The translations under genes and the position numbers were made by a program. The notes under the pieces are model-generated. The model was not told the DNA's origin, did not search any database, and was given only the letters and a program-made list of their open reading frames with translations. This document shows positions 1 to 55,357 of a stretch of DNA of 55,357 nucleotides, piece after piece. This DNA is from Gammaproteobacteria bacterium (GTDB lineage Bacteria > Pseudomonadota > Gammaproteobacteria > Eutrophobiales > Eutrophobiaceae). Numbering within the stretch: the stretch's first letter is position 1; each line of letters begins with the position of its first letter. The stretch is taken from NCBI GenBank assembly GCA_051275005.1, contig JBNMOP010000002.1, forward strand, positions 1-55,357, in the 5' to 3' direction.

Positions 1-1092
1 CATAACGTACAATTCAACATGGAAGGCGCCTTAAATTCGCTGGATGGATCATTAGAACAAACAATCGATACCGGCACAGGACCTGTCATTGTAGCGGTCC
101 CTGGGTCAAACTCGCTGGTGGAAGAACTGCGCGGCGATTTTCTGATTAAAGACACATGGTCACTGGGAAAATTTGAACTGGATTATGGTCTGGGTGTAGA
201 GGTGTCCAATCTTGCGCAGAGTGGTGATGATGAAAAGGAACGCAATTTTACTTTTTTTAAACCACATTCTGTCCTGACATATTCTTCCGGACAAGGTGAA
301 CAGACTAAGGTACGGGTAGCCCGGGAAGTTGCCCAATTGAATTTTGACGATTTTATTAGTACCACAGCCTTTGAAGACAATGAACTGTCATTAGGAAATA
401 TAAACCTGAAGCCTGACACCACATGGATCACCGAGGTGAGCCATGAGCGGCGATTTGGTCGACAGAGCGTTATTAAGCTTACTGGGTTTCACCACTGGAT
501 TTCTGATGTACTTGATTTATTGCCGCTCTCTGCCATGGACGAGGCGCCGGGTAATATAGGGGATGGCAGGCGTTGGGGAGTGGAACTGGAAGCTACAATG
601 CCGTTGGATTGGACCGGATTGATGGGTGCAAAACTGGATATTAATTTGCGTTGGCAGGATTCCACTGTAATTGATCCCGTTACCGGGGAAAATCGTGTCT
701 TGTCAGGTCAAGGTGGGGCCAATGCCTACCGTACCCTTGCTGGTGCAAATAAAAATAACAGATATGGGGCCAGGGTGGATTACCGCCAGGATTTGCAGGT
801 ATCGCGTATTGCCTGGGGTTGGACCGTTGCTGAACGGGATAGGCGGCCGTTGTTTAAAGTGAATGAACTGGATATAAGCAATGAAGGATTTGCCATAGAT
901 GCTTTTATTGAAACGACCCGGTGGCAAGGTTTGAAGGTCAGATTGGCGGGCGATAATTTACTGAATTTTAGTTCTTTGCGATACCGTACTTTTTATACCG
1001 GTCTTCGAGATCTGACGCCGGTAGAATCTCAGGAATTCAGGGATAGACGTAATGGTCGCAGGCTTACCCTAACCATTAGTGGTAGCTTTTAA
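1..1092 (+). CDS. TonB-dependent outer-membrane receptor, C-terminal part (5' end lies outside the window)
   Basis: Frame 1 is open from nt 1; the listed ORF 19..1092 simply starts at the first Met. About 360 aa align with the C-terminal half of the 715-aa receptor at 46775..48922 (REVAQLNF-DF, TEVSHERRFG, TGFHHWI-DVLDLLPL, RWQDSTV-DPVTG). It ends ...SGSF, the terminal Phe typical of OM beta-barrels. Confidence 0.8.
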   Translation, partial: HNVQFNMEGALNSLDGSLEQTIDTGTGPVIVAVPGSNSLVEELRGDFLIKDTWSLGKFELDYGLGVEVSNLAQSGDDEKERNFTFFKPHSVLTYSSGQGEQTKVRVAREVAQLNFDDFISTTAFEDNELSLGNINLKPDTTWITEVSHERRFGRQSVIKLTGFHHWISDVLDLLPLSAMDEAPGNIGDGRRWGVELEATMPLDWTGLMGAKLDINLRWQDSTVIDPVTGENRVLSGQGGANAYRTLAGANKNNRYGARVDYRQDLQVSRIAWGWTVAERDRRPLFKVNELDISNEGFAIDAFIETTRWQGLKVRLAGDNLLNFSSLRYRTFYTGLRDLTPVESQEFRDRRNGRRLTLTISGSF

Positions 1093-1396
1093 TTAGAAGA
1101 AATTCGTACCAGGCATTATCCATAGCTTATTTTAGAAAAAAATTATTGTTCCTGAGAGGTGGGTTTCTTACAATACTCCCATAATGTCGAAATTTGCACT
1201 GTTTGTGAAAGTTCCAGAGCATTGATTGACATATTCACGTATTGGTCACAGACTATGGACATAAAAAGGGGGGGCTAGATAGCCTAGGGAAATCAGTTAC
1301 CCTCATCGTGTATTTAGTGTATTCAGCCATATACAGATGCCCCCTGCTTAAAAACTCATATGCTTTAGATAAACTTGATAAATTGGAGAGAGTGAA

Positions 1397-2155
1397 ATGA
1401 AACATCGTCATTTATTTACATGTTTTAGACTAATCGGTTTAAGTCTGGTTATGGCCCTGGTGGGTAATAATGTAATAGCCCAAACTTACCCTTCAGAAGT
1501 TATGCGTTTCGCTGATTCTGTTTATGTGAATGCCACCATTGTCACCCTGGATGATCACGAAATGAATTCCAATCCAGGGACTATAGTCCAGGCAATGGCT
1601 ATCCGAGATGAGATGATAATGGCCCTGGGATCCACTGATGAGATGATGCGTATGGCTGGACCAGATACTGAAATTATAGACTTGCAGGGTAAGACAGTAC
1701 TGCCAGGAATTGTGGAAAGCCATGTACATCCTATGGGTGCAGCAGAGAGAAATGCCAGGGAGATTTATAACTTACGTAATTCCCCGGAAGGATATGCCCT
1801 GGATATGGATGTTGCTGCGTCCTCTGATGAAACCATGGCGAATGTGGCCGAGGCCATGCAATTATTGTTATCAATTGTTCAACCTGGTCCGGATGAGTGG
1901 ATCAATATCTCCATCGTGCATAATCCTGAACTTGGTTTTGCAACACCAGCGGATGTATCTACCCTGATGAGCGCACCCAGATTAGTTGATGTGCAAATAA
2001 CCAAGGAAGATTTATCGGAAATCGTGCCTAACTATCCATTTGTTTTGTCCAGTGCAACATCAATATTGAGCGCCCCTGAAAAGAACGTTTGGTATCACAT
2101 TACAGTCGGTCCTAATGGACAGCCTGTGGAAGAAAAGGTTATCGATTTACCATAG
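1397..2155 (+). CDS. Exported N-terminal fragment (HxH metal-binding module only) of a YtcJ-like/Amidohydro_3-type hydrolase
   Basis: SD GGAGAG lies upstream. Sec signal ...GNNVIA|QT. It aligns with residues ~1-245 of the full-length 696-aa paralog at 49094..51184 (NA-IVTLDDH-MN-NPGT; LPG-ESH-HP = HxH strand). It stops at TAG 2153-2155, where the paralog continues. Confidence 0.75.
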   Translation: MKHRHLFTCFRLIGLSLVMALVGNNVIAQTYPSEVMRFADSVYVNATIVTLDDHEMNSNPGTIVQAMAIRDEMIMALGSTDEMMRMAGPDTEIIDLQGKTVLPGIVESHVHPMGAAERNAREIYNLRNSPEGYALDMDVAASSDETMANVAEAMQLLLSIVQPGPDEWINISIVHNPELGFATPADVSTLMSAPRLVDVQITKEDLSEIVPNYPFVLSSATSILSAPEKNVWYHITVGPNGQPVEEKVIDLP

Positions 2156-2162
2156 GAGAGTA

Positions 2163-3569
2163 ATGATGAAGACTGCAAATCAATTTAGTGTGAGAGTCTT
2201 TACCTTATTGCTTGGTATTATTTTGCTAAGTACTACTGTCCAGGCCAGTCACAGGGCGCTTCTCTTTAATGAGGCGGCGTTCGACAAGGTCCTTGAGATG
2301 TGGCCGGATTATGTCCAATCTGTTAATAACCAGGCTCGAGGCATGGATAACCCGGGGCAGCGGGGACTCATTACCCAGAGTCCACTGCGTTCCCATTTGG
2401 GTCAATTGTTAAGAGAGCAACCCACCCCTGCCCAGTATGGCGATGGTTTTAAGAAACTGATTAATGAAGTCTATCTAACCGGTGGTATGACGACCTTTGG
2501 TTCCCGGGTCAATACCAATTCCCAGATCAGTGCCTATCATTATATGTTACGTAAAGATGGTCGTCTGCCCATACGACATGCCTATGCCTATGACTTGGCT
2601 AGGCAGGCTATTCCTACGGCTGCGGCCTCTGGTTTGAATGAATACAGCGGGGCAATGTGGGACACCATCGAGGCGAATCCCTGGCTCTGGTTGCATGGTA
2701 TGGCCAGTGAAGGCGATTGGGACGCACCCAATCGCGGTTGTCTACAGGATGATTTGGCAGTTAAACCAGGGGTTGATGAAAGGAAAATAAAAGAGATCAT
2801 AGAAATCTGTCCCGATTTTAATGCCGCCACTGTACAGTCATTGATGCGCGGCATACGTGCCGGCTGGCGCTTTGCTGGCGTGCACGGTGTAGGCAGTCAT
2901 GCCATTCGCTTGTTTGTCCAGAATCTGGAAGGACATATGAAGGCCAATCCCAAAGTTCTGACCCTGGATTATGTTCGCAAATCCCGCCACGGCTTTGCCC
3001 ATGGCACCATGACCGGTGCAGTGCCTGACGTAGTGGAGAGTATGCTCAAGTACAATCTGTACTTACCGATTAACTTGCGTCGTGCCCTGGCAGTCGAACC
3101 TGATAATTGCCGTGGAAATTATGTGGAGGCCTGTTTTAAATTCATAGGTCCTGTGAAGACCCTGCTGGATCAAGGTGTGAAGGTGGTGGGTGAATTTGAA
3201 ATCGGTAACCCAAACCCAGAGACCTACTATGACATTCTAGACGTCTATGTTAATCGCGAATTGGAAAAAGGTGCGGGGACAGAGGCTACTGCACCTGAAA
3301 GGTATGGTGACGGTGAGCTGTTTAATCCTGAAGAAGGTGTGGATCGCGTGGTAGCCCTAAAGTTGTTTACCTACCGCTCGGCAGAATTTCTCTATGCAGA
3401 GTCCAAAATTGGCAGTCTTGAAGTGGGTAAGCTTGCTGACTTCGTGGTCACTGACAAGCCCTATTTATCCGGACCCGACAGAGAAATCCGTGATAACAAG
3501 ACGATATTGACCGTGCTCGCGGGAGAGAGGCGTTACCAGGATCCGGACTATAAACCGGTGGTCCGCTAA
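2163..3569 (+). CDS. Exported C-terminal module of the same amidohydrolase family (no HxH strand), tandem paralog 1 of 4
   Basis: SD AGGAG overlaps the upstream stop, and the start is ATGATG at 2163/2166. The listed ORF start 2115 overlaps the preceding gene and is unlikely to be used. Sec signal ...TTVQA|SHR. It aligns with residues ~270-696 of the full-length paralog (SAYHYMLRKDGRLPIRHAY, GWRFAGVHGVGSHAIR, SRHGFAHGTMTG, EEGVDRVVALKLFTYRSAEF, GSLEVGKLADFVV). Confidence 0.8.
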   Translation: MMKTANQFSVRVFTLLLGIILLSTTVQASHRALLFNEAAFDKVLEMWPDYVQSVNNQARGMDNPGQRGLITQSPLRSHLGQLLREQPTPAQYGDGFKKLINEVYLTGGMTTFGSRVNTNSQISAYHYMLRKDGRLPIRHAYAYDLARQAIPTAAASGLNEYSGAMWDTIEANPWLWLHGMASEGDWDAPNRGCLQDDLAVKPGVDERKIKEIIEICPDFNAATVQSLMRGIRAGWRFAGVHGVGSHAIRLFVQNLEGHMKANPKVLTLDYVRKSRHGFAHGTMTGAVPDVVESMLKYNLYLPINLRRALAVEPDNCRGNYVEACFKFIGPVKTLLDQGVKVVGEFEIGNPNPETYYDILDVYVNRELEKGAGTEATAPERYGDGELFNPEEGVDRVVALKLFTYRSAEFLYAESKIGSLEVGKLADFVVTDKPYLSGPDREIRDNKTILTVLAGERRYQDPDYKPVVR

Positions 3570-3611
3570 GATTATCCGATTGATATAAAAATTTTGAAAC
3601 AGGTGATTAAG

Positions 3612-5015
3612 ATGGTGATAGTGAAACAACTTCGTGGACAATTATGTATGGCCTTACTAGGCGTGCTGGTATTAAGTGTGCCCGCCCAGGCTGCCCACCG
3701 CGTACTTCTTTTTAACGAAAATGCCATGGACAAGGTCCTGGAGATGTGGCCGGACTATGTTGAGTCCGTCAATAATCAGGCACGGGGAATGGAGAATGCC
3801 GGTGCACGCGGTGCGATAAACCAGGCCCCGCTCCGGGCACATCTGGGTCAATTGTTGCGAGAGCAACCGACACCGGCACAATTTGGTGATGGTTTTAAAA
3901 AGCTAATGAAAGACCACTTTCTTCCCGCAGGCCGAACGACTTTTGGTTCCCGCGTCAATACTAATGCCCAGGTCAGCGCTTACCATTACATGTTGCGTGA
4001 GGACGGTCGATTCCCGGTGAGGCATGCCTTTAGTCTAGACCTGGCACGCCAGGCCATTCCCGAGTCCGCGGCCGCCGGATTTTATGAGCACAGAGGGGCT
4101 ATGTGGAATACCATTGAAGCGAATCACTGGCTCTGGCTGCACGGCATGAGTGCCGAGGGAGATTGGGATGCCCCAAATCGCGCTTGTATGGGTGACGACC
4201 TTGCGGTCAAGGCAGGTGTGGAAGTACGACAGGTCAAAGAGATAATTGAGATTTGTCCTGATTTTAATGCACCAACAGTACAAGCCTTAATGAGGGGCGT
4301 ACGTGCCGGCTGGCGCTTTGCCGGGGTTCATGGCAACGGCAGTCATGCCATTCGTCTTTTTGTACAAAAACTGGAAGAACATATGATGGCCAACCCCAAG
4401 GTCATGACCTTGGATTTTGTTAGGGAAGCGCGACATGGCTTTGCCCACGGAACACTGGTGGGCGCGGTGCCGGAAGTGGTTGAGTCTATCCTAAAATATA
4501 ACCTCTACATACCCATCGATGCTGCGCGATCCATGACCATCGAGGCAGATGGTTGCCGTCAAAACTATGTTGAGGCTTGTATAGGTTTTATGGCCCCCAT
4601 AAAGACCTTGCTGGATCAAGGAGTCAAGGTAGTAGGAGAGGCAGAGGTGGTTGAGACCAACCCTGAGACCTACTTCAATCGGCTTGATGTTTATGTTAAC
4701 CGAGAGGTTACACATGTAGGTGGTCACGACTATGGTCCTCCAGATGATCCTAAGGATGGTAGTATTTATAGCCTCGATGAAGGTGTTGATCGGGTGGTTG
4801 CCCTGAAACTTTTTACCCACAGATCATCTGAATTTTTGTATGCAGAAACCAAGGTGGGTAGTCTGGAGGTGGGTAAGATGGCTGATTTCATCGTCAGTGA
4901 TAAGCCCTATCTATCAGGGCCGGATAGAGAAATTCGCGATAACAAGGTAGTTATGACGGTACTTGCCGGAAAGACAGAATACAAAGACCCGGACTATAAG
5001 CCGGTTACTCGTTAA
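3612..5015 (+). CDS. Exported C-terminal amidohydrolase module, tandem paralog 2 of 4
   Basis: ATG 3612 lies 5 nt after SD AGGTGA; the listed TTG 3594 is an alternative start. Sec signal ...VPAQA|AHR. By eye it is roughly 65-75% identical in protein to paralogs 1, 3 and 4 over the full length. Confidence 0.8.
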   Translation: MVIVKQLRGQLCMALLGVLVLSVPAQAAHRVLLFNENAMDKVLEMWPDYVESVNNQARGMENAGARGAINQAPLRAHLGQLLREQPTPAQFGDGFKKLMKDHFLPAGRTTFGSRVNTNAQVSAYHYMLREDGRFPVRHAFSLDLARQAIPESAAAGFYEHRGAMWNTIEANHWLWLHGMSAEGDWDAPNRACMGDDLAVKAGVEVRQVKEIIEICPDFNAPTVQALMRGVRAGWRFAGVHGNGSHAIRLFVQKLEEHMMANPKVMTLDFVREARHGFAHGTLVGAVPEVVESILKYNLYIPIDAARSMTIEADGCRQNYVEACIGFMAPIKTLLDQGVKVVGEAEVVETNPETYFNRLDVYVNREVTHVGGHDYGPPDDPKDGSIYSLDEGVDRVVALKLFTHRSSEFLYAETKVGSLEVGKMADFIVSDKPYLSGPDREIRDNKVVMTVLAGKTEYKDPDYKPVTR

Positions 5016-5128
5016 GTCACTCTGAATCTTCCTGTGGTTACGGTAACGAGCTAGCCTGGGTGCTATAACACAGGCCAGTTGGCTGGATGAGTAATAAGAT
5101 TCCCAGAGAATTAAATAGGAGAATAGTG

Positions 5129-6532
5129 ATGAGGGAACTAAGGCAGTTACATCTGATTATCTGGCTTACGTTTGTTTCGCTATGTTCGGTAAGTGTAACC
5201 GTCAACGCCGCCCACAGGGCCCTCCTATTTAATCAAAATGCCATGGACAGAGTCCTGGAAATGTGGCCTGATTTCGTCGAAGCCACCAACAACCAGGGCA
5301 GAGGTCTGGATACGCCTGGCGAGAGGGCGCTTATATTAACCAGCCCATTACGAGAACATTTCGGTCAACTACTGCGGGAGCAGCCAACCCCCGCGCAGTT
5401 CGGTGATGGCTTCAAGATACTGGTCCGAGACCATTATGCCCCCTCCGGTATTTCAACCTTTGCCACCCGGCTCAATACCGCTGATCAGATCAGTGCCTTT
5501 CATTATATGTTGCGTCAGGATGGTCGCCTGCCGGTACGACTTGGTTATAGTAATGACCTTGCGCGACAGGCCATTTCTTCTATCGCTGCAGCCGGACTGT
5601 ATGAATACAGTGGGGTAATGTGGGACACCATCGAGGCAAACCCCTGGTTATGGTTGCATGGTATGAGCAGTGAGGGGGAATGGGATGCACCCAACCGTGG
5701 TTGCATGGGGGACGACCTGCCTGCAAAGGCCGGGGTAGACGCACGCAAGGTCAAGGAGGTTATTGAAATCTGCCCTTCTTTTGGTGAGCCAGCCGTAGAG
5801 TCCTTGATGCGTGGAGTTCGATCCGGTTGGCGTTTTGCCGGTGTGCATGCCATAGGCAGTCATGCCATCCGTATATTTGTACAAAAGTTGGAAGAGCATA
5901 TGAAGGCAAATCCAAGGATTCTTACTCTGGATTATGTGCGCAAATCACGGCACGGGTTTGCCCACGGCACCTTGACTGGTGCAGTGCCTGATGTGGTTGA
6001 GAGTATGTTGAAATATAATCTTTTTTTGCCAATTAATGTCCGCCGATCATTGGCCATCGAACCTCAGAATATTCAACAGAATTATGGTGAAGCAGGTTGG
6101 AAATTTTTGGCACCAATCAAGACACTAATCGATGCAGGCGCGAATGTAGTCGGAGAAGGCTTGATAGGTGAAGCTACGCCTGAGACCTATTTTGATATTT
6201 TTGATGTTCATGTAAACCGAGAGATTTCCCCTGGCGAAGATGAAAACAGGATGCCCACAGAAAAATATGGCGATGGCATTGTTTATGTCCCTGAAGAAGG
6301 TGTGGATCGAGTAGTTGCTCTTAAACTGTTTACTTACCGTTCTGCAGAATTTTTATTTGCAGAATCAAAAGTAGGGAGTCTGGAGGTAGGTAAATATGCT
6401 GATTTTATTGTGACGGATAAACCTTACCTGTCAGGTTCGGATACGCAAATCCGTGACAACAAGGTGGTCATGACAGTAACTGCCGGTGAAAATACATACC
6501 AGGATTCAGAATATAAACCTGTTGTACGTTAA
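5129..6532 (+). CDS. Exported C-terminal amidohydrolase module, tandem paralog 3 of 4
   Basis: ATG 5129 lies 6 nt after SD AGGAGA; ATG 5087 is an alternative start. Sec signal ...VTVNA|AHR. It carries the same conserved blocks as paralogs 1, 2 and 4. Confidence 0.8.
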   Translation: MRELRQLHLIIWLTFVSLCSVSVTVNAAHRALLFNQNAMDRVLEMWPDFVEATNNQGRGLDTPGERALILTSPLREHFGQLLREQPTPAQFGDGFKILVRDHYAPSGISTFATRLNTADQISAFHYMLRQDGRLPVRLGYSNDLARQAISSIAAAGLYEYSGVMWDTIEANPWLWLHGMSSEGEWDAPNRGCMGDDLPAKAGVDARKVKEVIEICPSFGEPAVESLMRGVRSGWRFAGVHAIGSHAIRIFVQKLEEHMKANPRILTLDYVRKSRHGFAHGTLTGAVPDVVESMLKYNLFLPINVRRSLAIEPQNIQQNYGEAGWKFLAPIKTLIDAGANVVGEGLIGEATPETYFDIFDVHVNREISPGEDENRMPTEKYGDGIVYVPEEGVDRVVALKLFTYRSAEFLFAESKVGSLEVGKYADFIVTDKPYLSGSDTQIRDNKVVMTVTAGENTYQDSEYKPVVR

Positions 6533-6725
6533 TGTGTCGATCTACTATCAGGTAGTTGGGAGTAAACCCTTACACTTTGACTGTTAGCCCTATAGACATT
6601 TATTGCTCTGCTAAATTTTTACATACCGAATCCAGGGCGAGTAGATAAAGCCGGACATTATTTTTATGACACGCAGTTAGAATGTAGATCAAATACATAT
6701 CGAAACTTAATATAGGGACAACGCA

Positions 6726-8084
6726 ATGAAAATATTCAATCGATTCCTCTCACATTTTTGCATAATCTTGATGGCCATGTTTTTGCTAAACGCATCGGTT
6801 CAGGCCGCCCACCGGGCGATGCTGTTTAACCAGAATGCCATGGACAAGGTACTTGAAATGTGGCCGGACCTGGTTGAATCGGTGAATAATCAGGCGCGAG
6901 GAATGGAGAAAGCGGGTGAACGAGGGATCATCACTCAGTCCCCACTGCGAGCCCACCTTGATCAGCTATTGCGCGAGCAACCAACACCGGCACAATTTGG
7001 TGACGGTTTCAAGATGTTGGTGAAAGAGGAATACGCCCCGAAAGGTATGACGACATTTGGATCTCGGCTCAATACCAGTGACCAGATCAGCGCATATCAC
7101 TATATGCTGCGTGAAGAGGGACGTTTGCCCCTTCGTTTTGCCTATAGTTTGGATTTAGCTCGCCAGGCCATACCGGAAGCCGCTGCCAACGGATTTTATG
7201 AGCACCGAGGGGCCATGTGGGACACCATTGAATCTAATCCCTGGCTATGGCTGCATGGCATGAGCGCTGAAGGAGATTGGGATGCCCCTAATAGAGGTTG
7301 CATGGGTGATGACTTGCCGGTCAAACGAGGGGTAGATGCAAAGCAAGTAAAAGAGGTGCTGGAGATATGTCCGGATTTTAATGCCCCTACTGTGAATGCA
7401 TTGATGCGCGGGGTACGTAGTGGCTGGCGTTTTGCGGGGGTACATTCCATAGGTAGTCACGCAATTCGGTTGTTTGTACAGAAACTTGAAGAACACATGA
7501 GGGCAAACCCAAAGGTACTCACCATGGAATTTGTTCGGGAATCCAGACACGGTTTTGCCCACGGTACTATGACCGGTGCCGTCAAAGATGTGGTTGAGGC
7601 AGCGGTTAAATATAATCTTTTTATCCCCATTGCACTGGGAAGATCGCTGGAGATTGAACCGGACAATTGCCGCCAGAATTATGTCGAAGTCTGTATTAAC
7701 TTCCTTGGCCCCATTAAGACCCTATTGGACGCCGGGGTTAATGTCGTCGGTGAAAGTCATGAACCTACTTATTTTGGTGATATGGATATATTCGTAAACA
7801 GGACCCTCCTGCGTGGCGTACATAAAGGGGAGACATTCGTTCCAGAAGAGAGTGTTGACCGTATAGTGGCCCTCAAACTCTTTACCTTTCGCTCTGCGGA
7901 ATTTCTGTACGCGGAGTCCGGTGTCGGTAGTCTGGAAGTGGGTAAGTATGCTGACTTTATCGTTACTGATAAACCCTTCTTGTCAGGACCTGACCGGGAA
8001 ATACATGATAACAAGGTTGTCCTGAATGTATTAGCGGGTAAAACCATCTACCAGGATCCGGAATACAATCCGGTCAGCCCTTAG
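6726..8084 (+). CDS. Exported C-terminal amidohydrolase module, tandem paralog 4 of 4 (shortest; shorter variable loop)
   Basis: Sec signal ...NASVQA|AHR. It carries the same blocks (GWRFAGVHSIGSHAIR, SRHGFAHGTMTG, ESVDRIVALKLFTFRSAEF, GSLEVGKYADFIV). It is separated from paralog 3 by a 193-nt spacer. Confidence 0.8.
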   Translation: MKIFNRFLSHFCIILMAMFLLNASVQAAHRAMLFNQNAMDKVLEMWPDLVESVNNQARGMEKAGERGIITQSPLRAHLDQLLREQPTPAQFGDGFKMLVKEEYAPKGMTTFGSRLNTSDQISAYHYMLREEGRLPLRFAYSLDLARQAIPEAAANGFYEHRGAMWDTIESNPWLWLHGMSAEGDWDAPNRGCMGDDLPVKRGVDAKQVKEVLEICPDFNAPTVNALMRGVRSGWRFAGVHSIGSHAIRLFVQKLEEHMRANPKVLTMEFVRESRHGFAHGTMTGAVKDVVEAAVKYNLFIPIALGRSLEIEPDNCRQNYVEVCINFLGPIKTLLDAGVNVVGESHEPTYFGDMDIFVNRTLLRGVHKGETFVPEESVDRIVALKLFTFRSAEFLYAESGVGSLEVGKYADFIVTDKPFLSGPDREIHDNKVVLNVLAGKTIYQDPEYNPVSP

Positions 8085-8228
8085 TAGTTCCTACATATAA
8101 TTTGGGTATAGCATACTAAATGTTAAAGTGTGTTACGCCGTGATGTTTTCAGCTTCACCACATTAAGTTGCAATCTAAACATCACTAACAAATAGATTAT
8201 GCCCCTGCATACGAATTATTAAGTCGCG

Positions 8229-8819
8229 ATGTATAAATTTAATCCATATAAAATAATTATTTATCTGATTTTATTTCAGCATATTTCTTTTATTGGTTAT
8301 ATACAGGCACAATCAGATTTAGATCCTGTGGTTATTAATTTTGGATCAACTCAAATTACACATCGACAGTTTGATAAACAGTTTGAAACAGCTATGGTTT
8401 TTAATGCATTGGAGAATGGAGTGCCTATTAAAAACCAGGATCAGATCTATGTCCTGGAGCATCGATATCTGCAACAGCGTGCGAAAGAGATGGTGTTACT
8501 GGAGATTGCAAGGCAACAGGGAATTACCGTCTCCATTATGGAACTGGATGGATATATGGATGATTTTATGCAAAAACTGGGATTTAGCGGGTATAGCGTA
8601 AAAAACATGCATAAACTAGGTTTTCAGGAAGAACTATCCTTCCGGGCGATCATGCGAGAAAAGAAAACCATACTCCTAATGATATCCCACATTAAAAATG
8701 ACTTGGAACATAATGATAACGCGAAAACAATAGAGGATAAATTTCTGGAACTAATTAAGCAGAGTGGAATTCAGATATTTCCTGAAAACATTGATATTCC
8801 ATTGACCGATTTAAATTAA
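8229..8819 (+). CDS. Small exported protein, possibly a SurA-N-terminal-like chaperone domain
   Basis: Signal peptide ...GYIQA|QSD. The pattern 'INFGSTQITHRQFDKQFE ... LQQRAKEMVLLEIARQQGITVS--ELD-YMDDF' resembles SurA/PpiD N-terminal domains. The region is AT-rich and the assignment is weak. Confidence 0.4.
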   Translation: MYKFNPYKIIIYLILFQHISFIGYIQAQSDLDPVVINFGSTQITHRQFDKQFETAMVFNALENGVPIKNQDQIYVLEHRYLQQRAKEMVLLEIARQQGITVSIMELDGYMDDFMQKLGFSGYSVKNMHKLGFQEELSFRAIMREKKTILLMISHIKNDLEHNDNAKTIEDKFLELIKQSGIQIFPENIDIPLTDLN

Positions 8820-8949
8820 TCTTACTCACAAGATTGGTGATTATCCTGTATGATTTTATAATTGAATCGTGAAATAAAAGTGTAAGTAGTAGACTCATAA
8901 ATGCGAGAGGAATATCCTCAGTAATATATAATTCTGGTAGGGAGGTTGG

Positions 8950-9246
8950 ATGAAACATAGCAGCTGCGGTTTTCTTATTAAAATCTTTTTTCTTGTAACG
9001 ACATTAATTCTGCCGACAATCACTTGGGGACAAGGTTTGCCTGAAGGTGAACACAGGGACAAGGTAATTATGGTGTGTTCAGCCTGCCATGGTATCGACA
9101 ATATATTTAATGCCTCCCAAAAGATGTCAGCAGATGACTGGGAATTTTATGTCTATGAGATGGTTGCCCGGGGGGCACCGGTAGGCAAGGATGATATGAA
9201 AGATATCATTGAGTACCTGGCTGAAAATTTTACAACTAAAAAATAA
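8950..9246 (+). CDS. Mono-haem c-type cytochrome (exported)
   Basis: SD GGGAGG upstream. A signal peptide is present. A single CxxCH motif (CSACHG). The size, 98 aa, fits a small soluble cytochrome c. Confidence 0.75.
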   Translation: MKHSSCGFLIKIFFLVTTLILPTITWGQGLPEGEHRDKVIMVCSACHGIDNIFNASQKMSADDWEFYVYEMVARGAPVGKDDMKDIIEYLAENFTTKK

Positions 9247-9316
9247 CATGCAATCACAAGATTGCTACGATCAGATTACTATTATTAATAATAGCAAGAT
9301 ATTCAGGGGAATTTAA

Positions 9317-11215
9317 ATGAGAGATTTAGTCAACGACCTTGTTAATGCAAAAATATCCAGACGAAGTTTTTTGGCAGGCATGGCGGCCGCCAGTTACAGC
9401 GTAACTGCGGCAAGATCAGCCCTGGCTGCGGTAGAGCCGTTTATCCCTGGATCAGAATTACCCGGAAATTATGTGCGCACAGTTGAAGGCACCGGCGCAG
9501 AACTCATGGTTGAACAAATTAAAGAGACAGGCACAAAATACCTGTTTTGTTCCAATGGGTCTGGTATGGGCCCGATAGCCGATGCCCTGGTGAAACACCC
9601 TGAGATTCAACTCATTCAGGCAACCCAGGAAGGACAGGTGGTGTCCATAGCTGATGGCTATGCCAAGGTTACAAAAAAACCGGCCTTTGGGATGTATAGC
9701 CGGGTAGGCTTGCCCCATTCAACTTCAAATATGTATAACTCCATGAAGGACCGTACCCCATTGGTCATCATGAGCGATCATTCAAATTCACCTCGTGAAG
9801 GAACAGACAGCCACGAGGATATCGATAACTGGATCGAGGCCATTCGCTTTTATACCAAGTGGCGCTGGGAGGCCCATAAACCAGATCGACTTGCAGAATG
9901 GGTACGTCGTGCTTACAAGGTGGCGAGTGTATTACCATGCGGGCCTACTGCATTACGGATCCCCCGTGACTATATGTATACCAAGACCACAAGTCCGATC
10001 TTTTCTGGTGAGGCATTAAATGTCCCTATGGAAATTCGCCCTGATACCTCAGAGGTAGAACGGGCCGCCAAGATTATATTGAGTGCAAAGTCACCATTGA
10101 TGAAGGTTGGTCCAGAGGTCAGTCAATGTGATGCCCGTGCTTCAGTAGTAGAACTATGCGAACTGGTGGGTATACCGGTGATCCAACATCGAAGTTTTTA
10201 TTGTGATTTTCCAAATACCCATGACCTTTGGTTGGGAGAAAATCAAACTGTCCCTGCCTATGTGCGTGCATACAATCAACCCATCGATCTTTATCTAAAT
10301 TTTGGTGCAAGGCAGGATCCAGGTGGATATGGCAGGCGCGGAACAGCAGTAAGGGAGATCCACGCAAGCGTCGATCAAAATACGATTGGAAGAAACTCAC
10401 CAACCGTGAGTAATCTGGTTGGCAATTTAGATGCAGTGGCAAAGGATTTAATCGATGCCATTAAAGGTATGGCCAGTGCTTCACAATTGAAGCAACTCTC
10501 AGCAGAAAGACGCCGAGTCGCTGGAGGCTTGACACAATCCTTCATAGAAGCACGCCTCGAGGCCGGCAGATTAAGTAAAGGCTCACCTGTACCCTGGCAA
10601 CGATTGGTATATGAGTTACGTCAACAAATGGAGCCCGATGCTGTCATTGTTGAAGAGCAAGGTACTGAATACAAATCCATCGGTAATTTCCCTTTTGCAG
10701 ACGATGCCATGATGAAGATTGGTAGAACAGAGGGACGGGCACTAGGTTGGGGTGTGGGTGCATCGGCTGGCGTAAAACTTGCCTTACCTAATAAACAGGT
10801 AGTTTCCTTACTGGGCGATGGCGGATTCCTTTTCGGTCAAACAGATTCACTGTGGACCATGTCACGTTATGACATCCCGGTCATGTCGGTGGTTTATAAT
10901 AATGGTACATACGAAGAGACCCGTTGGAACATCATGGGCCAAATGGGGGCTGCAGGTAAGGCAAATCGTGACTATGTATCCTATCTGGGTAACCCACGGG
11001 TAGATTTTACCAAGTTGGCCGCTGCATATAATATCCCGGGAGCGGTGGTAAAAAATTCGGACCAATTAAAAGGGGCTATACGAAAAGGTCTACGTACCCT
11101 TGCTGAGGGTCGGCCATTTATGCTGGATGTGCATACACGTACCCTGGGCCTCGGTTCAGAATTGACCGAGTACCAGAAATATTCTCTGGCGGAACAGCGC
11201 ACCAGGAAAGTTTGA
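9317..11215 (+). CDS. Tat-exported thiamine-diphosphate-dependent enzyme (acetolactate synthase / benzoylformate decarboxylase superfamily)
   Basis: Twin-arginine leader SRRSFLAGMAAA...SALA (RR codons 9359-9364). Pyr-domain Glu context ATQEGQVVSIADGYAK. ThDP-binding motif GDG-X25-NN at 10814-10903. The ~630-aa three-domain size fits the family. Confidence 0.85.
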   Translation: MRDLVNDLVNAKISRRSFLAGMAAASYSVTAARSALAAVEPFIPGSELPGNYVRTVEGTGAELMVEQIKETGTKYLFCSNGSGMGPIADALVKHPEIQLIQATQEGQVVSIADGYAKVTKKPAFGMYSRVGLPHSTSNMYNSMKDRTPLVIMSDHSNSPREGTDSHEDIDNWIEAIRFYTKWRWEAHKPDRLAEWVRRAYKVASVLPCGPTALRIPRDYMYTKTTSPIFSGEALNVPMEIRPDTSEVERAAKIILSAKSPLMKVGPEVSQCDARASVVELCELVGIPVIQHRSFYCDFPNTHDLWLGENQTVPAYVRAYNQPIDLYLNFGARQDPGGYGRRGTAVREIHASVDQNTIGRNSPTVSNLVGNLDAVAKDLIDAIKGMASASQLKQLSAERRRVAGGLTQSFIEARLEAGRLSKGSPVPWQRLVYELRQQMEPDAVIVEEQGTEYKSIGNFPFADDAMMKIGRTEGRALGWGVGASAGVKLALPNKQVVSLLGDGGFLFGQTDSLWTMSRYDIPVMSVVYNNGTYEETRWNIMGQMGAAGKANRDYVSYLGNPRVDFTKLAAAYNIPGAVVKNSDQLKGAIRKGLRTLAEGRPFMLDVHTRTLGLGSELTEYQKYSLAEQRTRKV

Positions 11216-11308
11216 TACGTTACAAAATCGAGACGATAATTATTTTTTAGATTATCAATACTGGGTATTTAATTTAATCTTAATATAGTACGAGTGGGGG
11301 AGTAAAAA

Positions 11309-13225
11309 ATGGCAAACCGACGAAATTTTTTGAAAGGTGTAGGTGTTGCTGCGGCATCATCTGTCGCTGCGGGTAAAGTCACAGCACAAACTTCACCAGC
11401 CGCCAATACAGTTTCAGCACTCCCTCCCAGTGCCCATGCAGAAGCCATGGAGCTGTCTATACCCGAGGGCTATAACGAAGACGAGACCAAACATCATTTT
11501 GTCCAGAGCGCCGGATCGGACTTCATGGTGGATGTTATCAAGTCTTTGGATATTGATTATATTTCCTCTAACCCAGGATCCAGCTTTCGCGGATTGCAGG
11601 AATCCATTTCTGTTTACGGTGGAAATAAAAAACCTGAATTTCTGACTTGCCTGCATGAAGAATCCGCTGCCGCTATGGCACATGGCTATGCCAAGATAGC
11701 CCAGAAACCTATGGGTATGGCATGTCATGGAACCGTTGGTCTGCAGCATGCATCCATGGCGATATACAATGCATACTGTGATAAAGCACCCATGGTCATC
11801 TTTGCCGGAAATCACATGGAGGCTACGGGTCGTCGGCCCGGTGCCGAGTGGCACCATTCTGCTCTGGACTGTGTCAAGCTGGTACGGGATTTTATCAAGT
11901 GGGATGATACTCCACTATCACTGACCCATTTTGCCGAATCCACTGTGCGTGCTTACAAGTTAGCGGTAACCCCACCCATGGGGCCAGTGGTAATTCAACT
12001 CGATGGTCATCTGATGGAAGAGGATACCCACGGTGTTGTGCCCGCTATACCAAAATTCACCTATCCACAACCACCCCATGGTGACACGGGTGCATTAAAA
12101 GAGGCGGCCAAGTTACTCATTAACGCAGATAACCCGGTTATTCTTGCTGGCAGTACCGCAAGGACACCTGCAGGGATGGCGTCACTGATTGAGTTGGCTG
12201 AATTGTTGCAGGTACCGGTTTCGGGTGGTGGACGAATGAATTTCCCCAACACTCACTATCTGAATCAAGGGGGTAGAGGACTGATACGTCAGGCAGATGT
12301 GATCCTGGGCCTGGAGCAAAATGGGCTTTGGGATACTGTAAACAGCATGCGCGACCTGGTGCATCGAAGCTCGGTAAGAGTGGCCAAAGATGATGTTAAG
12401 CTCATTAGCCTGGGTTCCAATGATCTGTTTATGAAATCTAATTACCAGACCTTCCAACGCTTTCAACCCGTGGATCTGGATATTACCGGTGATGCCGAGG
12501 CGTCATTACCTTACCTTATTGAAGAAGTAAAAAAACAAATGCCGCGTTCTATGCGTTCTAAATTACAGGAGCGAGAAAAACGATTTCGCAAATCATATGA
12601 ACAAATCATAGAAGGCGTACGACAAGCCGCTGCCCTGGGTTGGAATCAAAGACCTGTCAGCATTGATCGAGTGAGCATGGAACTATGGGATGTGATGAAG
12701 GAACGTGACTGGTCTTATGTTGGCAGGGTCCCTCCTGCTGCCAGGTTATGGGACATGGATAAGCACTATCATCATATTGGTGGCTCAGGTGGTGCGGGTG
12801 TAGGCTACAACCTCCCTGCCTCAATCGGTGCGGCATTGGCAAACAAGGAGCATGGAAGATTTTCAGTTTCTATACAACCCGATGGCGATTCACTCTACGC
12901 CCCAGGGGCATTATGGACTGCCGCCCATCACAAGATACCCATACTTATGGTGATGCATAATAATCGTTCCTATCACCGCGAGGTCATGCATTTACAACGT
13001 ATGGCCACGCGTAGACAGCGTGGTGCCGATGGTGCTGGCGCTAAGATTGGTAACGTGTTCGAAGACCCACATATAAACTTTGCCACACTGGCGCAATCAT
13101 TTGGTGTTTACTCTGAAGGCCCTATCACTAATCCTGATGATCTTGGGCCGGCAATAAAAAGGGCAAGTGAAATAGTCGATCAGGGTATGCCTGCATTAGT
13201 CGACGTCGTTTGTCAGCCTTCTTAA
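11309..13225 (+). CDS. Tat-exported thiamine-diphosphate-dependent enzyme, divergent paralog of the preceding gene
   Basis: Leader NRRNFLKGVGVAAA...VTAQ. Pyr-domain CLHEESAAAMAHGYAK. ThDP motif variant GDS-X22-NN at 12884-12964. SD GGGGGAG upstream. Confidence 0.85.
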   Translation: MANRRNFLKGVGVAAASSVAAGKVTAQTSPAANTVSALPPSAHAEAMELSIPEGYNEDETKHHFVQSAGSDFMVDVIKSLDIDYISSNPGSSFRGLQESISVYGGNKKPEFLTCLHEESAAAMAHGYAKIAQKPMGMACHGTVGLQHASMAIYNAYCDKAPMVIFAGNHMEATGRRPGAEWHHSALDCVKLVRDFIKWDDTPLSLTHFAESTVRAYKLAVTPPMGPVVIQLDGHLMEEDTHGVVPAIPKFTYPQPPHGDTGALKEAAKLLINADNPVILAGSTARTPAGMASLIELAELLQVPVSGGGRMNFPNTHYLNQGGRGLIRQADVILGLEQNGLWDTVNSMRDLVHRSSVRVAKDDVKLISLGSNDLFMKSNYQTFQRFQPVDLDITGDAEASLPYLIEEVKKQMPRSMRSKLQEREKRFRKSYEQIIEGVRQAAALGWNQRPVSIDRVSMELWDVMKERDWSYVGRVPPAARLWDMDKHYHHIGGSGGAGVGYNLPASIGAALANKEHGRFSVSIQPDGDSLYAPGALWTAAHHKIPILMVMHNNRSYHREVMHLQRMATRRQRGADGAGAKIGNVFEDPHINFATLAQSFGVYSEGPITNPDDLGPAIKRASEIVDQGMPALVDVVCQPS

Positions 13226-13236
13226 GGAGTATGTTA

Positions 13237-13632
13237 ATGATAAATAATTTTAAGGTTGGATCTTGCTTCTCAATAGGATTATTGTTTTGCCTGGTAAGTT
13301 TTTCAAACATGGTTTCAGCACAGGGTGCAACGTTGGATTATTATGGTGAGATCAATGAATCAGAACATCCCCCTGGTTATCAGGATTATGTAGAAATGGG
13401 TTGTTTCCAATGCCACGGCTTCCAGGGCCAGGGTGCCAACAGTCCAAAACTGGTGGCGCCAGTAATCCCTTATGATGGCTTCGCCAACCAGGTCAGGCGT
13501 CCCAGGAATACCATGCCGGCCTATTCGCCCAATGTTTTGAGTGAAGCGAAGTTACGGTCTATCTATTCTTATTTACAAAATATTCCACCGTCACCAGACC
13601 CCTCCGAGATTCCACTTTTATCCGGAGATTAA
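13237..13632 (+). CDS. Mono-haem c-type cytochrome (exported)
   Basis: SD AAGGAG (13224-13229) overlaps the upstream stop, and ATG 13237 lies 7 nt downstream; the listed start 13210 overlaps the ThDP gene. Signal peptide ...NMVSA|QG. A single CxxCH (CFQCHG). A downstream Met (NTMPAY) is a candidate axial ligand. Confidence 0.75.
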   Translation: MINNFKVGSCFSIGLLFCLVSFSNMVSAQGATLDYYGEINESEHPPGYQDYVEMGCFQCHGFQGQGANSPKLVAPVIPYDGFANQVRRPRNTMPAYSPNVLSEAKLRSIYSYLQNIPPSPDPSEIPLLSGD

Positions 13633-13920
13633 TAGATATAGTTACAGATATTTTTATCTGGTAGATATGTCTCTCTTTATTGGGGAAGTATCCTGATTAT
13701 CCTGGGGGAGAGGCGACCTTTATTATTCCTCCGGTGCATTTATCTTTATTAAGCCAAAGCAGCTTTAATAAAAATTGTTGTATAAATATCACACTACTAT
13801 TTCCATTAAATATTAGCGTATAAATATATTACTGTTGGATTGGTATTACTCCGTATCATTTTGTATACTGTAAGATTAGAGGTGTAACCAATTCATAAAT
13901 TTAAAAGACGGGGGAGCTCC

Positions 13921-16698
13921 ATGTCTAGATATATTCATCCCAATGTAGTGCTATGTGCAATCATTTCAACACTCATGCTCAGTCCCATGCTGTTATCGGC
14001 ACAGGTTCTGGAAGAAATTGTTGTTACCGCCCAGCGTCGTGTTCAGAGCCTGCAAGAAGTACCTATCTCCATTGAGAGTTTCGCCGGTGCTGAGCTACAG
14101 CAACAGGGATATCGTAATCTCGATGACCTGGCCAATTTTTCTGCAACCGTGCTGGTAAATGACGAAGGCTTTCTTTCAACGGAAAGGACCGTACGCGGAT
14201 TTGGCACCTCGGGTAATGCCCTTACAGTAGAGCAGGCAGTGCCAATCTTTGTAGATGGTATCCATCATGGACGCGCAGGCCAGGTGAAAAATGCCTTTCT
14301 GGACGTAGAACGTCTAGAGGTGTTGAAAGGTCCGCAGCCAGTGTTCTTCGGTATGAGTGCCACTGCGGGTGCATTTAACATTCAAAGTCGCCGTCCCACA
14401 GATACCTGGGAAGGGTATATCGATACGGAATTCGGTAATCGGAAAAAAGGGACGTTGGAAGCCGCGATTGGTGGACCAATATCAGATACCTGGGGCATCC
14501 GCTTTGCTGGGAAATATTCGACCTCGGAAGGTTTTATGAAGTCCGTCATTGATGGTAGACCTGTCGGGGATTATGAAGACCTGGGTGGCAGGGTGATTCT
14601 TGAATGGAAACCCACCGATAACTTTCAAGCTGCATTAAAGCTTGAAGCCACAGCTATCGATAAGTTCCCAGAAGCCAGACATGTCTGTCTGACGGCAGGC
14701 AGTATGATCTTCGGTCGTCAAGATCCTACCCGCGCCGGCGACACTGGTAACGATCGATCGATACATGCGCCGCCACCCAAGGGAGAAGGATTCAACCAAA
14801 ACGTCAGTACTGACAGCAACTGTTTCGGCAGCAATAAGGGTATAAGTGCAGGCGGACCATGGTTTGCAGCGCCGTTTCGTCTTCATGAAGAAAATACAGA
14901 CACCGGTAGCATAGATGTTCGAAATACTCTCGATGCCTGGAACAAACAATTATGGGAACAAACTGACGGCAAGGCAGGCAGTCCCTACGGGATCCAGGGT
15001 ATCGAAGAGATTGGTAACCAAGAAGGATATTTGGATCTGGGGTATACCATGGACAATGGTATTCAGGTCAATTCACTCTCTGGATACAGTTATTTCAAGA
15101 GGCTGAATGTGCGCGACAACAGTGATTCACCATTTTATCATAACCAGCAAGACCGTGTGGAGATTTTTGATCAGATCAGTTCTGAATTACGATTTACCTC
15201 ACCGAGCGGGGGTACAATTGAATGGATGGGTGGTTTCTTCTGGCAGAAGACCGGTTATAACATCACCGCCAACCATGCGACTGCAGTTGTTCGTCGAGGT
15301 CTGCGATACAATGATCACATACGGGAAGATCAGGAATGGAAGTCAGCATTTGCCTCTGTGACCTTTAACTTCCTGGACGACCGCGCTTCCATAGATTTGG
15401 GTGGTCGTTATGTCGATCTGAATAAGAGTGGTGCTGTGTCTGGTGTGGCCGGGCAGTTTTTATTTGATTCAATGCCTTGCGCAGGTGATAGAGCTCTGGA
15501 TCATTTAGGCCTGGGTAATGCCGATCCTGCGACTTGTACACCAGATCCAAACGGACTTCAGATTGCCGCAGCCGATGCAGCTATCGTGCTGCCGGGTGCC
15601 GATACCTCAAATCTCTGGATGCTGGATTATAATTCCAACACGGGACGCATAGTACCAACCAACTGGCGCAGCCCAACAACGTCAGCAGTGGGGATCTTTA
15701 TCTATCCGAACCGGGCAGTGAATACCCTTAACGGCCCGAGAAGAGGTCGCGGACTTCGACGAGCCCCCTTCGTTGATGGCCGAGTGGAAGACGGAGTAGA
15801 ATGCTGTGATTTTGGATCAAAGGAGTTCGACCCTCAGGTTACCCTGCGATATAGGTTCAATGACGAACACTCGGTATTTGCCCGTTGGGCCCAGGCCTTT
15901 AAGGCAGGTGGCTTTGACACCGGCGTCACCACCATCAACTCAAGTGTTGATGATTTTCGTTTTGATGCGGAAAATGCCCAGACCTTTGAGTTTGGTTCCA
16001 AGGGTAATCTCTTTGATGGTAGTGCCCGGTATGACCTCACGTTCTTCAGAACAGATTTTAATGACTTCCAGATCACGGTTCCCACAGGCATCGAAGGTGA
16101 TCCCTTCCTCAACGCCAATGCTGGTAAGCAGCGGGTGCAGGGCATAGAGTTCGGTTACACACATGCCTTGTCAGACCGTTTGACCATGGGACTGGCGGGC
16201 GCCTGGATGGACGGGGTGATGAAGATCTTCCCGGCAGGTGGATGTACCGACGAGGAAACAAGAACGGCACCGGCATCGGGTTGTGTCCTGAATACTCCAG
16301 GAGACCCAGATAGTGGCGGTAGCATTGACCGTTCCGGTGAGGAATCACCGAAGACGCCTGATTACAAGTTGGTCCTCAGTCTGGATTACTGGATGCCTAT
16401 TGGTAGTTTAAAGGGCATGTGGAATTTCAAAGGATACGTCTCTGATGGTTACTTAACCGATGTGAACGGTTTCAGTAAGGAAGTTAAGTTTAACAAGCAT
16501 GAAGATATTAACACTTCTCTGAGTATCGGTGACATGGAAGATAAATGGACGATTTCACTCTGGGGTCGTAACTTGTTAGAGGCCAGACCATCTTACAATG
16601 CGGAATTCGATACTCTACCTGATGGCTTTCTGGGTGCTTCCGTGTCTCCCAATAACTACATGTCTTATGGTGTGAAGTTCCGTTATAATTACCAGTAA
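13921..16698 (+). CDS. TonB-dependent outer-membrane receptor (large type, 925 aa)
   Basis: A signal peptide is present. The plug signature is LEEIVVTAQRRVQSLQEVPISI...VRGFGTSGN...VERLEVLKGPQ. A long beta-barrel region follows. It is a paralog of 41418..44204. Confidence 0.9.
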   Translation: MSRYIHPNVVLCAIISTLMLSPMLLSAQVLEEIVVTAQRRVQSLQEVPISIESFAGAELQQQGYRNLDDLANFSATVLVNDEGFLSTERTVRGFGTSGNALTVEQAVPIFVDGIHHGRAGQVKNAFLDVERLEVLKGPQPVFFGMSATAGAFNIQSRRPTDTWEGYIDTEFGNRKKGTLEAAIGGPISDTWGIRFAGKYSTSEGFMKSVIDGRPVGDYEDLGGRVILEWKPTDNFQAALKLEATAIDKFPEARHVCLTAGSMIFGRQDPTRAGDTGNDRSIHAPPPKGEGFNQNVSTDSNCFGSNKGISAGGPWFAAPFRLHEENTDTGSIDVRNTLDAWNKQLWEQTDGKAGSPYGIQGIEEIGNQEGYLDLGYTMDNGIQVNSLSGYSYFKRLNVRDNSDSPFYHNQQDRVEIFDQISSELRFTSPSGGTIEWMGGFFWQKTGYNITANHATAVVRRGLRYNDHIREDQEWKSAFASVTFNFLDDRASIDLGGRYVDLNKSGAVSGVAGQFLFDSMPCAGDRALDHLGLGNADPATCTPDPNGLQIAAADAAIVLPGADTSNLWMLDYNSNTGRIVPTNWRSPTTSAVGIFIYPNRAVNTLNGPRRGRGLRRAPFVDGRVEDGVECCDFGSKEFDPQVTLRYRFNDEHSVFARWAQAFKAGGFDTGVTTINSSVDDFRFDAENAQTFEFGSKGNLFDGSARYDLTFFRTDFNDFQITVPTGIEGDPFLNANAGKQRVQGIEFGYTHALSDRLTMGLAGAWMDGVMKIFPAGGCTDEETRTAPASGCVLNTPGDPDSGGSIDRSGEESPKTPDYKLVLSLDYWMPIGSLKGMWNFKGYVSDGYLTDVNGFSKEVKFNKHEDINTSLSIGDMEDKWTISLWGRNLLEARPSYNAEFDTLPDGFLGASVSPNNYMSYGVKFRYNYQ

Positions 16699-16717
16699 GA
16701 AACACATTTGTAATGTG

Positions 16718-16748
16718 AAAAAACCGGGGCCAGTCCCCGGTTTTTTTT
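16718..16748 (+). terminator. Rho-independent terminator
   Basis: Stem CCGGGG (16724-16729), loop CCAGT, stem CCCCGG (16735-16740), then T8 (16741-16748). It begins 20 nt after the receptor stop codon. Confidence 0.8.
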
Positions 16749-17003
16749 GCCTGATAAAAACCAGGTGACAAGTATCTTAAGGTCCAAAACTTAATAATGT
16801 AGTGATTGGGATAGTAATCATTGACGTCACTTTCATTCCGATGCTAAGTTGATATCGGCCTCTCCGTAAATTCGAGCGCTATGAATGTGTTGTGGAATGT
16901 GACGGGCAAAAAGTTCTTACCATCTCAAAACAATACTTAGTCCTCAATTTATGGGTGGCAGGGTGTATTTTATAATATTAATAAACATGGCCTTTGTATC
17001 AGG

Positions 17004-18479
17004 ATGAGATCAGACAGGAGTGAACATATAAATATTTTATCAATACGCATCGCATCAATATTTATTGTACTTGTTGCCATACTTACAGTTCATTTGAATG
17101 TTCAATCCCAGCAATCTAATCCAACGGATGAGCTGGTGATACAAGGCGGGATACTTTTAGACATGGTGGGTGATGAGGCCAGTCCTGTTCCGTTAAAGGG
17201 TTTGGTTATCAGGGATGGTGTGATAACCCAAATTATTGCAGCGAATGCCAGTGAAGACCTGCCCAATGCAGCAAAGACAATTGATGCCTCTGGTAAATAT
17301 ATCTTGCCGGGTCTAATCGATGCCCATATCCACTTCAGGCCATGGACACCCAACGCATCGATTTGGCGTAGGGGTAATCTGCATTACGGCGTAACAACTA
17401 TCGTCGACACTGGTCCCTGTGGGGTCACCTGCAAGGTGGAAGAACCCAATGACTGGATAGTGCAATACAAGGATTTCATGAACAACTCCCCGCAATCGGA
17501 TGGGCCGACACTGTATATGACTGGCAGAAAACTCGATGGGCCCGACGGGAGATTTCAACCCCATTCTGTTCCATTAAAAAGCCTAGATGAAATCCCACAG
17601 TACCTGGATCACCTGGTTAGCCTGGGCGTGGACGCCATTAAGGCTGAGAAACAATTACCGCCAGACTTCCGCGGCAAGATAGTAGAAGAGGCGGATAAAC
17701 GAGGTCTGATGGTGGTAGGTCATTCCAGGGACGCACTGGAATCCATTGGTGTTGGCATGCGTTTCATTGAACACATGTGGCCCATCACCTCTTCACTGCT
17801 TATGAGTGATCCCGGCGTCTCCCTGGACTCACCAGGTCATGATTACCTTATGGACCTGGGCAGGGCGCAGCCACTCATCGATCTGATGGTAGAAAAAGAG
17901 GTGTATATCAATCCCACCATGATGGGACGATATGGAGATCTCACTGAACGCGCCGCTAGTTTTGAGGCAGAAGACACCGTATTGTTATCCTATGGGCAGG
18001 TCTACAGCGATACGCCAGCAGAAATACATCAGAGGATCTTTCGTGGACACCGTTTACCTGAGGACATTAGCGATACCGAAAAAGGTCAATGGCAAAGCGG
18101 ATTCGTTAAGATACAGGCATTCATCAAGCGCTTGAGTGAGGCGGGCGGCCTGGTCATTGCCGCAACTGATAACACAGAAGGACGTTTGCCCGGTGTAACT
18201 ATGCACCGTGAAATGTTGTTGCTCGCCGATGCCGGCATTGCGCCTTACAAGGTACTTCTGGGGGCTACACGATGGCCGGCGGAAATGATGCATAAAGAAA
18301 ATCTTATCGGCACGGTTGAAACCGGTAAACAAGCAGATATCATCTTATTGAGCTCCAATCCCTTGGAGGATATCAGTAATAGCGAGAGTGTGGATTATGT
18401 GATCAGGAAAGGGAAAATTGTCAAAAGCCCTGATTATTGTTCTGTTATTATTCCACCCATATCACATACCTGTAACTAA
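17004..18479 (+). CDS. Exported metal-dependent amidohydrolase (imidazolonepropionase-related, COG1228-like)
   Basis: Hydrophobic signal/anchor segment. HxH strand LPGLIDAHIHF. Later His and Asp contexts VVGHSRD, IEHMWP and VIAATDN. C-terminal ETGKQADIILL is typical of the family. Confidence 0.8.
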   Translation: MRSDRSEHINILSIRIASIFIVLVAILTVHLNVQSQQSNPTDELVIQGGILLDMVGDEASPVPLKGLVIRDGVITQIIAANASEDLPNAAKTIDASGKYILPGLIDAHIHFRPWTPNASIWRRGNLHYGVTTIVDTGPCGVTCKVEEPNDWIVQYKDFMNNSPQSDGPTLYMTGRKLDGPDGRFQPHSVPLKSLDEIPQYLDHLVSLGVDAIKAEKQLPPDFRGKIVEEADKRGLMVVGHSRDALESIGVGMRFIEHMWPITSSLLMSDPGVSLDSPGHDYLMDLGRAQPLIDLMVEKEVYINPTMMGRYGDLTERAASFEAEDTVLLSYGQVYSDTPAEIHQRIFRGHRLPEDISDTEKGQWQSGFVKIQAFIKRLSEAGGLVIAATDNTEGRLPGVTMHREMLLLADAGIAPYKVLLGATRWPAEMMHKENLIGTVETGKQADIILLSSNPLEDISNSESVDYVIRKGKIVKSPDYCSVIIPPISHTCN

Positions 18480-18551
18480 TATCTCAGCTTACGGTTATAC
18501 TATTTTATAAAGTAATACCATATCTACACAGATTCTCCGGGGGAAACAGTC

Positions 18552-20336
18552 ATGGCAATATTCAAATTTTCGCAATTTAAAGGCGTCTTGTCTCAGCTTT
18601 TAAAAATATCATTTTTCACATTTTTTATGCTGGTCACGGGTATTGCCCAGGGCCAGAATTTCAATCCTGTGACCACAGAGATGCTGGTCAACCCCAATGC
18701 CAATGACTGGTTGATGCTCGGGCGTACATACGATGAGCAACGTTACAGTCCACTGGATCAGGTGAACAAAGGCAACGTGGATAAGTTGCGTATGGTCTGG
18801 TCCAGGGGAATGCCCGAAGGCTCACAACAAACCATCCCCATAGTTTACAACGGGGTGATGTACGTGGTTTCTCCCATTAACTCAGTAGTAGCCCTGGATG
18901 CCACCACGGGTGATCTGATCTGGGAGTATGAGCGTGAGTCAGACCCGAGTATTCGTGCATCATCATTGGCCGGTACCAGCTCCAAGTCCCTGGCCATTTA
19001 CCATGACATGATCTATTACACCTCTGCCGATGGCTACCTGGTGGCAATCGATGCCCGTGATGGCAGTGTCCGTTGGGAAGTTGAATCCTATGAGCCCGAC
19101 TCCGGCGCAAAAAACACCTCGGCTCCCATAGTCGTTGAAGGGAATGTCATCACTGCCCGTGCCTGCAGGCAACAGGCAAATTGTTATGTTTCAGCCCACG
19201 ATGCCATGACCGGTAAGGAGGTCTGGAAATTTTTCACCGCTGCTGCAGAAGGTGATCTGGGGGGGGATAGCTGGGGTAATGTACCCTCGGAAAAACGTGT
19301 GGCATCCTTGTGGGGATTACCAGGATCCTATGATCCAGTTAAGGGATTAATCTACTGGGGCACCGCCAATCCACAACCTTATACGCGGCTTAGTCGCCAT
19401 GGTAGTCCGGACGGAACCTCACGTACTGCACCGGCGGATCTATTCAGTAATTCTACTATTGCACTCAATGCTGCAGACGGGAAACTTGCCTGGTATTACC
19501 AGCACCTCCCAGGTGATGATTGGGATGCTGACCATACCCATGAACGAATACTTGCGCGCACGACCTTTAACCCCGATCCCAATGAAGTAAAGTGGATTAA
19601 TCCCAATATCCGCAAGGGTGAAGAGCGGGACGTGGTGGTCCATATAGGAGAGGGTGGTGGAATGTGGTTATTGGATCAAACCACAGGGGAATTTCTTTGG
19701 GCCATGCCATTCCCGGTAGATGTACCAGAATTTAACATTTCAAATATCGATGTGAATACCGGTCTGACAGAAATCAATTGGGACAATGTATTTAAAGAAG
19801 ACAAAGATACAGTTATCACTTGCTACCATAATGCCCGTGGTTACTGGCCTATGGCCTATCATCCTGGCACCAACGCCATATACGTTGCCTTTCATGACTA
19901 TTGTTTGGGCATGACCGCTGACCTTTCCAGTCCCTCTGGTTATTCCAACCGTGTGGGTCGATTGCGTCCAGGGGTTGATCCTGCCAAGGCCTATGCCCTG
20001 GGTAAGGTTGATTTGGAAACAGGTAAACTCACACGGCTATATGAGGGTGGGGTTCCCGGTAATGGCGCAGTCCTGGCAACAGCTGGGGATTTAATCTTCT
20101 GGGGAGACATGAACCGACGATTCAGGGCCTTCGATGCAGAGGATGGAGAGATTCTCTTTGAATCCGTATTAGGTGGTGTCATCCAGATGAGTACCATTAC
20201 TTATGCGGTGGATGGGAAACAGTATATTGCAGTCATGACAGGAGATGGAAACTCGGCGACACGCAATCCGATCAGCCTTGCTGAGTTATCGGTTCCCCGG
20301 GGACATAATGCCATCTATATCTTTGCGCTGCCCTGA
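18552..20336 (+). CDS. PQQ-dependent dehydrogenase (quinoprotein, 8-bladed beta-propeller), exported
   Basis: SD GGGGGAA upstream. A signal peptide is present. N-terminal signature NDWLMLGRTYDEQRYSPLDQVN. Repeated blades of the form A-DA-TG---W. LPGDDWDAD block. Size ~590 aa. It is a paralog of 44438..46216. Confidence 0.8.
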   Translation: MAIFKFSQFKGVLSQLLKISFFTFFMLVTGIAQGQNFNPVTTEMLVNPNANDWLMLGRTYDEQRYSPLDQVNKGNVDKLRMVWSRGMPEGSQQTIPIVYNGVMYVVSPINSVVALDATTGDLIWEYERESDPSIRASSLAGTSSKSLAIYHDMIYYTSADGYLVAIDARDGSVRWEVESYEPDSGAKNTSAPIVVEGNVITARACRQQANCYVSAHDAMTGKEVWKFFTAAAEGDLGGDSWGNVPSEKRVASLWGLPGSYDPVKGLIYWGTANPQPYTRLSRHGSPDGTSRTAPADLFSNSTIALNAADGKLAWYYQHLPGDDWDADHTHERILARTTFNPDPNEVKWINPNIRKGEERDVVVHIGEGGGMWLLDQTTGEFLWAMPFPVDVPEFNISNIDVNTGLTEINWDNVFKEDKDTVITCYHNARGYWPMAYHPGTNAIYVAFHDYCLGMTADLSSPSGYSNRVGRLRPGVDPAKAYALGKVDLETGKLTRLYEGGVPGNGAVLATAGDLIFWGDMNRRFRAFDAEDGEILFESVLGGVIQMSTITYAVDGKQYIAVMTGDGNSATRNPISLAELSVPRGHNAIYIFALP

Positions 20337-20441
20337 TAGGATACGCGTTTTAAATATAAGCCATTGAACTATAAGTATATTTAAGTCTGTAGGCCGTTTG
20401 ATTTTATCCTCAGAATCTTAGCGGAGCGAAGATTTAGGGTG

Positions 20442-20447
20442 TATAAT
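20442..20447 (+). promoter_or_regulatory. Candidate sigma70 -10 box (TATAAT, preceded by TG)
   Basis: A perfect TATAAT hexamer lies ~40 nt upstream of the preferred ATG 20489. No convincing -35 (cTTAGC at best). If used, it would exclude the listed TTG 20450 start. Confidence 0.25.
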
Positions 20448-20488
20448 TTTTGGGATTGCATCATCAAAAATATCCTCGGGGGCGGTGG

Positions 20489-22921
20489 ATGGTTGGCTTA
20501 ATCATAAAATCTCGTAAATTTATTTTATTTACTGTCGTTTTCTTAGCCGGAGTTAATGTCTCTCAGGCTCAGCAGTCTCGTTCAAATTCAAATCAAGATT
20601 TAATTAATCGCTATTGTGTAAGTTGTCACAATAAGACATTAAAGACGGCAAATCTGTTATTGGATAAGGCCAAAATTGATGAAATCAGTCAGGCCCCTGC
20701 GTTATGGGAGCGCGTCAATCTCAAGCTAACTCTTAGAGCAATGCCACCTGTTGGGATGCCGTTACGGCCTTCCGAATCAGAATACCAACAACTTATAGGT
20801 CACTTACAGAGCGAACTCGACGGTCTTGCGGATAGAAATTCAAACCCGGGCAGCGTCACTGTTCATCGACTCAATCGGTCTGAATATTCCAATGCGATTA
20901 AGGATTTGCTCGCAATAGATATAGATGCGCAAGCACTTTTGCCCCCGGACAATATCGGACAGGGGTTTGACAATATCGCTGAAGTCCTCGCGGTCTCTCC
21001 TTTATTGATGGAGCAGTATATGTTTGCTGCCAGCAAGATCAGCAAACTTGCTATTGGTCCTGATGAAATGCTACCAGTGAGTGAAAGCTACAGTATCGAT
21101 AATGACTATCGTCAAAACGAAAGAATGAATGAGGACCTGCCGCTGGGGTCGCGTGGTGGAATGGCGTTTAACCATTATTTTCCCATGGATGGAGAATACA
21201 CTGTTAATGTTAAACTCCACCGCAGTCAGGAGGGCTATATTCGTGGTATTCGAAAAGCACACCAGGTGGATTTTCGTCTCGATCATGAGCGTATAAATGT
21301 CATTAAAGTAGGTGGCGAGATACACGGTCGATCCGGACCACTTTTTAATGAGAGTCAGAATCCACAATATGCAGGCGACCCGGTACAAACTGGTTATGAG
21401 TTTACCGCTGATGAAGTCCTAAAGGTGACATTCCCTGCAAAGGCGGGTTCCCATCTGGTTTCGGCGTCGTTCATAAACGAAACAACTAAACCCACAGGTA
21501 TGAAAAAACCTGAAATGACGTTGTTAGATATCGGATCTTATAAAGGGGGCGATGCCACCGTTGCCTCCGTGACCATTACTGGACCACGCAATGCAACGGG
21601 ACCAGGGTTAACAGCAAGTCGCCAGAAAATTTTTATCTGTTCACCCGAATCACAGGATGAACAGGATACCTGTGCACAGGAAATATTATCGACACTCGCA
21701 CGCAGTGCTTATCGACGGCCTGTTACCAATGAAGATATGAATGAACTGATGGCATTGTTTCAAACAGGTCGTATGAGTAATGGCTTCAAGACGGGGGTTG
21801 GTTTGGCCATTCAAGGTATCCTCTCCGGGCCGGAATTTCTATTCAGGGTTGAGCAGGACCCAGGCGGTGTGGTACCGGGTTCTATCTATCCCATCTCAGA
21901 CATGGAGCTGGCATCTCGTTTATCTTTTTTCCTGTGGAGCAGTATTCCTGACGATGAACTCATTTCAGTTGCCGACCAGGGTCGTTTACGTGATCCTAAA
22001 ATATTGAATAATCAGGTTAAACGTATGATGTCTGATCCCAGATCAGAGGATTTTATTAAAAATTTTGGTGAACAATGGTTGGGATTAAGAAATATGGATA
22101 TCTTTAACCCACACCCCGAGGTCTTTCCTGAATTTGATGATGAACTGCGCGAGGCCATGAGAACTGAAACCGAATTATGGTTCAGGGAAATGATTAGAGA
22201 AGATCGAAGTATTGATGAATTGCTAACGGCTGATTTTACCTACTTGAATGAACGCCTTGCTAAACATTACGGAATTTCAGGCGTGAGTGGTAGTCGTTTC
22301 AGGCGGGTATCATTATCTGGTTATGATGAGCGTATCGGCTTGTTAGGGAAGGGTAGTCTGTTGGCGGCAACATCCTATAACAATCGTACCTCACCGGTAT
22401 TAAGAGGAAAATGGGTATTAGAGAATCTCTTGTCTATGCCTCCACCCCCTCCACCGGATGATGCATTTCAGCCGGTGTTAGAGGTTGAAAATGAAAATGG
22501 CACTGCCTTGACTATGAAACAGGCCATGGAAAAACATCGGGCCAACCCGGTATGTGCAACTTGTCATAAATTAATGGATCCCATCGGTTTTGCCCTGGAA
22601 AACTATAATGCCATAGGCTCATATCGAACCAGGTATGAAGAGGCTAATGCGGATGTAGAATCAGCCGGAATTTTATTTGATGGAATGGCATTTAGTAACA
22701 CCAGTCAATTTCGAGACAGGTTATTGGTCCATTCAGACAGAATAGCCCATACCGTGACCGAAAAAATGCTGACCTACGCCCTGGGGCGGGGCATTGAGTA
22801 TTATGACCAACCAGAGATCAGGGATATCGTCCGCAAGATATCCGCAAAAAACACTGCCTGGACTGCATTAATTCAGGGAATAATTGAGAGCACCCCGTTT
22901 CAATATCGGAAGGCTCGATGA
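20489..22921 (+). CDS. Exported di-haem protein of the DUF1587/DUF1592/DUF1595/DUF1588/DUF1585 (planctomycete PSCyt/PSD-type) family, cassette 1
   Basis: ATG 20489 follows GGGGGCGGTGG; TTG 20450 is an alternative start. A signal peptide is present. CxxCH at 20615-20629 (CVSCHN) and at 22553-22567 (CATCHKLMDPIGFALENY). Further motifs HRLNRSEYSNAIKDLL, AYRRPVT and FGEQWLGL. Confidence 0.85.
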   Translation: MVGLIIKSRKFILFTVVFLAGVNVSQAQQSRSNSNQDLINRYCVSCHNKTLKTANLLLDKAKIDEISQAPALWERVNLKLTLRAMPPVGMPLRPSESEYQQLIGHLQSELDGLADRNSNPGSVTVHRLNRSEYSNAIKDLLAIDIDAQALLPPDNIGQGFDNIAEVLAVSPLLMEQYMFAASKISKLAIGPDEMLPVSESYSIDNDYRQNERMNEDLPLGSRGGMAFNHYFPMDGEYTVNVKLHRSQEGYIRGIRKAHQVDFRLDHERINVIKVGGEIHGRSGPLFNESQNPQYAGDPVQTGYEFTADEVLKVTFPAKAGSHLVSASFINETTKPTGMKKPEMTLLDIGSYKGGDATVASVTITGPRNATGPGLTASRQKIFICSPESQDEQDTCAQEILSTLARSAYRRPVTNEDMNELMALFQTGRMSNGFKTGVGLAIQGILSGPEFLFRVEQDPGGVVPGSIYPISDMELASRLSFFLWSSIPDDELISVADQGRLRDPKILNNQVKRMMSDPRSEDFIKNFGEQWLGLRNMDIFNPHPEVFPEFDDELREAMRTETELWFREMIREDRSIDELLTADFTYLNERLAKHYGISGVSGSRFRRVSLSGYDERIGLLGKGSLLAATSYNNRTSPVLRGKWVLENLLSMPPPPPPDDAFQPVLEVENENGTALTMKQAMEKHRANPVCATCHKLMDPIGFALENYNAIGSYRTRYEEANADVESAGILFDGMAFSNTSQFRDRLLVHSDRIAHTVTEKMLTYALGRGIEYYDQPEIRDIVRKISAKNTAWTALIQGIIESTPFQYRKAR

Positions 22922-23005
22922 TTTGGCATTGTTTGTAGTTATACATTGAATTTTAAAGATAAATGTTCAAGAATTAATAGATACGTAATTGGAGGTTAGA
23001 GCGCC

Positions 23006-24355
23006 ATGATGATATTTAAAAAATCCATTCCCCGTCGTACTTTTTTACGTGGTGCAGGTGCAAGCATCGCCTTACCGTTTCTTGATGCCATGGTCCCCGC
23101 TTTTGCGGCGACATCTGCCTGGAAACAGCCATTACGATTGGGATATGTTTATCTGCCCATTGGTCGAATTATGGATAATTGGACACCAAAAACTGAGGGC
23201 GCGAATTATGAAATGACGCCAACACTTGCGCCTTTGGCACCCTATCGAGATCAAATGCTCATTATGAGCGGATTAGATATCAAGGCCGCTGATTTGAGGC
23301 CTGGAGAAAAAGGTGGAACTCATGCTCGCCCATGTGCGGCCTACCTCACAGGTGTTCATCCTTATGATAATTCAGTGGGTATTTCAGCAGATCAGATCAT
23401 CGCAAAAAAAGTCGGGCAGCACACACAACTTGCTTCGTTACAACTGGGTCTGGATCCAGCGGAATGGGCAGGCGGTAGTGAGGTGGACTATGATGGATTT
23501 TACCGTAGCACCTTGAGCTGGTCTTCGGCAACAACCCCATTACCAACTCAGGATAATCCTCGTAAGGTATTTGAAAGATTGTTTGGTGATACCGATACCG
23601 TTAATGCAGTGGCAATGCGTCAGCGTATCGAAGAACAAAGCAGTGTACTGGATTCAGTTAATTCCAGGGCAAAACGCCTGATGAAAAATATTAACTCCGG
23701 TGACCGTTATAAGATCGAGGAATATCTCGATGCAGTACGCGATATAGAACGCGGTATCCAGGTGGCAGAATCGAAGGCAGCAACTGATGACAACATGACC
23801 AGGAATCTCACTCGTCCTTCAGGGATACCAGAGCTTTATGCAGATCATGCAAAACTTATATTTGACTTGATGTTTCTCGCCTACCAAACGGACATGACCA
23901 GGGTCGTCGCCTTCATGATGGGTCATGAAGGCACCAACCGTAATTACCTGGAGCTGGGTGCACAGGATGGAAATCATTCCATGTCACACCATAAAGGAAA
24001 CAAGAATGCGATCGAAGCTCTGAAGAAAATAAATATGCATCAATCAGAATTGCTTGCTTACTTTCTTAATAAGATGAAGACTGCCACAGATGGTGAAACG
24101 TCATTGTTGGATAACTCCATGATTATTGTTGGCAGTGCATTAAGTGATGGCAATTTGCACCTTCATAATGATGTGCCAACATTGGTACTGGGTTCTGCGC
24201 AAGGTAAGGTACAAGGTGGTAGACATGTTCGCTATAATAGTGAGCCATTATCTAATTTGCATATGGCTACCATGGACATGTTTGACGCGCCATCACAGGA
24301 TTTTGTTACCAATGAAACCAGTGATGCCACCGGAATTCTCCCCGGGCTTGTTTAA
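23006..24355 (+). CDS. Tat-exported DUF1552 (HXXSHH) family protein, cassette 1
   Basis: Leader MMIFKKSIPRRTFLRGAGASIALPFLDAMVPAFA. Further motifs FERLFGDTD, YLDAVRDIERGI and AYQTDMTR. HXXSHH signature HSMSHH at 23975-23992. Confidence 0.85.
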   Translation: MMIFKKSIPRRTFLRGAGASIALPFLDAMVPAFAATSAWKQPLRLGYVYLPIGRIMDNWTPKTEGANYEMTPTLAPLAPYRDQMLIMSGLDIKAADLRPGEKGGTHARPCAAYLTGVHPYDNSVGISADQIIAKKVGQHTQLASLQLGLDPAEWAGGSEVDYDGFYRSTLSWSSATTPLPTQDNPRKVFERLFGDTDTVNAVAMRQRIEEQSSVLDSVNSRAKRLMKNINSGDRYKIEEYLDAVRDIERGIQVAESKAATDDNMTRNLTRPSGIPELYADHAKLIFDLMFLAYQTDMTRVVAFMMGHEGTNRNYLELGAQDGNHSMSHHKGNKNAIEALKKINMHQSELLAYFLNKMKTATDGETSLLDNSMIIVGSALSDGNLHLHNDVPTLVLGSAQGKVQGGRHVRYNSEPLSNLHMATMDMFDAPSQDFVTNETSDATGILPGLV

Positions 24356-24382
24356 TTAACAGCTATTCAATAATTAATAGAT

Positions 24383-26029
24383 ATGCTTAGTTCACTCAAG
24401 AATGTCGCCAGGATTTCCCTGGCGATTTTGGTTTTGGCCGCATCTTCTTTTGCAATCAACGCACAATCACTTCTGGATGCTGCACGTAAGGGAGATGCCG
24501 ATCAAATCAAGTCATTAGTTAGTAATAAGGCAGACATCAATACCACACTGGCTGATGGTACCAGTGCCCTGGCATGGGTGGTTTACAATGATGATGTTGG
24601 TTCTGTTGATCTTTTGCTGCGTGCAGGGGCCAATGTAAATAGTGCTAATGATCTAGGGGTGACACCATTATCTCTGGCGTGTGAAAACGGAAATGCAATA
24701 ATCGTTAGCAAATTACTGCAGGCCGGTGCGGATCCAAATATTACGAAAGTTACCGGTGTTAGCCCATTGATGTTGTGTGCCAATATGGGAGTTACCGCAG
24801 GGGTCCGGGATTTAATTAAAAAAGCCGCTGATGTTAATGCCAGTGAGAACAATGAAAATCAGACTGCGTTAATGTGGGCAGCAGCTGAGAGGTTTCCTCA
24901 GGTAGTCAAACTGATTGCGGATGCTGGTGCGAATGTAAATGCTACAACCCGAATAGTTCCAGAACCAAAACCCTACATTATTGATGACGAAAACCTGGTC
25001 TTTGGTAGAAACTATCCCGTTACAATCCGATTTCCAGAATTTACAGGGGGATTCACAGCCTTGTATTTTGCTGCCCAGCAGAATGACATGGAATCAGCCC
25101 GAATTCTATTAGATGCGGGTGCCGATATAGATGCAGCGAATAAGGAATATGGTACGCCCCTTATTATTGCACTGACCAGTGGTCATGAAGACATGGCCAG
25201 ATACCTGCTCGATAACGGTGCTAACCCCAATGTTAAAGATGGCTGGGGAATTACACCGCTACACTACGCATTGCATAAGGGTGTACTGGTAATTAATACC
25301 TTTAAACCTTCCACAACCGACCGCTTTGGTTGGGAAAGAACCAATATGCCAAATATGGTCAGGGCATTACTGGATAAAGGTGCGGACCCCGAGGCAAGAA
25401 TAGAATATTCATTGCCTTATCATAATGACGCGTTTTTCTCACGCTCCATGGAAGACCCACCACAGGTTGATCCCGTTGGCGCAACTCCTTTATTGCTTGC
25501 TGCTGTATCCGGTGATGTGGAATCTATGAAGATCCTGATAGATCATGGTGCGAACAAGAATGCCAAGACCATAGGTGGTGGTACTTTATTTATGCTGGCC
25601 GCAGGAATGGGTTCAGAGAAAGGAACACGTGATCAAGCGCAGGCAATAGAAGCAGCAAAGTTTTCCCTCTCTTTAGGAGAGGATATTAATAGTTATTTAA
25701 CAGATTTAGCCGCGGTTGGTCCTGGTAAAGATAAAGAAGATGGGCGTACCGCATTACACCAGGCGGTATACCTGGGTTGGACGGACATGATTAAATTTTT
25801 GGTGAAAAATGGCGCAAACATCCATGCAAAAGACCGCTATGGTATGACGCCTATGCTCATCGCCATGGGTGATCCTGAAGGCCGATTATATCGGAACATA
25901 GGTGTAGGAAACTCTGACTCCCGATTTCGAACGCCACCACCTATAGAAAGCAAAAAGTTATCAAGTTTATTATTGGAGCTTGGTGCTGAACCTTTTACTG
26001 GAATCTTCCGCGACCGTTCAGGTGAATAG
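24383..26029 (+). CDS. Secreted ankyrin-repeat protein, cassette 1
   Basis: Sec signal ...SSFAINA|QS. Multiple ankyrin repeats (GVTPLSLACENGNAIIVSKLLQAGADPN, GFTALYFAAQQNDMESARILLDAGADID, GITPLHYALHKG ...). The C-terminal block DRYGMTPMLIAMGDPEGRLYRN is shared with the other two copies. Confidence 0.85.
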   Translation: MLSSLKNVARISLAILVLAASSFAINAQSLLDAARKGDADQIKSLVSNKADINTTLADGTSALAWVVYNDDVGSVDLLLRAGANVNSANDLGVTPLSLACENGNAIIVSKLLQAGADPNITKVTGVSPLMLCANMGVTAGVRDLIKKAADVNASENNENQTALMWAAAERFPQVVKLIADAGANVNATTRIVPEPKPYIIDDENLVFGRNYPVTIRFPEFTGGFTALYFAAQQNDMESARILLDAGADIDAANKEYGTPLIIALTSGHEDMARYLLDNGANPNVKDGWGITPLHYALHKGVLVINTFKPSTTDRFGWERTNMPNMVRALLDKGADPEARIEYSLPYHNDAFFSRSMEDPPQVDPVGATPLLLAAVSGDVESMKILIDHGANKNAKTIGGGTLFMLAAGMGSEKGTRDQAQAIEAAKFSLSLGEDINSYLTDLAAVGPGKDKEDGRTALHQAVYLGWTDMIKFLVKNGANIHAKDRYGMTPMLIAMGDPEGRLYRNIGVGNSDSRFRTPPPIESKKLSSLLLELGAEPFTGIFRDRSGE

Positions 26030-26277
26030 ATCTCTAATCTTGCGTCTTTAACTCTCTGTCTACATTCGTTTCAAATACTTTTTATAATCCAGGTGGTTAG
26101 TCTGTGCTGAATTATTTAAATGGTTAATAATCTGTTACACAGTTGTAATAATCACTTAGTCCCAGCTGACATACACCTTTATGAAAAAATACAGAAGTAT
26201 CGTATTTATTTATAGACCAGATAAAATAAATCAACCCTGAGTCTGAATGAAATTTAGATCCAGGGCTGATCAAATAA

Positions 26278-27150
26278 TTATGTTAAATGTTTTTTGAAGA
26301 AACTGATGGTACGGTTCCAGGCAAGGTCTGCCGCCTCTTTAACATATCTGTCTGGTCGATTGTCCTGGTTGAACGCATGCTTGGTGCCGGGATAAATATA
26401 TAATTCGTATGGCTTGGCATTTTTTTCCATGTTGCTGATGAAGCCAGGTAAACTGGCGACCAGTCTAGGATCATCGGCGGCATAATTTCCTAGTATTGGC
26501 GCGTTAATATTTTCATATCCTGATTCAGGAGGTGCCCCATAGAAGGCCACCGCAGCATCTAGTTTAGGTGTGTCTACCGCGAGACTCAGTGAATGCCCGC
26601 CACCCCAGCAAAAGCCGATAGAGCCGACTTTGCCAGTGGCTTTAGTACTGGATTTGAGAAAACTCACTACTGCAACGAGGTCTTGATCAATATCCTTACT
26701 GTTTATTTTTGCAAGAGAGGCAAGTGCGGCATCTCCTTCTGGACCACGAGATTCACCTAAGGGTGTACCCCCAGCACGTGACAGCATATCCGGTGCAATG
26801 GCAATGAAGCCATCTAATGCAACTTTCCGAGCGATATCCTTGAAATGCGGCCATAGTCCACGATTCGCGTGGATCACAATTACCGCAGGGAGTTTCTCTG
26901 TACCAACGGGCCGGGCCATGTAGGCCATAATATCGCCAGCCGGGCCGGGAATCTTAATAGACGATATAGAAAGTCTGGGATCATTTTCCGGGATCTGATC
27001 TGCATGTGCCAGATTGCCTTCTAATAAAGACACTGCAGACATGGCAGCGGCTGCACTTCCGGTAATGACAGTAAGGCGATGCATAAAATTTCTACGTCCC
27101 ATAGGGGTGTGAAGGTATTCGTCGTAAAGGTCAGCAATTTTTTTGTCCAT
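26278..27150 (-). CDS. Tat-exported dienelactone hydrolase family protein
   Basis: SD AGGAG 7 nt upstream. N-terminus DLYDEYLHTPMGRRNFMHRL... carries a twin-arginine. The nucleophile motif GSIGFCWGG (G-x-C-x-G) and the size of 290 aa are typical of DLH/carboxymethylenebutenolidase-like enzymes. Confidence 0.85.
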   Translation of the reverse strand: MDKKIADLYDEYLHTPMGRRNFMHRLTVITGSAAAAMSAVSLLEGNLAHADQIPENDPRLSISSIKIPGPAGDIMAYMARPVGTEKLPAVIVIHANRGLWPHFKDIARKVALDGFIAIAPDMLSRAGGTPLGESRGPEGDAALASLAKINSKDIDQDLVAVVSFLKSSTKATGKVGSIGFCWGGGHSLSLAVDTPKLDAAVAFYGAPPESGYENINAPILGNYAADDPRLVASLPGFISNMEKNAKPYELYIYPGTKHAFNQDNRPDRYVKEAADLAWNRTISFFKKHLT

Positions 27151-27221
27151 TATTCTGCTCCTGGTGTGTAATAAATAGAGTATGGGGTTATTAGTTTCTC
27201 AATTGTTAATCCGATTAGTTC

Positions 27222-28610
27222 TCACATCGTGCTTGTCATTTTTACGAATTCCGGTTTGGTTTCGATCAAAATTTCTTTAATTGCTGTTCGATCTTTTTCA
27301 TTGAGATGGGAAAATGAATCACTGCTGTCAGCGCCTGAAAGAATTGCATCGAATCTCTGATAAACATAATTTCTGGTCATTTCTGGCAATGCATCAAAGG
27401 CTTTCGAGTATATCAGATAGCTTAAAGGATAACGGAACAGCCTGGAGTTCAGGTCCAGGTTGCGCAGGCTACGATTCTTGCTATCGTAAGGACCACGTGC
27501 TTCAAATTTTTCTCTGAAGCCTGAGTTGCCATTTATTGGCGCATTAATTTCGGCCTCATTTACCATCAACATCGCCAACACTAATGGTTCTATAATATTG
27601 TTGATATTGGTTTGATCTATATCTGGCATGTCTGAACTAGATACGCCATTTTTAATTGCATTTTCATAGAATGATTTTCGCACATCATAATTAACACGTG
27701 TAATCAGGTTCTGTATCTGTAACTGGTGTTCCATTACCATCAATGCATCGATGTCACTAAAGGTGGTTAGGTAATTTTCTGGATTTATAAATCCGGCTAT
27801 ATTGTCCAGATTTCCCATACGAAGTGATTCCAGGTCTTGCAGGTCTTCAGGTTTTTTTACTACGATATTTCCAAGGTGGACTTGATCGCCATGTTTGCCT
27901 GTTACATACCATCCTCCCCATCGAAATCTTAGCGGGGTTTCTTGTTTAGTTAATATCCAGCCTTCGTGAGAGACCAGGCTACCGGTAAAGTTTGTATAAC
28001 CCGATCCAATAATAAAGCGAGGTACACCGCCACCGCTAAGTGTTAAGGAATCATGACAACGCAAACATAGTCCTGAATCCCGAACAAAACCTACGTTATT
28101 GTTTTGATTTTGAGTCAGAAGATAAAATACCGGACCAAGGTTGGGATCTAAAGAAGCTATTTCAATAGATTCAGTTTCCGGTACCCATGCGATATAGGTT
28201 TCATCATTAAAATAGATAGCACGAGGGTTATTGGCACGGATTGCGCCGACATTCAAACTGGTATCTGAATAGACGAGGACTTGAGACTCTGAATCGATAT
28301 TAAGTGTATGGAGCAAGTCACTAAGATAACCATGTGGTGCCTTATATGACAAAGACTGACTACCGTTACTGATCGCTTGCTGTAGCTTTGCTACAGGATC
28401 TTCAGGCATTCGTGTCGAGTAACCTATCACCGGATATTCACGGTCATAGAGTAATTGCCCTTCCTGAGGTATTAATTGTGCTACAAGAGAGTTATCAATT
28501 TCTAACAGTGACTGGGCAAAAACTTTATTGATTATAACTTGAGATAAAGTGGATATCAGCAAGAGATATATAAATAAATAATTTTGAAATTTTATTACAG
28601 GGAAGGCCAT
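27222..28610 (-). CDS. Exported protein of unknown function with a single CxxCH haem-binding motif
   Basis: Signal peptide ...NKVFA|QS. The single motif is GLCLRCHDSL, about 190 aa into the protein. I recognise no family. It lies between the cytochrome c gene and the DLH gene on the same strand. Confidence 0.6.
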   Translation of the reverse strand: MAFPVIKFQNYLFIYLLLISTLSQVIINKVFAQSLLEIDNSLVAQLIPQEGQLLYDREYPVIGYSTRMPEDPVAKLQQAISNGSQSLSYKAPHGYLSDLLHTLNIDSESQVLVYSDTSLNVGAIRANNPRAIYFNDETYIAWVPETESIEIASLDPNLGPVFYLLTQNQNNNVGFVRDSGLCLRCHDSLTLSGGGVPRFIIGSGYTNFTGSLVSHEGWILTKQETPLRFRWGGWYVTGKHGDQVHLGNIVVKKPEDLQDLESLRMGNLDNIAGFINPENYLTTFSDIDALMVMEHQLQIQNLITRVNYDVRKSFYENAIKNGVSSSDMPDIDQTNINNIIEPLVLAMLMVNEAEINAPINGNSGFREKFEARGPYDSKNRSLRNLDLNSRLFRYPLSYLIYSKAFDALPEMTRNYVYQRFDAILSGADSSDSFSHLNEKDRTAIKEILIETKPEFVKMTSTM

Positions 28611-28693
28611 GTTACAACAGTAGCATTACATAAGAATCACCGGTCATCATCGTATAAATTTAAAACGATGACCGGTGATATGTTATATCTGAT

Positions 28694-29011
28694 TTACTGT
28701 GCGGATAAATATACTGCCAAGTTTGCAATATCATCATCTGATAATGAACCTGCCATTGCCTGCATAGTGGCATTTTGACGCTCACCACTTTTGAAAGCAT
28801 TTAACTGTTCAATAATGTAGGCCTCTTCTAGGCCTGCTAATTTTGGAAACATGTCAGGCATAGCGCTGTTACCTGATGCACCATGGCATCCCATACATCC
28901 CATGCCAGAATAAGTAGATTCACCAGCTGCAGCATCAGCTGCCTGGGCACTTGAGAAACCGAACATCAGAACTAATGATACAAGTGCTGATAAATAGCCT
29001 ATTTTTTTCAT
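28694..29011 (-). CDS. Class I mono-haem cytochrome c (c5/c-55x-like), exported
   Basis: SD GAGGA 7 nt upstream. Signal peptide ...FSSAQA|AD. CxxCH (CMGCHG). Distal Met context NATMQAMAGSL. Size 105 aa. Confidence 0.8.
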   Translation of the reverse strand: MKKIGYLSALVSLVLMFGFSSAQAADAAAGESTYSGMGCMGCHGASGNSAMPDMFPKLAGLEEAYIIEQLNAFKSGERQNATMQAMAGSLSDDDIANLAVYLSAQ

Positions 29012-29367
29012 TATTTTTCCTCTTTAAGCTTAATAATTTAACAATCTGGATTGTTGATTCCAGGTGGGTTTAAGAATCTTAATGTATCTATCTAAAATTG
29101 TATTGTTGGTATATGAAACTAACTTTTCTAGATAAAAATTATTTCATTAACGATACTACTATTTACGAGGGTCACATCATATCAAAACTATAATCCCCAT
29201 CAAGCAATTATGATCCTTACCTGTTATGGACATGATCTATGGCTTGCCGTTCAATCCCACTAACACTAAATCGCCATAATTACTGTAAATCTACTACAAA
29301 ATTGTGGATTTTGTGATGGATATCACATTCAGGTAGCTGATGGAAATGTAACCAGATCCTACTAGTA

Positions 29368-31038
29368 TTAATCGACAGACCCTTTATCGATAATTGTGCC
29401 TGCAAATTTAGATGCCCCAACTTCAAGTAAAACTTTCTCAATTTCCTCATTGGCACGAGGACGACGATATCTGTCATCGTATCTACCAACGGGGATATTC
29501 CGGTAGTAGCGAACCTCTGGATCACCCATGGCTATCATTAATGGTGTCATCCCATATCGATCGCTCTTATCAAGATTTACACCGATATCTGCCAGGAAAT
29601 GTATCATATTTGACCAACCTAGCGTAACAGCAAAGTGAGTGATATTTCTGCCATCAATCTTACCTGCGCCAGGACCATTTTTTGCGCGGTTATCAGTTAA
29701 TTGGACATTTACATCAATATCACCAAGAGTTAATACATATTTTGTTAAATCTATGGCTTCTTGCTCATCACGAACACCTTTTTCTGCCCCAGCCCCAGCG
29801 GCGAGCATAAATATTGTTGCACCACCAATGGTTTTGACATCAGAATTTACCCCATGCTCTACAAGGATGCGTAATGATTCCAAATCTCCCGAAGCTGCAG
29901 CAAGTAGTAATGCTGTAGAACCCACAATATCAATTTGAGAGGGATCTTCCATTCCCCTGGCAAGGAATGGATTGTCCAGGAATGACCAGGCGTGTTTAAC
30001 GCGCATCTCCGGGTCAGCACCATGTTTGAGTAATGCCTTCAACAAGTGGGGCATATTTTTTCTTTCCCAACCATAAGAGTCTGTTTCTGAAGGGGCCCAG
30101 TTATTCATAATCATAACCCCTTCATGTAATGCAAAATGAAGTGGTGTAAGACCATAAGCATCCTGAATATTAGGATCAGCTCCTTGCTCTAGCAGAAATA
30201 TTGCCAGTTCTTCGTGACTTGCAGCAGTGGCTATCACTAACGCACTGCCTTCTTCCTTGGTAGCAAAGTTAATATCTGCCCCGGCTTCCAATAATATTTT
30301 TACTGATTCAATGTCACCTTGCTGGGCTGCAAATAATAATGCAGTAAAGCCACCAGTTGCTTCCCTAAAACGTAATGTGGAGGGAAAATTTTGTCCCATA
30401 GAACCAGGTGTTTTAACCATGAAAGGTTCAGGTTCTGGTGTGATTTTTGAGACTGCATTAATATTTGCACCACGTTCAACGAGTAGTTTAACTACCTGTG
30501 GATGCTTTTCAGCGACGGCCCACATCAGTGCGGTCTGTTCTTGTGTAGTTTCAGCGGAATTTACATCTGCACCTTGATCAAGCAATGCTTTTACTGCATC
30601 GGTTGTCCCTGTGTTTGCGCAGGTCATTAATGGGGATTCACCCGTCCACTTAGAATTATTTGGATTTGCACCGGCCTTGAGTAATGTACTGATAATTTCA
30701 GGATTCTGGTTCATACAAGCCAGGTGCAAGGGGTTAACACCATATTCATTCGCAGCGTCGATATCTGCACCGTCCTCGCCTGAGCGAATCAATAGGTCAA
30801 CTAATTCTTTATTATTGTTATATACCGCCCAGGCTAGAGAGCTAGTCCCATCTTTCTGAGCGGTATTGACATCAGCACCACTGTTAAGGAGAGAGTTAAC
30901 CTGATCCAGGTTGCCTTTTTTTACAGCCATCAAAAATTTAGCTTCGATGTCATTGTCGATGGCTAACGAATATCCGGGTAAATATAACAGTGCTAAAAGT
31001 GTAAAAATGCACGTGTTTTGAGTTAACCGGCCCATCAT
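29368..31038 (-). CDS. Secreted ankyrin-repeat protein, cassette 2
   Basis: SD GAGGAGA upstream. A Sec signal is present. The 556-aa product aligns colinearly with 39375..41045 (LIRSG-DGAD--AANE-GV-PLHLAC-NQN, KWTGE-PLMTC-NTGT, DRYGMTPLMIAMGDPE-RYYRN). Confidence 0.85.
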   Translation of the reverse strand: MMGRLTQNTCIFTLLALLYLPGYSLAIDNDIEAKFLMAVKKGNLDQVNSLLNSGADVNTAQKDGTSSLAWAVYNNNKELVDLLIRSGEDGADIDAANEYGVNPLHLACMNQNPEIISTLLKAGANPNNSKWTGESPLMTCANTGTTDAVKALLDQGADVNSAETTQEQTALMWAVAEKHPQVVKLLVERGANINAVSKITPEPEPFMVKTPGSMGQNFPSTLRFREATGGFTALLFAAQQGDIESVKILLEAGADINFATKEEGSALVIATAASHEELAIFLLEQGADPNIQDAYGLTPLHFALHEGVMIMNNWAPSETDSYGWERKNMPHLLKALLKHGADPEMRVKHAWSFLDNPFLARGMEDPSQIDIVGSTALLLAAASGDLESLRILVEHGVNSDVKTIGGATIFMLAAGAGAEKGVRDEQEAIDLTKYVLTLGDIDVNVQLTDNRAKNGPGAGKIDGRNITHFAVTLGWSNMIHFLADIGVNLDKSDRYGMTPLMIAMGDPEVRYYRNIPVGRYDDRYRRPRANEEIEKVLLEVGASKFAGTIIDKGSVD

Positions 31039-31077
31039 TTTCTCCTCATTTATACCTGTGTAATAACAATCAATAAA

Positions 31078-32409
31078 TTAGCCTGTCAGGCCTTTCAGTA
31101 TGCCCGTGGCATCACTCTTCTCAGTCAGATATTCTTCAGAAGAGACGTTGGCCATATCCATTACTGCCAGGTGAAGATTGGATACTGGTTCACTGTCATA
31201 ACGGAGATGACGACCTCCCTTGACGTTCTTTTGTGCGCCACCAAACACCAGTGTCGGTACATCAGTGTGTAGATGAAGATTACTGTCACTGTGTGCACCG
31301 CCAGCAATTATGATGCTGTTATCGAGTAGTGATCCTTCACCATCGTTAGTTGCTTTCATCTTGCTAATGAATTTTGAGAGTAAAACAGATTGATGAAACT
31401 CAATCTTCTTGACCAGATCAATTGCCTCTTGTCGTCCTTTGTGGTGGGTCAATGAATGGTGTCCGTCTTTGGCCCCAAGTTCGAGGTAGTTTCGGTCACT
31501 ACCTTCATGACCTAGCATTAAGGAGATCATACGGGTCATATCTGTTTGATAAGCCAGTAACATCATATCAAACATAAGGCTGGCATGATCTTCAAAGAGG
31601 ATGGGTATACCGGCGGGACGCATAATATCGGTATCAACCATGCCTTCATTCATGGATTTGGCTTCCGTTACTTCAATGCCTCGTTCGATGTCTCTGACTG
31701 CATCAAAATATTCCTGTAGTTTATGTTGATCACCAGAACCCACACTAGTCATTAGACGCTTTACCCCGTCACTGACGGAATCCAGAACACTGCTCTTTGA
31801 TTCCATGCGACGACGTAATGCCTCTGGGTCCAGAGTATCGGTATCACCAAAAAGTCGCTCAAAAACATTACGCGGATTTACCTGTCGCGGAAGGGGCGTG
31901 CTTTCAGTGCGCCATGAAATGGTGCTGGTGTAATACCCGGAAAGACCATCTACCGCGCCACCTGCCCATTCAGGTGGGTCTATACCCAACTCCATGGATG
32001 CCAATGTGGTCTCTTGACCAAGCTGTTTGGCAATGATCTGATCCACAGATATGCCTACGGTATTGAATTCCTTGGATGGGGTAATTCCTGTCATATACGA
32101 CGCACAGGGTCCCGAGTGAGAACCATTGCCGGCAGTGACATCTAATCCACTTAAGACAAGCATCTCTTCACGATGTTTTGCCAACGGGGTAAGGGTTGGT
32201 GTCAATTCGTAATCACTGCCCGTTGCAGTGGGGATCCAATGATCCATAATTCTTCCAGTAGGTAGATATACATATCCAATCCTGAATGGACGTTGACCAG
32301 CAGTGGCTGCCAGAGCAGGTACCATGGCGTCAAGAAATGGCAATGCGATTGCTGCACTGGCACCCTTAATAAATGAACGACGTTGAATCGCTTTTTTGAA
32401 AATCATCAT
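31078..32409 (-). CDS. Tat-exported DUF1552 (HXXSHH) family protein, cassette 2
   Basis: Leader MMIFKKAIQRRSFIKGASAAIALPFLDAMVPALA. HXXSHH variant HSLTHH. AYQTDMTR is present. The start codon overlaps the upstream stop (ATGA at 32406-32409). Confidence 0.85.
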   Translation of the reverse strand: MMIFKKAIQRRSFIKGASAAIALPFLDAMVPALAATAGQRPFRIGYVYLPTGRIMDHWIPTATGSDYELTPTLTPLAKHREEMLVLSGLDVTAGNGSHSGPCASYMTGITPSKEFNTVGISVDQIIAKQLGQETTLASMELGIDPPEWAGGAVDGLSGYYTSTISWRTESTPLPRQVNPRNVFERLFGDTDTLDPEALRRRMESKSSVLDSVSDGVKRLMTSVGSGDQHKLQEYFDAVRDIERGIEVTEAKSMNEGMVDTDIMRPAGIPILFEDHASLMFDMMLLAYQTDMTRMISLMLGHEGSDRNYLELGAKDGHHSLTHHKGRQEAIDLVKKIEFHQSVLLSKFISKMKATNDGEGSLLDNSIIIAGGAHSDSNLHLHTDVPTLVFGGAQKNVKGGRHLRYDSEPVSNLHLAVMDMANVSSEEYLTEKSDATGILKGLTG

Positions 32410-34880
32410 GGTTGACTTCTCCTGTATTGAAATGGCGTGCTTTCAATTACACCCAGTATCAAAGATGACCAGGTGTAATTATCAGATTCGGATTTGCTTA
32501 TGATATCCCGAATTACGGGTTGATCATAATATTCTAGTTTTCTGCCCAGGGCATATGTCATTACCTTGCCTACCACTGTATGCACAAATCTGTCTGAATG
32601 GTTCAGCAGTTTTTCCCTGAATCCAGCTGTATCTTTAAATTCGCTATTATCAAACAGGATGCCTGATGGGTCGACCTCGGCATCCGCCTCTTCGTAACGG
32701 GTCCTGAATGATCCTATGCCATCAAAATTCTCTAGCGCCAGGCCGATTGGTTCCATCATCTTGTGACAATTTGCACATACCGGGTTTTGCCTATGGGCCT
32801 CCATGGATTCTTTCATGGTAAGCGCTTTGCCCGCCTGACTTTCTACCTGTAGTTCGGGTTGAAAGGCATCGGCAGGGGCTGGCGGTGGTGCCATGTCCAT
32901 CATGTTTTCCAGCACCCATTTTCCTCTCACTACAGGGGAGGTACGACTATTGAAAGAAGTAACCATAAGCAGACCAGCCTTGCCGAGTAAGCCTGCTCTA
33001 TCAGGTGAATTGACAGAGACTTGGCGGAATTTGTCACCATAGATACCAGGTATTCCATAGTGTTCAGCGAGGCGTTCGTTTACAAAGGTGTAATCGGCAG
33101 AGAGCATGTCCAGCACACTTTTGTCTTCGCGCACCATGTATTCAAACCAGGTTGCCAGCTCTTTCTTCATGGCTACACGCAATGAGCCGTCAAAGGATGG
33201 ATATAAGGCCTTTTGAGGTGCGGCCAGGTCTATCATGCGCAAGGCTAACCACTGTTCTCCAAAGTTTTTTATGAAAATGTCCGCTTTAGGATCGGCGAGC
33301 ATGCGGTTAACCTGGTCTTCGAGTACGCCGGGTTTTCGTAATTGGCCGTTCTCGGCGAGGCTTTGTAATTCCACGTCGGGAATACTACTCCAGATAAAAA
33401 ATGAAAGACGAGAGGCGAGGTCCAGGTCGCTGATTGGGAAAGCGGTGTCAGATTTTGCATTGGCGGGGTCACGTTCTATTCGAAACAGGAACTCAGGTCC
33501 CGCAAGAATTCGTTGTAATGCCAAATCGATTCCACCTTCAAACCCACCTTGACTTTGCCCTTTATCAAATAGATTCATGAGAGGCTCTATGTCCATTTGG
33601 TCCACTGGCCGACGGTATGCACGATGGGCAAGATTAGAAAGTATTGTGCGTGCGCATTCTTTCTCATCCCTCGCCGAATTAGGTACGCAGGTAAAGATTT
33701 TTTCTCGGCTCGGTGTCATGCCTGGATTTGTTTCACCAAATGGTCCGGTAATCACAACACTATCCAGCATTGCTTCCCCACCCTTAAAGTTGGCGAAGTC
33801 CTTGATCATGAGTTCAGGTGTCAGATAACCCACTGCCTTCGCCCTGTCATCCATGAAGGCAACGCCAACCAGATGGCTTCCCGCACTAACGGCAAACGTT
33901 GTTTCCATATCTTTATCAGCAGAAAACTCATAGCCAATTTGATCCGTATCACCTGCAAAATCGGGATTTTGACTATGGGTAAACAAGGGGCCGGTTTTAC
34001 CATAAAACTCACCACCAACCTTAAAGACTTCCAGGCGATCGTGATCAAGACGAACATCGACTCTATGTTCCCTACGCATGCCTCGAATAAACCCTTCACC
34101 ATTTCTGGCTAGCTTAATGCGAAGGTTATATTCTCCGTCCATAGGGAAATAATGATTAACTGCAATACCCCCTCGTGATCCAAAAGGCAGGTCTTCACTC
34201 ATGCGTTCTTTTTGCAGGAATTCTTCTGATACAGTATAGGTCTCACTAGCAGGAAGCATAGAAGATGGTCCTATGGCAAGCCGACTGATCTTGCTTGCTG
34301 CCAGAACATATTGCTCCATCAACAGTGGAGATACCGCGAGTACCTCGGCGATATTATCGAATCCCTCAGCTACATTATCTGGGGGTAAGAACTCAGCGCT
34401 ATCAATTTCAAGATCTAGCAGGTCACGAACGGCATTGGAATATTCTGTACGGTTTAGTCGATGTATTGATGGTCGTCCTGGGTTTAAATTATTTTTTGCC
34501 AGAGTATCTAACTCTGATTTTAGGTAAGAAAGCATTTGCTCGTATTCAGTCTCAGATGGACGAAGAGGGAATCCGACTTGTGGCATTGCCCTGAGAGATA
34601 ATTTGATAACTACCTTTTCCCATAGCTGTGGCGTCTCGCTAAGATCATCCACGTTAGCCTTATCCAACATAAGGTTAGCTGTGTTTAAGCTTTCATTATG
34701 GCAGGCTATACAATAGCGATTTAAAAAATTCCGGTATTTTGAATGTTCGGAAGGGGCATCAATGGTTGCGGATTGGCTAAATACAAAACCACCGCTTGTG
34801 AATAAAAAAAGAAAGCAAACACTGGTAATTATTTTAATTGCAGATGCATATGAATCTATTTGAAATATATGTTGAGTCAT
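32406..34880 (-). CDS. Exported di-haem DUF1592-type protein, cassette 2
   Basis: ATG 34880; the listed GTG 34892 is an alternative start. A signal peptide is present. CIACHN near the N-terminus and CANCHKMMEPIGLALENF near the C-terminus. Further motifs HRLNRTEYSNAVRDLL, AYRRPV and FGEQWLAL. Confidence 0.85.
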   Translation of the reverse strand: MTQHIFQIDSYASAIKIITSVCFLFLFTSGGFVFSQSATIDAPSEHSKYRNFLNRYCIACHNESLNTANLMLDKANVDDLSETPQLWEKVVIKLSLRAMPQVGFPLRPSETEYEQMLSYLKSELDTLAKNNLNPGRPSIHRLNRTEYSNAVRDLLDLEIDSAEFLPPDNVAEGFDNIAEVLAVSPLLMEQYVLAASKISRLAIGPSSMLPASETYTVSEEFLQKERMSEDLPFGSRGGIAVNHYFPMDGEYNLRIKLARNGEGFIRGMRREHRVDVRLDHDRLEVFKVGGEFYGKTGPLFTHSQNPDFAGDTDQIGYEFSADKDMETTFAVSAGSHLVGVAFMDDRAKAVGYLTPELMIKDFANFKGGEAMLDSVVITGPFGETNPGMTPSREKIFTCVPNSARDEKECARTILSNLAHRAYRRPVDQMDIEPLMNLFDKGQSQGGFEGGIDLALQRILAGPEFLFRIERDPANAKSDTAFPISDLDLASRLSFFIWSSIPDVELQSLAENGQLRKPGVLEDQVNRMLADPKADIFIKNFGEQWLALRMIDLAAPQKALYPSFDGSLRVAMKKELATWFEYMVREDKSVLDMLSADYTFVNERLAEHYGIPGIYGDKFRQVSVNSPDRAGLLGKAGLLMVTSFNSRTSPVVRGKWVLENMMDMAPPPAPADAFQPELQVESQAGKALTMKESMEAHRQNPVCANCHKMMEPIGLALENFDGIGSFRTRYEEADAEVDPSGILFDNSEFKDTAGFREKLLNHSDRFVHTVVGKVMTYALGRKLEYYDQPVIRDIISKSESDNYTWSSLILGVIESTPFQYRRSQP

Positions 34881-34892
34881 ATTGATAAACAC

Positions 34893-35539
34893 GTCCTTTT
34901 AACTGATGGTTTGATATTGTTTGGGTATCATAAGAACCGACATGTTCCAGCCAATTCATTACTAAATTAACAAGAATGCTTTAAGAATGCTTTCTTGCCC
35001 CCACAAATGCATAATTATATACAGTTTTTTAGCACTATTTTACCCCAATCGCAAGGTGGTTTTCTGGCTATTTAAGATATGTATGATTAATACGTAGTAG
35101 AGCGTAAATCAGCGAGAAATATGCACAATTGATCCGCATTTGAGAAAGGTCTATCAATATGGAAATTGGCAGGAAAATGGATACTTCTAATTTTGGGAAT
35201 AATTGTCTTTTTTATCGCTAAATCCTAACAACTGTCTTTAGGGGTTCTGGAAAGTATTTTTTAGTTAGGAGTGATTCCAAATCATGGCTGATACATGCAG
35301 TTCCCGTTATTTATAAAAATAACCACGATAATATAAATAAAATCAATATGTTAGAGTGTTATCTGCCGTTTCAGAAAAATGCAGAATGAGCCAAAAGTTT
35401 GCTATTTACATACCCTACGGGACAGGTATATTGTACTTAAGTTAACGGAAACAAAATTCAGGTATTAGGTTCTAAGATATATATGTTAGAAAAATGTTTT
35501 TCCTATTAACTTAATTTATGCTTACCTAGAACAACAATA
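34893..35539. promoter_or_regulatory. AT-rich divergent intergenic region between cassettes 2 and 3 (presumed divergent promoters)
   Basis: A 647-nt non-coding spacer separates two divergently oriented paralogous operons. No convincing ORF lies inside it. Individual promoter elements were not resolved. Confidence 0.4.
34972..34993. repeat. Perfect tandem duplication of an 11-mer (AAGAATGCTTT x2)
   Basis: Read directly: AAGAATGCTTT at 34972-34982 and again at 34983-34993, ~80-100 nt upstream of the cassette 2 start. Confidence 0.9.
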
Positions 35540-37996
35540 GTGGGGGGTGATTTGTTTAAAATATTCAATGATTTCTGGGACTTAAAGGATAGCGTGACAA
35601 GCTTTGGTTTGATTATACTTTTGTCTACCGCAGGATTAATGACCGTCCAGGCGCAACCATCCGATACAGATCATTATCGCAATATGCTGATCAAGTATTG
35701 TGTGGCCTGTCATAACGAGACATTAAAGACAGCCAACCTGATGCTCGACCGGGCAAATATAAATAATATTAGTGAAGACCCTGCGTTATGGGAAAAGGTG
35801 GTAACCAAGCTCACTCTTCGGGCTATGCCCCAGGTAGGATTTCCACTACGTCCATCTGAAGATGAATACAAAGACATGCTCGCTTATCTGACCGGGGAAT
35901 TGGACAGAATAGCAGAAGAAGATATAAATCCAGGACGGCCTACTGTCCATCGACTTAACCGTACAGAGTATACCAATGCGATACGTGACCTGCTGGATCT
36001 GGAAATAGATGGGGCCAAGCTGTTGCCTCCTGATAACGTGGATGTAGGATTTGATAACATTGCAGATGCCTTGTCGGTCTCACCATTATTGATGGAACAA
36101 TATATGTTCGCCGCAAACAGGGTGACTCAGCTTGCGGTTGGACCCGATTCCATGCGGCCCGCCAGTGAAACTTATGATGTCGCGGAAGAATTTATGCAGG
36201 AAAGCCAAACTACCGATGACCTGCCGTTTGGTTCCCGTGGTGGTACAGTTTTTCAGCATTATTTTCCATTAGATGGCGAATACACCATCCGTGGGAGATT
36301 GACCCGAAATGAAGAGGGCTATATTCGAGGCTTACGTGAACAGAGCTACATGGATTTTCGGTTGGACCACAAACGTATAGACGTACTAACCATTGGTGGG
36401 GAAGTGCATGGTCGCTCGGGTCCGTTATTTACCAATAATGCCATAGTCGATTATGCAGGGGACCCTGACCAGATCGGTTATGAATTCTCTGCAGATAAGG
36501 ATCTGGAGGTGCGGGTCAACGTTAAAGCTGGTAGTCACACCGTTGGAGTGACATTCCTCGATGACTTTGCCAAGAAGTCGGGTGTTAAATCGCCCAAATT
36601 AACCTTGACAGATATTACAAACTATAAGGGCGGAAAACCTGCCATCCTCAATGTCACTGTGACCGGTCCTTTTAATGCAAAGGAATCACCAGACACACCC
36701 AGTCGAAAGAAAATATTTGCCTGTCAGCCAACAAATACCGCTGATGAAGTATGTCCTCAAACCATTCTTTCGCGGCTTGCACACCTGGCCTATCGTCGTC
36801 CAGTAACGGAACTGGAGATAGACAGCCTGCTTAGGCTGTATCGTACAGGCAGAGACCAGGACGGATTTGAATCAGGCATAGAACTGGCCTTACAAAGTAT
36901 CCTCACAGGACCTGAGTTCCTGTTCCGTGTGGAGCAAGACCCACCTGGGGCATCATCAGGTGATGCGCAACCTGTTGCAGATATTGACCTGGCTTCCAGG
37001 CTATCTTTTTTCCTCTGGAGCAGTATCCCTGATGAGGAATTACTCAATGTGGCAGAGAGTGGGCAACTGCGTCAGCCTACTGTCCTGAAACAGCAGGTGC
37101 AAAGAATGATAGCGGATCCCCGTTTTGATGCATTGTTAGATAACTTTGGCTCCCAGTGGTTGGCTATACGTAATCTGGATATTGTCGAGCCACAGACAGC
37201 AATTTTTGTAACCTTTGATGGTGAACTGCGGTCTGCCATGAAGCGTGAGTTGGCCCTGTGGTTTGAAAGCATGGTTAGGCAAGATAGTAATATTGTGGAC
37301 ATGCTTACATCTGATTATACCTATGTGAATGGACGACTAGCGGAACACTACGGTATACCTGAAATTTATGGTGACAATTTTCGTCGTGTAACGTTAGATA
37401 ATCCAATGCGTAGAGGCATTCTAGGAAAGGCAGGATTTCTCACCATTACCTCTTTTAGCAATAGGACATCACCCGTGGTTCGAGGCAATTGGGTGCTGGC
37501 AAATATGTTGAATATGGAGACACCACCAGCACCAGCGGATGCCTTTGAACCAGAATTACAGGTAGAGAATAAAGAAGGAAAGGCCCTGACGATGAAGGAA
37601 TCAATGATTGCACATAGACAAAATCCAGTATGTGCTAACTGTCATAAGATGATGGAGCCTATTGGTCTTGCACTGGAGAATTTTGATGCAATTGGTGCCT
37701 ACCGGGAAAGATATATCGAAGCTGATGCCGTAGTTGATACATCAGGGACGCTATTTGACAATCAAGATTTTAAAGATACCTTGGAGTTTCAGGATAGTTT
37801 GCTACGTCATTCAGACCGGTTTGTTGAAACCGTCACCAGCAAATTATTAACCTATGCATTAGGAAGGGGTCTGGAGTACTATGATCAACCTGAAATCAGA
37901 AAAATTGTGAAAAAAGCCGCAGAGGATAACTATACCTGGTCATCTGTATTACTGGGTATTATTGAGAGTACACCATTCCAATATAGGAGACTATAA
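35540..37996 (+). CDS. Exported di-haem DUF1592-type protein, cassette 3
   Basis: GTG 35540, or TTG 35552 after GGGGGG; the start is uncertain. A signal peptide is present. CVACHN and CANCHKMMEPIGLALENF. Further motifs HRLNRTEYTNAIRDLL, AYRRPVT and FGSQWLAI. It is closest to cassette 2. Confidence 0.85.
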   Translation: MGGDLFKIFNDFWDLKDSVTSFGLIILLSTAGLMTVQAQPSDTDHYRNMLIKYCVACHNETLKTANLMLDRANINNISEDPALWEKVVTKLTLRAMPQVGFPLRPSEDEYKDMLAYLTGELDRIAEEDINPGRPTVHRLNRTEYTNAIRDLLDLEIDGAKLLPPDNVDVGFDNIADALSVSPLLMEQYMFAANRVTQLAVGPDSMRPASETYDVAEEFMQESQTTDDLPFGSRGGTVFQHYFPLDGEYTIRGRLTRNEEGYIRGLREQSYMDFRLDHKRIDVLTIGGEVHGRSGPLFTNNAIVDYAGDPDQIGYEFSADKDLEVRVNVKAGSHTVGVTFLDDFAKKSGVKSPKLTLTDITNYKGGKPAILNVTVTGPFNAKESPDTPSRKKIFACQPTNTADEVCPQTILSRLAHLAYRRPVTELEIDSLLRLYRTGRDQDGFESGIELALQSILTGPEFLFRVEQDPPGASSGDAQPVADIDLASRLSFFLWSSIPDEELLNVAESGQLRQPTVLKQQVQRMIADPRFDALLDNFGSQWLAIRNLDIVEPQTAIFVTFDGELRSAMKRELALWFESMVRQDSNIVDMLTSDYTYVNGRLAEHYGIPEIYGDNFRRVTLDNPMRRGILGKAGFLTITSFSNRTSPVVRGNWVLANMLNMETPPAPADAFEPELQVENKEGKALTMKESMIAHRQNPVCANCHKMMEPIGLALENFDAIGAYRERYIEADAVVDTSGTLFDNQDFKDTLEFQDSLLRHSDRFVETVTSKLLTYALGRGLEYYDQPEIRKIVKKAAEDNYTWSSVLLGIIESTPFQYRRL

Positions 37997-37998
37997 CC

Positions 37999-39336
37999 AT
38001 GATGATATTCAAGAAGGCCATACCACGCCGTAGTTTTTTACGCGGTGCCGGTGCAACACTCGCCTTACCATTCCTGGATGCCATGGTCCCGGCATTTGCA
38101 GCAGAGATGGGAAAACAACCTCTTCGTATTGGTTATATTTATCTCAATACTGGTAGAGAAATGAATTCCTGGATACCCAAGACCACAGGCAGTAATTATG
38201 AAATGTCTCCGACATTGGCACCCCTGGCAAAGTACCGGGATGATTTCATGGTGTTAAGTGGCCTGGACGTCAAGGCAGGACAGGGTTCACATTCTGGCCC
38301 CTGTGCGTCCTATATGACGGGTGTCAAACCATCAAAAGCAGGTGACGGTGTCGGTATCTCCGTGGATCAGGTCATTGCCAAGCAGATTGGCGAGGAGACA
38401 CAACTATCCTCTATGGAACTCGGCGTGGACCCACCAGAATGGGCATTCAATCGGGTAGACGGTCTGGCTGGTTATTACACCAGTACCATTTCATGGCGTA
38501 ATCCTAATACACCCTTGCCGACACAGATCAATCCGCGCAAGGTTTTCGAGCGACTGTTCGGTGATACCGACTCGCTGGATCCCGTTGCCATGCAGCAACG
38601 TCTGCAACGGAAGACCAGTGTGCTGGACGAAGTGAGTGAGAGAGTAAAGCGACTAATGACCTCAGTAAATGCCACTGACCGGTATAAGCTGGAAGAGTAT
38701 CTTGATTCGGTTAGGGAGATTGAACGCGGTATTGAAGTCGCTGAGCGCAAGACAGCCGATTCTGCTGATGATCTGGCAAGCATGGGTCTGGAACGTCCAG
38801 TGGGCATACCTTCGGTCTATGCAGACCATGTGAAGATCATGTTTGATATGATCGTGCTGGCGTATCAAACCGACATGACACGGATGATTACTTTTATGAT
38901 GGGTCACGAGGGCAGTAATAGAAACTACCTTGAGCTAGGCGCTAAGGATGGTCATCATTCATTGACACATCACAAAGGCAACCCCGCGTCCATCAATCTG
39001 GTGAAGAAGATCGATCTGCATCAATCCGAGATGCTTGCCTATTTCATGGAGAAAATGATTTCGATCAAGGAAGGCGATTCAACGTTGCTGGATAATTCAG
39101 TCATAGTGACCGGCGGTGCCCATAGTGATGCCAATATGCACTTGCATACCAATGTACCGATGATGGTCATGGGTAAGGCGCAGAATATGCTCAATACAGG
39201 ACGCCATATTCAGTTTAACGGCGAAGCGGTTTCTGACTTGCACCTGGCAGTGATGAAGATGGGTAACATTGACCCTGCAGAATATTTATCTGACAGGAGT
39301 GATGCGTCCGGAATTCTACCTGGCATCATGGCGTAG
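37999..39336 (+). CDS. Tat-exported DUF1552 (HXXSHH) family protein, cassette 3
   Basis: It starts 2 nt after the upstream stop. Leader MMIFKKAIPRRSFLRGAGATLALPFLDAMVPAFA. HSLTHH and AYQTDMTR are present. Confidence 0.85.
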   Translation: MMIFKKAIPRRSFLRGAGATLALPFLDAMVPAFAAEMGKQPLRIGYIYLNTGREMNSWIPKTTGSNYEMSPTLAPLAKYRDDFMVLSGLDVKAGQGSHSGPCASYMTGVKPSKAGDGVGISVDQVIAKQIGEETQLSSMELGVDPPEWAFNRVDGLAGYYTSTISWRNPNTPLPTQINPRKVFERLFGDTDSLDPVAMQQRLQRKTSVLDEVSERVKRLMTSVNATDRYKLEEYLDSVREIERGIEVAERKTADSADDLASMGLERPVGIPSVYADHVKIMFDMIVLAYQTDMTRMITFMMGHEGSNRNYLELGAKDGHHSLTHHKGNPASINLVKKIDLHQSEMLAYFMEKMISIKEGDSTLLDNSVIVTGGAHSDANMHLHTNVPMMVMGKAQNMLNTGRHIQFNGEAVSDLHLAVMKMGNIDPAEYLSDRSDASGILPGIMA

Positions 39337-39374
39337 TTGGTTTAAACTTCTGGTTAAAGTTTACTGGAGAGCAT

Positions 39375-41045
39375 ATGAGGTACAAACATTCAGCCATTAT
39401 TTGTTTCGGGATAATTGCCTCGGTGGTGTATACCGGGCATGCCTACGCATTTGGACATGATACCAATGAAGAATTATTGGAGGCTGTGCGTGATGGTGAT
39501 ATAGCCAAAGCAAAATCACTATTGGATAACAAGGCTGATGTAAATGCATCTCGTAATGATGGCACAACGGCATTGGCATGGTCTGTCTATAACAATAATG
39601 AAGACATGGTGGATTTATTAATCCGATCTGGCCGTGATGGCGCCGATGTCAATGCCGCCAATGAAAATGGTGTGTCGCCTTTGCACCTTGCCTGTATTAA
39701 CCAGAATGCCTCGGTCGTGTCCAAGCTGCTAAGGGCGGGTGCCGATCCCAACGTTAAAAAATGGACTGGTGAAACCCCGCTGATGACGTGTTCCAATACT
39801 GGAACCATAGAGGGGCTGTCGGGCCTATTGGCGAATGGTGCTGATGTCAATGTCAGAGAAAATACGAATAATCAAACGGCATTGATGTGGGCGGCAGCGG
39901 AAGGGCATGGCGACGTTGTAAAAGCCCTAATTGCGCGGGGTGCTGATTTGAATGCACGATCCAGTACAGTGATGGAACCTGAACCCTACGTGGTTAATAC
40001 CGAAAGCACCATGGGACAAAATTTTCCCAAGTCTACCCGCTTTAGAAAATATACCGGTAATTTCACTGCATTATTATTTGCCGCACAGTCTGGTGATGTT
40101 GAATCTGCAATGCATATTCTCGATGCCGGCGCAGACATTAATGATGCCTCGGATGAAGACGGTAGTGCATTGTTGATAGCTACGGCATCAGGCCATGAAG
40201 ACATGGCATTATTCTTACTTGAACAGGGGGCGGATCCCAATATAGTCAACGCCTGGGGTTTAGCACCGCTGCACTATACTGTTCACAAGGGTATCCTCAA
40301 CATGAGTAACTGGTTGTCTACCAAGACAGATGAGTTAGGTTGGATTCATGAACCTATGCACAGGTTGATGAAGGCCTTGCTTTCTAAAGGTGGCAGTCCC
40401 GATGCCCCGGTATTGTATACACTGCCCTATCTGGACGATCCTTTTCTCCGTGTGCATGACAATCAATCACAGATAGATATTGTAGGATCAACGCCTTTGT
40501 TACTCGCCGCTGCATCCGGTGATACCGAATCCCTACGGATTATGGTGAAGGCAGGCGCAGACATCAATGCAAAGACCATGGGGGGTGGCACATTATTTAT
40601 GCTCGCCGCCGGTGGTGGTGCAGAACGTCGTGGCCGGGATGAGCAACAGGCCATTGAAGCAGCCAAGTATGTTCTCTCCCTTGGGGGCATCGATATCAAC
40701 GCACAATTGACAGATAACCGCACAGTCAATGGCCCTGGTAAAGGCAAGGCCGACGGTCGGTCTATAATGCATTTTATTACCACCTTGGGCTGGAAAGATA
40801 TGGTAAATTTTCTGGCAGAAAAGGGTGCAGATTTAAACGCGCAAGATCGTTATGGTATGACACCGCTGATGATTGCCATGGGAGATCCTGAATCACGATA
40901 CTATCGAAATGTGGGTGTAGGCAGATACGATGACCGTTATAGACGGACCCTTTCGAAATCCCATGGTGATATAGAAAAAATGTTACTTGCCCTGGGTGCC
41001 AATCCATTTACTGGGACGATCGTCAGTAAGGGCTCTGTAGATTAG
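39375..41045 (+). CDS. Secreted ankyrin-repeat protein, cassette 3
   Basis: SD GGAGAG upstream. A Sec signal is present. The 556-aa product has multiple ankyrin repeats and the shared C-terminal block DRYGMTPLMIAMGDPESRYYRN. Confidence 0.85.
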   Translation: MRYKHSAIICFGIIASVVYTGHAYAFGHDTNEELLEAVRDGDIAKAKSLLDNKADVNASRNDGTTALAWSVYNNNEDMVDLLIRSGRDGADVNAANENGVSPLHLACINQNASVVSKLLRAGADPNVKKWTGETPLMTCSNTGTIEGLSGLLANGADVNVRENTNNQTALMWAAAEGHGDVVKALIARGADLNARSSTVMEPEPYVVNTESTMGQNFPKSTRFRKYTGNFTALLFAAQSGDVESAMHILDAGADINDASDEDGSALLIATASGHEDMALFLLEQGADPNIVNAWGLAPLHYTVHKGILNMSNWLSTKTDELGWIHEPMHRLMKALLSKGGSPDAPVLYTLPYLDDPFLRVHDNQSQIDIVGSTPLLLAAASGDTESLRIMVKAGADINAKTMGGGTLFMLAAGGGAERRGRDEQQAIEAAKYVLSLGGIDINAQLTDNRTVNGPGKGKADGRSIMHFITTLGWKDMVNFLAEKGADLNAQDRYGMTPLMIAMGDPESRYYRNVGVGRYDDRYRRTLSKSHGDIEKMLLALGANPFTGTIVSKGSVD

Positions 41046-41417
41046 CTCCTGGCACGATACATTTATTTTATAATAGTAATTCCAGTCTGATTCCACACGT
41101 TTAATAAGGCGTTCATTTTCCTTATTGAACAGAGAATGGCATCACCAATTTGTAATCAACTCTCGTGCGTAATCACGCCAGCTTTTCATCCATTCACATT
41201 AATACAACACAGTAAAGTTTAAACAATAAATCAGTTTACAAATGGTGCTAACTATTTATACTTGCACCTATTGTTTTCCTTGAAATTGCATTTCAGGTCT
41301 TAAATAAAAGGATGATATTTTAGGGGGTTGCGCCATCATTATCCGCATTTATTTTCCGAATCATAAAGTTATATTTTTTTACTAAATCGTTATCTGTCAG
41401 TCATTAGGGGGAATACC

Positions 41418-44204
41418 ATGTTTCAAATCCATGCATCCAGATTACTCACTGTTACAGGTGTGATACTTGCAACCTTGGCAATTCATTCACCAGTTATTAA
41501 TGCACAACAATTGGAAGAGATCGTAGTGACCGCCCAGCGTCGGGAACAGTCACTGCAAGAAGTACCCATTTCTATAGAAACCTATACTAGTGCTCAAATC
41601 AGAAAACAGGGATATCGAGACCTTGAGTCTCTTGCGTCACTGGTACCAGGTATAATCGCATTACCCCAGCAGGACCAAACAGTGATCATGATCCGCGGAT
41701 TTGGTACATCAGGTAACGCCCTCACATTAGAACAGGCGACTCCTATCTTTCTCGACGGGATCCATTTTGGCCGTGCATCCCAGGCCAAGAATGCCTATCT
41801 CGATGTAGAAAGAATAGAAATCCTGAAAGGACCACAACCAGTGTTCTTTGGTAACAACGCAACAGCAGGCGCCTTTAACATCCAGAGTAAGCGACCCACT
41901 GCCTCGTGGGAAGGTGATGTGGATGTGGAAATCGGTAATAACAATACCCAACAGGTTAGCTTTGGTGTAGGTGGACCCATTACTGATACCCTGGGTATTC
42001 GTCTTGCTGGTAAATATGAAACTACCGATGGCTATCTCATAGACGCAATTGACCAACAACCCTATCCACACCAGGAAGACAAGGGTGGCAGGCTTACATT
42101 GCAATGGACTCCCACAGACAATTTCCAGGCCACAGCTAAAGCAGAGTTTGGAAAGATAGACGCTGGGAGTGAAGGCAAGCTAGTCTGTCTGACGGGGGGT
42201 GACCTGGTCTTTGGTCGTAGAGGACCGCTGTCGAATCGAACAGATGGCACGGGCGGAAGCGGTACCGAGGGAGAACCTTTTTCAGTATGGTTAAATCCCC
42301 CCAATGGTGAAGGATGGGAGCAATCACATCTGCCCATACCACGTACCAATGGCAGTTGCTTTGACAGTAATGTCTCCCGAAGTAATGAAGGACCCTATTA
42401 CGATGTCCCTACAAATATCCGTCAGACCCAAGCTGGAACGGGTATGCTGGATATTCGTGAGGTGGGTCAGGCCTACTTGAACGATGACAGTGACCCACTG
42501 CTGGGACCACAAAATGCCTTCAGCAGCATCCTCGGTGGTGAGACCATAGATAACTTCAATTCCTATCTGGATTTAACTTACTCCTTAAATAATGGCATTG
42601 AGGCAAACTGGTTGACAGGATTTAGTAAGTACAACCGTGAGACTTCGGAAGAAAATTTTGACTCGCCGTTTTATGAAAACAACCAGATTCGTAATATTAA
42701 TTTTGACCAGTGGAGTACCGAGTTGCGTTTCACCTCACCTACCGGTGGCACAATAGAGTGGATGGCCGGGGTTTTTGTGCAGGACACTACACTGGATAAT
42801 GTTACAGGAAATTTAAGGGCTACGGTTCGACGTGGTGTGCGTATGAATAATGTCTGGGAGGACGTGAGATGGAAAACCGCCTTTGCGACATTCACCTTTA
42901 ATTTCCTCGACGACAAGGCCTCAATAGACATTGGTGGTCGCTATGCAGATATTGATAAACTTACCTTTGCCCACGGTTATGGTTCACAATGGATAGTTAA
43001 TGAAGAACCTGGACTATTGGCCCCTGGCGATGGCCTGCTCACAGGTACTCTTGCGAATTATTTTCAAGCCGATCCTACGACAGATGGTAGTAGAATTTAC
43101 CTTCCCTATAATGAAGCAGCGGGGTTGTGGTACTACCGCTTTGCAGACAATCGAGAAACCCCAGAGGGTTGGAAAGGTACAGTGGGTGCCAATGTCGTTG
43201 GTTTGACCGCACCATTGTTTTCTTGCCTGGATGATAGTCGTAATGCTAGTGGTGACCGTGTTTGTCAGGTGCGGACGCAGGGACCTGCCGGTGGCGCAGG
43301 TAATGGTGGTGATTTCGGTAGTAAAGAGTTCGACCCGCAAGTCGTGCTGCGTTATCGTCCTAATGATAATCATTCTTTGTGGGCACGCTGGGCACAGTCC
43401 TTCAAGCTTGGCGGCTTTGATACCGGCCAGACCACTATTCCAAATAATCTGGATGACTTCGCCTTTGATACCGAACGTACCGAGGCATTTGAGGTAGGAG
43501 CAAAAGGCACGCTTATGGACGGTCGAGCTCGTTATGATGTGACACTGTTTCAAAACATCTTCAGATCTCTGCAATTGCAAGCGGCTACAGGAAATCTCGA
43601 TGACCCCAATGCCAATGTAAATGCCGGCAAGCAACGGGTGCGTGGTGTGGAGTTCAGCATCGATTATGCGGCAACGGAACGATGGACGGTGATGTTTGCA
43701 GGGGCGATCATGGATGGCGTGATGGTGGATTTCTTCAATTCACCCTGTAACAGAACGGAAGTAGTAACGGCTGCAGCGGGTTGTGACCTTTCTGGCACAT
43801 CAGCTACAAATCCTAACTTTTCTACAATCGACCGTTCCGGTCAAGGGGCGGCGTTCACACCGGATTGGGGATTTACATTTGATTCTAATTACGTGATGCC
43901 CGTATTTGACCGTTATGAGTTATCTTTCAACGTGCGTGGTTATGTCTCTGATGATTATTTCACTGATCGTCAGGATTTTACCAAGGACGTTGCCTGGGAC
44001 CAACATGGCGATGTCAGTATCAATGTCGGTTTTGGAGATGCGGAGGGTACCTGGCGGGTTGTGGGTTGGGGACGTAATCTCCTGGAGGCAAATCGGAGTT
44101 ATCGTCCTGCACTTGATTTTACTGAAACAAATGCTATTACCCCTAACGTAAGCGCATCGAACTTCATGACCTATGGTATAAAGTTTGAATATAGCTATAG
44201 ATAA
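41418..44204 (+). CDS. TonB-dependent outer-membrane receptor (large type, 928 aa)
   Basis: SD GGGGGA upstream. A signal peptide is present. Plug signature LEEIVVTAQRREQSLQEVPISI...IRGFGTSGN...VERIEILKGPQ. It is a paralog of 13921..16698. Confidence 0.9.
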   Translation: MFQIHASRLLTVTGVILATLAIHSPVINAQQLEEIVVTAQRREQSLQEVPISIETYTSAQIRKQGYRDLESLASLVPGIIALPQQDQTVIMIRGFGTSGNALTLEQATPIFLDGIHFGRASQAKNAYLDVERIEILKGPQPVFFGNNATAGAFNIQSKRPTASWEGDVDVEIGNNNTQQVSFGVGGPITDTLGIRLAGKYETTDGYLIDAIDQQPYPHQEDKGGRLTLQWTPTDNFQATAKAEFGKIDAGSEGKLVCLTGGDLVFGRRGPLSNRTDGTGGSGTEGEPFSVWLNPPNGEGWEQSHLPIPRTNGSCFDSNVSRSNEGPYYDVPTNIRQTQAGTGMLDIREVGQAYLNDDSDPLLGPQNAFSSILGGETIDNFNSYLDLTYSLNNGIEANWLTGFSKYNRETSEENFDSPFYENNQIRNINFDQWSTELRFTSPTGGTIEWMAGVFVQDTTLDNVTGNLRATVRRGVRMNNVWEDVRWKTAFATFTFNFLDDKASIDIGGRYADIDKLTFAHGYGSQWIVNEEPGLLAPGDGLLTGTLANYFQADPTTDGSRIYLPYNEAAGLWYYRFADNRETPEGWKGTVGANVVGLTAPLFSCLDDSRNASGDRVCQVRTQGPAGGAGNGGDFGSKEFDPQVVLRYRPNDNHSLWARWAQSFKLGGFDTGQTTIPNNLDDFAFDTERTEAFEVGAKGTLMDGRARYDVTLFQNIFRSLQLQAATGNLDDPNANVNAGKQRVRGVEFSIDYAATERWTVMFAGAIMDGVMVDFFNSPCNRTEVVTAAAGCDLSGTSATNPNFSTIDRSGQGAAFTPDWGFTFDSNYVMPVFDRYELSFNVRGYVSDDYFTDRQDFTKDVAWDQHGDVSINVGFGDAEGTWRVVGWGRNLLEANRSYRPALDFTETNAITPNVSASNFMTYGIKFEYSYR

Positions 44205-44223
44205 TAGTCAGTAAACTTTATTG

Positions 44224-44253
44224 AAAAAGGGGAACACAGTTCCCCTTTTTTTT
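44224..44253 (+). terminator. Rho-independent terminator
   Basis: Stem GGGGAA (44229-44234), loop CACAG, stem TTCCCC (44240-44245), then T8 (44246-44253). It begins 20 nt after the receptor stop codon. Confidence 0.8.
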
Positions 44254-44437
44254 GTCTGATTTTTCCCTACGAGTAAGAATTTAAGGCACCCGAATACCTT
44301 TTTTAAAATATTGGGAGAAAGGACAAATGATGTAAATGAAGTGTTCGATGTTTTATTCACATCGGGAATATGCCAAAATCATCTTAATTGAACGTTTGTT
44401 GGTAACGAATATCGTTACATTATCTGGGGGAATAAAT

Positions 44438-46216
44438 ATGAAGTTAAATAGATTGGTTCTTACACTGCTTACAGTGTTACTTGGTATGTCACTCCAGGTA
44501 TCGGCCCAGCAACGGGGATTATCTGATGTCACTGAAGCGATGTTGTTAAACCCTGACCCTGCAGATTGGTTGATGTTCAGCCGTACCTTTGACAACCAAC
44601 GATTCAGTCCCCTGGATCAAATTAATCGTGGCAATGTAGGGCAACTCAACATGGTCTGGACCCGCGGCATGTATCCCGGGGCGCATCAGGAGAATATTCC
44701 CCTTGTGCATAAAGGCGTGATGTATGTGGCCAACCCAACAGGTATTGTCCAGGCGTTGGATGCCACCAATGGTGATTTAATTTGGCAATATGAGCGTCCC
44801 ATACCTGACGATGCGGAAGACTATATAGGCATAGAACGCACGCGCACATTGTCACTGTATGAAGATAAATTACTCTATGCCTCCCCTGATGGTTATGTCC
44901 TGGCATTGGGTACAGAAGGTGGGGAATTACATTGGGAGACCCAGGCGCACGACTACAAACTGGGTATTGAACATACCTCCGGTCCCATGGTGGCCAAAGG
45001 TAAGATGATCACCGGTCGCAATTGTGACGATGGGGACAATGTTAGATTGACCTGCTTTATCGTTGCCCATGATGCAGAAACTGGTGAGGAGGTATGGCGC
45101 TTTAATGTCGCCGCAGGTGATGGAGAACCGGGAAGTGATACCTGGGGTGGAAAGCCCGACGGTAGCCGTGCCTGTGCACCCTGGGGTATGCCCGCCAGTT
45201 TTGATCCAAAAACAAACCTGGTGTACTGGGGGGTCGCCAACCCCACGCCGCACACACGTTACAAACGCCATAATGGCGATCCTTTTGCCATACCGTTAAT
45301 TGCACCGGCGGAATTATATTGTAATTCCACCCTGGCACTGGATGTGGATACCGGTAAGCTGGCCTGGTATCACCAGCACATACCTGGAGATGACTGGGAT
45401 GCAGACTGGACCCAGGAAAGAGTCCTGGTTACATCTAAATTCAATCCCGACGCCGCAGAGGTGGACTGGATCAACCCCAATGTTACCCGGGGAGATGTGC
45501 GCAACATGGTGCTTACCGTGGGCGAACCCGGGGGACTCACCGTGTTGGATCGGGAAAATGGGGAATTTCTTTGGGCTATCCCTTTCCCGTTTGATACACC
45601 GGCATTTCATATCTCGGATATTGATGTAACTACGGGCAGGACGATGATCAGTCGTGACATGGTAATGTCCAAGGCGGATGATTTTCATGAATTGATCTGT
45701 TTTGCCAATACCAAAGGCTATTACCCCATGGCATACCATCCTGGCGAAAATGCCATGTATATTCCCTACCATGATGTTTGTAATGATCGAACTGCGGCAT
45801 TTGGGACAAGAAATGGTCATAGTAGAACATCCTTTATTCGACCCGGGGTTGACCCTGATCATTATGTTGGCCTTGCCAAGATAAACATGGAAACCGGCCG
45901 CAAGGAAGTATTCCATAGTCAAGGCTTTCCAAGTAATGGCGCCGTCCTGGCCACAGCGGGAGACCTCATCTTCTGGGGCGATATGAACCGACGCATTATG
46001 GCTTTTGATGCGGGCAATGGTGACAAGCTGTGGGAGTCTATTCTAGGCGGGATAATTCAAAGCAGCACCATAACCTATGCCGTAGATGGCAAACAATACC
46101 TTGCGATATTGACTGGGGACGGCGCGGCCCATACCAGCGGAAAACTGGCATTAGCACCTGAACTTAAGACGGCCCGTATGCATAACGCAATATATGTCTT
46201 TGCATTACCGAACTAA
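44438..46216 (+). CDS. PQQ-dependent dehydrogenase (quinoprotein beta-propeller), exported
   Basis: ATG 44438 follows GGGGG and gives a clean signal peptide MKLNRLVLTLLTVLLGMSLQVSA|QQ. The listed start 44336 adds 34 non-signal residues. ADWLMFSRTFDNQRFSPLDQIN, IPGDDWDAD and blade motifs as in 18552..20336. Confidence 0.8.
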   Translation: MKLNRLVLTLLTVLLGMSLQVSAQQRGLSDVTEAMLLNPDPADWLMFSRTFDNQRFSPLDQINRGNVGQLNMVWTRGMYPGAHQENIPLVHKGVMYVANPTGIVQALDATNGDLIWQYERPIPDDAEDYIGIERTRTLSLYEDKLLYASPDGYVLALGTEGGELHWETQAHDYKLGIEHTSGPMVAKGKMITGRNCDDGDNVRLTCFIVAHDAETGEEVWRFNVAAGDGEPGSDTWGGKPDGSRACAPWGMPASFDPKTNLVYWGVANPTPHTRYKRHNGDPFAIPLIAPAELYCNSTLALDVDTGKLAWYHQHIPGDDWDADWTQERVLVTSKFNPDAAEVDWINPNVTRGDVRNMVLTVGEPGGLTVLDRENGEFLWAIPFPFDTPAFHISDIDVTTGRTMISRDMVMSKADDFHELICFANTKGYYPMAYHPGENAMYIPYHDVCNDRTAAFGTRNGHSRTSFIRPGVDPDHYVGLAKINMETGRKEVFHSQGFPSNGAVLATAGDLIFWGDMNRRIMAFDAGNGDKLWESILGGIIQSSTITYAVDGKQYLAILTGDGAAHTSGKLALAPELKTARMHNAIYVFALPN

Positions 46217-46275
46217 ATCTTGAATAAAAAAGTAAATTTGTTAGTCACTGATAGTTGATAAAAAAGGATATAAAA

Positions 46276-46644
46276 TTGAATAACAAAATAGTATTTAAAA
46301 CCCTTACCTTGTTAACAATAGGAATATCACTTATTGCCTGTACCACCATGGCGCAGGAGGAATCAGCCTCCGGTGTCCTCCAGGGTGTCTATACTACGGA
46401 GCAGGCCCAGAGGGGCTCGGATACCTTCAAAGATATATGCCGCAACTGTCATATCCCACGCGACTTCCGGAGTATCTTTAAGCAATCAGAAAATACCGTA
46501 GCTGTTATTAATGATTACTATGGCTTAATCAGTAATACCATGCCGCAAGATTCACCTGGCAGTCTGTCAGAAGAAACATATCTGGATGTGATTGCCTATT
46601 TCATGTCTCTGAATGGATTGGCCGCGGCAGACGTTACGCAATAA
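46276..46644 (+). CDS. Mono-haem c-type cytochrome, possibly a lipoprotein
   Basis: TTG 46276 lies 7 nt after AAGGA; the listed TTG 46255 is an alternative start. The signal has a lipobox-like SLIAC. A single CxxCH (CRNCHIP). A downstream Met (NTMPQD) is present. It lies directly downstream of the PQQ dehydrogenase. Confidence 0.7.
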   Translation: MNNKIVFKTLTLLTIGISLIACTTMAQEESASGVLQGVYTTEQAQRGSDTFKDICRNCHIPRDFRSIFKQSENTVAVINDYYGLISNTMPQDSPGSLSEETYLDVIAYFMSLNGLAAADVTQ

Positions 46645-46774
46645 ATCCTTGTAAATTATATTTTTAGATTCATGTGTTCCAAATTTTGGATTAGTTTGTG
46701 TGGCAAACTAATTAATCATCACTCACATACTGTTACATTTTAGTGCTATAAAAGCATTCTCTCTGGAGTATCAA

Positions 46775-48922
46775 ATGCGTACCAATAATTGGTCTATGCG
46801 TCTTATCTTTTTTGTTCTGACGTTAATCTATTCGATTTCAATATCTGCTCAATCCACCTCATCGACTCCGGTAAATAATGCGAACTCAGACTCTGATTCA
46901 GGCAATGAATCTTCCAATGAAGATGACCTCGTAAACTATCCACCCGCATTTTTTCAACGCTATCAGGTTAACTCCGCACTGGACATGGTAAACAGAGTGC
47001 CGGGGTTTACACCGGATAATGGTGGAGATTTGCGCGGATTTGGAACCGCAGTGGGTAATATCCTTATCAACGATAAACGCCCCAGTACCAAACAGGATTC
47101 ACCCTCAGCCATATTAGGCAGAATATCAGCTGACCTTGTTGAGCGGATTGAATTAATTCGTGTAAAGGTCAGAGACATCGATCTGCAAGGTCATCTTCAG
47201 GTAGTGAATGTCATCCTTAACGAAAATGCCGAGGCCACCATACGCTGGGAGATCTCGGTTCGGGAAACCGTGGGTACCGGCGTTTCACCTGGGGGAAGCA
47301 TCTCCTTGTCAGATCGTTGGGGACCTATGGAATTTAATGTTGGTGCTGATATGCGGTGGGCAAAATTTGGAGACCCCGCGACCATAGAACGATTTGATGG
47401 TAATGGTGTACTCACCGAGATTCGAACCAATGTCGACAATGCCGATGGCCCTACCGCAAACGGCTATTTTAATTCCACCTCATGGCTGGGAAAAACCTTT
47501 CTCACATTCAATTCACGTATTGGTCTGGAGAATCGAGATATATTATTTACCATCGACCGACTCTCTCAAATACCCGGCGAGGATCCACGTCAGGAGTTAA
47601 TCACGACTTTACGTCGCAACAAGCGGTTGGAGTTGGGGTTTGATGCCGAGCGCGAGTTACATAAAAATTTATTGGGCAAAGCCATTATTTTATATTCAAT
47701 ACTCGACGGCGACCCCCTGGTTTCGCAACAGGATCTGAATGTGCTCGGCGTACAAACCCGTTTCCAGTTAGAAGACGAAAAATTTTCCAGCTCAGAATTT
47801 ATTGCCCGCCTGGAATCCGATTGGAGTGGATTTTCAGGTCATGCAATTCAGACTGATCTGGAACGCGCGGTGAATATTCTCGACAACTCACAGATATTGA
47901 CGGATGACACTGGTGCAGGACCCGTTGTAGTAGATGTCCCCGGTGGTAATACCCGGGTTGAAGAGGAGCGTTGGAATATTCAGGTTCAGGATTCCTGGTC
48001 TATGGGAAGTTTTGATATAGACGCGGGTCTGGGCTGGGAACGCTCAACTATTTCACAGACGGGTGATTCTATCCTTGAACGAAGTTTTACTTTTATTAAA
48101 CCCAGAGCCATCTTAACGCATTCCGCCAGCCAGGGTAGTCAGACAAGATTACGAGTAGAGCGTGAAGTAGCACAGCTTAATTTTAATGATTTTGTCAGTG
48201 CCACGGTATTTGAGGACGACGATGTGGCATTGGGCAACCCTGATCTACATCCCGACAGCACCTGGGTAACGGAAGTGAGTCATGAAAGGCGTTTTGGTAA
48301 GGTAGGTGTGATTAAGATAACCGGATTCCATCACTGGATAAATGATGTGCTGGATTTATTACCCCTGACCGCGACCTTCGAGGCACCGGGTAATATTGGA
48401 GCCGGTAGACGATGGGGTGCAATACTGGAAACCACAGTGCCTCTGGATAATATTGGTATAAATGATGCGCAGTTATCGTTCAATGCACGTTGGCAGGATT
48501 CCACTGTGGTTGATCCGGTAACGGGTATCGACCGCAGGTTATCAGGTGAGGGCGGCTTCAGAGGTGATGTCGGTTTCCTAAACGAAAATCGCTATGCGAT
48601 AGATATTGATTTCCGTCAGGATATAGAGGCGGCGCAGATATCCTGGGGGTTGGGTCTGGCTGAACGCGATAGTCGCGTGCTCTACAAGGCAAATGAACTG
48701 GATGTCTTTAACGAAGGTTTTGATATGTCAGCGTTTATAGAGACCTCGCGCTGGTTCGGTATTAAGCTCACCCTTGAAGGGGCTAATCTGTTGGATCACC
48801 TTGTTACACGCGATCGGACTGTTTTTGTTGCTGAGCGGACATTGACACCGGTACAGCGTGTAGAATTACGCCGTGGCGTTACTGGTCAGAGGATCTTTTT
48901 AAAGGCGACGGGTTCATTCTGA
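46775..48922 (+). CDS. TonB-dependent outer-membrane receptor (small type, 715 aa)
   Basis: A signal peptide is followed by a Ser/Asn/Asp-rich linker. Plug-like segment ALDMVNRVPGFTPDNGGDLRGFGTAVGNILINDKR...VERIELIR. It ends ...ATGSF. It is a paralog of the truncated CDS at 1..1092. Confidence 0.85.
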   Translation: MRTNNWSMRLIFFVLTLIYSISISAQSTSSTPVNNANSDSDSGNESSNEDDLVNYPPAFFQRYQVNSALDMVNRVPGFTPDNGGDLRGFGTAVGNILINDKRPSTKQDSPSAILGRISADLVERIELIRVKVRDIDLQGHLQVVNVILNENAEATIRWEISVRETVGTGVSPGGSISLSDRWGPMEFNVGADMRWAKFGDPATIERFDGNGVLTEIRTNVDNADGPTANGYFNSTSWLGKTFLTFNSRIGLENRDILFTIDRLSQIPGEDPRQELITTLRRNKRLELGFDAERELHKNLLGKAIILYSILDGDPLVSQQDLNVLGVQTRFQLEDEKFSSSEFIARLESDWSGFSGHAIQTDLERAVNILDNSQILTDDTGAGPVVVDVPGGNTRVEEERWNIQVQDSWSMGSFDIDAGLGWERSTISQTGDSILERSFTFIKPRAILTHSASQGSQTRLRVEREVAQLNFNDFVSATVFEDDDVALGNPDLHPDSTWVTEVSHERRFGKVGVIKITGFHHWINDVLDLLPLTATFEAPGNIGAGRRWGAILETTVPLDNIGINDAQLSFNARWQDSTVVDPVTGIDRRLSGEGGFRGDVGFLNENRYAIDIDFRQDIEAAQISWGLGLAERDSRVLYKANELDVFNEGFDMSAFIETSRWFGIKLTLEGANLLDHLVTRDRTVFVAERTLTPVQRVELRRGVTGQRIFLKATGSF

Positions 48923-49093
48923 CTAATTATTGAGGAAATCCCACGATTGTCATAGAACAGAGTATTAAGGTAGTCTGGTTTGTGATCAGCTATAATCTAT
49001 AGAGTACGAAATGCAGGATGCATTTCAACAAAGCCAAAAGAACGACAGTTCTTCTATAAAAAAAGTAACATCCATCATCTCGCGGGGGTCGCA

Positions 49094-51184
49094 ATGAAAG
49101 TGCAAAAAAATCTATTTTTGTCTTCAATCATTATCTCAATAATCTTTAGTGTGGGTTCAGTTCAGGCCCAACAAGTACCTGATTCGGTCATTAATTGGCC
49201 CGACACCATATACACCAATGCCATTGTCGTCACCCTGGATGATCACGCCATGAATGATAATCCGGGCACCATCGCCGAGGCCATTGCGATTAATGGGGAA
49301 GTCATCCAGGCCATAGGTTCTGCTGCAGAGATAGCGAGAATGAAGGGCCCAAATACCCAGGTTATCGATCTTGGCGGCAAGGTGATGATACCCGGTTTTA
49401 TCGAGAGTCATACCCATCCGTTCGGAACCTTTGAACAGTATTTACCTGAAAGAGAATTGGCCTTGCCTCATGTCTCCTTGGGGGTGCAAGTGGAAGCAAC
49501 CGCGGCAGAAACGTACCCAAAAATTGCCCGTTATGTCAAAGAAGCAGGGATTAAACCTGGCGAATGGATTTTGATCGAATTAATTCCCAATCCAGAGAAG
49601 GGTATCCCTACGGTGTGGGACATCGCTGAGGGGTGGATCGGTACCCCTGATCAGGTGGATCAGACTTTTACCCGTGAAGGACTGACAAAGATATTGCCAA
49701 ATAATCCTGCCAATGCCGGTATCCGTAACGTGGGTGAAACCGATGGCAGTGTGCGTCGCAATCATTCACATGAAAATATTGAAGTCTTACGAGAACCAAA
49801 CGAATCCTCATACGATTATTATGGCTATCGTGATACCTATGACACATTGGTGGCGGATGTGGCGGCCCACCAGCGCCGTGCCCTGCAGGGACTCACAGGC
49901 AGTCATGCCTTTATCGTTTTCAATGATATGGGGTGGGTGGAAACCAATAAATTGATCCCGGGTTTGGAGGCAACGGTTACAGGACTACGGCCCGATATTC
50001 GTGATTCAGGTACTCGAGGAATCCTAGGTACCGGTGAAAAACGTTCCTGGCAGGAACAGGTCCTGAAGAGGGAATACCCCACGCCGGTCTATGCCGAGGC
50101 AGTAAAAAAAGGCTTCGAATATATGGCCCAATCCGGAATAACTGCATTTGGTTCACGGGTTGATTTTCCGTATCAATTAAGTGCCTATCATTATTTGTTA
50201 CGTAAGAATGGCCGTCTACCTATCCGCCATGCCTATACCTATGAGTTCCATCGTAACGAATTACACTCACCGGATTTTGTTGAAAATGTCTACGGCTTCA
50301 TGGGGGCGCATTGGTCCGCTGGTCCACGCAGTGGCAATCAATGGCTGTGGAATCATGGCATTGGTTCTGAAGGTGCCTGGGATACACCAGAGATCGCCTG
50401 CCTCGGTCCTGATATCCCGGGACTGCCAGATGTTGCCGAAGAGGCAAAGAGCCGTGAGCGTTGCAGATTTCTGGAAGATGGTCAAAGAACACCTGAGATT
50501 TATGGGATGCATAATGCCTTGATGAAGGGATGGCGTATTGCCGGTCTACATGGTGTAGGTAGCCACGGCATGCGCCAGTTTATCGGTTATCTGGAAGAGG
50601 CCATTGCCCAGGGTCCTGTAACCGAGGAAATGATTAGAGAAATGCGTATCCTCATGGCTCACGGCACTATGGTGGGCAAGGAACCAGATGTCGTTGCGGG
50701 GTTGAAACGATTCAATATTATTATCCCGATGCAGATCCGCCGGGCACTGACTTATGAACCCAATGTCATCGATACATTCTACGGTCCTGAGGGTTATGAG
50801 TTCCTGGCACCGATGAAGAGTCTGATCGATGCGGGGGTACGGGTGGCAGCAGAGACCCACAGTGCGGGACCACCAGATTTATTGTTTCGACATATGCCCT
50901 TGTTTGTGACGCGTACCGCAGCGGGCAGGACCTCGGCCCCAGAAGAAGCAGTAGACAGGGTAGTGGCGTTGAAGCTGTTTACCTATGCCAATGCGCAATC
51001 GATGTTGGCAGAGGACTATATCGGTTCATTGGAGGTCGGTAAGTTTGCTGATTTTGCCGTTATGGAAAATAACTACCTGGAACAACCTGAGTCAGAGCTG
51101 GAGAATAATAAAAATCTGATTACAGTAGTCGGTGGAAAGGTTATTTACAAGGATCCACAAGCCCCCTGGACTATAGTCAATTAG
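49094..51184 (+). CDS. Exported full-length YtcJ-like (Amidohydro_3-type) metal hydrolase, 696 aa
   Basis: SD GGGGG upstream. A signal peptide is present. HxH strand IPGFIESHTHP. Later blocks GWRIAGLHGVGSHGMR, LMAHGTMVG, EEAVDRVVALKLFTY and GSLEVGKFADFAV. It is colinear with the sum of CDS 1397..2155 plus any one of the four C-modules. Confidence 0.85.
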   Translation: MKVQKNLFLSSIIISIIFSVGSVQAQQVPDSVINWPDTIYTNAIVVTLDDHAMNDNPGTIAEAIAINGEVIQAIGSAAEIARMKGPNTQVIDLGGKVMIPGFIESHTHPFGTFEQYLPERELALPHVSLGVQVEATAAETYPKIARYVKEAGIKPGEWILIELIPNPEKGIPTVWDIAEGWIGTPDQVDQTFTREGLTKILPNNPANAGIRNVGETDGSVRRNHSHENIEVLREPNESSYDYYGYRDTYDTLVADVAAHQRRALQGLTGSHAFIVFNDMGWVETNKLIPGLEATVTGLRPDIRDSGTRGILGTGEKRSWQEQVLKREYPTPVYAEAVKKGFEYMAQSGITAFGSRVDFPYQLSAYHYLLRKNGRLPIRHAYTYEFHRNELHSPDFVENVYGFMGAHWSAGPRSGNQWLWNHGIGSEGAWDTPEIACLGPDIPGLPDVAEEAKSRERCRFLEDGQRTPEIYGMHNALMKGWRIAGLHGVGSHGMRQFIGYLEEAIAQGPVTEEMIREMRILMAHGTMVGKEPDVVAGLKRFNIIIPMQIRRALTYEPNVIDTFYGPEGYEFLAPMKSLIDAGVRVAAETHSAGPPDLLFRHMPLFVTRTAAGRTSAPEEAVDRVVALKLFTYANAQSMLAEDYIGSLEVGKFADFAVMENNYLEQPESELENNKNLITVVGGKVIYKDPQAPWTIVN
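50786..51002 (+). repeat. Near-identical tract shared with 55141..55357 (copy A)
   Basis: Direct base-by-base comparison gives 3 mismatches in 217 nt (positions 50791, 50821, 50875), with 127 nt identical after the last one. The 65 nt immediately upstream are only ~82% identical. Confidence 0.9.
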
Positions 51185-51205
51185 AACAGGTGTAAAGCTT
51201 GTTTT

Positions 51206-51237
51206 ATAAAGGGTAAGCCCTTGGGCTTACCCTTTAT
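51206..51237. terminator. Perfect 32-nt palindrome between convergent genes (possible bidirectional terminator or protein-binding site)
   Basis: ATAAAGGGTAAGCCC-TT-GGGCTTACCCTTTAT is exactly self-complementary. Only a weak U-tract follows on either strand. Confidence 0.45.
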
Positions 51238-51474
51238 AATTTCTAATTAAAACCTATTATGGTAAATAAAATCCCTAAGTACAGGGATACCCTAATATTA
51301 TTGGATGCTGGTTTCCAGCAGTATGACGGAAAATTTATTTAATTATTATCAATCATCATACTAGCCTAGGTTCTGTCTGGTATGTAGTTGTCCAGGGTCA
51401 GTATCCAGTTATGTTTTTTTCTAGATCTAAACATTGAATTTCAACTATAGAGTGAAGATGCGTCAGTTCATGTA

Positions 51475-53160
51475 TTAAAATCTGGAAAAATAGATTAGGG
51501 CATGTTCATCATCAGAGGAAGGTGTCAGATTTTTAGAGCGCGCATTCATGACATATTCCTCTACTATTTCAGCGTCAAAAAAACCTTCCTCCGCTAATGC
51601 CCCTGCCGCGCCCCTGACACAATCCACATAGCGGGTTCGAGTGAGTGATTCGCCTTTTTTCAATAAGCCCATGCGCTGCCATGCCTGTTCAGGTGATTCA
51701 CGAAAATCCCATAGGCCGTTGCCGTTCATGTCTACAAATACGCCATTATCATCACGCGGCTCGATACCTGTTCCGGTATACGCCGCCCAGGTAGTTGTAC
51801 CTGAACCACTAACGGGGGGGTAAAATCTGCCCAGTGGACAGCTAACCTCGGGATAGGAAATTGCGGGAAAGTCCAGGTCACCGTCACTGTCAACATCTCC
51901 AATAATCGGAAAGTCAGACCGTGATGGTGGCGGGGGTTCACCCTCCACCCAGGCGTCCAGCAGCTTGATAGCACCTTCCATGAATAATGACAGATCAAGG
52001 ATCTGCATCTTTCCCTTTCTCCCATCGGCCGTGGTAGACCCGCCATCATGACTCAACTGCCTGATCTCGTATATTCGGAACTTATCCATTAATCCCTTTT
52101 CCTTTAGAATTCGGGCATTGTTATATTTGTTGGCAAGGAAACTGTAAGTAACGAATTCCGGCAGGTCATGGTTATTAAAATTCCAGTACGCCTGGTGAGC
52201 AAGTTCCAGTTGTGGGACAAAGGCCCTCTTTTCTTCTGCGGTAGTAAGGAGCACATCTTTGCCATTTTCCATTGCCACAGGTAACCAGGTTCCGGCAGCG
52301 GAATCATCAACCAGAAAGCCATCGAATATTGGCTTACCATTATTGTCTACGTTTAACCGTCGTCCATAGTAGTTCATGCCTCGTGCCAGTCGGGCACCTG
52401 CTGACTTGCCGTATAGAAAAGTCCTTTCGGGCAATTTACCTAAACGTCTTCTTACCGCAGTCTCTGCAACAGCGGTATAATCTTTGATCAATGAATGACT
52501 GTCGTTAAATGCTACCCAGTCAACTACCGTCCCATCACTTAATGTCGCAATGATCTCTCCAACACTTTCTTCACTGGTACGTAGCGTGACAGCAACCGCG
52601 TAGCCCAGGGTGAGCATTGACTTTTGCAGCTTATTAAAAATGGCCATGGGTTGGTCCGGGTCCAGGTATTTATGCCAGATTTTCAATGAGCCATTGTTAA
52701 ATGAGCGACCCCTGCCGTGTACTGTGACCCAAAGTTTACCGTTCCAATCCGCGCGTGATTTTGGATAGATAAGGATAACAGCCGCACCACGGTTCATTTC
52801 ATAATTGGCAACGGCAAACACAGGTTCTTGCACATCGGATGCCTGGGCCTGAGGGAAGACCAGTTCCGGTGCGTTGGTGAGATATTCATGATAATCCCGC
52901 TCTCGCGTGACATAGCCTTCAACAGTGCCATTTAATCCCATATCAACACGGATATAATCCTTGTCCTGGTAGTTTACTTCGGTTTCCTGCATCTTGCAGG
53001 TTTCAGGACCAAGTTTGTAACTATCTACCACTCGTAATGATGGCAAATAGCTTTCACATGACTTGATTGATTGCCCCTGTGCATGGCTTATTTGAAATGG
53101 AATTAAGGAGATCACTATATATGTGATTACGTTGGATATTGTAAGCAACTTGCCTGGCAT
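51475..53160 (-). CDS. Exported hypothetical protein, possible alpha/beta hydrolase with C-terminal Ca-binding-type loops
   Basis: ATG 53160 follows AGGGGGA; the listed GTG 53193 is an alternative start. Signal peptide ...FQISHA|QG. A GxSxG-like GKSAG is present. DxDxDG-type loops are GDVDSDGDLD (51871-51900) and DMNGNGLWD (~51694-51733). Confidence 0.5.
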   Translation of the reverse strand: MPGKLLTISNVITYIVISLIPFQISHAQGQSIKSCESYLPSLRVVDSYKLGPETCKMQETEVNYQDKDYIRVDMGLNGTVEGYVTRERDYHEYLTNAPELVFPQAQASDVQEPVFAVANYEMNRGAAVILIYPKSRADWNGKLWVTVHGRGRSFNNGSLKIWHKYLDPDQPMAIFNKLQKSMLTLGYAVAVTLRTSEESVGEIIATLSDGTVVDWVAFNDSHSLIKDYTAVAETAVRRRLGKLPERTFLYGKSAGARLARGMNYYGRRLNVDNNGKPIFDGFLVDDSAAGTWLPVAMENGKDVLLTTAEEKRAFVPQLELAHQAYWNFNNHDLPEFVTYSFLANKYNNARILKEKGLMDKFRIYEIRQLSHDGGSTTADGRKGKMQILDLSLFMEGAIKLLDAWVEGEPPPPSRSDFPIIGDVDSDGDLDFPAISYPEVSCPLGRFYPPVSGSGTTTWAAYTGTGIEPRDDNGVFVDMNGNGLWDFRESPEQAWQRMGLLKKGESLTRTRYVDCVRGAAGALAEEGFFDAEIVEEYVMNARSKNLTPSSDDEHALIYFSRF

Positions 53161-53457
53161 TCTTCTTCCCCCTGAATGATGGTAAAAACGCACAAAATTT
53201 TATAATGAATTAAGTATAACTAGGAGAAAGTTTGCTGTCATTTTTCCCGGATATAAGCCCATGTTTGAGTGTAACATCTTGTTTTAAAAAAATTATTTTT
53301 CTTTTAAAATTTTAGTATTCATCATTAATTCATAATTAGAGTCGTCATATCGTTATACTGTAATATATATCTATTGGAGAGGACATCTCTATATATAGGC
53401 TATCAGTTATGGTGAGTTTATTACATAATCGTATTACCAAATTCAGAGGGATTTAAC

Positions 53458-55357
53458 ATGAGTAAACTATATAGTTTCTTCACACGATCATTCATAGTTT
53501 TAGTGATGACTAGCATGGGTATGATCTCGGTCTATGCCCAACAATATCCAGATTCTGTCCTCAATTGGCCCGATACGATCTATACCAATGCTATTGTTGT
53601 GACGTTGGATGAACATGCCTTGAATGATGACCCTGGCACCATTGCGCAGGCCATCGCGATAAACGGTGAGTACATTCAGGCCATAGGATCTGCTACAGAG
53701 ATTGGCAGGATGAAGGGTCCAAATACCCAGGTCATTGATCTTGGCGGTAAGGTGATGATCCCCGGTTTTATTGAGAGTCATACCCACCCCTTTAGCTTGA
53801 TTGAGCAAAACCTACCACAACAGGAACTACAATTAAAACATGTAACCATGGGTGTGAAGGTTGAGGCAAATGCAGAGGAAACATATAAGAAGATTACCCG
53901 CTATGCCAATGAGGCAGGTATCAAACCTGGCGAGTGGGTGCTTATAGAGCTACGGCCAAATCCTGAGAAAGGTGTAACAACCATCTGGGATATTGCCGAA
54001 GGCTGGATAGGTACACCTGATGAGGTTGATCAGACGTTTACTCGTGAGGGGCTAACCAAGGCCCTGCCAAAAAACCCGGCAAATGCCGGTGTTCGAAATG
54101 TAGGTGAACCTGATGGCCAGGTTCGTCGACACAACAGTCTTGAAAATGTTGAGATTCTGCGTAAGGAAACTGTCGCCTACAATGATGAAAATTACGATAC
54201 CTTAATCGCTGACGTGGTCGCCCATCAACGGCGAGCATTGCAAGGATTAACTGGTAGTCATGCCTATATAATTTTCAATGACCTGGGCTGGAAAGAGACC
54301 AATGAGTGGATCCCGGGTCTGGAAGAAACAGTCACCGAGTTACGACCCGACATTCGCAATTCTGGGCCACGTGGAATTCTGGGTACAGGTGAGAAAAACT
54401 CATGGCAGACACAAATACTGAAAAAACCTTATTCAACCCCAGTCTATGCAGATGCAGTAAAAAAGGGTTTCACCTATATGGCCCGCTCGGGTATTACTGC
54501 CTTTGGCTCCCGGGTAGATTTCCCACATCAGTTAAGTGCCTATCATTATTTGTTGCGTAAGGACGGTCGTCTACCCATACGTCATGCCTATACCTATGAG
54601 TTCCATCGTAACGAATTGCACTCACCGGATTTCGTCAAGTCCGTGTATCCGTTTATGGGTGCACATTGGTCCGCTGGTCCTCGTAGCGGTAACCGTTGGT
54701 TATGGAATCATGGTATTGGTTCTGAAGGTGCCTGGGACACGCCAGAAATTGCCTGTCTAGGACCTGATCTGCCGGGTCTGCCGGATGTGGCGGAAGAGGC
54801 AAAGAGCCGTGAGCGCTGTGGCTTTTTAGATGAAGGACAACGCACACCGGAGATCATCGGCATGCACAACGCCTTGATGAAGGGATGGCGTATTGCGGGT
54901 CTACACGGTGTGGGTAGCCATGGTATGCGTAAGTTTATTGGATATCTTGAAGAGGCTATTGCACAGGGTCCCATTACTGAAGAAATGGTACGTGAGATGC
55001 GTATCCTCATGGCCCACGGCACCATGGTGGGTAAGGAACCGGATGTCATTGCAGGGCTCAAGCGTTACAACATCATTATGCCTATGCAAATCCGCCGTGC
55101 GTTGACGACTGAACCGAATATCATTGATACATTCTATGGACCTGAAGGTTATGAGTTCCTGGCACCGATGAAGAGCCTGATCGATGCGGGGGTACGGGTG
55201 GCAGCAGAGACCCACAGTGCGGGACCACCGGATTTATTGTTTCGACATATGCCCTTGTTTGTGACGCGTACCGCAGCGGGCAGGACCTCGGCCCCAGAAG
55301 AAGCAGTAGACAGGGTAGTGGCGTTGAAGCTGTTTACCTATGCCAATGCGCAATCGA
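53458..55357 (+). CDS. Exported full-length YtcJ-like amidohydrolase, paralog of 49094..51184 (3' end outside the window)
   Basis: This CDS is not in the ORF track because it has no stop inside the window. ATG 53458 follows AGAGGGA. The translation MSKLYSFF...VYA|QQYPDSVLNWPDTIYTNAIVVTLDEHALNDDPGT...IPGFIESHTHP parallels 49094..51184. The frame stays open to nt 55357. Confidence 0.85.
   Translation, partial: MSKLYSFFTRSFIVLVMTSMGMISVYAQQYPDSVLNWPDTIYTNAIVVTLDEHALNDDPGTIAQAIAINGEYIQAIGSATEIGRMKGPNTQVIDLGGKVMIPGFIESHTHPFSLIEQNLPQQELQLKHVTMGVKVEANAEETYKKITRYANEAGIKPGEWVLIELRPNPEKGVTTIWDIAEGWIGTPDEVDQTFTREGLTKALPKNPANAGVRNVGEPDGQVRRHNSLENVEILRKETVAYNDENYDTLIADVVAHQRRALQGLTGSHAYIIFNDLGWKETNEWIPGLEETVTELRPDIRNSGPRGILGTGEKNSWQTQILKKPYSTPVYADAVKKGFTYMARSGITAFGSRVDFPHQLSAYHYLLRKDGRLPIRHAYTYEFHRNELHSPDFVKSVYPFMGAHWSAGPRSGNRWLWNHGIGSEGAWDTPEIACLGPDLPGLPDVAEEAKSRERCGFLDEGQRTPEIIGMHNALMKGWRIAGLHGVGSHGMRKFIGYLEEAIAQGPITEEMVREMRILMAHGTMVGKEPDVIAGLKRYNIIMPMQIRRALTTEPNIIDTFYGPEGYEFLAPMKSLIDAGVRVAAETHSAGPPDLLFRHMPLFVTRTAAGRTSAPEEAVDRVVALKLFTYANAQS
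55141..55357 (+). repeat. Near-identical tract shared with 50786..51002 (copy B; runs into the window edge)
   Basis: Same comparison as copy A, at an offset of 4355 nt. The true 3' extent is unknown because the window ends. Confidence 0.9.

Follow-up and report, generated by a model that had tools for sequence, protein, structure and literature searches.

The amidohydrolase superfamily is a textbook model of how one fold and one metal site can diversify. Urease, a member of this superfamily, has subunit genes that are fused or split depending on the lineage, but its alpha subunit holds all metal ligands and the whole barrel, the other subunits being accessory domains. In a different family, single-chain aconitase has its counterparts in LeuC/LeuD and HacA/HacB, which are encoded by adjacent large- and small-subunit genes and must associate to form one active site. 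Partner proteins are also known to be exported together as Tat 'hitchhiker' complexes, for example the small and large subunits of hydrogenase, or DmsAB. For the characterised Amidohydro_3 enzyme BwBSH1, it has been reported that the HxH mutations H110A and H112A abolish activity, and that the canonical carboxylated Lys of strand 4, which bridges the two metals, is KCX373 (bioRxiv 10.64898/2026.04.05.716592). The AibH1H2 heterodimer is a heteromer of amidohydrolase-fold proteins in which each subunit is a complete fold (PMC12141560). Our literature search found no member of the superfamily with its metal ligands on two polypeptides, and no paper describing the two-piece enzyme presented here. 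Likewise, none of the solved structures that were matched has the ligands or the barrel on two chains, all PDB matches being single chains.

The window, i.e. the whole stretch of 55,357 nucleotides that was analysed, carries between positions 1397 and 8084 one gene for a small protein (N) followed by four genes for larger paralogous proteins (C1 to C4; Table 1). We consider it likely that these genes encode a naturally split, obligate heteromeric N + C amidohydrolase of the YtcJ-like type (Pfam Amidohydro_3).

Table 1. Genes of the split amidohydrolase locus, their neighbours and the single-chain paralogues in the window.
Feature	Position	Strand	Remarks
TonB-dependent-receptor-like outer-membrane gene, 3' part	19..1092	+	Pfam PF00593; 5' side cut by window start
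N subunit, 252 aa	1397..2155	+	Sec signal peptide codons 1-28 (1397-1480)
N/C1 junction	2154..2165	+	TAG 2153-2155 overlaps Shine-Dalgarno AGGAGAG, then ATG at 2163
C1 subunit, 468 aa	2163..3569	+	Sec signal peptide 28 aa; mature N-terminus SHRALLFN
C2 subunit	3612..5015	+	70% identical to C1; own signal peptide; mature N-terminus AHRVLLFN
C3 subunit	5129..6532	+	68% identical to C1; own signal peptide; mature N-terminus AHRALLFN
C4 subunit	6726..8084	+	70% identical to C1; own signal peptide; mature N-terminus AHRAMLFN
SurA_N-like periplasmic chaperone gene, 196 aa	8229..8819	+	shortened form of 323-aa SurA_N + parvulin PPIase gene
Small c-type cytochrome, SorB-like	8950..9246	+	conserved neighbour, same gene cluster
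TPP-dependent enzyme, Tat signal SRRSFLAG	9317..11215	+	conserved neighbour, same gene cluster
Single-chain 696-aa paralogue (reference)	49094..51184	+	residues 241-269 = disordered linker at split point
Second single-chain paralogue	53458..55357	+	83% identical to first; cut by window end

The N subunit comprises the N-terminal half of a beta-sandwich, barrel strand 1 with the HxH motif (H109-V-H111, nt 1721-1729), an insertion domain and a conserved tail (YPFVLSSATSILSAPEKNVWYHITVGP); its signal peptide is of the Sec type with a predicted cleavage between ...NNVIA and QTYPSE. C1 comprises barrel strands 2-8 with E183, H241, H280 and E344, and the C-terminal half of the beta-sandwich, and the four C proteins range from 452 to 468 aa. 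N and C1 lie in different reading frames with a gap of 7 nt, and their junction displays what we read as translational-coupling geometry. The gaps between the subsequent genes are 42 nt (C1-C2), 113 nt (C2-C3) and 193 nt (C3-C4). The receptor gene upstream of N is a paralogue of the one at 46775-48922, which precedes the single-chain amidohydrolase, and the same receptor gene is found 5' of N in the other loci with four C genes (4C loci). At the other end, the 323-aa SurA_N + parvulin PPIase gene is located 3' of C in most other loci (29/40).

N and C match complementary parts of the single-chain enzyme. In BLASTP comparisons with the protein encoded at 49094-51184, N residues 24-214 aligned with residues 21-205 (41% identity, E 5e-43), a stretch that takes in LPGIVESHVHP, while C1 residues 26-461 aligned with residues 267-688 (38% identity, E 1e-91). 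The homology of C1-C4 is restricted to residues ~267-696 of the full-length protein, and the single-chain counterpart spans both pieces without overlap. The signal peptides of the C modules end in AxA directly before (S/A)HRxxLFN, a motif whose aligned counterpart within the full-length protein is GSHAFIVFN. The Pfam profile PF07969 (Amidohydro_3) is divided in a corresponding manner, N covering profile positions 1-26 and the C modules roughly 124/270-472. With a curated cut-off of 29.7 bits, C1-C4 (49.5-66.6 bits) and the full-length protein (121 bits) score above it, and N alone (24.8 bits) below. Similarly, the N profile covers residues 51-104 of PDB 3ICJ, including the HxH, and the C profile residues 345-364 and 451-502. 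An earlier note on this DNA had delimited the N fragment and the four C modules at the positions given in Table 1, and all of these hold, N corresponding only to the first ~205-245 residues of the 696-aa paralogue. Its further observations that each C module has its own Sec signal peptide directly before the homology, and that fragment and module together approach the full length, were also borne out: the mature N of 224 aa and the mature C of 440 aa add up to 664 aa, as compared to ~671 aa for the mature full-length protein. In view of these E-values and the conservation in other genomes described below, the split is real and far beyond chance.

Structure predictions place the split at a defined point of the fold. 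The single-chain paralogue was modelled by AlphaFold with a pLDDT of 88.8 and a pTM of 0.87, and its nearest known folds are 3ICJ and 3IGH (Foldseek E 4e-20). Residues 241-269 form the only disordered internal segment in this model and coincide with the split point; relative to the break, strand 1 is N-terminal and strands 2-8 are C-terminal. This linker is the least conserved stretch in 23 single-chain homologues, where its length varies from 10 to 58 aa, and it ends at a (G/S)SH(A/R)xxxxN motif, which is also the start of every C. The modelled enzyme is a (beta/alpha)8 barrel with a composite beta-sandwich, predicted to be complete in the split form only as N + C; strand 1 and half of the sandwich are absent from C. 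The closest Foldseek matches of the C1 model are likewise 3ICJ and 3IGH (E 2e-10). However, a dependence of C1 on N is not shown by the prediction, because C1 alone was modelled confidently (pLDDT 91.1).

The conserved metal ligands are divided between the two polypeptides. The HxH (ESHVHP) is invariant in 18/18 N homologues, and every C module is without it. Conversely, all 19 split C sequences have H241 (strand 5) and H280 (strand 6; numbering of C1), and neither His varies when the single-chain proteins are included. In the register of the sequence alignment, the strand-8 motif is VVGE, with Glu instead of Asp; this E344 does not vary among the split C proteins and hardly varies once single-chain proteins are added. 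All four C paralogues of four genomes retain H241, H280, E344 and E183. The alignments revealed no invariant Lys at the position of the carboxylated Lys of strand 4, where position 178 is H, R or L; the invariant E183 near strand 4 is a candidate for its replacement. Since the strand-4 Lys is not conserved and strand 8 appears to provide Glu for Asp, the metal site may be non-canonical.

N and C each form a widespread family of stand-alone proteins. In a collection of 5.8 billion proteins, the best 120 matches of each ranged from 365 to 472 aa for C and from 212 to 284 aa for N, and the split is kept in many marine bacteria and salt-loving archaea. The search of other genomes for the same split that the earlier note had proposed was productive. 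In all 13 genome loci that could be assessed (14 arrays), N and the first C share a strand and N is located directly 5' of C. The same order was found in 43/43 metagenome loci with room downstream, with zero exceptions; altogether, N adjoins C in 100% of >55 loci. The N-to-C gap ranges from -4 to +12 nt, with values of -4, -1 or +7 to +11 nt at the junctions compared with that of N and C1, and the junction frames vary as well. A comparison of two 4C loci (L007 and L009) gave dN/dS values of 0.016-0.047 for all five genes (0.047 for N, 0.016-0.028 for C2-C4), which indicates strong purifying selection. These comparisons point to an old and widespread two-gene enzyme, the basic form of which is one N gene with one C gene (1N:1C). 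Gene fission, as read by the earlier note, is strongly supported by the comparisons, but it did not take place in this particular genome. Because the split is conserved in both marine bacteria and salt-loving archaea, it is very likely that the two-piece enzyme works.

The array of one N and four C genes (1N:4C) is best read as an old lineage-specific expansion of this basic form. The order of the four C genes is kept in four genomes, so that the four C paralogues are positional orthologues, with identities of 75-82% between orthologues versus 60-72% between paralogues. A further locus (L014) displays an independent triplication of C only. When the four paralogue groups are compared, conservation is highest at the mature N-terminus and in the C-terminal sandwich half, and residues fixed in a group-specific manner are concentrated behind strands 2, 7 and 8. 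On gene order only, one N would be common to the four C subunits. The array probably specifies four isoenzymes with a common N subunit, and the specificity of the C modules may be combinatorial. One metagenome-assembled genome (MAG) with a 4C array also has two separate N+C pairs (the loci L006 and L013 are on one contig), so that its C subunits may be served by more than one N.

The export signals differ between the window genes, where N and C both have Sec signals, and their halophile relatives. In the halophile clade, all six complete N genes encode twin-arginine signals with S/T-R-R-x-F/L motifs, two of them with a lipobox, and none of the 18 C clusters has any signal. These C proteins start with M-[SGTA]-H-[RAK] at the split point, and their start overlaps the N stop by 1-4 nt or is located at most 6 nt downstream. 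A Tat signal on N and none on C is the pattern expected if a folded N·C complex were exported as a unit, and it would thereby lend indirect support to such a complex.

We infer from these comparisons a physical heteromer, the sharing of N, catalysis and a type of substrate, as follows. The small subunit N (mature ~24 kDa) would supply the first half of the sandwich, strand 1 with the HxH metal ligands and the insertion domain. The large subunit C (mature ~49 kDa) would supply strands 2-8, the His residues of strands 5 and 6 and the second half of the sandwich, and would also contribute the invariant Glu at the strand-8 position and the invariant Glu near strand 4. In the window bacterium, each chain would cross the membrane unfolded via Sec with its own signal peptide, and the active site would form only once N and C co-fold in the periplasm. 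Ancestrally, a single N gene would have been followed by a single C gene in translational coupling; in this lineage, amplification of the latter would have produced four long-lived C paralogues, all behind the one N gene. The result would most likely be four isoenzymes, N·C1 to N·C4, with a common HxH subunit and differing substrate pockets. Their substrates are probably small organic molecules with amide or related bonds, hydrolysed after entry through the adjacent TonB-dependent receptor, and the enzymes would belong to a conserved periplasmic module with the SurA-like chaperone, the c-type cytochrome and the Tat-exported TPP enzyme. We regard a broader reading as an even call. It describes a family of exported enzymes whose single TIM-barrel active site is put together from two polypeptides with separate genes; in both Bacteria and Archaea, cuts (or fusions) at this one linker would have happened repeatedly. 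The signals would follow the export route, with two Sec signals where the chains cross unfolded and one Tat signal, on N only, where the folded complex crosses. In some gammaproteobacteria a single HxH 'key' subunit would be common to three or four alternative barrel subunits, giving a small combinatorial set of periplasmic isoenzymes that are assembled after export, possibly with the help of the downstream SurA-like chaperone.

The earlier note had offered two explanations, namely that a split enzyme reassembles in the periplasm, or that the C modules have become non-canonical enzymes or binding proteins. The comparative evidence strongly supports the former through adjacency, purifying selection, the divided conserved ligands, the split at the linker and the halophile Tat pattern. 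The latter, in which the C modules are self-sufficient and N is an independent protein that merely belongs to the same operon, would agree with the confident model of C1 alone, with the hint of altered chemistry given by the non-conserved canonical strand-4 Lys and strand-8 Asp, and with the presence of four C genes per N gene. It is nevertheless disfavoured, and we judge it improbable. N adjoins C in every one of the >55 loci with translational-coupling geometry, the HxH is invariant in N with the other ligands invariant in C, and C lacks strand 1 and half of the sandwich. Moreover, the halophile C proteins carry no export signal whereas their partner N has a Tat signal, and the HxH is essential in the characterised relative BwBSH1.

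Even if N and C assemble, N could pair only with the coupled C1, and C2-C4 could use an N encoded elsewhere or have lost catalysis. The 1N:1C arrangement is indeed basal everywhere, the 7 nt between N and C1 are far fewer than the 42, 113 and 193 nt between the C genes, and additional N+C pairs are encoded elsewhere in a related MAG (L013). Yet each of the other N genes observed comes with a C of its own, and C2-C4 have lost none of the invariant catalytic residues, show dN/dS values of 0.016-0.028 and are conserved in order in four genomes. In addition, conservation among the paralogues is highest in the regions where contact with N is expected. This restricted pairing is therefore also unlikely, if a little less so than self-sufficient C modules. 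The locus could also be a decaying pseudogene, contain an error of sequencing or assembly at the TAG, or specify one continuous polypeptide through programmed frameshift or readthrough; that N and C1 are 7 nt apart in different frames is what a frameshift error would give. We regard this as practically negligible, because >55 independent assemblies have the stop and the split, with junctions (-4 to +11 nt) and frames that vary, dN/dS is far below 1, the cleavable signal peptide conserved in C makes sense only at an N-terminus, and both families stand alone in the 5.8-billion-protein collection. The reading as a decaying pseudogene was rejected on dN/dS far below 1, this recurrence and the adjacency of N and C.

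For the split N + C enzyme, several consequences would follow. The conserved split suggests that a second chain can provide strand 1 and one sandwich half in trans, even when the two chains have been exported separately via Sec, and the split site may serve directly as a template for engineering split enzymes with this fold. Proteins annotated as 'hypothetical' (N) or 'fragment' (C) appear to be real subunits, and large family surveys explicitly filter out such fragments. The Sec/Sec versus Tat/none signals represent a natural experiment on how the export route may constrain subunit architecture, and the 1N:4C arrays suggest that specificity can be diversified cheaply by duplicating only the subunit that bears the pocket. 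The operon also suggests that abundant marine sediment bacteria have a periplasmic pathway, so far uncharacterised, that comprises the TonB receptor, the hydrolase, the TPP enzyme and cytochrome c.

Compared with the known systems, N + C resembles AibH1H2 in being a heteromer, but AibH1H2 is not a split of one fold, and the active site of urease is not split either. The best PDB match of the N profile is 3GGM (BT9727_2919, an 81-residue chain; E 1.3e-7), for which our literature search found no paper; it corresponds to the N-terminal sandwich strands and the HxH, is far shorter than N, and may be a fragment. As in the Tat hitchhiker complexes, a single partner (N) of the halophile clade has a twin-arginine signal and C has none; this likeness is limited to the halophile relatives, where co-export is predicted from the signals, and both partners in the window have Sec signals. 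The YtcJ-like single-chain amidohydrolases (PF07969; PDB 3ICJ and 3IGH, BwBSH1 and the 696-aa paralogues in the window) have the same fold as N + C and share with it the HxH, the His residues of strands 5 and 6, and the composite beta-sandwich formed from both termini. Unlike in these enzymes, the fold and the metal site are here on two polypeptides, the cut being in the linker that joins strand 1 with its insertion domain to strand 2. In addition, the strand-4 Lys is not conserved, strand 8 appears to have Glu for Asp, and the enzyme is predicted to be exported. As with aconitase and its relatives LeuC/LeuD and HacA/HacB, a single-chain enzyme has two-gene homologues. However, those proteins have a different fold and chemistry and are cytoplasmic, whereas N and C appear to be pieces of one barrel that are exported separately (Sec) or together (Tat), and here one small subunit gene is followed by up to four large-subunit paralogues.

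The earlier note had proposed a gene fission at 1397-8084, with one amino-terminal fragment followed by four carboxy-terminal modules. This layout was borne out by the open reading frames, by complementary alignments to the 696-aa single-chain paralogue, by the signal peptides and by the Pfam coverage. Residues 24-214 of the small-subunit protein (N) aligned with residues 21-205 of the full-length protein (41% identity, E 5e-43), the sequence LPGIVESHVHP falling inside the aligned stretch, and the first large-subunit protein (C1) aligned with residues 267-688 (38% identity, E 1e-91). The four large-subunit proteins of the window (C1-C4) are 64-71% identical to one another. Each of them has a signal peptide with an AxA end, immediately followed by (S/A)HRxxLFN; in the single-chain protein, the aligned segment is the internal GSHAFIVFN. 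Of the Pfam profile Amidohydro_3, N covers positions 1-26 and the C modules cover the distal part; no curated NCBIfam model matched N, C or the single-chain protein at cut-off. At the junction of N and C1, the TAG at 2153-2155 shares bases with a Shine-Dalgarno sequence, AGGAGAG, and the ATG of C1 follows at 2163. A promoter and terminator scan of positions 1000-9400 gave counts not above those of shuffled sequence, with no intergenic terminators found, so that the scan speaks neither for nor against an operon.

Split amidohydrolase genes and other features of the window
Feature	Position	Strand	Description
Atypical receptor gene	19-1092		
N gene	1397-2155	+	252 aa, Sec-type signal peptide
C1 gene	2163-3569	+	452-468 aa (C1-C4)
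C2 gene	3612-5015	+	452-468 aa (C1-C4)
C3 gene	5129-6532	+	452-468 aa (C1-C4)
C4 gene	6726-8084	+	452-468 aa (C1-C4)
SurA-like gene	8229-8819		196 aa, SurA_N only, shortened in the lineage with four C genes
SorB-like c-type cytochrome	8950-9246		
TPP-dependent enzymes	9317-11215, 11309-13225		pyruvate-oxidase/acetolactate-synthase family; twin-arginine SRRSFLAG, NRRNFLKG
Duplicated module, copy 1	13921-20336		includes Amidohydro_1 protein (17004-18479)
Triad 1	20450-26029	+	
ORF	27222-28610	-	462 aa
Triad 2	29368-34892	-	
Triad 3	35540-41045	+	
Duplicated module, copy 2	41418-46644		includes cytochrome c (46255-46644)
Atypical receptor gene	46775-48922		
Single-chain paralogue	49094-51184		696 aa
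ORF	51475-53193	-	572 aa
Second single-chain copy	53458 to window end		

The position of the split was examined in an AlphaFold model of the single-chain paralogue (pLDDT 88.8, pTM 0.87), the sole disordered internal segment of which comprises residues 241-269. In the numbering of this protein, N ends at about residue 245 and mature C starts at residue 269. The linker is preceded in the model by the sandwich strands and by barrel strand 1, with the HxH at its end (residues 105-107), and followed by barrel strands 2-8 and the sandwich strands of the C-terminus. Across 23 single-chain homologues, conservation is lowest in this linker (mean top-residue frequency of 0.33-0.37, with 23% gaps), which varies in length from 10 to 58 aa and whose C-terminal boundary is the conserved (G/S)SH(A/R)xxxxN, the motif that opens every C module. 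In Foldseek, the single-chain model came closest to 3ICJ and 3IGH, both YtcJ-like hydrolases (E 4e-20). The N profile matches residues 51-104 of 3ICJ and the C profile matches its residues 345-364 and 451-502, regions that complement each other within a single solved chain.

The predicted catalytic residues are divided accordingly over the two proteins. ESHVHP was invariant in 18/18 N sequences, as was much of their 35-residue C-terminal tail. Invariant in the split C family (C1 numbering) are H241 on strand 5, H280 on strand 6, E344 in the sequence VVGE at the strand-8 position, and E183 just past strand 4. All four are kept in all four paralogues of four genomes; with single-chain relatives added, H241 and H280 still showed no variation and E183 and E344 hardly any. 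On the mechanism established for the superfamily, a C protein on its own would be missing two of the ligands that hold the buried metal, and an N protein on its own would be missing the rest. In the characterised Amidohydro_3 enzyme BwBSH1, activity was abolished by alanine at either His of the HxH, and also at the strand-4 Lys, either other His or the strand-8 Asp (bioRxiv 10.64898/2026.04.05.716592). Two departures from this canon were observed in the present family, namely that the strand-4 Lys is not conserved and that strand 8 has Glu, not Asp. The exact make-up of the predicted metal site is therefore uncertain.

The split could in principle reflect decay, a sequencing error at the TAG or programmed recoding. 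The same split was, however, found in other genomes, as the earlier note had suggested should be checked. A search with C1 yielded 235 relatives, the best 120 of which are all 365-472 aa long, and the best 120 of the 226 relatives of N are all 212-284 aa, so that both halves represent established stand-alone families. They occur mostly in metagenome-assembled genomes of marine Gammaproteobacteria, such as Woeseiaceae and Candidatus Eutrophobius. When N and C homologues were mapped on every fetched locus, N and the first C were adjacent and co-directional, with N immediately 5', in 13/13 species-representative loci with upstream DNA (14 arrays); the gap was -4, -1 or +7 to +11 nt. In metagenomes, a scan with N as the seed located 47 N loci, and C followed directly 3' in all 43 that had downstream room. 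Between two related genomes with four C genes (L007 and L009), dN/dS was 0.047 for N and 0.016-0.034 for C1-C4. Together these findings rule out a pseudogene remnant, an error at the TAG and programmed recoding: junction geometry and frame differ from locus to locus, and the signal peptide of C is retained as such.

Two readings had been offered for the products, namely a split enzyme that reassembles in the periplasm and C modules that are self-sufficient. An AlphaFold model of C1 alone, with its Foldseek search, showed a confident partial barrel, which is compatible with both. Evidence bearing on this choice came from further split clades, revealed by an exhaustive representative search with the single-chain protein. 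One is a halophile clade with acidic proteins (D+E over K+R 1.5-2.5) and Haloferax-type domains nearby. Here, 18/18 C clusters have no signal peptide and start with M-[SGTA]-H-[RAK] at the identical split point, and all six complete upstream N genes encode a twin-arginine motif (for example STDRRTLLG...AGCG with a lipobox, TRRSFVQGAG and STSRRTFMKG). The C start lies between 1-4 nt before and 6 nt past the N stop in the loci read. The clade includes L070, L071, L072, L077 and L078, which are from Logan assemblies and in which C starts M-S/G-H-R; L072 has two tandem N+C pairs beside nosD/nosL-like genes, with the lipobox AGCG in both N copies. The Tat system translocates folded proteins, and signal-less partners are known to travel with a signal-bearing subunit. 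The pattern is one of Sec signals on both chains where these cross unfolded, and of a Tat signal confined to N where the unit that crosses is folded. Such a pattern is predicted by a heteromer, and independent proteins would not explain it. On the comparative evidence as a whole, N and C likely form an obligate heteromer. In a third clade (P0260), an N gene encoding 290 aa with a Sec signal and HAH lies upstream of C. In a neighbour-joining tree, a quick distance tree without support values, the split clades were interspersed among single-chain forms, which hints at repeated fission or fusion at the linker, the number of events not being claimed.

One N with one C is the basic arrangement and is found in most loci. 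The window shares the array of one N and four C genes with three other genomes (L006, L007 and L009), and every C copy is retained in order throughout. C genes at the same position are 75-82% identical across these genomes versus 60-72% between paralogues, so that the expansion predates those species. Two regions, the start of the mature protein and the C-terminal half of the sandwich, are the most conserved among the four orthologue groups (12/20 residues invariant), and residues fixed differently from group to group are concentrated behind strands 2, 7 and 8, on the face that carries the active site. Gene order and sequence thus make it reasonably probable that a single N is common to four C subunits with variant pockets. 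C alone was independently triplicated in L014 (77-79% identity), and whole N+C pairs are duplicated in L013 and L072. In L014 (7751-10403, same as L035), N-C-C-C is followed by a 695-aa single-chain paralogue, a 135-aa remnant whose match is confined to the final third of a C module (71% identity to C1), and a SurA-like gene; a fourth C seems to have been disrupted or replaced through insertion of the single-chain gene.

The neighbouring genes are also conserved. A gene for a TonB-dependent-receptor-like protein lies 5' of N in loci with four C genes, and its paralogue lies 5' of the single-chain gene. The receptors encoded by these genes are short (707-715 aa) with a sub-threshold Plug match (20.9 bits versus a cut-off of 23.9), and are atypical TonB-dependent receptors. 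A SurA-like periplasmic chaperone gene is located directly 3' of the last C in 29 of the 40 loci that had room; outside the window its product combines SurA_N with a parvulin PPIase domain (323 aa, e.g. L012:4905-5876). One speculation is that this chaperone is devoted to assembly of the split enzyme. In many loci, genes for a SorB-like cytochrome c and for the first of the two TPP enzymes, which are Tat-exported, come next; no NCBIfam model matched the genes at 8950-13225 at cut-off. A periplasmic TPP enzyme coupled to a cytochrome c is unusual. These conserved neighbours place the split enzyme in a conserved periplasmic catabolic module. Rfam searches of the window and of the 300-nt leader 5' of N gave no match, and hence no riboswitch clue to the substrate.

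Three paralogous gene triads (53-64% identical) each encode a DUF1592/DUF1588/DUF1587/DUF1585/DUF1595 protein of about 820 aa, a DUF1552 (HXXSHH) protein of about 445 aa with a Tat-like RR motif, and a secreted ankyrin-repeat protein of about 550 aa, domains of Planctomycete type in a gammaproteobacterial setting. A duplicated module comprises genes for a TonB-dependent receptor, with copies of 925 and 928 aa that are 45% identical, and for a PQQ-dependent dehydrogenase (52% identical). Periplasmic catabolic enzymes are abundant across the window. The 462-aa and 572-aa ORFs had no Pfam match at E <= 0.01; the latter sits between the two single-chain amidohydrolase paralogues.

No account of a split amidohydrolase with this architecture was found in full-text literature searches. 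All PDB relatives found are single chains, except for the 81-residue fragment 3GGM, the best solved match of the N profile. This 'uncharacterized protein BT9727_2919' from Bacillus, on which no literature was found, spans the N-terminal sandwich strands and the HxH of an amidohydrolase and may be another stand-alone N fragment. Mechanistically, the split enzyme should work as a YtcJ-like metallohydrolase. AibH1H2 pairs two subunits that each have a complete fold, unlike N and C, which are parts of one fold. In urease the alpha subunit holds the whole active site, which again differs from the N/C split. The architecture rather resembles that of fission pairs, such as LeuCD versus aconitase.

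Follow-up and report, generated by a model that had tools for sequence, protein, structure and literature searches.

The closest relatives of the two enzymes considered here, ThDP-A and ThDP-B, are non-oxidative benzoylformate decarboxylases (BFDs), such as MdlC of Pseudomonas putida (PDB 1BFD and variants). BFD shares with them the three-domain ThDP fold (Foldseek TM of about 0.82), Glu47 and a loop of the FAD-free type, but it is cytoplasmic, leaderless and non-oxidative, has no cytochrome partner and displays about 22-25% identity to either protein. Within the same superfamily, PoxB (pyruvate:quinone oxidoreductase) and the lactobacillal POX perform a ThDP-dependent oxidative decarboxylation of 2-oxoacids that yields the carboxylic acid (or acyl phosphate) and sends the electrons to the respiratory chain, a reaction resembling the one proposed below. 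These enzymes depend on FAD, reside in the cytoplasm or peripherally at the inner face of the membrane and reduce quinone or O2, whereas ThDP-A and ThDP-B give weak matches to pyruvate oxidase models, look like FAD-free enzymes and have a cytochrome c as partner. A precedent for flavin-free, stepwise one-electron oxidation of a ThDP-bound intermediate is found in the 2-oxoacid:ferredoxin and oxalate oxidoreductases (PFOR/OFOR/OOR), although these are built from unrelated domains, contain [4Fe-4S] clusters, work with acceptors of low potential and, besides being cytoplasmic, are often sensitive to oxygen.

In terms of gene design, the nearest counterpart is the sulfite:cytochrome c oxidoreductase SorAB of Starkeya novella (PDB 2BLF), in which a twin-arginine catalytic subunit, exported by the Tat pathway, is encoded next to a Sec-exported mono-haem cytochrome c, SorB, the haem subunit that feeds the periplasmic cytochrome pool. 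The same design is predicted here from the genes, with a ThDP enzyme in place of the molybdopterin enzyme. An example of "extracytoplasmic respiration" is provided by a periplasmic FAD/Zn enzyme from the D-2-hydroxyglutarate dehydrogenase family, which oxidises an organic acid and hands the electrons to cytochrome c but, unlike ThDP-A and ThDP-B, is not a ThDP enzyme. No earlier description of periplasmic ThDP-cytochrome c enzymes was found in the open-access literature. Here we analyse a locus at positions 8229-13632 of a 55,357-nucleotide stretch of DNA (the window), in which two ThDP enzymes with predicted export signals are each accompanied by a cytochrome c gene.

Gene organization

The five genes of the locus, all on the forward strand, were borne out by an ORF check of the window. 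A SurA_N-like ORF (8229-8819; 196 aa, with a Sec leader and lacking a PPIase domain), a candidate periplasmic chaperone, is followed by cytochrome c-1 (cyt c1; 8950-9246, 98 aa), a SorB-like mono-haem protein with a Sec-type leader, by ThDP-A (9317-11215, 632 aa) and ThDP-B (11309-13225, 638 aa), both three-domain ThDP enzymes with a twin-arginine leader, and by cytochrome c-2 (cyt c2; 13237-13632, 131 aa), a mono-haem class-I protein also bearing a Sec-type leader. The spacer between ThDP-A and ThDP-B in the window is AT-rich and 93 nt long, and the enzyme-cytochrome gene junctions are tight or overlapping. The ATG of cyt c2 is found 12 nt past the stop codon of ThDP-B (TAA, 13223-13225), and a GGAG (13226-13229) directly follows this TAA; with this GGAG 7 nt upstream and a public gene call that likewise gives 131 aa, position 13237 is the best choice for the start. 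The mechanical ORF list places the start of cyt c2 at a TTG, at 13210.

Export signals

The leader of ThDP-A (residues 1-37, 9317-9427) displays a conserved n-region, MRDLVNDLVNAKI, followed by S14-R15-R16-S17-F18-L19 (motif SRRSFLAG), an h-region and A35-L36-A37 ahead of a putative cleavage site with Ala as the next residue. Likewise, the leader of ThDP-B (residues 1-26, 11309-11386) comprises N3-R4-R5-N6-F7-L8-K9 (motif NRRNFLKG), an h-region and V24-T25-A26, with Gln following the putative cut. The TAT_signal family (PF10518) is the top Pfam match for both leaders, with 21.9 bits for ThDP-B and 18.0 bits for ThDP-A against a cutoff of 22.7; in TIGR01409 (TAT_signal_seq, cutoff 16.7) ThDP-B scores above the cutoff with 21.7 bits and ThDP-A below it with 11.1 bits. 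Both leaders had been proposed as Tat signals from the sequence-only reading, and their conservation supports this assignment: SRRxF[LIV] is retained in 116 of 120 ThDP-A homologues and RRxF in 114 of 120 ThDP-B homologues. R15, R16 and F18 of ThDP-A show no variation in 44 sequences that bear a leader, with identities reaching down to 26%, and R4 and R5 of ThDP-B are invariant in the family alignment. The leaders are absent from cytoplasmic relatives (about 555 aa), which begin exactly where leader and linker stop, and AF2 confidence over the leaders is low. Based on these sequence features, ThDP-A and ThDP-B are probably exported via Tat. Compared with BFD, ThDP-B carries an additional conserved N-terminal extension of about 40 residues after the leader, and ThDP-A a basic C-terminal tail (residues 621-632, ...YSLAEQRTRKV; 11177-11212), which more than 80% of the exported sequences possess, as against fewer than 30% of the cytoplasmic relatives, and which, speculatively, could dock the cytochrome.

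ThDP fold and cofactor binding

Both enzymes match Pfam TPP_enzyme_N, TPP_enzyme_M and TPP_enzyme_C, each above the gathering cutoff, in a Pyr, middle and PP domain layout, and the AF2 models have pLDDT values of 90.2 (ThDP-A) and 83.9 (ThDP-B, residues 1-40 disordered). BFD is the best Foldseek match of ThDP-A, and CDH and BAL are likewise among the fold matches. The Pyr-domain glutamate and the GD(G/S)...NN motif noted previously are indeed retained in both proteins, at coordinates that agree arithmetically with the residue numbers. The ThDP/Mg-binding motif of ThDP-A, G500-D501-G502...N528-N529 (10814-10903), aligns with the GDG...NN of BFD, and that of ThDP-B is G526-D527-S528...N551-N552 (12884-12964); E105 of ThDP-A and E117 of ThDP-B both align with Glu47 of BFD and are invariant or nearly so. 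In the family alignments E105, D501, G502, N528, N529 and H302 of ThDP-A are invariant, as are G526, D527, N551 and N552 of ThDP-B. Furthermore, S91, E117, H140 and H316 of ThDP-B, all invariant or nearly invariant, correspond to S26, E47, H70 and H281 of BFD, and S82 and H302 of ThDP-A correspond to Ser26 and His281, the position of His70 being variable in ThDP-A (Y127). With the catalytic residues thus aligned and conserved, competence for ThDP binding is supported for both enzymes at the level of sequence. His281 protonates the enamine in the non-oxidative BFD, and its retention in ThDP-A and ThDP-B is just as compatible with simple decarboxylation.

Neither protein reaches the curated cutoff of an NCBIfam model. 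The best-scoring model is PRK08327, "thiamine pyrophosphate-requiring protein" (NF006203; 204.8 bits for ThDP-A and 228.7 for ThDP-B, cutoff 456), the BFD equivalog NF005485 gives 194.8 and 143.3 bits, respectively, against a cutoff of 493, and the pyruvate oxidase model PRK08611 scores 78 bits for ThDP-B against a cutoff of 742, with no match listed for ThDP-A. The best PDB sequence matches of both proteins are FAD-free BFDs, and the middle-domain loop VGPEV resembles LGPDV of BFD, which we take to be of the FAD-free type. With FAD-free BFDs closest in both sequence and fold, and with this BFD-like loop in the middle domain, ThDP-A and ThDP-B are probably flavin-free. A Pfam search of the two enzymes revealed neither Fe-S motifs nor PFOR domains.

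Cytochromes and the SurA-like gene

The presence of small exported mono-haem cytochromes c on both flanks of the enzyme genes was likewise upheld. Each fits class I c-type features, with a Sec leader, a single CxxCH (CSACH at 9076-9090 in cyt c1; CFQCH at 13402-13416 in cyt c2) and a methionine, in a conserved ...Y(E/D)M... in cyt c1 and in ...MPAY... in cyt c2, that is the putative axial ligand. Cyt c1 resembles SorB most closely, with SorB as its best match in both the PDB (2blf_B, E=0.005) and NCBIfam (NF052246, E=7.9e-9 and 35.5 bits, below the 93-bit cutoff); cyt c2 matches Pfam Cytochrome_CBB3 with 35.4 bits versus a cutoff of 27. As to the SurA-like chaperone gene suggested upstream, a weak match to Pfam SurA_N_3 was obtained (E=8.6e-6, 26.1 bits, just under the 27.2 cutoff), but the gene is merely an occasional companion of the ThDP-A module, homologues being found upstream of cyt c1 only in L006, L007, L089, L090, L094 and L099. 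By eye, longer SurA_N-like forms (about 322 aa) have an apparent parvulin-like C-terminal part.

Distribution of the two modules

The two enzymes are 26% identical to each other, and to describe them as paralogs, as the sequence-only reading did, is an overstatement. ThDP-A and ThDP-B belong to two separable enzyme-cytochrome modules that lie side by side in the window. The cyt c1-ThDP-A pair stands alone among housekeeping genes, without ThDP-B, in L001-L003, and a cyt c1 homologue is located directly upstream of ThDP-A in every locus of 53-85% identity with enough upstream DNA. ThDP-B is carried by more than 581 species-level genomes; in 72 of the 80 examined here, which span Acidobacteriota and Alpha-, Beta- and Gammaproteobacteria, a cyt c2 homologue adjoins it (65 downstream on the same strand). 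Flanking DNA is missing in four of the eight loci lacking an adjacent cytochrome, so that adjacency reaches 72 of 76 (95%) among genomes with enough flanking DNA. About 78 of the 80 genomes have ThDP-B and cyt c2 without ThDP-A, and no ThDP-A homologue was found within 6 kb of ThDP-B in the 80 GTDB loci (L008-L087). ThDP-A and ThDP-B share one island in L006, L007 and L089, with a gene for a TonB-dependent receptor between them. The earlier picture of one system of tandem paralogs bracketed by cytochromes is therefore abandoned in view of the low identity, the independent occurrence and the intervening receptor gene.

Around ThDP-B, no neighbour but the cytochrome is conserved; the second-largest neighbour cluster occurs in 8 of the 80 loci, and no dehydrogenase gene travels with the enzyme-cytochrome pair among the neighbour clusters of these loci. 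Enzyme and cytochrome also co-diverge (Mantel r of 0.853 for ThDP-B-cyt c2 and 0.805 for ThDP-A-cyt c1, neither reached in any of 999 permutations), a correlation that could come from co-inheritance alone. No natural enzyme-cytochrome fusion was seen. Taken with this very strong co-occurrence in other genomes, the functional link to cytochrome c put forward from the window is supported. Since leaderless proteins fall between the ThDP-A and ThDP-B clades and the cytochromes of the two lineages come from different families (SorB-like and CBB3/class-I, respectively), the same pairing was reached convergently by two unrelated lineages. Export is not always accompanied by a linked cytochrome, as a distant Tat-leadered clade with 32-37% identity to ThDP-A mostly lacks an adjacent one. 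The neighbourhoods tilt weakly toward aromatic or carboxylic-acid catabolism, and PQQ dehydrogenases are encoded in the island of the window and in L004 and L006.

Discussion

Judging from sequence and gene context, we favour, with somewhat more confidence than doubt, the hypothesis that ThDP-A and ThDP-B act as 2-oxoacid (or aldehyde):cytochrome c oxidoreductases that use ThDP but no flavin and are exported via Tat. In this model, the BFD-like enzyme would fold and load ThDP-Mg2+ in the cytoplasm and be carried in this folded, loaded state to the periplasm by the Tat pathway, where it would meet a dedicated mono-haem cytochrome c, exported by Sec and matured in the periplasm, with c1 serving ThDP-A and c2 serving ThDP-B. 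Decarboxylation of a 2-oxoacid, or addition of an aldehyde, would generate the C2-alpha-carbanion/enamine of ThDP, which, instead of being protonated with release of an aldehyde, would be oxidised by the bound cytochrome c in two one-electron steps, with neither flavin nor iron-sulfur cluster. Hydrolysis of the acyl-ThDP would then yield the carboxylic acid, and the electrons would enter the periplasmic cytochrome pool and reach a terminal oxidase; overall, an organic acid would be respired outside the cytoplasm. Such chemistry has parallels: in assays of transketolase, PDC and E1, ferricyanide and other one-electron acceptors oxidise ThDP enamines, and PFOR demonstrates that HE-ThDP can be oxidised stepwise, one electron at a time. 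The oxidative character of the reaction is suggested by synteny; a physical association of enzyme and cytochrome and an electron flow towards the latter are proposed as well.

The reading that competes most seriously, although we regard it as unlikely, is that both enzymes are exported but non-oxidative, with a periplasmic decarboxylase, lyase or carboligase activity like that of BFD, benzaldehyde lyase or cyclohexanedione hydrolase, while the cytochrome takes electrons from a separate aldehyde-oxidising dehydrogenase or is a structural or regulatory subunit. The kinship with BFD, the presence of CDH and BAL among the fold matches and the retained BFD proton-relay residues are consistent with this, as are the PQQ dehydrogenases, which use cytochrome c, in the islands mentioned above and the distant Tat-leadered relatives that lack a linked cytochrome. 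A separate dehydrogenase is nevertheless difficult to reconcile with neighbourhoods in which the cytochrome alone is conserved, and with the isolated c1-ThDP-A pairs of L001-L003; the 95% adjacency across phyla, the co-divergence and the arrival of two unrelated lineages at the same pairing also argue against a non-oxidative role. Tight linkage would suit any obligatory redox partnership, including one, in our opinion improbable, in which the cytochrome gives or takes electrons one at a time so that the ThDP enzyme is activated or repaired by redox chemistry, or so that a C-C reaction of a radical, non-redox-neutral kind can proceed, with no bulk respiratory flow. The probable lack of a flavin to buffer two-electron to one-electron chemistry fits such a role, but the sequences show no sign of radical chemistry, we know of no precedent in the BFD/ALS-type ThDP superfamily, and high-potential class-I cytochromes c typically accept electrons from periplasmic dehydrogenases.

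Two further explanations concern localization and assembly. ThDP enzymes are classically cytoplasmic, and the ThDP-A leader, with its unusually conserved n-region, scores under the curated Tat HMM cutoffs; however, that both enzymes stay in the cytoplasm, with RR extensions that are not export signals and functionally unrelated cytochrome genes, is highly improbable, given the TIGR01409 match of ThDP-B, the invariance of RR and F over deep divergence, the n/h/c layout and AxA-like sites of both leaders together with their low AF2 confidence, the synteny statistics, and the obligate partners, c-type cytochromes, which exist only outside the cytoplasm. We give hardly any credence to a hetero-oligomer of ThDP-A and ThDP-B for which both flanking cytochromes would work, the whole being one system of four or five genes. 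In the window the genes do lie next to each other on the same strand, and they share an island in three other loci, but such a system is contradicted by the gene distribution, with ThDP-A and c1 occurring without ThDP-B and no ThDP-A homologue near ThDP-B in the 80 GTDB loci; the low identity of the two proteins, the inserted receptor gene and the AT-rich spacer speak against it as well, and enzymes of the ThDP superfamily build their active sites across homodimer interfaces. That two unrelated ThDP enzymes bear periplasmic export signals and that, over hundreds of bacterial species, each has a small cytochrome c of its own suggests a hitherto undescribed type of oxidising enzyme in the periplasm.

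Results

The ORF map confirmed, at the positions proposed in the sequence-only reading, five open reading frames on the forward strand. They encode a SurA_N-like protein of 196 aa without a PPIase domain (8229-8819), the mono-haem cytochrome c c1 (8950-9246, 98 aa), whose sole family match is the NCBIfam SorB model, below cutoff, the ThDP enzymes A (9317-11215, 632 aa) and B (11309-13225, 638 aa), both matching Pfam TPP_enzyme_N, TPP_enzyme_M and TPP_enzyme_C well over threshold, and the cytochrome c2 (from the ATG at 13237, 131 aa), which has a Cytochrome_CBB3-type domain. Each cytochrome carries a single CxxCH motif and a Sec-type leader. The spacer between A and B measures 93 nt and is AT-rich, and at the B/c2 junction the B stop codon (TAA, 13223-13225) is followed by GGAG (13226-13229) and the in-frame ATG. 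Because of this junction the start at 13237 read earlier was retained in preference to the mechanical TTG at 13210, and the public gene call is also 131 aa long. Promoter and terminator scans of 8000-14000 gave a site count not above that of shuffled sequence. Elsewhere, SurA_N-like homologues located 5' of c1 reach ~322 aa (comparison loci L090:4718-5695, L094:11-979 and L099:1092-2063) and appear to include a parvulin-like C-terminal part.

Judged by their sequences, A and B are genuine ThDP enzymes outside every named family. By coordinate arithmetic, the ThDP motif of A (G500-D501-G502...N528-N529) occupies nt 10814-10903 and that of B (G526-D527-S528...N551-N552) nt 12884-12964, as first read, and the family alignments show that this Mg-ThDP motif and the cofactor-activating glutamate (E105 in A, E117 in B) are invariant or nearly so. 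In HMMER alignments against solved benzoylformate decarboxylases (BFD), Ser26 corresponds to S82 of A and S91 of B, Glu47 to the two glutamates just mentioned, His281 to H302 and H316, and His70 to H140 of B and to Y127 of A, which lies in a variable column. P299 and H302 are invariant or nearly invariant, and F298 nearly so, in the A3 alignment of the A family, and the same level of conservation was found for H116-E117-E118, H140 and H316 in the B family. AlphaFold2 models reached a pLDDT of 90.2 for A and 83.9 for B, with disorder confined to the first 40 residues of the latter. With Foldseek the nearest structure to A is BFD (TM ~0.82 on the target, 22% identity), followed by cyclohexane-1,2-dione hydrolase (CDH), HKA synthase and benzaldehyde lyase. 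No NCBIfam model scores either protein above its curated cutoff; the highest-scoring, PRK08327, gives 205 (A) and 229 bits (B) against the 456 required, and their homologues in NCBI are annotated merely as 'thiamine pyrophosphate-binding protein'.

An enzyme of the FAD type (PoxB, ALS, CDH) seems improbable, given that the matches to these proteins are weaker than those to the FAD-free BFD and that the loop is BFD-like. The closest relatives of A and B are FAD-free, and the middle-domain loop of A, VGPEV, resembles LGPDV of BFD. FAD-binding ALS, POX and CDH have a Gly-rich loop at this place, from which that of A would differ. A haem or Fe-S site within A or B was likewise discarded, since inspection of the translated sequences by eye revealed no CxxCH or Cys-cluster motif.

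The twin-arginine leaders recognized in both enzymes are kept in their homologues. The A family comprises 312 matches at E<=1e-20, and among the best 120 listed (58-97% identity) 116 display SRRxF[LIV], the four exceptions being three truncated gene calls and one single substitution. RRxF is present in 114/120 of the B matches listed, down to 54% identity; of the other six, five are truncated and the sixth is a gene call extended too far, with the RR outside the search window. With A as query, an exhaustive search over 1.84 billion representatives separated full-length proteins of ~630-650 aa, aligned from residue 1 and retaining RR to ~27% identity, from leaderless proteins of ~555 aa aligned only from residue ~57, and occupancy comparison identified residues 1-54 and the basic C-terminal tail 621-632 as the segments peculiar to the exported A clade. 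R15, R16 and F18 are invariant across 44 leader-bearing A-type sequences, as are R4 and R5 in the B family. The B leader passed the curated Tat model TIGR01409 (21.7 against 16.7 bits) and narrowly missed PF10518, which is the top match of the A leader, yet below cutoff. Taken together, leader conservation, the leaderless relatives and the Tat HMM scores argue for export, and predicted translocation via Tat has strong support for B and good support for A.

Two features of A deserve mention. Its leader n-region (residues 1-16, nt 9317-9364; MRELVK.L....ISRR) is conserved to ~27% identity, which is unusual in a Tat signal peptide, and might be the site for a dedicated proofreading chaperone. The tail at residues 621-632 (nt 11177-11212; ...YS[LV]A..R.RKV), found in exported A-type proteins and missing from the cytoplasmic ~555-aa relatives, is a candidate for an active-site lid or for an element that docks the cytochrome.

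The association with cytochromes noted in the window is widely conserved. Scanning one genome per GTDB species, a B homologue was found in >581 species-level genomes of Acidobacteriota and of the Gamma-, Alpha- and Betaproteobacteria, MAGs of uncultured bacteria in nearly every case. Among 80 fetched B loci, phmmer with the window c2 detected an adjoining homologue in 72; 65 of these homologues are downstream of B and on its strand, five downstream but on the other strand, and two upstream. Because the downstream DNA is shorter than 500 nt in four of the eight negatives, the rate becomes 72/76 evaluable loci. A metagenome scan for A yielded 80 loci, and c1 lies directly upstream in all those of 53-85% identity with enough upstream DNA. 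At ~36-46% identity a c1-like gene is found upstream or downstream, and a distant Tat-leadered A-like clade (32-37% identity) is mostly without an adjoining cytochrome. Some members of this clade have beside the ThDP gene a third, unrelated small mono-haem cytochrome c (C..CHG..KEG...MPDF; L136:4000-4278, L137:5626-5976, L138:5672-5947, L156:6660-7448), and in others (L142, L144, L154, L158, L166), devoid of a cytochrome, an MDR-type oxidoreductase and an MFS transporter adjoin. In L029, L031, L045, L071 and L085 the c2 homologue 3' of B measures ~204-223 aa, against the usual ~120 aa, with stronger E-values, and may be a di-haem or extended form.

All-against-all clustering of genes within 4 kb left the cytochrome as the sole conserved neighbor of both families, the next cluster occurring in 8/80 loci; a dehydrogenase, a second redox protein or a chaperone as further conserved partner was not recovered within that distance. 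UbiD-type decarboxylases, a Mo-hydroxylase, a PcaD/PcaC-like fusion, MFS transporters and cupins occur in merely 4-8 loci each. The distance matrices of enzyme and cytochrome are correlated (Mantel r = 0.853, n = 72; r = 0.805, n = 31; 0/999 permutations as high), which indicates that the two are inherited as a unit, physical contact not being proven by such a correlation alone. Enzyme-cytochrome fusions are absent from the 240 listed homologues and 160 loci, and the seemingly long ORFs in GC-rich loci are out of frame, an artefact of choosing the longest ORF.

The earlier picture of a ThDP pair bracketed by cytochromes does not survive comparison with other genomes. A and B share only ~25-26% identity, A and its own leaderless relatives ~30%, and in a rough NJ tree leaderless proteins fall between the A and B clades. 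In L001-L003, from a relative whose A is 76% identical, a clear c1 homologue (CTACH...EEWEVYVYDMVARGA) lies directly upstream of A, the set being placed among panBCD, mscL and tgt, and neither B nor c2 is present. In L006, L007 and L089 the genes run from amidohydrolases through SurA-like, c1 and A to a TonB-dependent receptor of 930 aa, which precedes B and c2. On the same evidence (26% identity, separate occurrence and the inserted receptor gene) a single five-gene operon and the A/B heteromer envisaged at first were both rejected. Low identity and separate genomic contexts thus lead to the conclusion that the window holds two independent, adjacent enzyme-cytochrome modules, c1-A and B-c2. 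The B gene of L005 (56% identical) overlaps its cytochrome gene by 4 nt, and a Rhodospirillaceae MAG has two B-c2 modules in tandem (L036:3563-8312).

The window as a whole amounts to an island of periplasmic oxidative catabolism, with several TonB-dependent receptors (13921-16698, 41418-44204 among them), two PQQ-dependent dehydrogenases (18552-20336, 44336-46216), a dienelactone hydrolase (26278-27150, reverse) and at least seven secreted Amidohydro_3 paralogs (within 1397-8084, 17004-18479 and 49094-51184). Three tandem paralogs (3594-5015, 5087-6532, 6726-8084) have the common N-terminus AAHR.LLFN.NAMD.VLEMWPD, and 1397-2155 and 2115-3569 look like a single amidohydrolase gene split into overlapping ORFs, whether through a frameshift or because it is a pseudogene. 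The same Amidohydro_3 paralogs lie upstream of the A module in L006 and L090, and PQQ dehydrogenases are also near B modules in L004 and L006. A gene trio is present in three copies (20450-26029, forward; 29368-34892, reverse; 35540-41045, forward), the last two divergently oriented. Its members are a PSD/PSCyt protein of ~820 aa (DUF1587/1595/1592/1588/1585), in which the N-terminus has a weak cytochrome c domain, a DUF1552 'HXXSHH' protein of ~445 aa and an ankyrin-repeat protein of ~550 aa. In L006 a PSD protein comes after the PQQ dehydrogenase.

Module neighbors elsewhere include UbiD-type decarboxylases, a Mo-hydroxylase, a PcaD/PcaC-like fusion, Rieske oxygenases and MFS transporters. 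UbiD-family (prFMN-type) genes recur near A modules (five loci) and B modules (six loci), for instance L014:1908-3533 (reverse) and L111:3814-5376 (forward), a weak hint of aromatic-acid metabolism. Based on the neighbor genes and the BFD-like active site of B, the substrate leans weakly towards aromatic or other carboxylic 2-oxoacids.

Discussion

Whatever we say of function beyond gene anatomy, conservation and synteny we infer. The single meaningful PDB match of c1 is SorB (2blf_B), and c2 resembles a class-I domain of QcrC. SorB is the small haem subunit of sulfite:cytochrome c oxidoreductase (SorAB), in which a Tat-exported catalytic subunit is paired with a Sec-exported cytochrome. Both modules would fit this design, the cofactor-loaded enzyme being exported folded via Tat and the haem subunit maturing in the periplasm. 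In the most economical mechanism, a ThDP enamine would arise through decarboxylation of a 2-oxoacid, or from an aldehyde, then be oxidized by the partner haem c in two one-electron steps, and the resulting acyl-ThDP would be hydrolysed. Direct oxidation of the enamine is plausible because ferricyanide and DCPIP act as oxidants of the ThDP enamine in transketolase, PDC and E1, and because PFOR oxidizes HE-ThDP in single-electron steps. To our knowledge, no natural ThDP-to-haem-c system has been described.

The main rival explanation is a non-oxidative periplasmic decarboxylase or lyase next to which the cytochrome serves another purpose, as the retained proton-relay histidines of BFD would suggest; however, no other partner travels with the enzyme, and two lineages converged on the same enzyme-cytochrome pairing. 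We tentatively propose, as a reading that falls a little short of an even chance, that the modules constitute a new class of ThDP-dependent 2-oxoacid (or aldehyde):cytochrome c oxidoreductases, exported to the periplasm via Tat and devoid of flavin and Fe-S, in which a dedicated haem c subunit oxidizes the enamine directly, with at least two independent origins (one with a SorB-like cytochrome, the other with one of class-I CBB3 type), widespread in uncultured soil Acidobacteriota and sediment and marine Proteobacteria, and allowing organic acids to be respired without import.

ThDP enzymes are textbook cytoplasmic catalysts, and the known oxidative ones hand electrons to FAD, lipoamide or iron-sulfur clusters. 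In the open-access full-text literature searched, neither a ThDP enzyme that is Tat-exported or periplasmic nor a partnership between a ThDP enzyme and cytochrome c turned up, and the list of an alpha-proteobacterial Tat-substrate survey includes no ThDP enzyme. We rate the modules as related to known ThDP oxidoreductases and to SorAB-like periplasmic dehydrogenases; demonstration of direct ThDP-to-haem transfer could raise them to an enzyme class of their own. Each module consists of just two genes, and BFD-like scaffolds with built-in electron export could be of interest for biocatalysis. If the proposal is true, ThDP biochemistry would extend to another compartment and gain an additional electron acceptor, and ThDP would join the cofactors ferried across the membrane by the Tat system. 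The B type alone occurs in >580 species-level genomes, and the modules would then represent an overlooked respiratory route for organic acids or aldehydes, operating without uptake, in abundant uncultured soil and sediment bacteria.

Follow-up and report, generated by a model that had tools for sequence, protein, structure and literature searches.

The 55,357-nucleotide stretch of DNA analysed here (the window) contains three diverged copies of a three-gene cassette, and our results show that this trio is a real and widespread envelope system. Each cassette encodes a large protein with two haem c motifs (A), a Tat-exported DUF1552 protein (B) and an exported ankyrin-repeat protein (C).

Organization of the cassettes

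Cassettes 1 and 3 lie on the forward strand and cassette 2 on the reverse strand, at open reading frames matching the original prediction. Cassette 1 consists of A1 (20489-22921; 810 aa; supported by Pfam, its translation, public gene call P0241 and a structural model), B1 (23006-24355; a 449-aa DUF1552 protein, Pfam E 4e-89, also modelled) and C1 (24383-26029; a 548-aa ankyrin-repeat protein matching Pfam ankyrin families). The longest reading frame of A1 starts from TTG at 20450, and public gene calls take the ATG start that gives 810 aa. Cassette 2 comprises A2 (34880-32406; 824 aa, 57% identical to A1), B2 (32409-31078; a 443-aa DUF1552 protein, 60% identical to B1) and C2 (31038-29368; an exported ankyrin protein of 556 aa, 53% identical to C1), and cassette 3 comprises A3 (35540-37996; 818 aa, 63% identical to A2), B3 (37999-39336; a 445-aa DUF1552 protein, 64% identical to B2) and C3 (39375-41045; an exported ankyrin protein of 556 aa, 59% identical to C2).

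The predicted spacing also holds, with 84 nt between A1 and B1 and 27 to 39 nt before the ankyrin genes. The start of B2 overlaps the stop of A2 in an ATGA (32406-32409), and a 2-nt gap separates A3 from B3 (37996/37999). The triplication is not a chance resemblance: in BLASTP every pair of paralogues scores E = 0, with identities among the three cassettes of 56-63% for A, 58-64% for B and 53-59% for C, and in all three families cassettes 2 and 3 form the closest pair. Between A2 and A3 lies an AT-rich divergent intergenic region of 659 nt (34881-35539) that presumably holds the promoters of both genes; the promoter-like hexamers at 35405-35432 (+) and 34954-34927 (-) are consensus matches only. 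In a Pfam profile search all nine proteins match the families originally named for them above the curated cut-offs, and export signals are present on all gene products of the window.

Linkage and co-divergence

That the ankyrin gene is a third partner is borne out by a survey of public genomes, in which an ankyrin-family gene lies at most 6 kb from 85 of the 91 DUF1552 genes that could be evaluated. The survey covered DUF1552 genes at 44-81% identity and yielded 94 B genes, three of them not evaluable: 61 show the order A-B-C, and four more show B-C on a fetched stretch that ends before A is reached; in 20, C is close by but placed differently, and six are without C. The reverse survey, of metagenome loci picked by similarity to C, found A/B at 69 of the 70 that could be evaluated. 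Four gene orders occur among the metagenome loci, namely A-B-C (about 46), C-A-B (about 19), divergent (three) and convergent (one), and all three C orthologues found by exact sequence directly follow A-B. Linked loci span Gammaproteobacteria, Alphaproteobacteria and Acidobacteriota as well as soil and sediment metagenomes.

Beside distant DUF1592/DUF1552 pairs at 27-31% identity (Bacteroidota, Planctomycetota, Sphingobium) the ankyrin gene is absent, and the trio therefore marks a subclade. Consequently, the proposal of an obligate three-component system stands within this subclade but does not extend to the distant pairs; since these do without an ankyrin protein, C is not required for the core chemistry.

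Divergence of the ankyrin protein parallels that of A and B, even among the paralogues of one genome. Correlations between identity matrices are 0.85 (A/B), 0.80 (B/C) and 0.86 (A/C) over 53 cassettes, and 0.82, 0.77 and 0.89, respectively, over 45 paralogue pairs within a single genome. Linkage in both directions, the four gene orders and this co-divergence together uphold a dedicated third member and duplication of the cassette as a whole. Shared operon inheritance would equally yield linkage and co-divergence.

The three proteins

As predicted, A1-A3 match DUF1587, DUF1595, DUF1592, DUF1588 and DUF1585 above the gathering cut-offs (E 1e-18 to 1e-49), and in all three an N-terminal cytochrome c match falls below the Pfam threshold. 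The order in A1 is cytochrome c-like domain, DUF1587, jelly-roll insert, DUF1595, DUF1592, DUF1588 and DUF1585. From the translations we could read the N-terminal CxxCH (CVSCH in A1, CIACH and CVACH in the others), the C-terminal CxxCH-x3-(D/E)PIG-ALEN, the motifs HRLNR-EY, AYRRPV and FG-QWL, and, for both A and C, Sec-type leaders ending in AxA-like sites. The N-terminal domain gives weak matches to cytochrome c5 and ScyA, and C43, C46, H47 and M85 are invariant. The second motif of A1 (CATCH-x3-DPIG), a putative haem site, lies inside DUF1588, about 645 residues from the first and in a different domain, one without a solved relative. Both motifs are retained in 52 of 53 cassettes, the C-terminal one even where the adjacent DUF1552 partner is at 27-31% identity. 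For the model of A1 (pLDDT 83) no solved structural relative was found apart from the jelly-roll insert, which in the fold search resembles a carbohydrate-binding module.

B1-B3 match DUF1552/HXXSHH in Pfam with E 1e-84 to 1e-91. The HXXSHH signature itself holds for B1 (HSMSHH) but not for B2 and B3, which both read HSLTHH; the consensus across 53 cassettes is Hxx(S/T)HH. Twin-arginine leaders were rightly assigned (PRRTFLRG in B1, QRRSFIKG and PRRSFLRG in its paralogues) and an RR leader occurs in 52 of the 53 cassettes. The predicted fold of B is that of the alkaline-phosphatase/sulfatase superfamily, as judged from a model of moderate quality (pLDDT 73) and marginal sequence similarity to sulfatases. 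All Foldseek matches are sulfatases, phosphonate monoester hydrolases, alkaline phosphatase or phosphoglycerate mutases (E about 1e-4, TM about 0.4), and hhalign aligns B1 to the C-terminal sulfatase core of Escherichia coli AslA with E 0.009, whereas no Pfam Sulfatase match was found. In 64 sequences at 32-66% identity, H106, D129, D216, D233, H324, H328 and H385 are invariant and Cys110 is not; an invariant His occupies the sulfatase nucleophile position. Enzymes of this superfamily are hydrolases and transferases rather than redox enzymes, so that a redox role for B would be without precedent. The redox chemistry hinted at in the original prediction is thus supported by the haem motifs and neighbouring cytochromes, but not by B, whose fold is of a metallo-hydrolase type and not a classic redox-cofactor fold; for the system as a whole we infer it from the former two.

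C1-C3 match ankyrin families with E of about 1e-55 to 1e-63 in Pfam, and the Sec signal peptide of C1 reads …SSFAINA-QS. Homologues of C1 at E<=1e-20 number more than 7,000; the 120 matches listed are mostly full-length (about 550 aa).

Neighbouring genes

Three exported genes that had been overlooked separate cassettes 1 and 2 and share the strand of the latter. A 105-aa mono-haem cytochrome c (CMGCH; 28694-29011, -; Pfam Cytochrom_C) is encoded directly downstream of C2, and in the same position in related loci L002, L004 and L007-L009. A 462-aa protein with one CLRCH motif (27222-28610, -), whose gene adjoins cassettes in those same loci, has no match in Pfam, NCBIfam or PDB. The third gene encodes a 290-aa dienelactone-hydrolase/YghX-like protein with RR leader GRRNFMHRL (26278-27150, -; Pfam DLH E 3e-49; NCBIfam YghX below its cut-off), and a DLH-type gene also follows a single cassette in L006. 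Related genomes keep this gene trio.

An exported PQQ-dehydrogenase-like beta-propeller (18552-20336, +; Pfam PQQ E 9e-58) is encoded directly upstream of A1, and its family recurs in 12 related loci. TonB-dependent receptors (Pfam Plug and TonB barrel) lie upstream of cassette 1 (13921-16698, +) and after cassette 3 (41418-44204); such receptors recur in related loci (9 + 7). Small cytochromes c flank cassettes, and genes for cytochromes c and b come next after an A-B pair in Sphingobium. The functional unit may be larger than three genes and include a TonB receptor, PQQ-type propeller, cytochrome c and hydrolase. Only A-B-C is constant among related loci, and as the neighbours vary widely they indicate no substrate.

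Comparison with known systems

In line with the original prediction, our literature search found no paper assigning a function to DUF1592/DUF1552, nor any mention of an ankyrin partner. Rhodopirellula baltica is the organism in which the PSCyt3/PSD (DUF1587-1595-1592-1588-1585) and DUF1552 domains were originally recognised (Studholme et al. 2004, as cited in PMC5615132), and their adjacency in Verrucomicrobia MAGs was noted in PMC5615132. A and B are full Pfam members in the same A-then-B order and likewise without an established function. Unlike that pair, the subclade described here has a dedicated exported ankyrin protein, and A has in addition a jelly-roll insert and, at its N-terminus, a class-I cytochrome c domain. 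The DUF1501 plus PSCyt1/PSCyt2/PSD1 module of the PVC superphylum, for which an electron-transport role was proposed and the function left open (PMC3542564), similarly pairs a Tat-signal protein with a large CxxCH multi-domain partner in many copies per genome. Its Pfam families differ, however: no DUF1501, DUF1549 or DUF1553 matches occur here, and no ankyrin partner has been described for it.

Type I sulfatases and their superfamily (AslA, sulfamidase 4miv, phosphonate monoester hydrolase 2w8s) share the predicted fold of B. AslA and B1 have the same x-x-x-x-x-A-x-x-L-T-G spacing in a helix motif (S136-SPTRATILTG against H106-ARPCAAYLTG), and their C-terminal cores align. Nonetheless, identity is about 10%, B has an invariant His in place of C/S-x-P-x-R and no Asp-Asp after strand 1, and it is exported by Tat and has a haem protein as its partner.

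AnkB of Pseudomonas aeruginosa is reported to be a periplasmic ankyrin-like protein needed for optimal activity of the KatB catalase (Howell et al. 2000, PMC94626, as cited in PMC12754779). Like C it is envelope-targeted, and with its gene beside that of the haem enzyme it serves as accessory to, it offers a precedent for a periplasmic ankyrin accessory. C differs in being much larger (548-556 aa), forming its own orthologous family and having two partners, with no catalase here.

Proposed mechanism and alternatives

We tentatively favour, as a reading that may well hold, a periplasmic enzyme-cytochrome complex for each cassette in which a dedicated ankyrin scaffold holds A and B; we infer complex formation, haem and metal content, the existence and direction of electron flow, and the substrate. 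B would fold and take up metal in the cytoplasm before Tat export and act as the catalytic subunit, keeping the alkaline-phosphatase/sulfatase scaffold with the invariant His/Asp cluster in place of the usual nucleophile. A would be Sec-exported and receive haem c at both of its conserved CxxCH motifs; B and/or the substrate might be held by the jelly-roll and helical domains of A, and its class-I cytochrome c domain might be the point of contact between the complex and the pool of soluble cytochrome c. C, a putative Sec-exported solenoid of about 12 repeats, would serve the A and B of its own cassette as a scaffold or assembly factor specific to that paralogue. The complex would act in loci that take up substrates through TonB receptors and hand electrons on to c-type cytochromes.

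Hydrolytic nutrient scavenging is rather unlikely, though worth weighing. B would then be a periplasmic esterase for TonB-imported phosphate, sulfate or phosphonate esters, A a substrate-binding or regulatory, haem redox-sensing or structural partner, and C a chaperone. The superfamily fold of B agrees with this, as do the TonB receptors and hydrolases close by and the jelly roll of A, DUF1592-family proteins with a carbohydrate-binding module having been reported elsewhere (PMC6004670, PMC5615132). However, B lacks both the nucleophile motif, with His there, and the N-terminal Asp-Asp metal ligands, strict conservation of both haem motifs together with a complete cytochrome c domain would be costly for a partner with no redox role, and cytochromes c and b are linked to A-B pairs.

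We regard it as improbable that a MauG-like A oxidatively modifies a residue of B into a protein-derived cofactor while C holds both. Such maturation would agree with the strict pairing of one A with one B and their co-divergence, with the two haem motifs and with an unusual invariant His/Cys-containing stretch in B where a nucleophile would be expected. Against it, searches of Pfam, PDB sequences and folds showed no resemblance of A to MauG or di-haem peroxidases, the two CxxCH motifs of A are separated by about 645 residues and lie in different domains, Tat export implies that B is already folded on meeting A, and Cys110 is not invariant.

Slightly less probable still is a defence against envelope oxidative stress, with A as a haem peroxidase-like protein, C as an AnkB-like accessory and B as a repair or accessory hydrolase. 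It draws on AnkB, the only bacterial periplasmic ankyrin accessory known to have been characterised, which serves a haem catalase, and on a DUF1552 gene in a stress-response table of R. baltica (PMC2754498). Against it, the Pfam, PDB sequence and fold searches gave no catalase or peroxidase similarity, and genomes with five or six diverged copies, placed next to TonB receptors and catabolic enzymes, fit substrate diversity rather than detoxification. The size of C, about three times that of AnkB-type proteins, counts against it as well. Finally, a passenger ankyrin gene, inherited with A-B without working with them, could by block duplication give the three adjacent copies of the window taken alone, but is close to refuted by linkage in 85 of 91 and 69 of 70 independent loci, its persistence through four rearranged gene orders and a divergence of C that tracks A and B.

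To return to the enzyme-cytochrome complex, its many diverged copies have TonB receptors, PQQ-type propellers, amidohydrolases and small cytochromes as neighbours, which suggests a family of periplasmic units that process imported organic compounds, each specific for its own substrate. What is new is that a conserved ankyrin gene is added, as a third member, to the known DUF1592/DUF1552 pair.

The three cassettes and their age

The ORF list and the translations reproduce the three cassettes of the original prediction, each made up of a DUF1592-type protein with two CxxCH motifs (protein A), a Tat-type DUF1552 (HXXSHH) protein (protein B) and an exported ankyrin-repeat protein (protein C). Cassettes 1 (A1 20489-22921, B1 23006-24355, C1 24383-26029) and 3 (A3 35540-37996, B3 37999-39336, C3 39375-41045) lie on the forward strand and cassette 2 (A2 34880-32406, B2 32409-31078, C2 31038-29368) on the reverse strand. 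The predicted junctions are present as well: A2 and B2 overlap by ATGA at 32406-32409, 2 nt separate A3 from B3 (37996/37999), 84 nt separate A1 from B1, and 27-39 nt precede the ankyrin genes. The quoted motifs can be read straight from the translations, and Pfam supports the family assignment of all nine proteins.

Identities between the paralogues amount to 56-63% for A, 58-64% for B and 53-59% for C, and cassettes 2 and 3 are the nearest pair in all three families, as expected with duplication of whole cassettes. The window paralogues are old. The same three-cassette layout is repeated in the related genome CALSRS010000001.1 (orthologues about 80% identical for B1 and 66-68% for C1), and the triplication is therefore older than the split of these lineages. 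Among named relatives, a Candidatus Eutrophobius MAG (Gammaproteobacteria) is the nearest. Other genomes carry five or six diverged cassettes or more (e.g. the CAMDWI01 MAG and OZ240237.1), which is the pattern of substrate-specific families. Several cassette loci from other genomes (L013, L016, L020, L029, L045, L082) come from MAG records titled 'Klebsiella pneumoniae' (CAMDWI01, CAMBTO01); since their gene content fits an uncultured group of Gammaproteobacteria, these public labels look wrong.

The ankyrin gene as third partner

The key inference of the original prediction was that the ankyrin gene is part of the unit. Four tests agree on this point: a forward test, a reverse test, an exact look-up and an analysis of co-divergence. 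For the forward test, a B-profile scan using one genome per species yielded 80 loci with B at 81-44% identity, whose ORFs were searched with HMMs from the A, B and C alignments. Among the 94 full-length B genes, 61 stand in the order A-B-C on one strand, four form B-C with A past the end of the fetched stretch, and 20 have a C-family gene in another position less than 6 kb away. No C-family gene was found within 6 kb of six others, the Bryobacteraceae locus L061 and the evaluable Hydrogenedentota locus L064 among them. Leaving aside three genes that cannot be evaluated due to contig ends, a C partner is present for 85 of 91 B genes over this identity range. The ankyrin-bearing loci belong to Gammaproteobacteria (including Woeseiaceae), Acidobacteriota (Terriglobia, Vicinamibacterales, Solibacteraceae) and Alphaproteobacteria (Micropepsaceae, Xanthobacteraceae).

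In the reverse test metagenome contigs were scanned with the C profile, giving 80 loci down to 34% identity, many of them from soil. A and/or B is found at 69 of these, 10 are too short in flank to judge and one has neither; linkage thus holds at 69 of 70 evaluable loci. Gene orders in the reverse test are A-B-C (about 46), C-A-B (about 19), divergent (3) and convergent (1). Linkage that survives rearrangement is a classic mark of functional coupling, and the linkage of A, B and C across these orders points to such coupling. Exact sequence matches also placed three C orthologues on long contigs, and each of them immediately follows A-B.

Divergence follows the same pattern. The pairwise-identity matrices of 53 complete cassettes correlate at 0.86 (A/C), 0.80 (B/C) and 0.85 (A/B), and for 45 within-genome paralogue pairs the values are 0.89, 0.77 and 0.82. 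As the latter comparison is restricted to single genomes, the signal cannot come from species phylogeny, and each cassette has therefore kept its own C. Neither the 120 closest homologues nor the 150 best representatives at 50% identity include a fusion of B with A or C; all are single-domain and of ordinary length.

Nonetheless, the claim holds for a large subclade and not for the whole DUF1592/DUF1552 family. Pairs with a B of at most 31% identity have no ankyrin gene beside them (Chondrinema of the Bacteroidota, Planctomyces sp. SH-PL62 and Sphingobium herbicidovorans), whereas a Novosphingobium pair at 40% does; the ankyrin partner thus defines the subclade. The Sphingobium herbicidovorans pair (L090; pMSHV, 5370-9516) combines a shorter DUF1592 protein, 536 aa as annotated, with a DUF1552 partner. 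On its downstream side, genes for cytochrome c and cytochrome b take the ankyrin's place; upstream come a TonB receptor and an AraC regulator. Such a locus may connect the pair to the membrane by another route.

Protein A

A1-A3 contain DUF1587, DUF1595, DUF1592, DUF1588 and DUF1585 (PF07626, PF07637, PF07631, PF07627, PF07624) in this order, all above the gathering score (for A1 83, 66, 166, 115 and 76 bits against cut-offs of 23-34; A2 and A3 are alike). The CxxCH-x3-(D/E)PxG motif of DUF1588 (PSCyt3) occurs in 53 of 53 cassette A proteins. It is still kept in the distant A-B pairs L087-L090, where the adjacent DUF1552 partner is only 27-31% identical. Residues C689, C692 and H693 of this second CxxCH are invariant, as are C43, C46, H47 and M85 of the N-terminal domain. 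Judged from its sequence, this domain of roughly 90 residues would behave like a class-I cytochrome c. It scores 19.7-23 bits with Cytochrome_CBB3, below the 27-bit threshold, and gives weak profile matches to cytochrome c5 and ScyA (E 0.07-0.9). The A model (pLDDT 83) has a central beta-sandwich (about 197-371) weakly like the jelly rolls of CBM35, CBM6 or C1q. No global fold match to it was found in the PDB, and PDB sequences gave nothing significant with A1 or the A profile.

Protein B

PF07586 (DUF1552/HXXSHH) matches B1-B3 over its full length (282-306 bits against a cut-off of 30; profile positions 1-301 to 1-307 of 307). The predicted HXXSHH signature stands for B1 (HSMSHH), but B2 and B3 read HSLTHH, so that it is really Hxx(S/T)HH; both variants are common among the 53 cassettes. 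In 64 sequences (32-66% identity) H106, D129, D216, D233, H324, H328 and H385 are invariant and H329 is nearly so, while the S/T position varies.

The leaders are of the Tat type: PRRTFLRG, QRRSFIKG and PRRSFLRG are each followed by …ALPFLDAMVPAFAA, giving an S/T-R-R-x-F-L-K-type motif, a hydrophobic stretch and an AxA site. An RR leader is found in 52 of the 53 cassettes; Pfam TAT_signal reaches only 14.9 bits against a threshold of 22.7. The hydrophobic part (23006-23110 on the forward strand, 32409-32305 on the reverse strand, 37999-38103, and in L007-L090) is over-conserved for a cleavable signal. Its motif G-x-G-x-x-L-A-L-P-x-L-(D/E)-x-M-x-P-A remains recognisable at only 27-31% identity, with P24 invariant in 64 diverse sequences. 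This conservation may reflect a chaperone-docking site or an uncleaved N-terminal segment.

An AlphaFold2 model of B was built from 47 sequences. All of the top 50 Foldseek matches in the PDB belong to the alkaline-phosphatase superfamily, 12 of them at E<=1e-3: sulfamidase, sulfatases, phosphonate monoester hydrolases, alkaline phosphatase and cofactor-independent phosphoglycerate mutases. The best E is about 1e-4 and probabilities are up to 1.00, with TM-scores of just 0.3-0.43. On the basis of this model (pLDDT 73, TM 0.3-0.43), B is predicted to share the core alpha/beta fold of the superfamily. The 64-sequence B profile also aligns with the C-terminal core of the E. coli sulfatase AslA (hhalign E 0.009), where the AslA segment reads LDNTLIVFTSDNG…GG.RVP…DL.PT.L.LAG.

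Read directly, H106-ARPCAAYLTG of B is spaced like the nucleophile segment S136-SPTRATILTG of AslA, which would place a histidine at the formylglycine position. The C/S-x-P-x-R formylglycine motif itself is absent from B; H-A-R-P-C (consensus G-x-H-A-R) stands there, before the L-T-G helix motif. Nor, as read from the sequences, does B have the Asp-Asp pair after strand 1 (FLLDDVGW in AslA, YVYLPIGRIM in B, with no conserved acidic pair). Pfam Sulfatase does not match B even at E<=10, and PDB sequences gave nothing significant with B1 or the B profile. The missing nucleophile motif rules out B as a sulfatase. B rather looks like a metal-binding derivative of a sulfatase-type scaffold, and this prediction fits the leader, as Tat exports proteins that are already folded and cofactor-loaded.

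Protein C

Protein C, an ankyrin solenoid some 550 aa long, is exported and forms an orthologous family of its own. Ank, Ank_2, Ank_3, Ank_4 and Ank_5 match C1-C3 far above their cut-offs, and more than 7,000 homologues are found at E <= 1e-20, mostly full-length among the 120 listed. The conserved positions across 131 members are those of the ankyrin consensus only, in keeping with a scaffold that varies its binding surface along with its partners. A C-terminal GDPE…RYRRP was considered as a conserved non-repeat motif; it is restricted to close relatives and is lost across the 131 members.

Genomic neighbourhood

Every window ORF product of at least 105 aa opens with a Sec or Tat signal, with the first gene, which is cut by the window end, as the sole exception. 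All 55 kb form one island of exported products (TonB receptors, amidohydrolases, PQQ-type propellers, cytochromes), and no regulator or cytoplasmic enzyme was seen in it. The cassettes have as neighbours TonB-dependent receptors, PQQ-dehydrogenase-like propellers, small cytochromes c and seven amidohydrolases. When neighbours at 80 genome loci are clustered, PQQ-type propellers recur at 12 loci, TonB receptors at 9 and 7, and amidohydrolases at 6. All-against-all clustering of the neighbouring ORFs finds no constant fourth gene, the best recurrers reaching at most 12 of about 80 loci.

A conserved three-gene run follows cassette 2: a small cytochrome c, a 462-aa exported protein with one CLRCH (27222-28610, reverse strand) and a Tat-type dienelactone hydrolase. 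The 462-aa protein occurs in the same setting, downstream of a cassette, in L002, L004 and L007-L009, and the Terriglobia locus L058 has a partial homologue. It has no match in Pfam (even at E<=10), NCBIfam, PADLOC or PDB sequences.

Two thiamine-diphosphate (TPP, ThDP) enzymes, each about 635 aa long, are encoded at 9317-11215 and 11309-13225 and have twin-arginine leaders (SRRSFLAGMAAAS, NRRNFLKGVGVAAAS). After the second comes a gene for a small exported cytochrome c (13210-13632, CFQCH), and L001 and L004 show this pairing too; a coupling of periplasmic ThDP enzymes to cytochrome c would be an unusual arrangement. Four tandem paralogous amidohydrolases (484, 473, 481 and 452 aa) in 2115-8084 show a signal peptide followed by (S/A)HRxLLFN. 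Just upstream, a 252-aa ORF (1397-2155) is similar to the 696-aa amidohydrolase at 49094-51184 over the N-terminal third of that protein only and may be a gene remnant. The PQQ-like propellers at 18552-20336 and 44336-46216 score 242-248 bits with TIGR04528 ('acido-empty-quinoprotein group A'), below its cut-off and about equal to their score with the methanol/ethanol PQQ family; PQQ binding is putative. Rfam found nothing over the whole window. Promoter-like sites are fewer than in shuffled sequence and terminator-like sites are scattered inside genes; neither bears on co-transcription.

Proposed function

The A-B pair itself is already known and uncharacterised, and the window trio adds an ankyrin partner. 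We rate the trio not as a categorically new system but as an extension of a known, unexplained pair. The DUF1552 pairing with DUF1592-type haem proteins has reportedly been in databases since 2004 with no function assigned, and NCBIfam has no models for A or B. The domains of the pair were first described in Rhodopirellula baltica (as cited in PMC5615132). For the parallel DUF1501/PSCyt module an electron-transport role was proposed and the function left unknown (PMC3542564); the Pfam domains of this DUF1501 plus PSCyt2/PSD1 module (DUF1501, DUF1549/DUF1553) are in none of the nine cassette proteins. In the literature searched, no ankyrin protein was linked to the A-B pair or to the DUF1501/PSCyt module.

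Our preferred reading, tentative and a little short of an even chance, is that the trio forms a dedicated periplasmic complex. B, with its metal bound, would be the catalytic subunit, and the jelly-roll and helical domains of A would hold B or the substrate. With haem in place, the N-terminal cytochrome domain of A would connect the site to the cytochrome c pool and let electrons flow between them, while C would be a paralogue-specific scaffold or assembly factor in physical contact with its partners. The nearest precedent for C, by functional analogy only, is AnkB of Pseudomonas aeruginosa, a periplasmic ankyrin protein that the haem catalase KatB requires to be fully active (PMC94626, as cited in PMC12754779); the ankyrin gene lies beside the catalase there, whereas neither the window nor the related loci contain a catalase. 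Cytochrome c and cytochrome b genes follow one Sphingobium pair. A domain comparison lists DUF1587, DUF1588, DUF1592 and DUF1595 for facultatively anaerobic and not for obligately aerobic Pseudomonas (PMC7789669), a weak hint of a respiratory link.

A purely hydrolytic scavenging unit is unlikely. A maturation pair of the MauG kind is less likely again. An oxidative-stress unit is slightly more doubtful still. That the ankyrin gene is a mere passenger is essentially excluded by its linkage and co-divergence. A defence system was also considered and rejected: PADLOC gave no matches for A, B or the 462-aa protein, and only generic ankyrin models for C.

Going further than a dedicated complex, the trio as a whole might be a new class of periplasmic oxidoreductase, which we regard as unlikely. 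If this were true, B would be an alkaline-phosphatase fold that swapped its nucleophile for a His-rich metal centre and redox catalysis. A, a di-haem protein without prior structure, would wire B to the respiratory chain, and C would be an obligate third subunit, making this the first bacterial envelope enzyme with an ankyrin-repeat protein among its core subunits. Soil Acidobacteriota and sediment Gammaproteobacteria would then have dozens of versions per genome, each specific for its substrate.

Significance

The sizeable subclade with a co-diverging periplasmic ankyrin (85 of 91 evaluable B genes) turns a twenty-year-old domain pair of unknown function into a concrete and testable three-subunit hypothesis. 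For B, the predicted sulfatase-like scaffold with a histidine at the nucleophile position offers a structural lead, and Novosphingobium sp. KACC 22771, a cultured carrier with the trio at about 943-949 kb of plasmid NZ_CP117882.1, provides an experimental entry point. The carriers (Acidobacteriota, Woeseiaceae and relatives) are abundant degraders of organic matter in soils and marine sediments. Overall, the value lies in the scale of the DUF1552 family, whose public sequences form about 15,500 clusters at 50% identity, and in the unusual role for a bacterial ankyrin protein. Such proteins are usually discussed as secreted effectors, and a housekeeping role in the envelope, if it holds at this scale, would alter that effector-centred picture of bacterial ankyrins.
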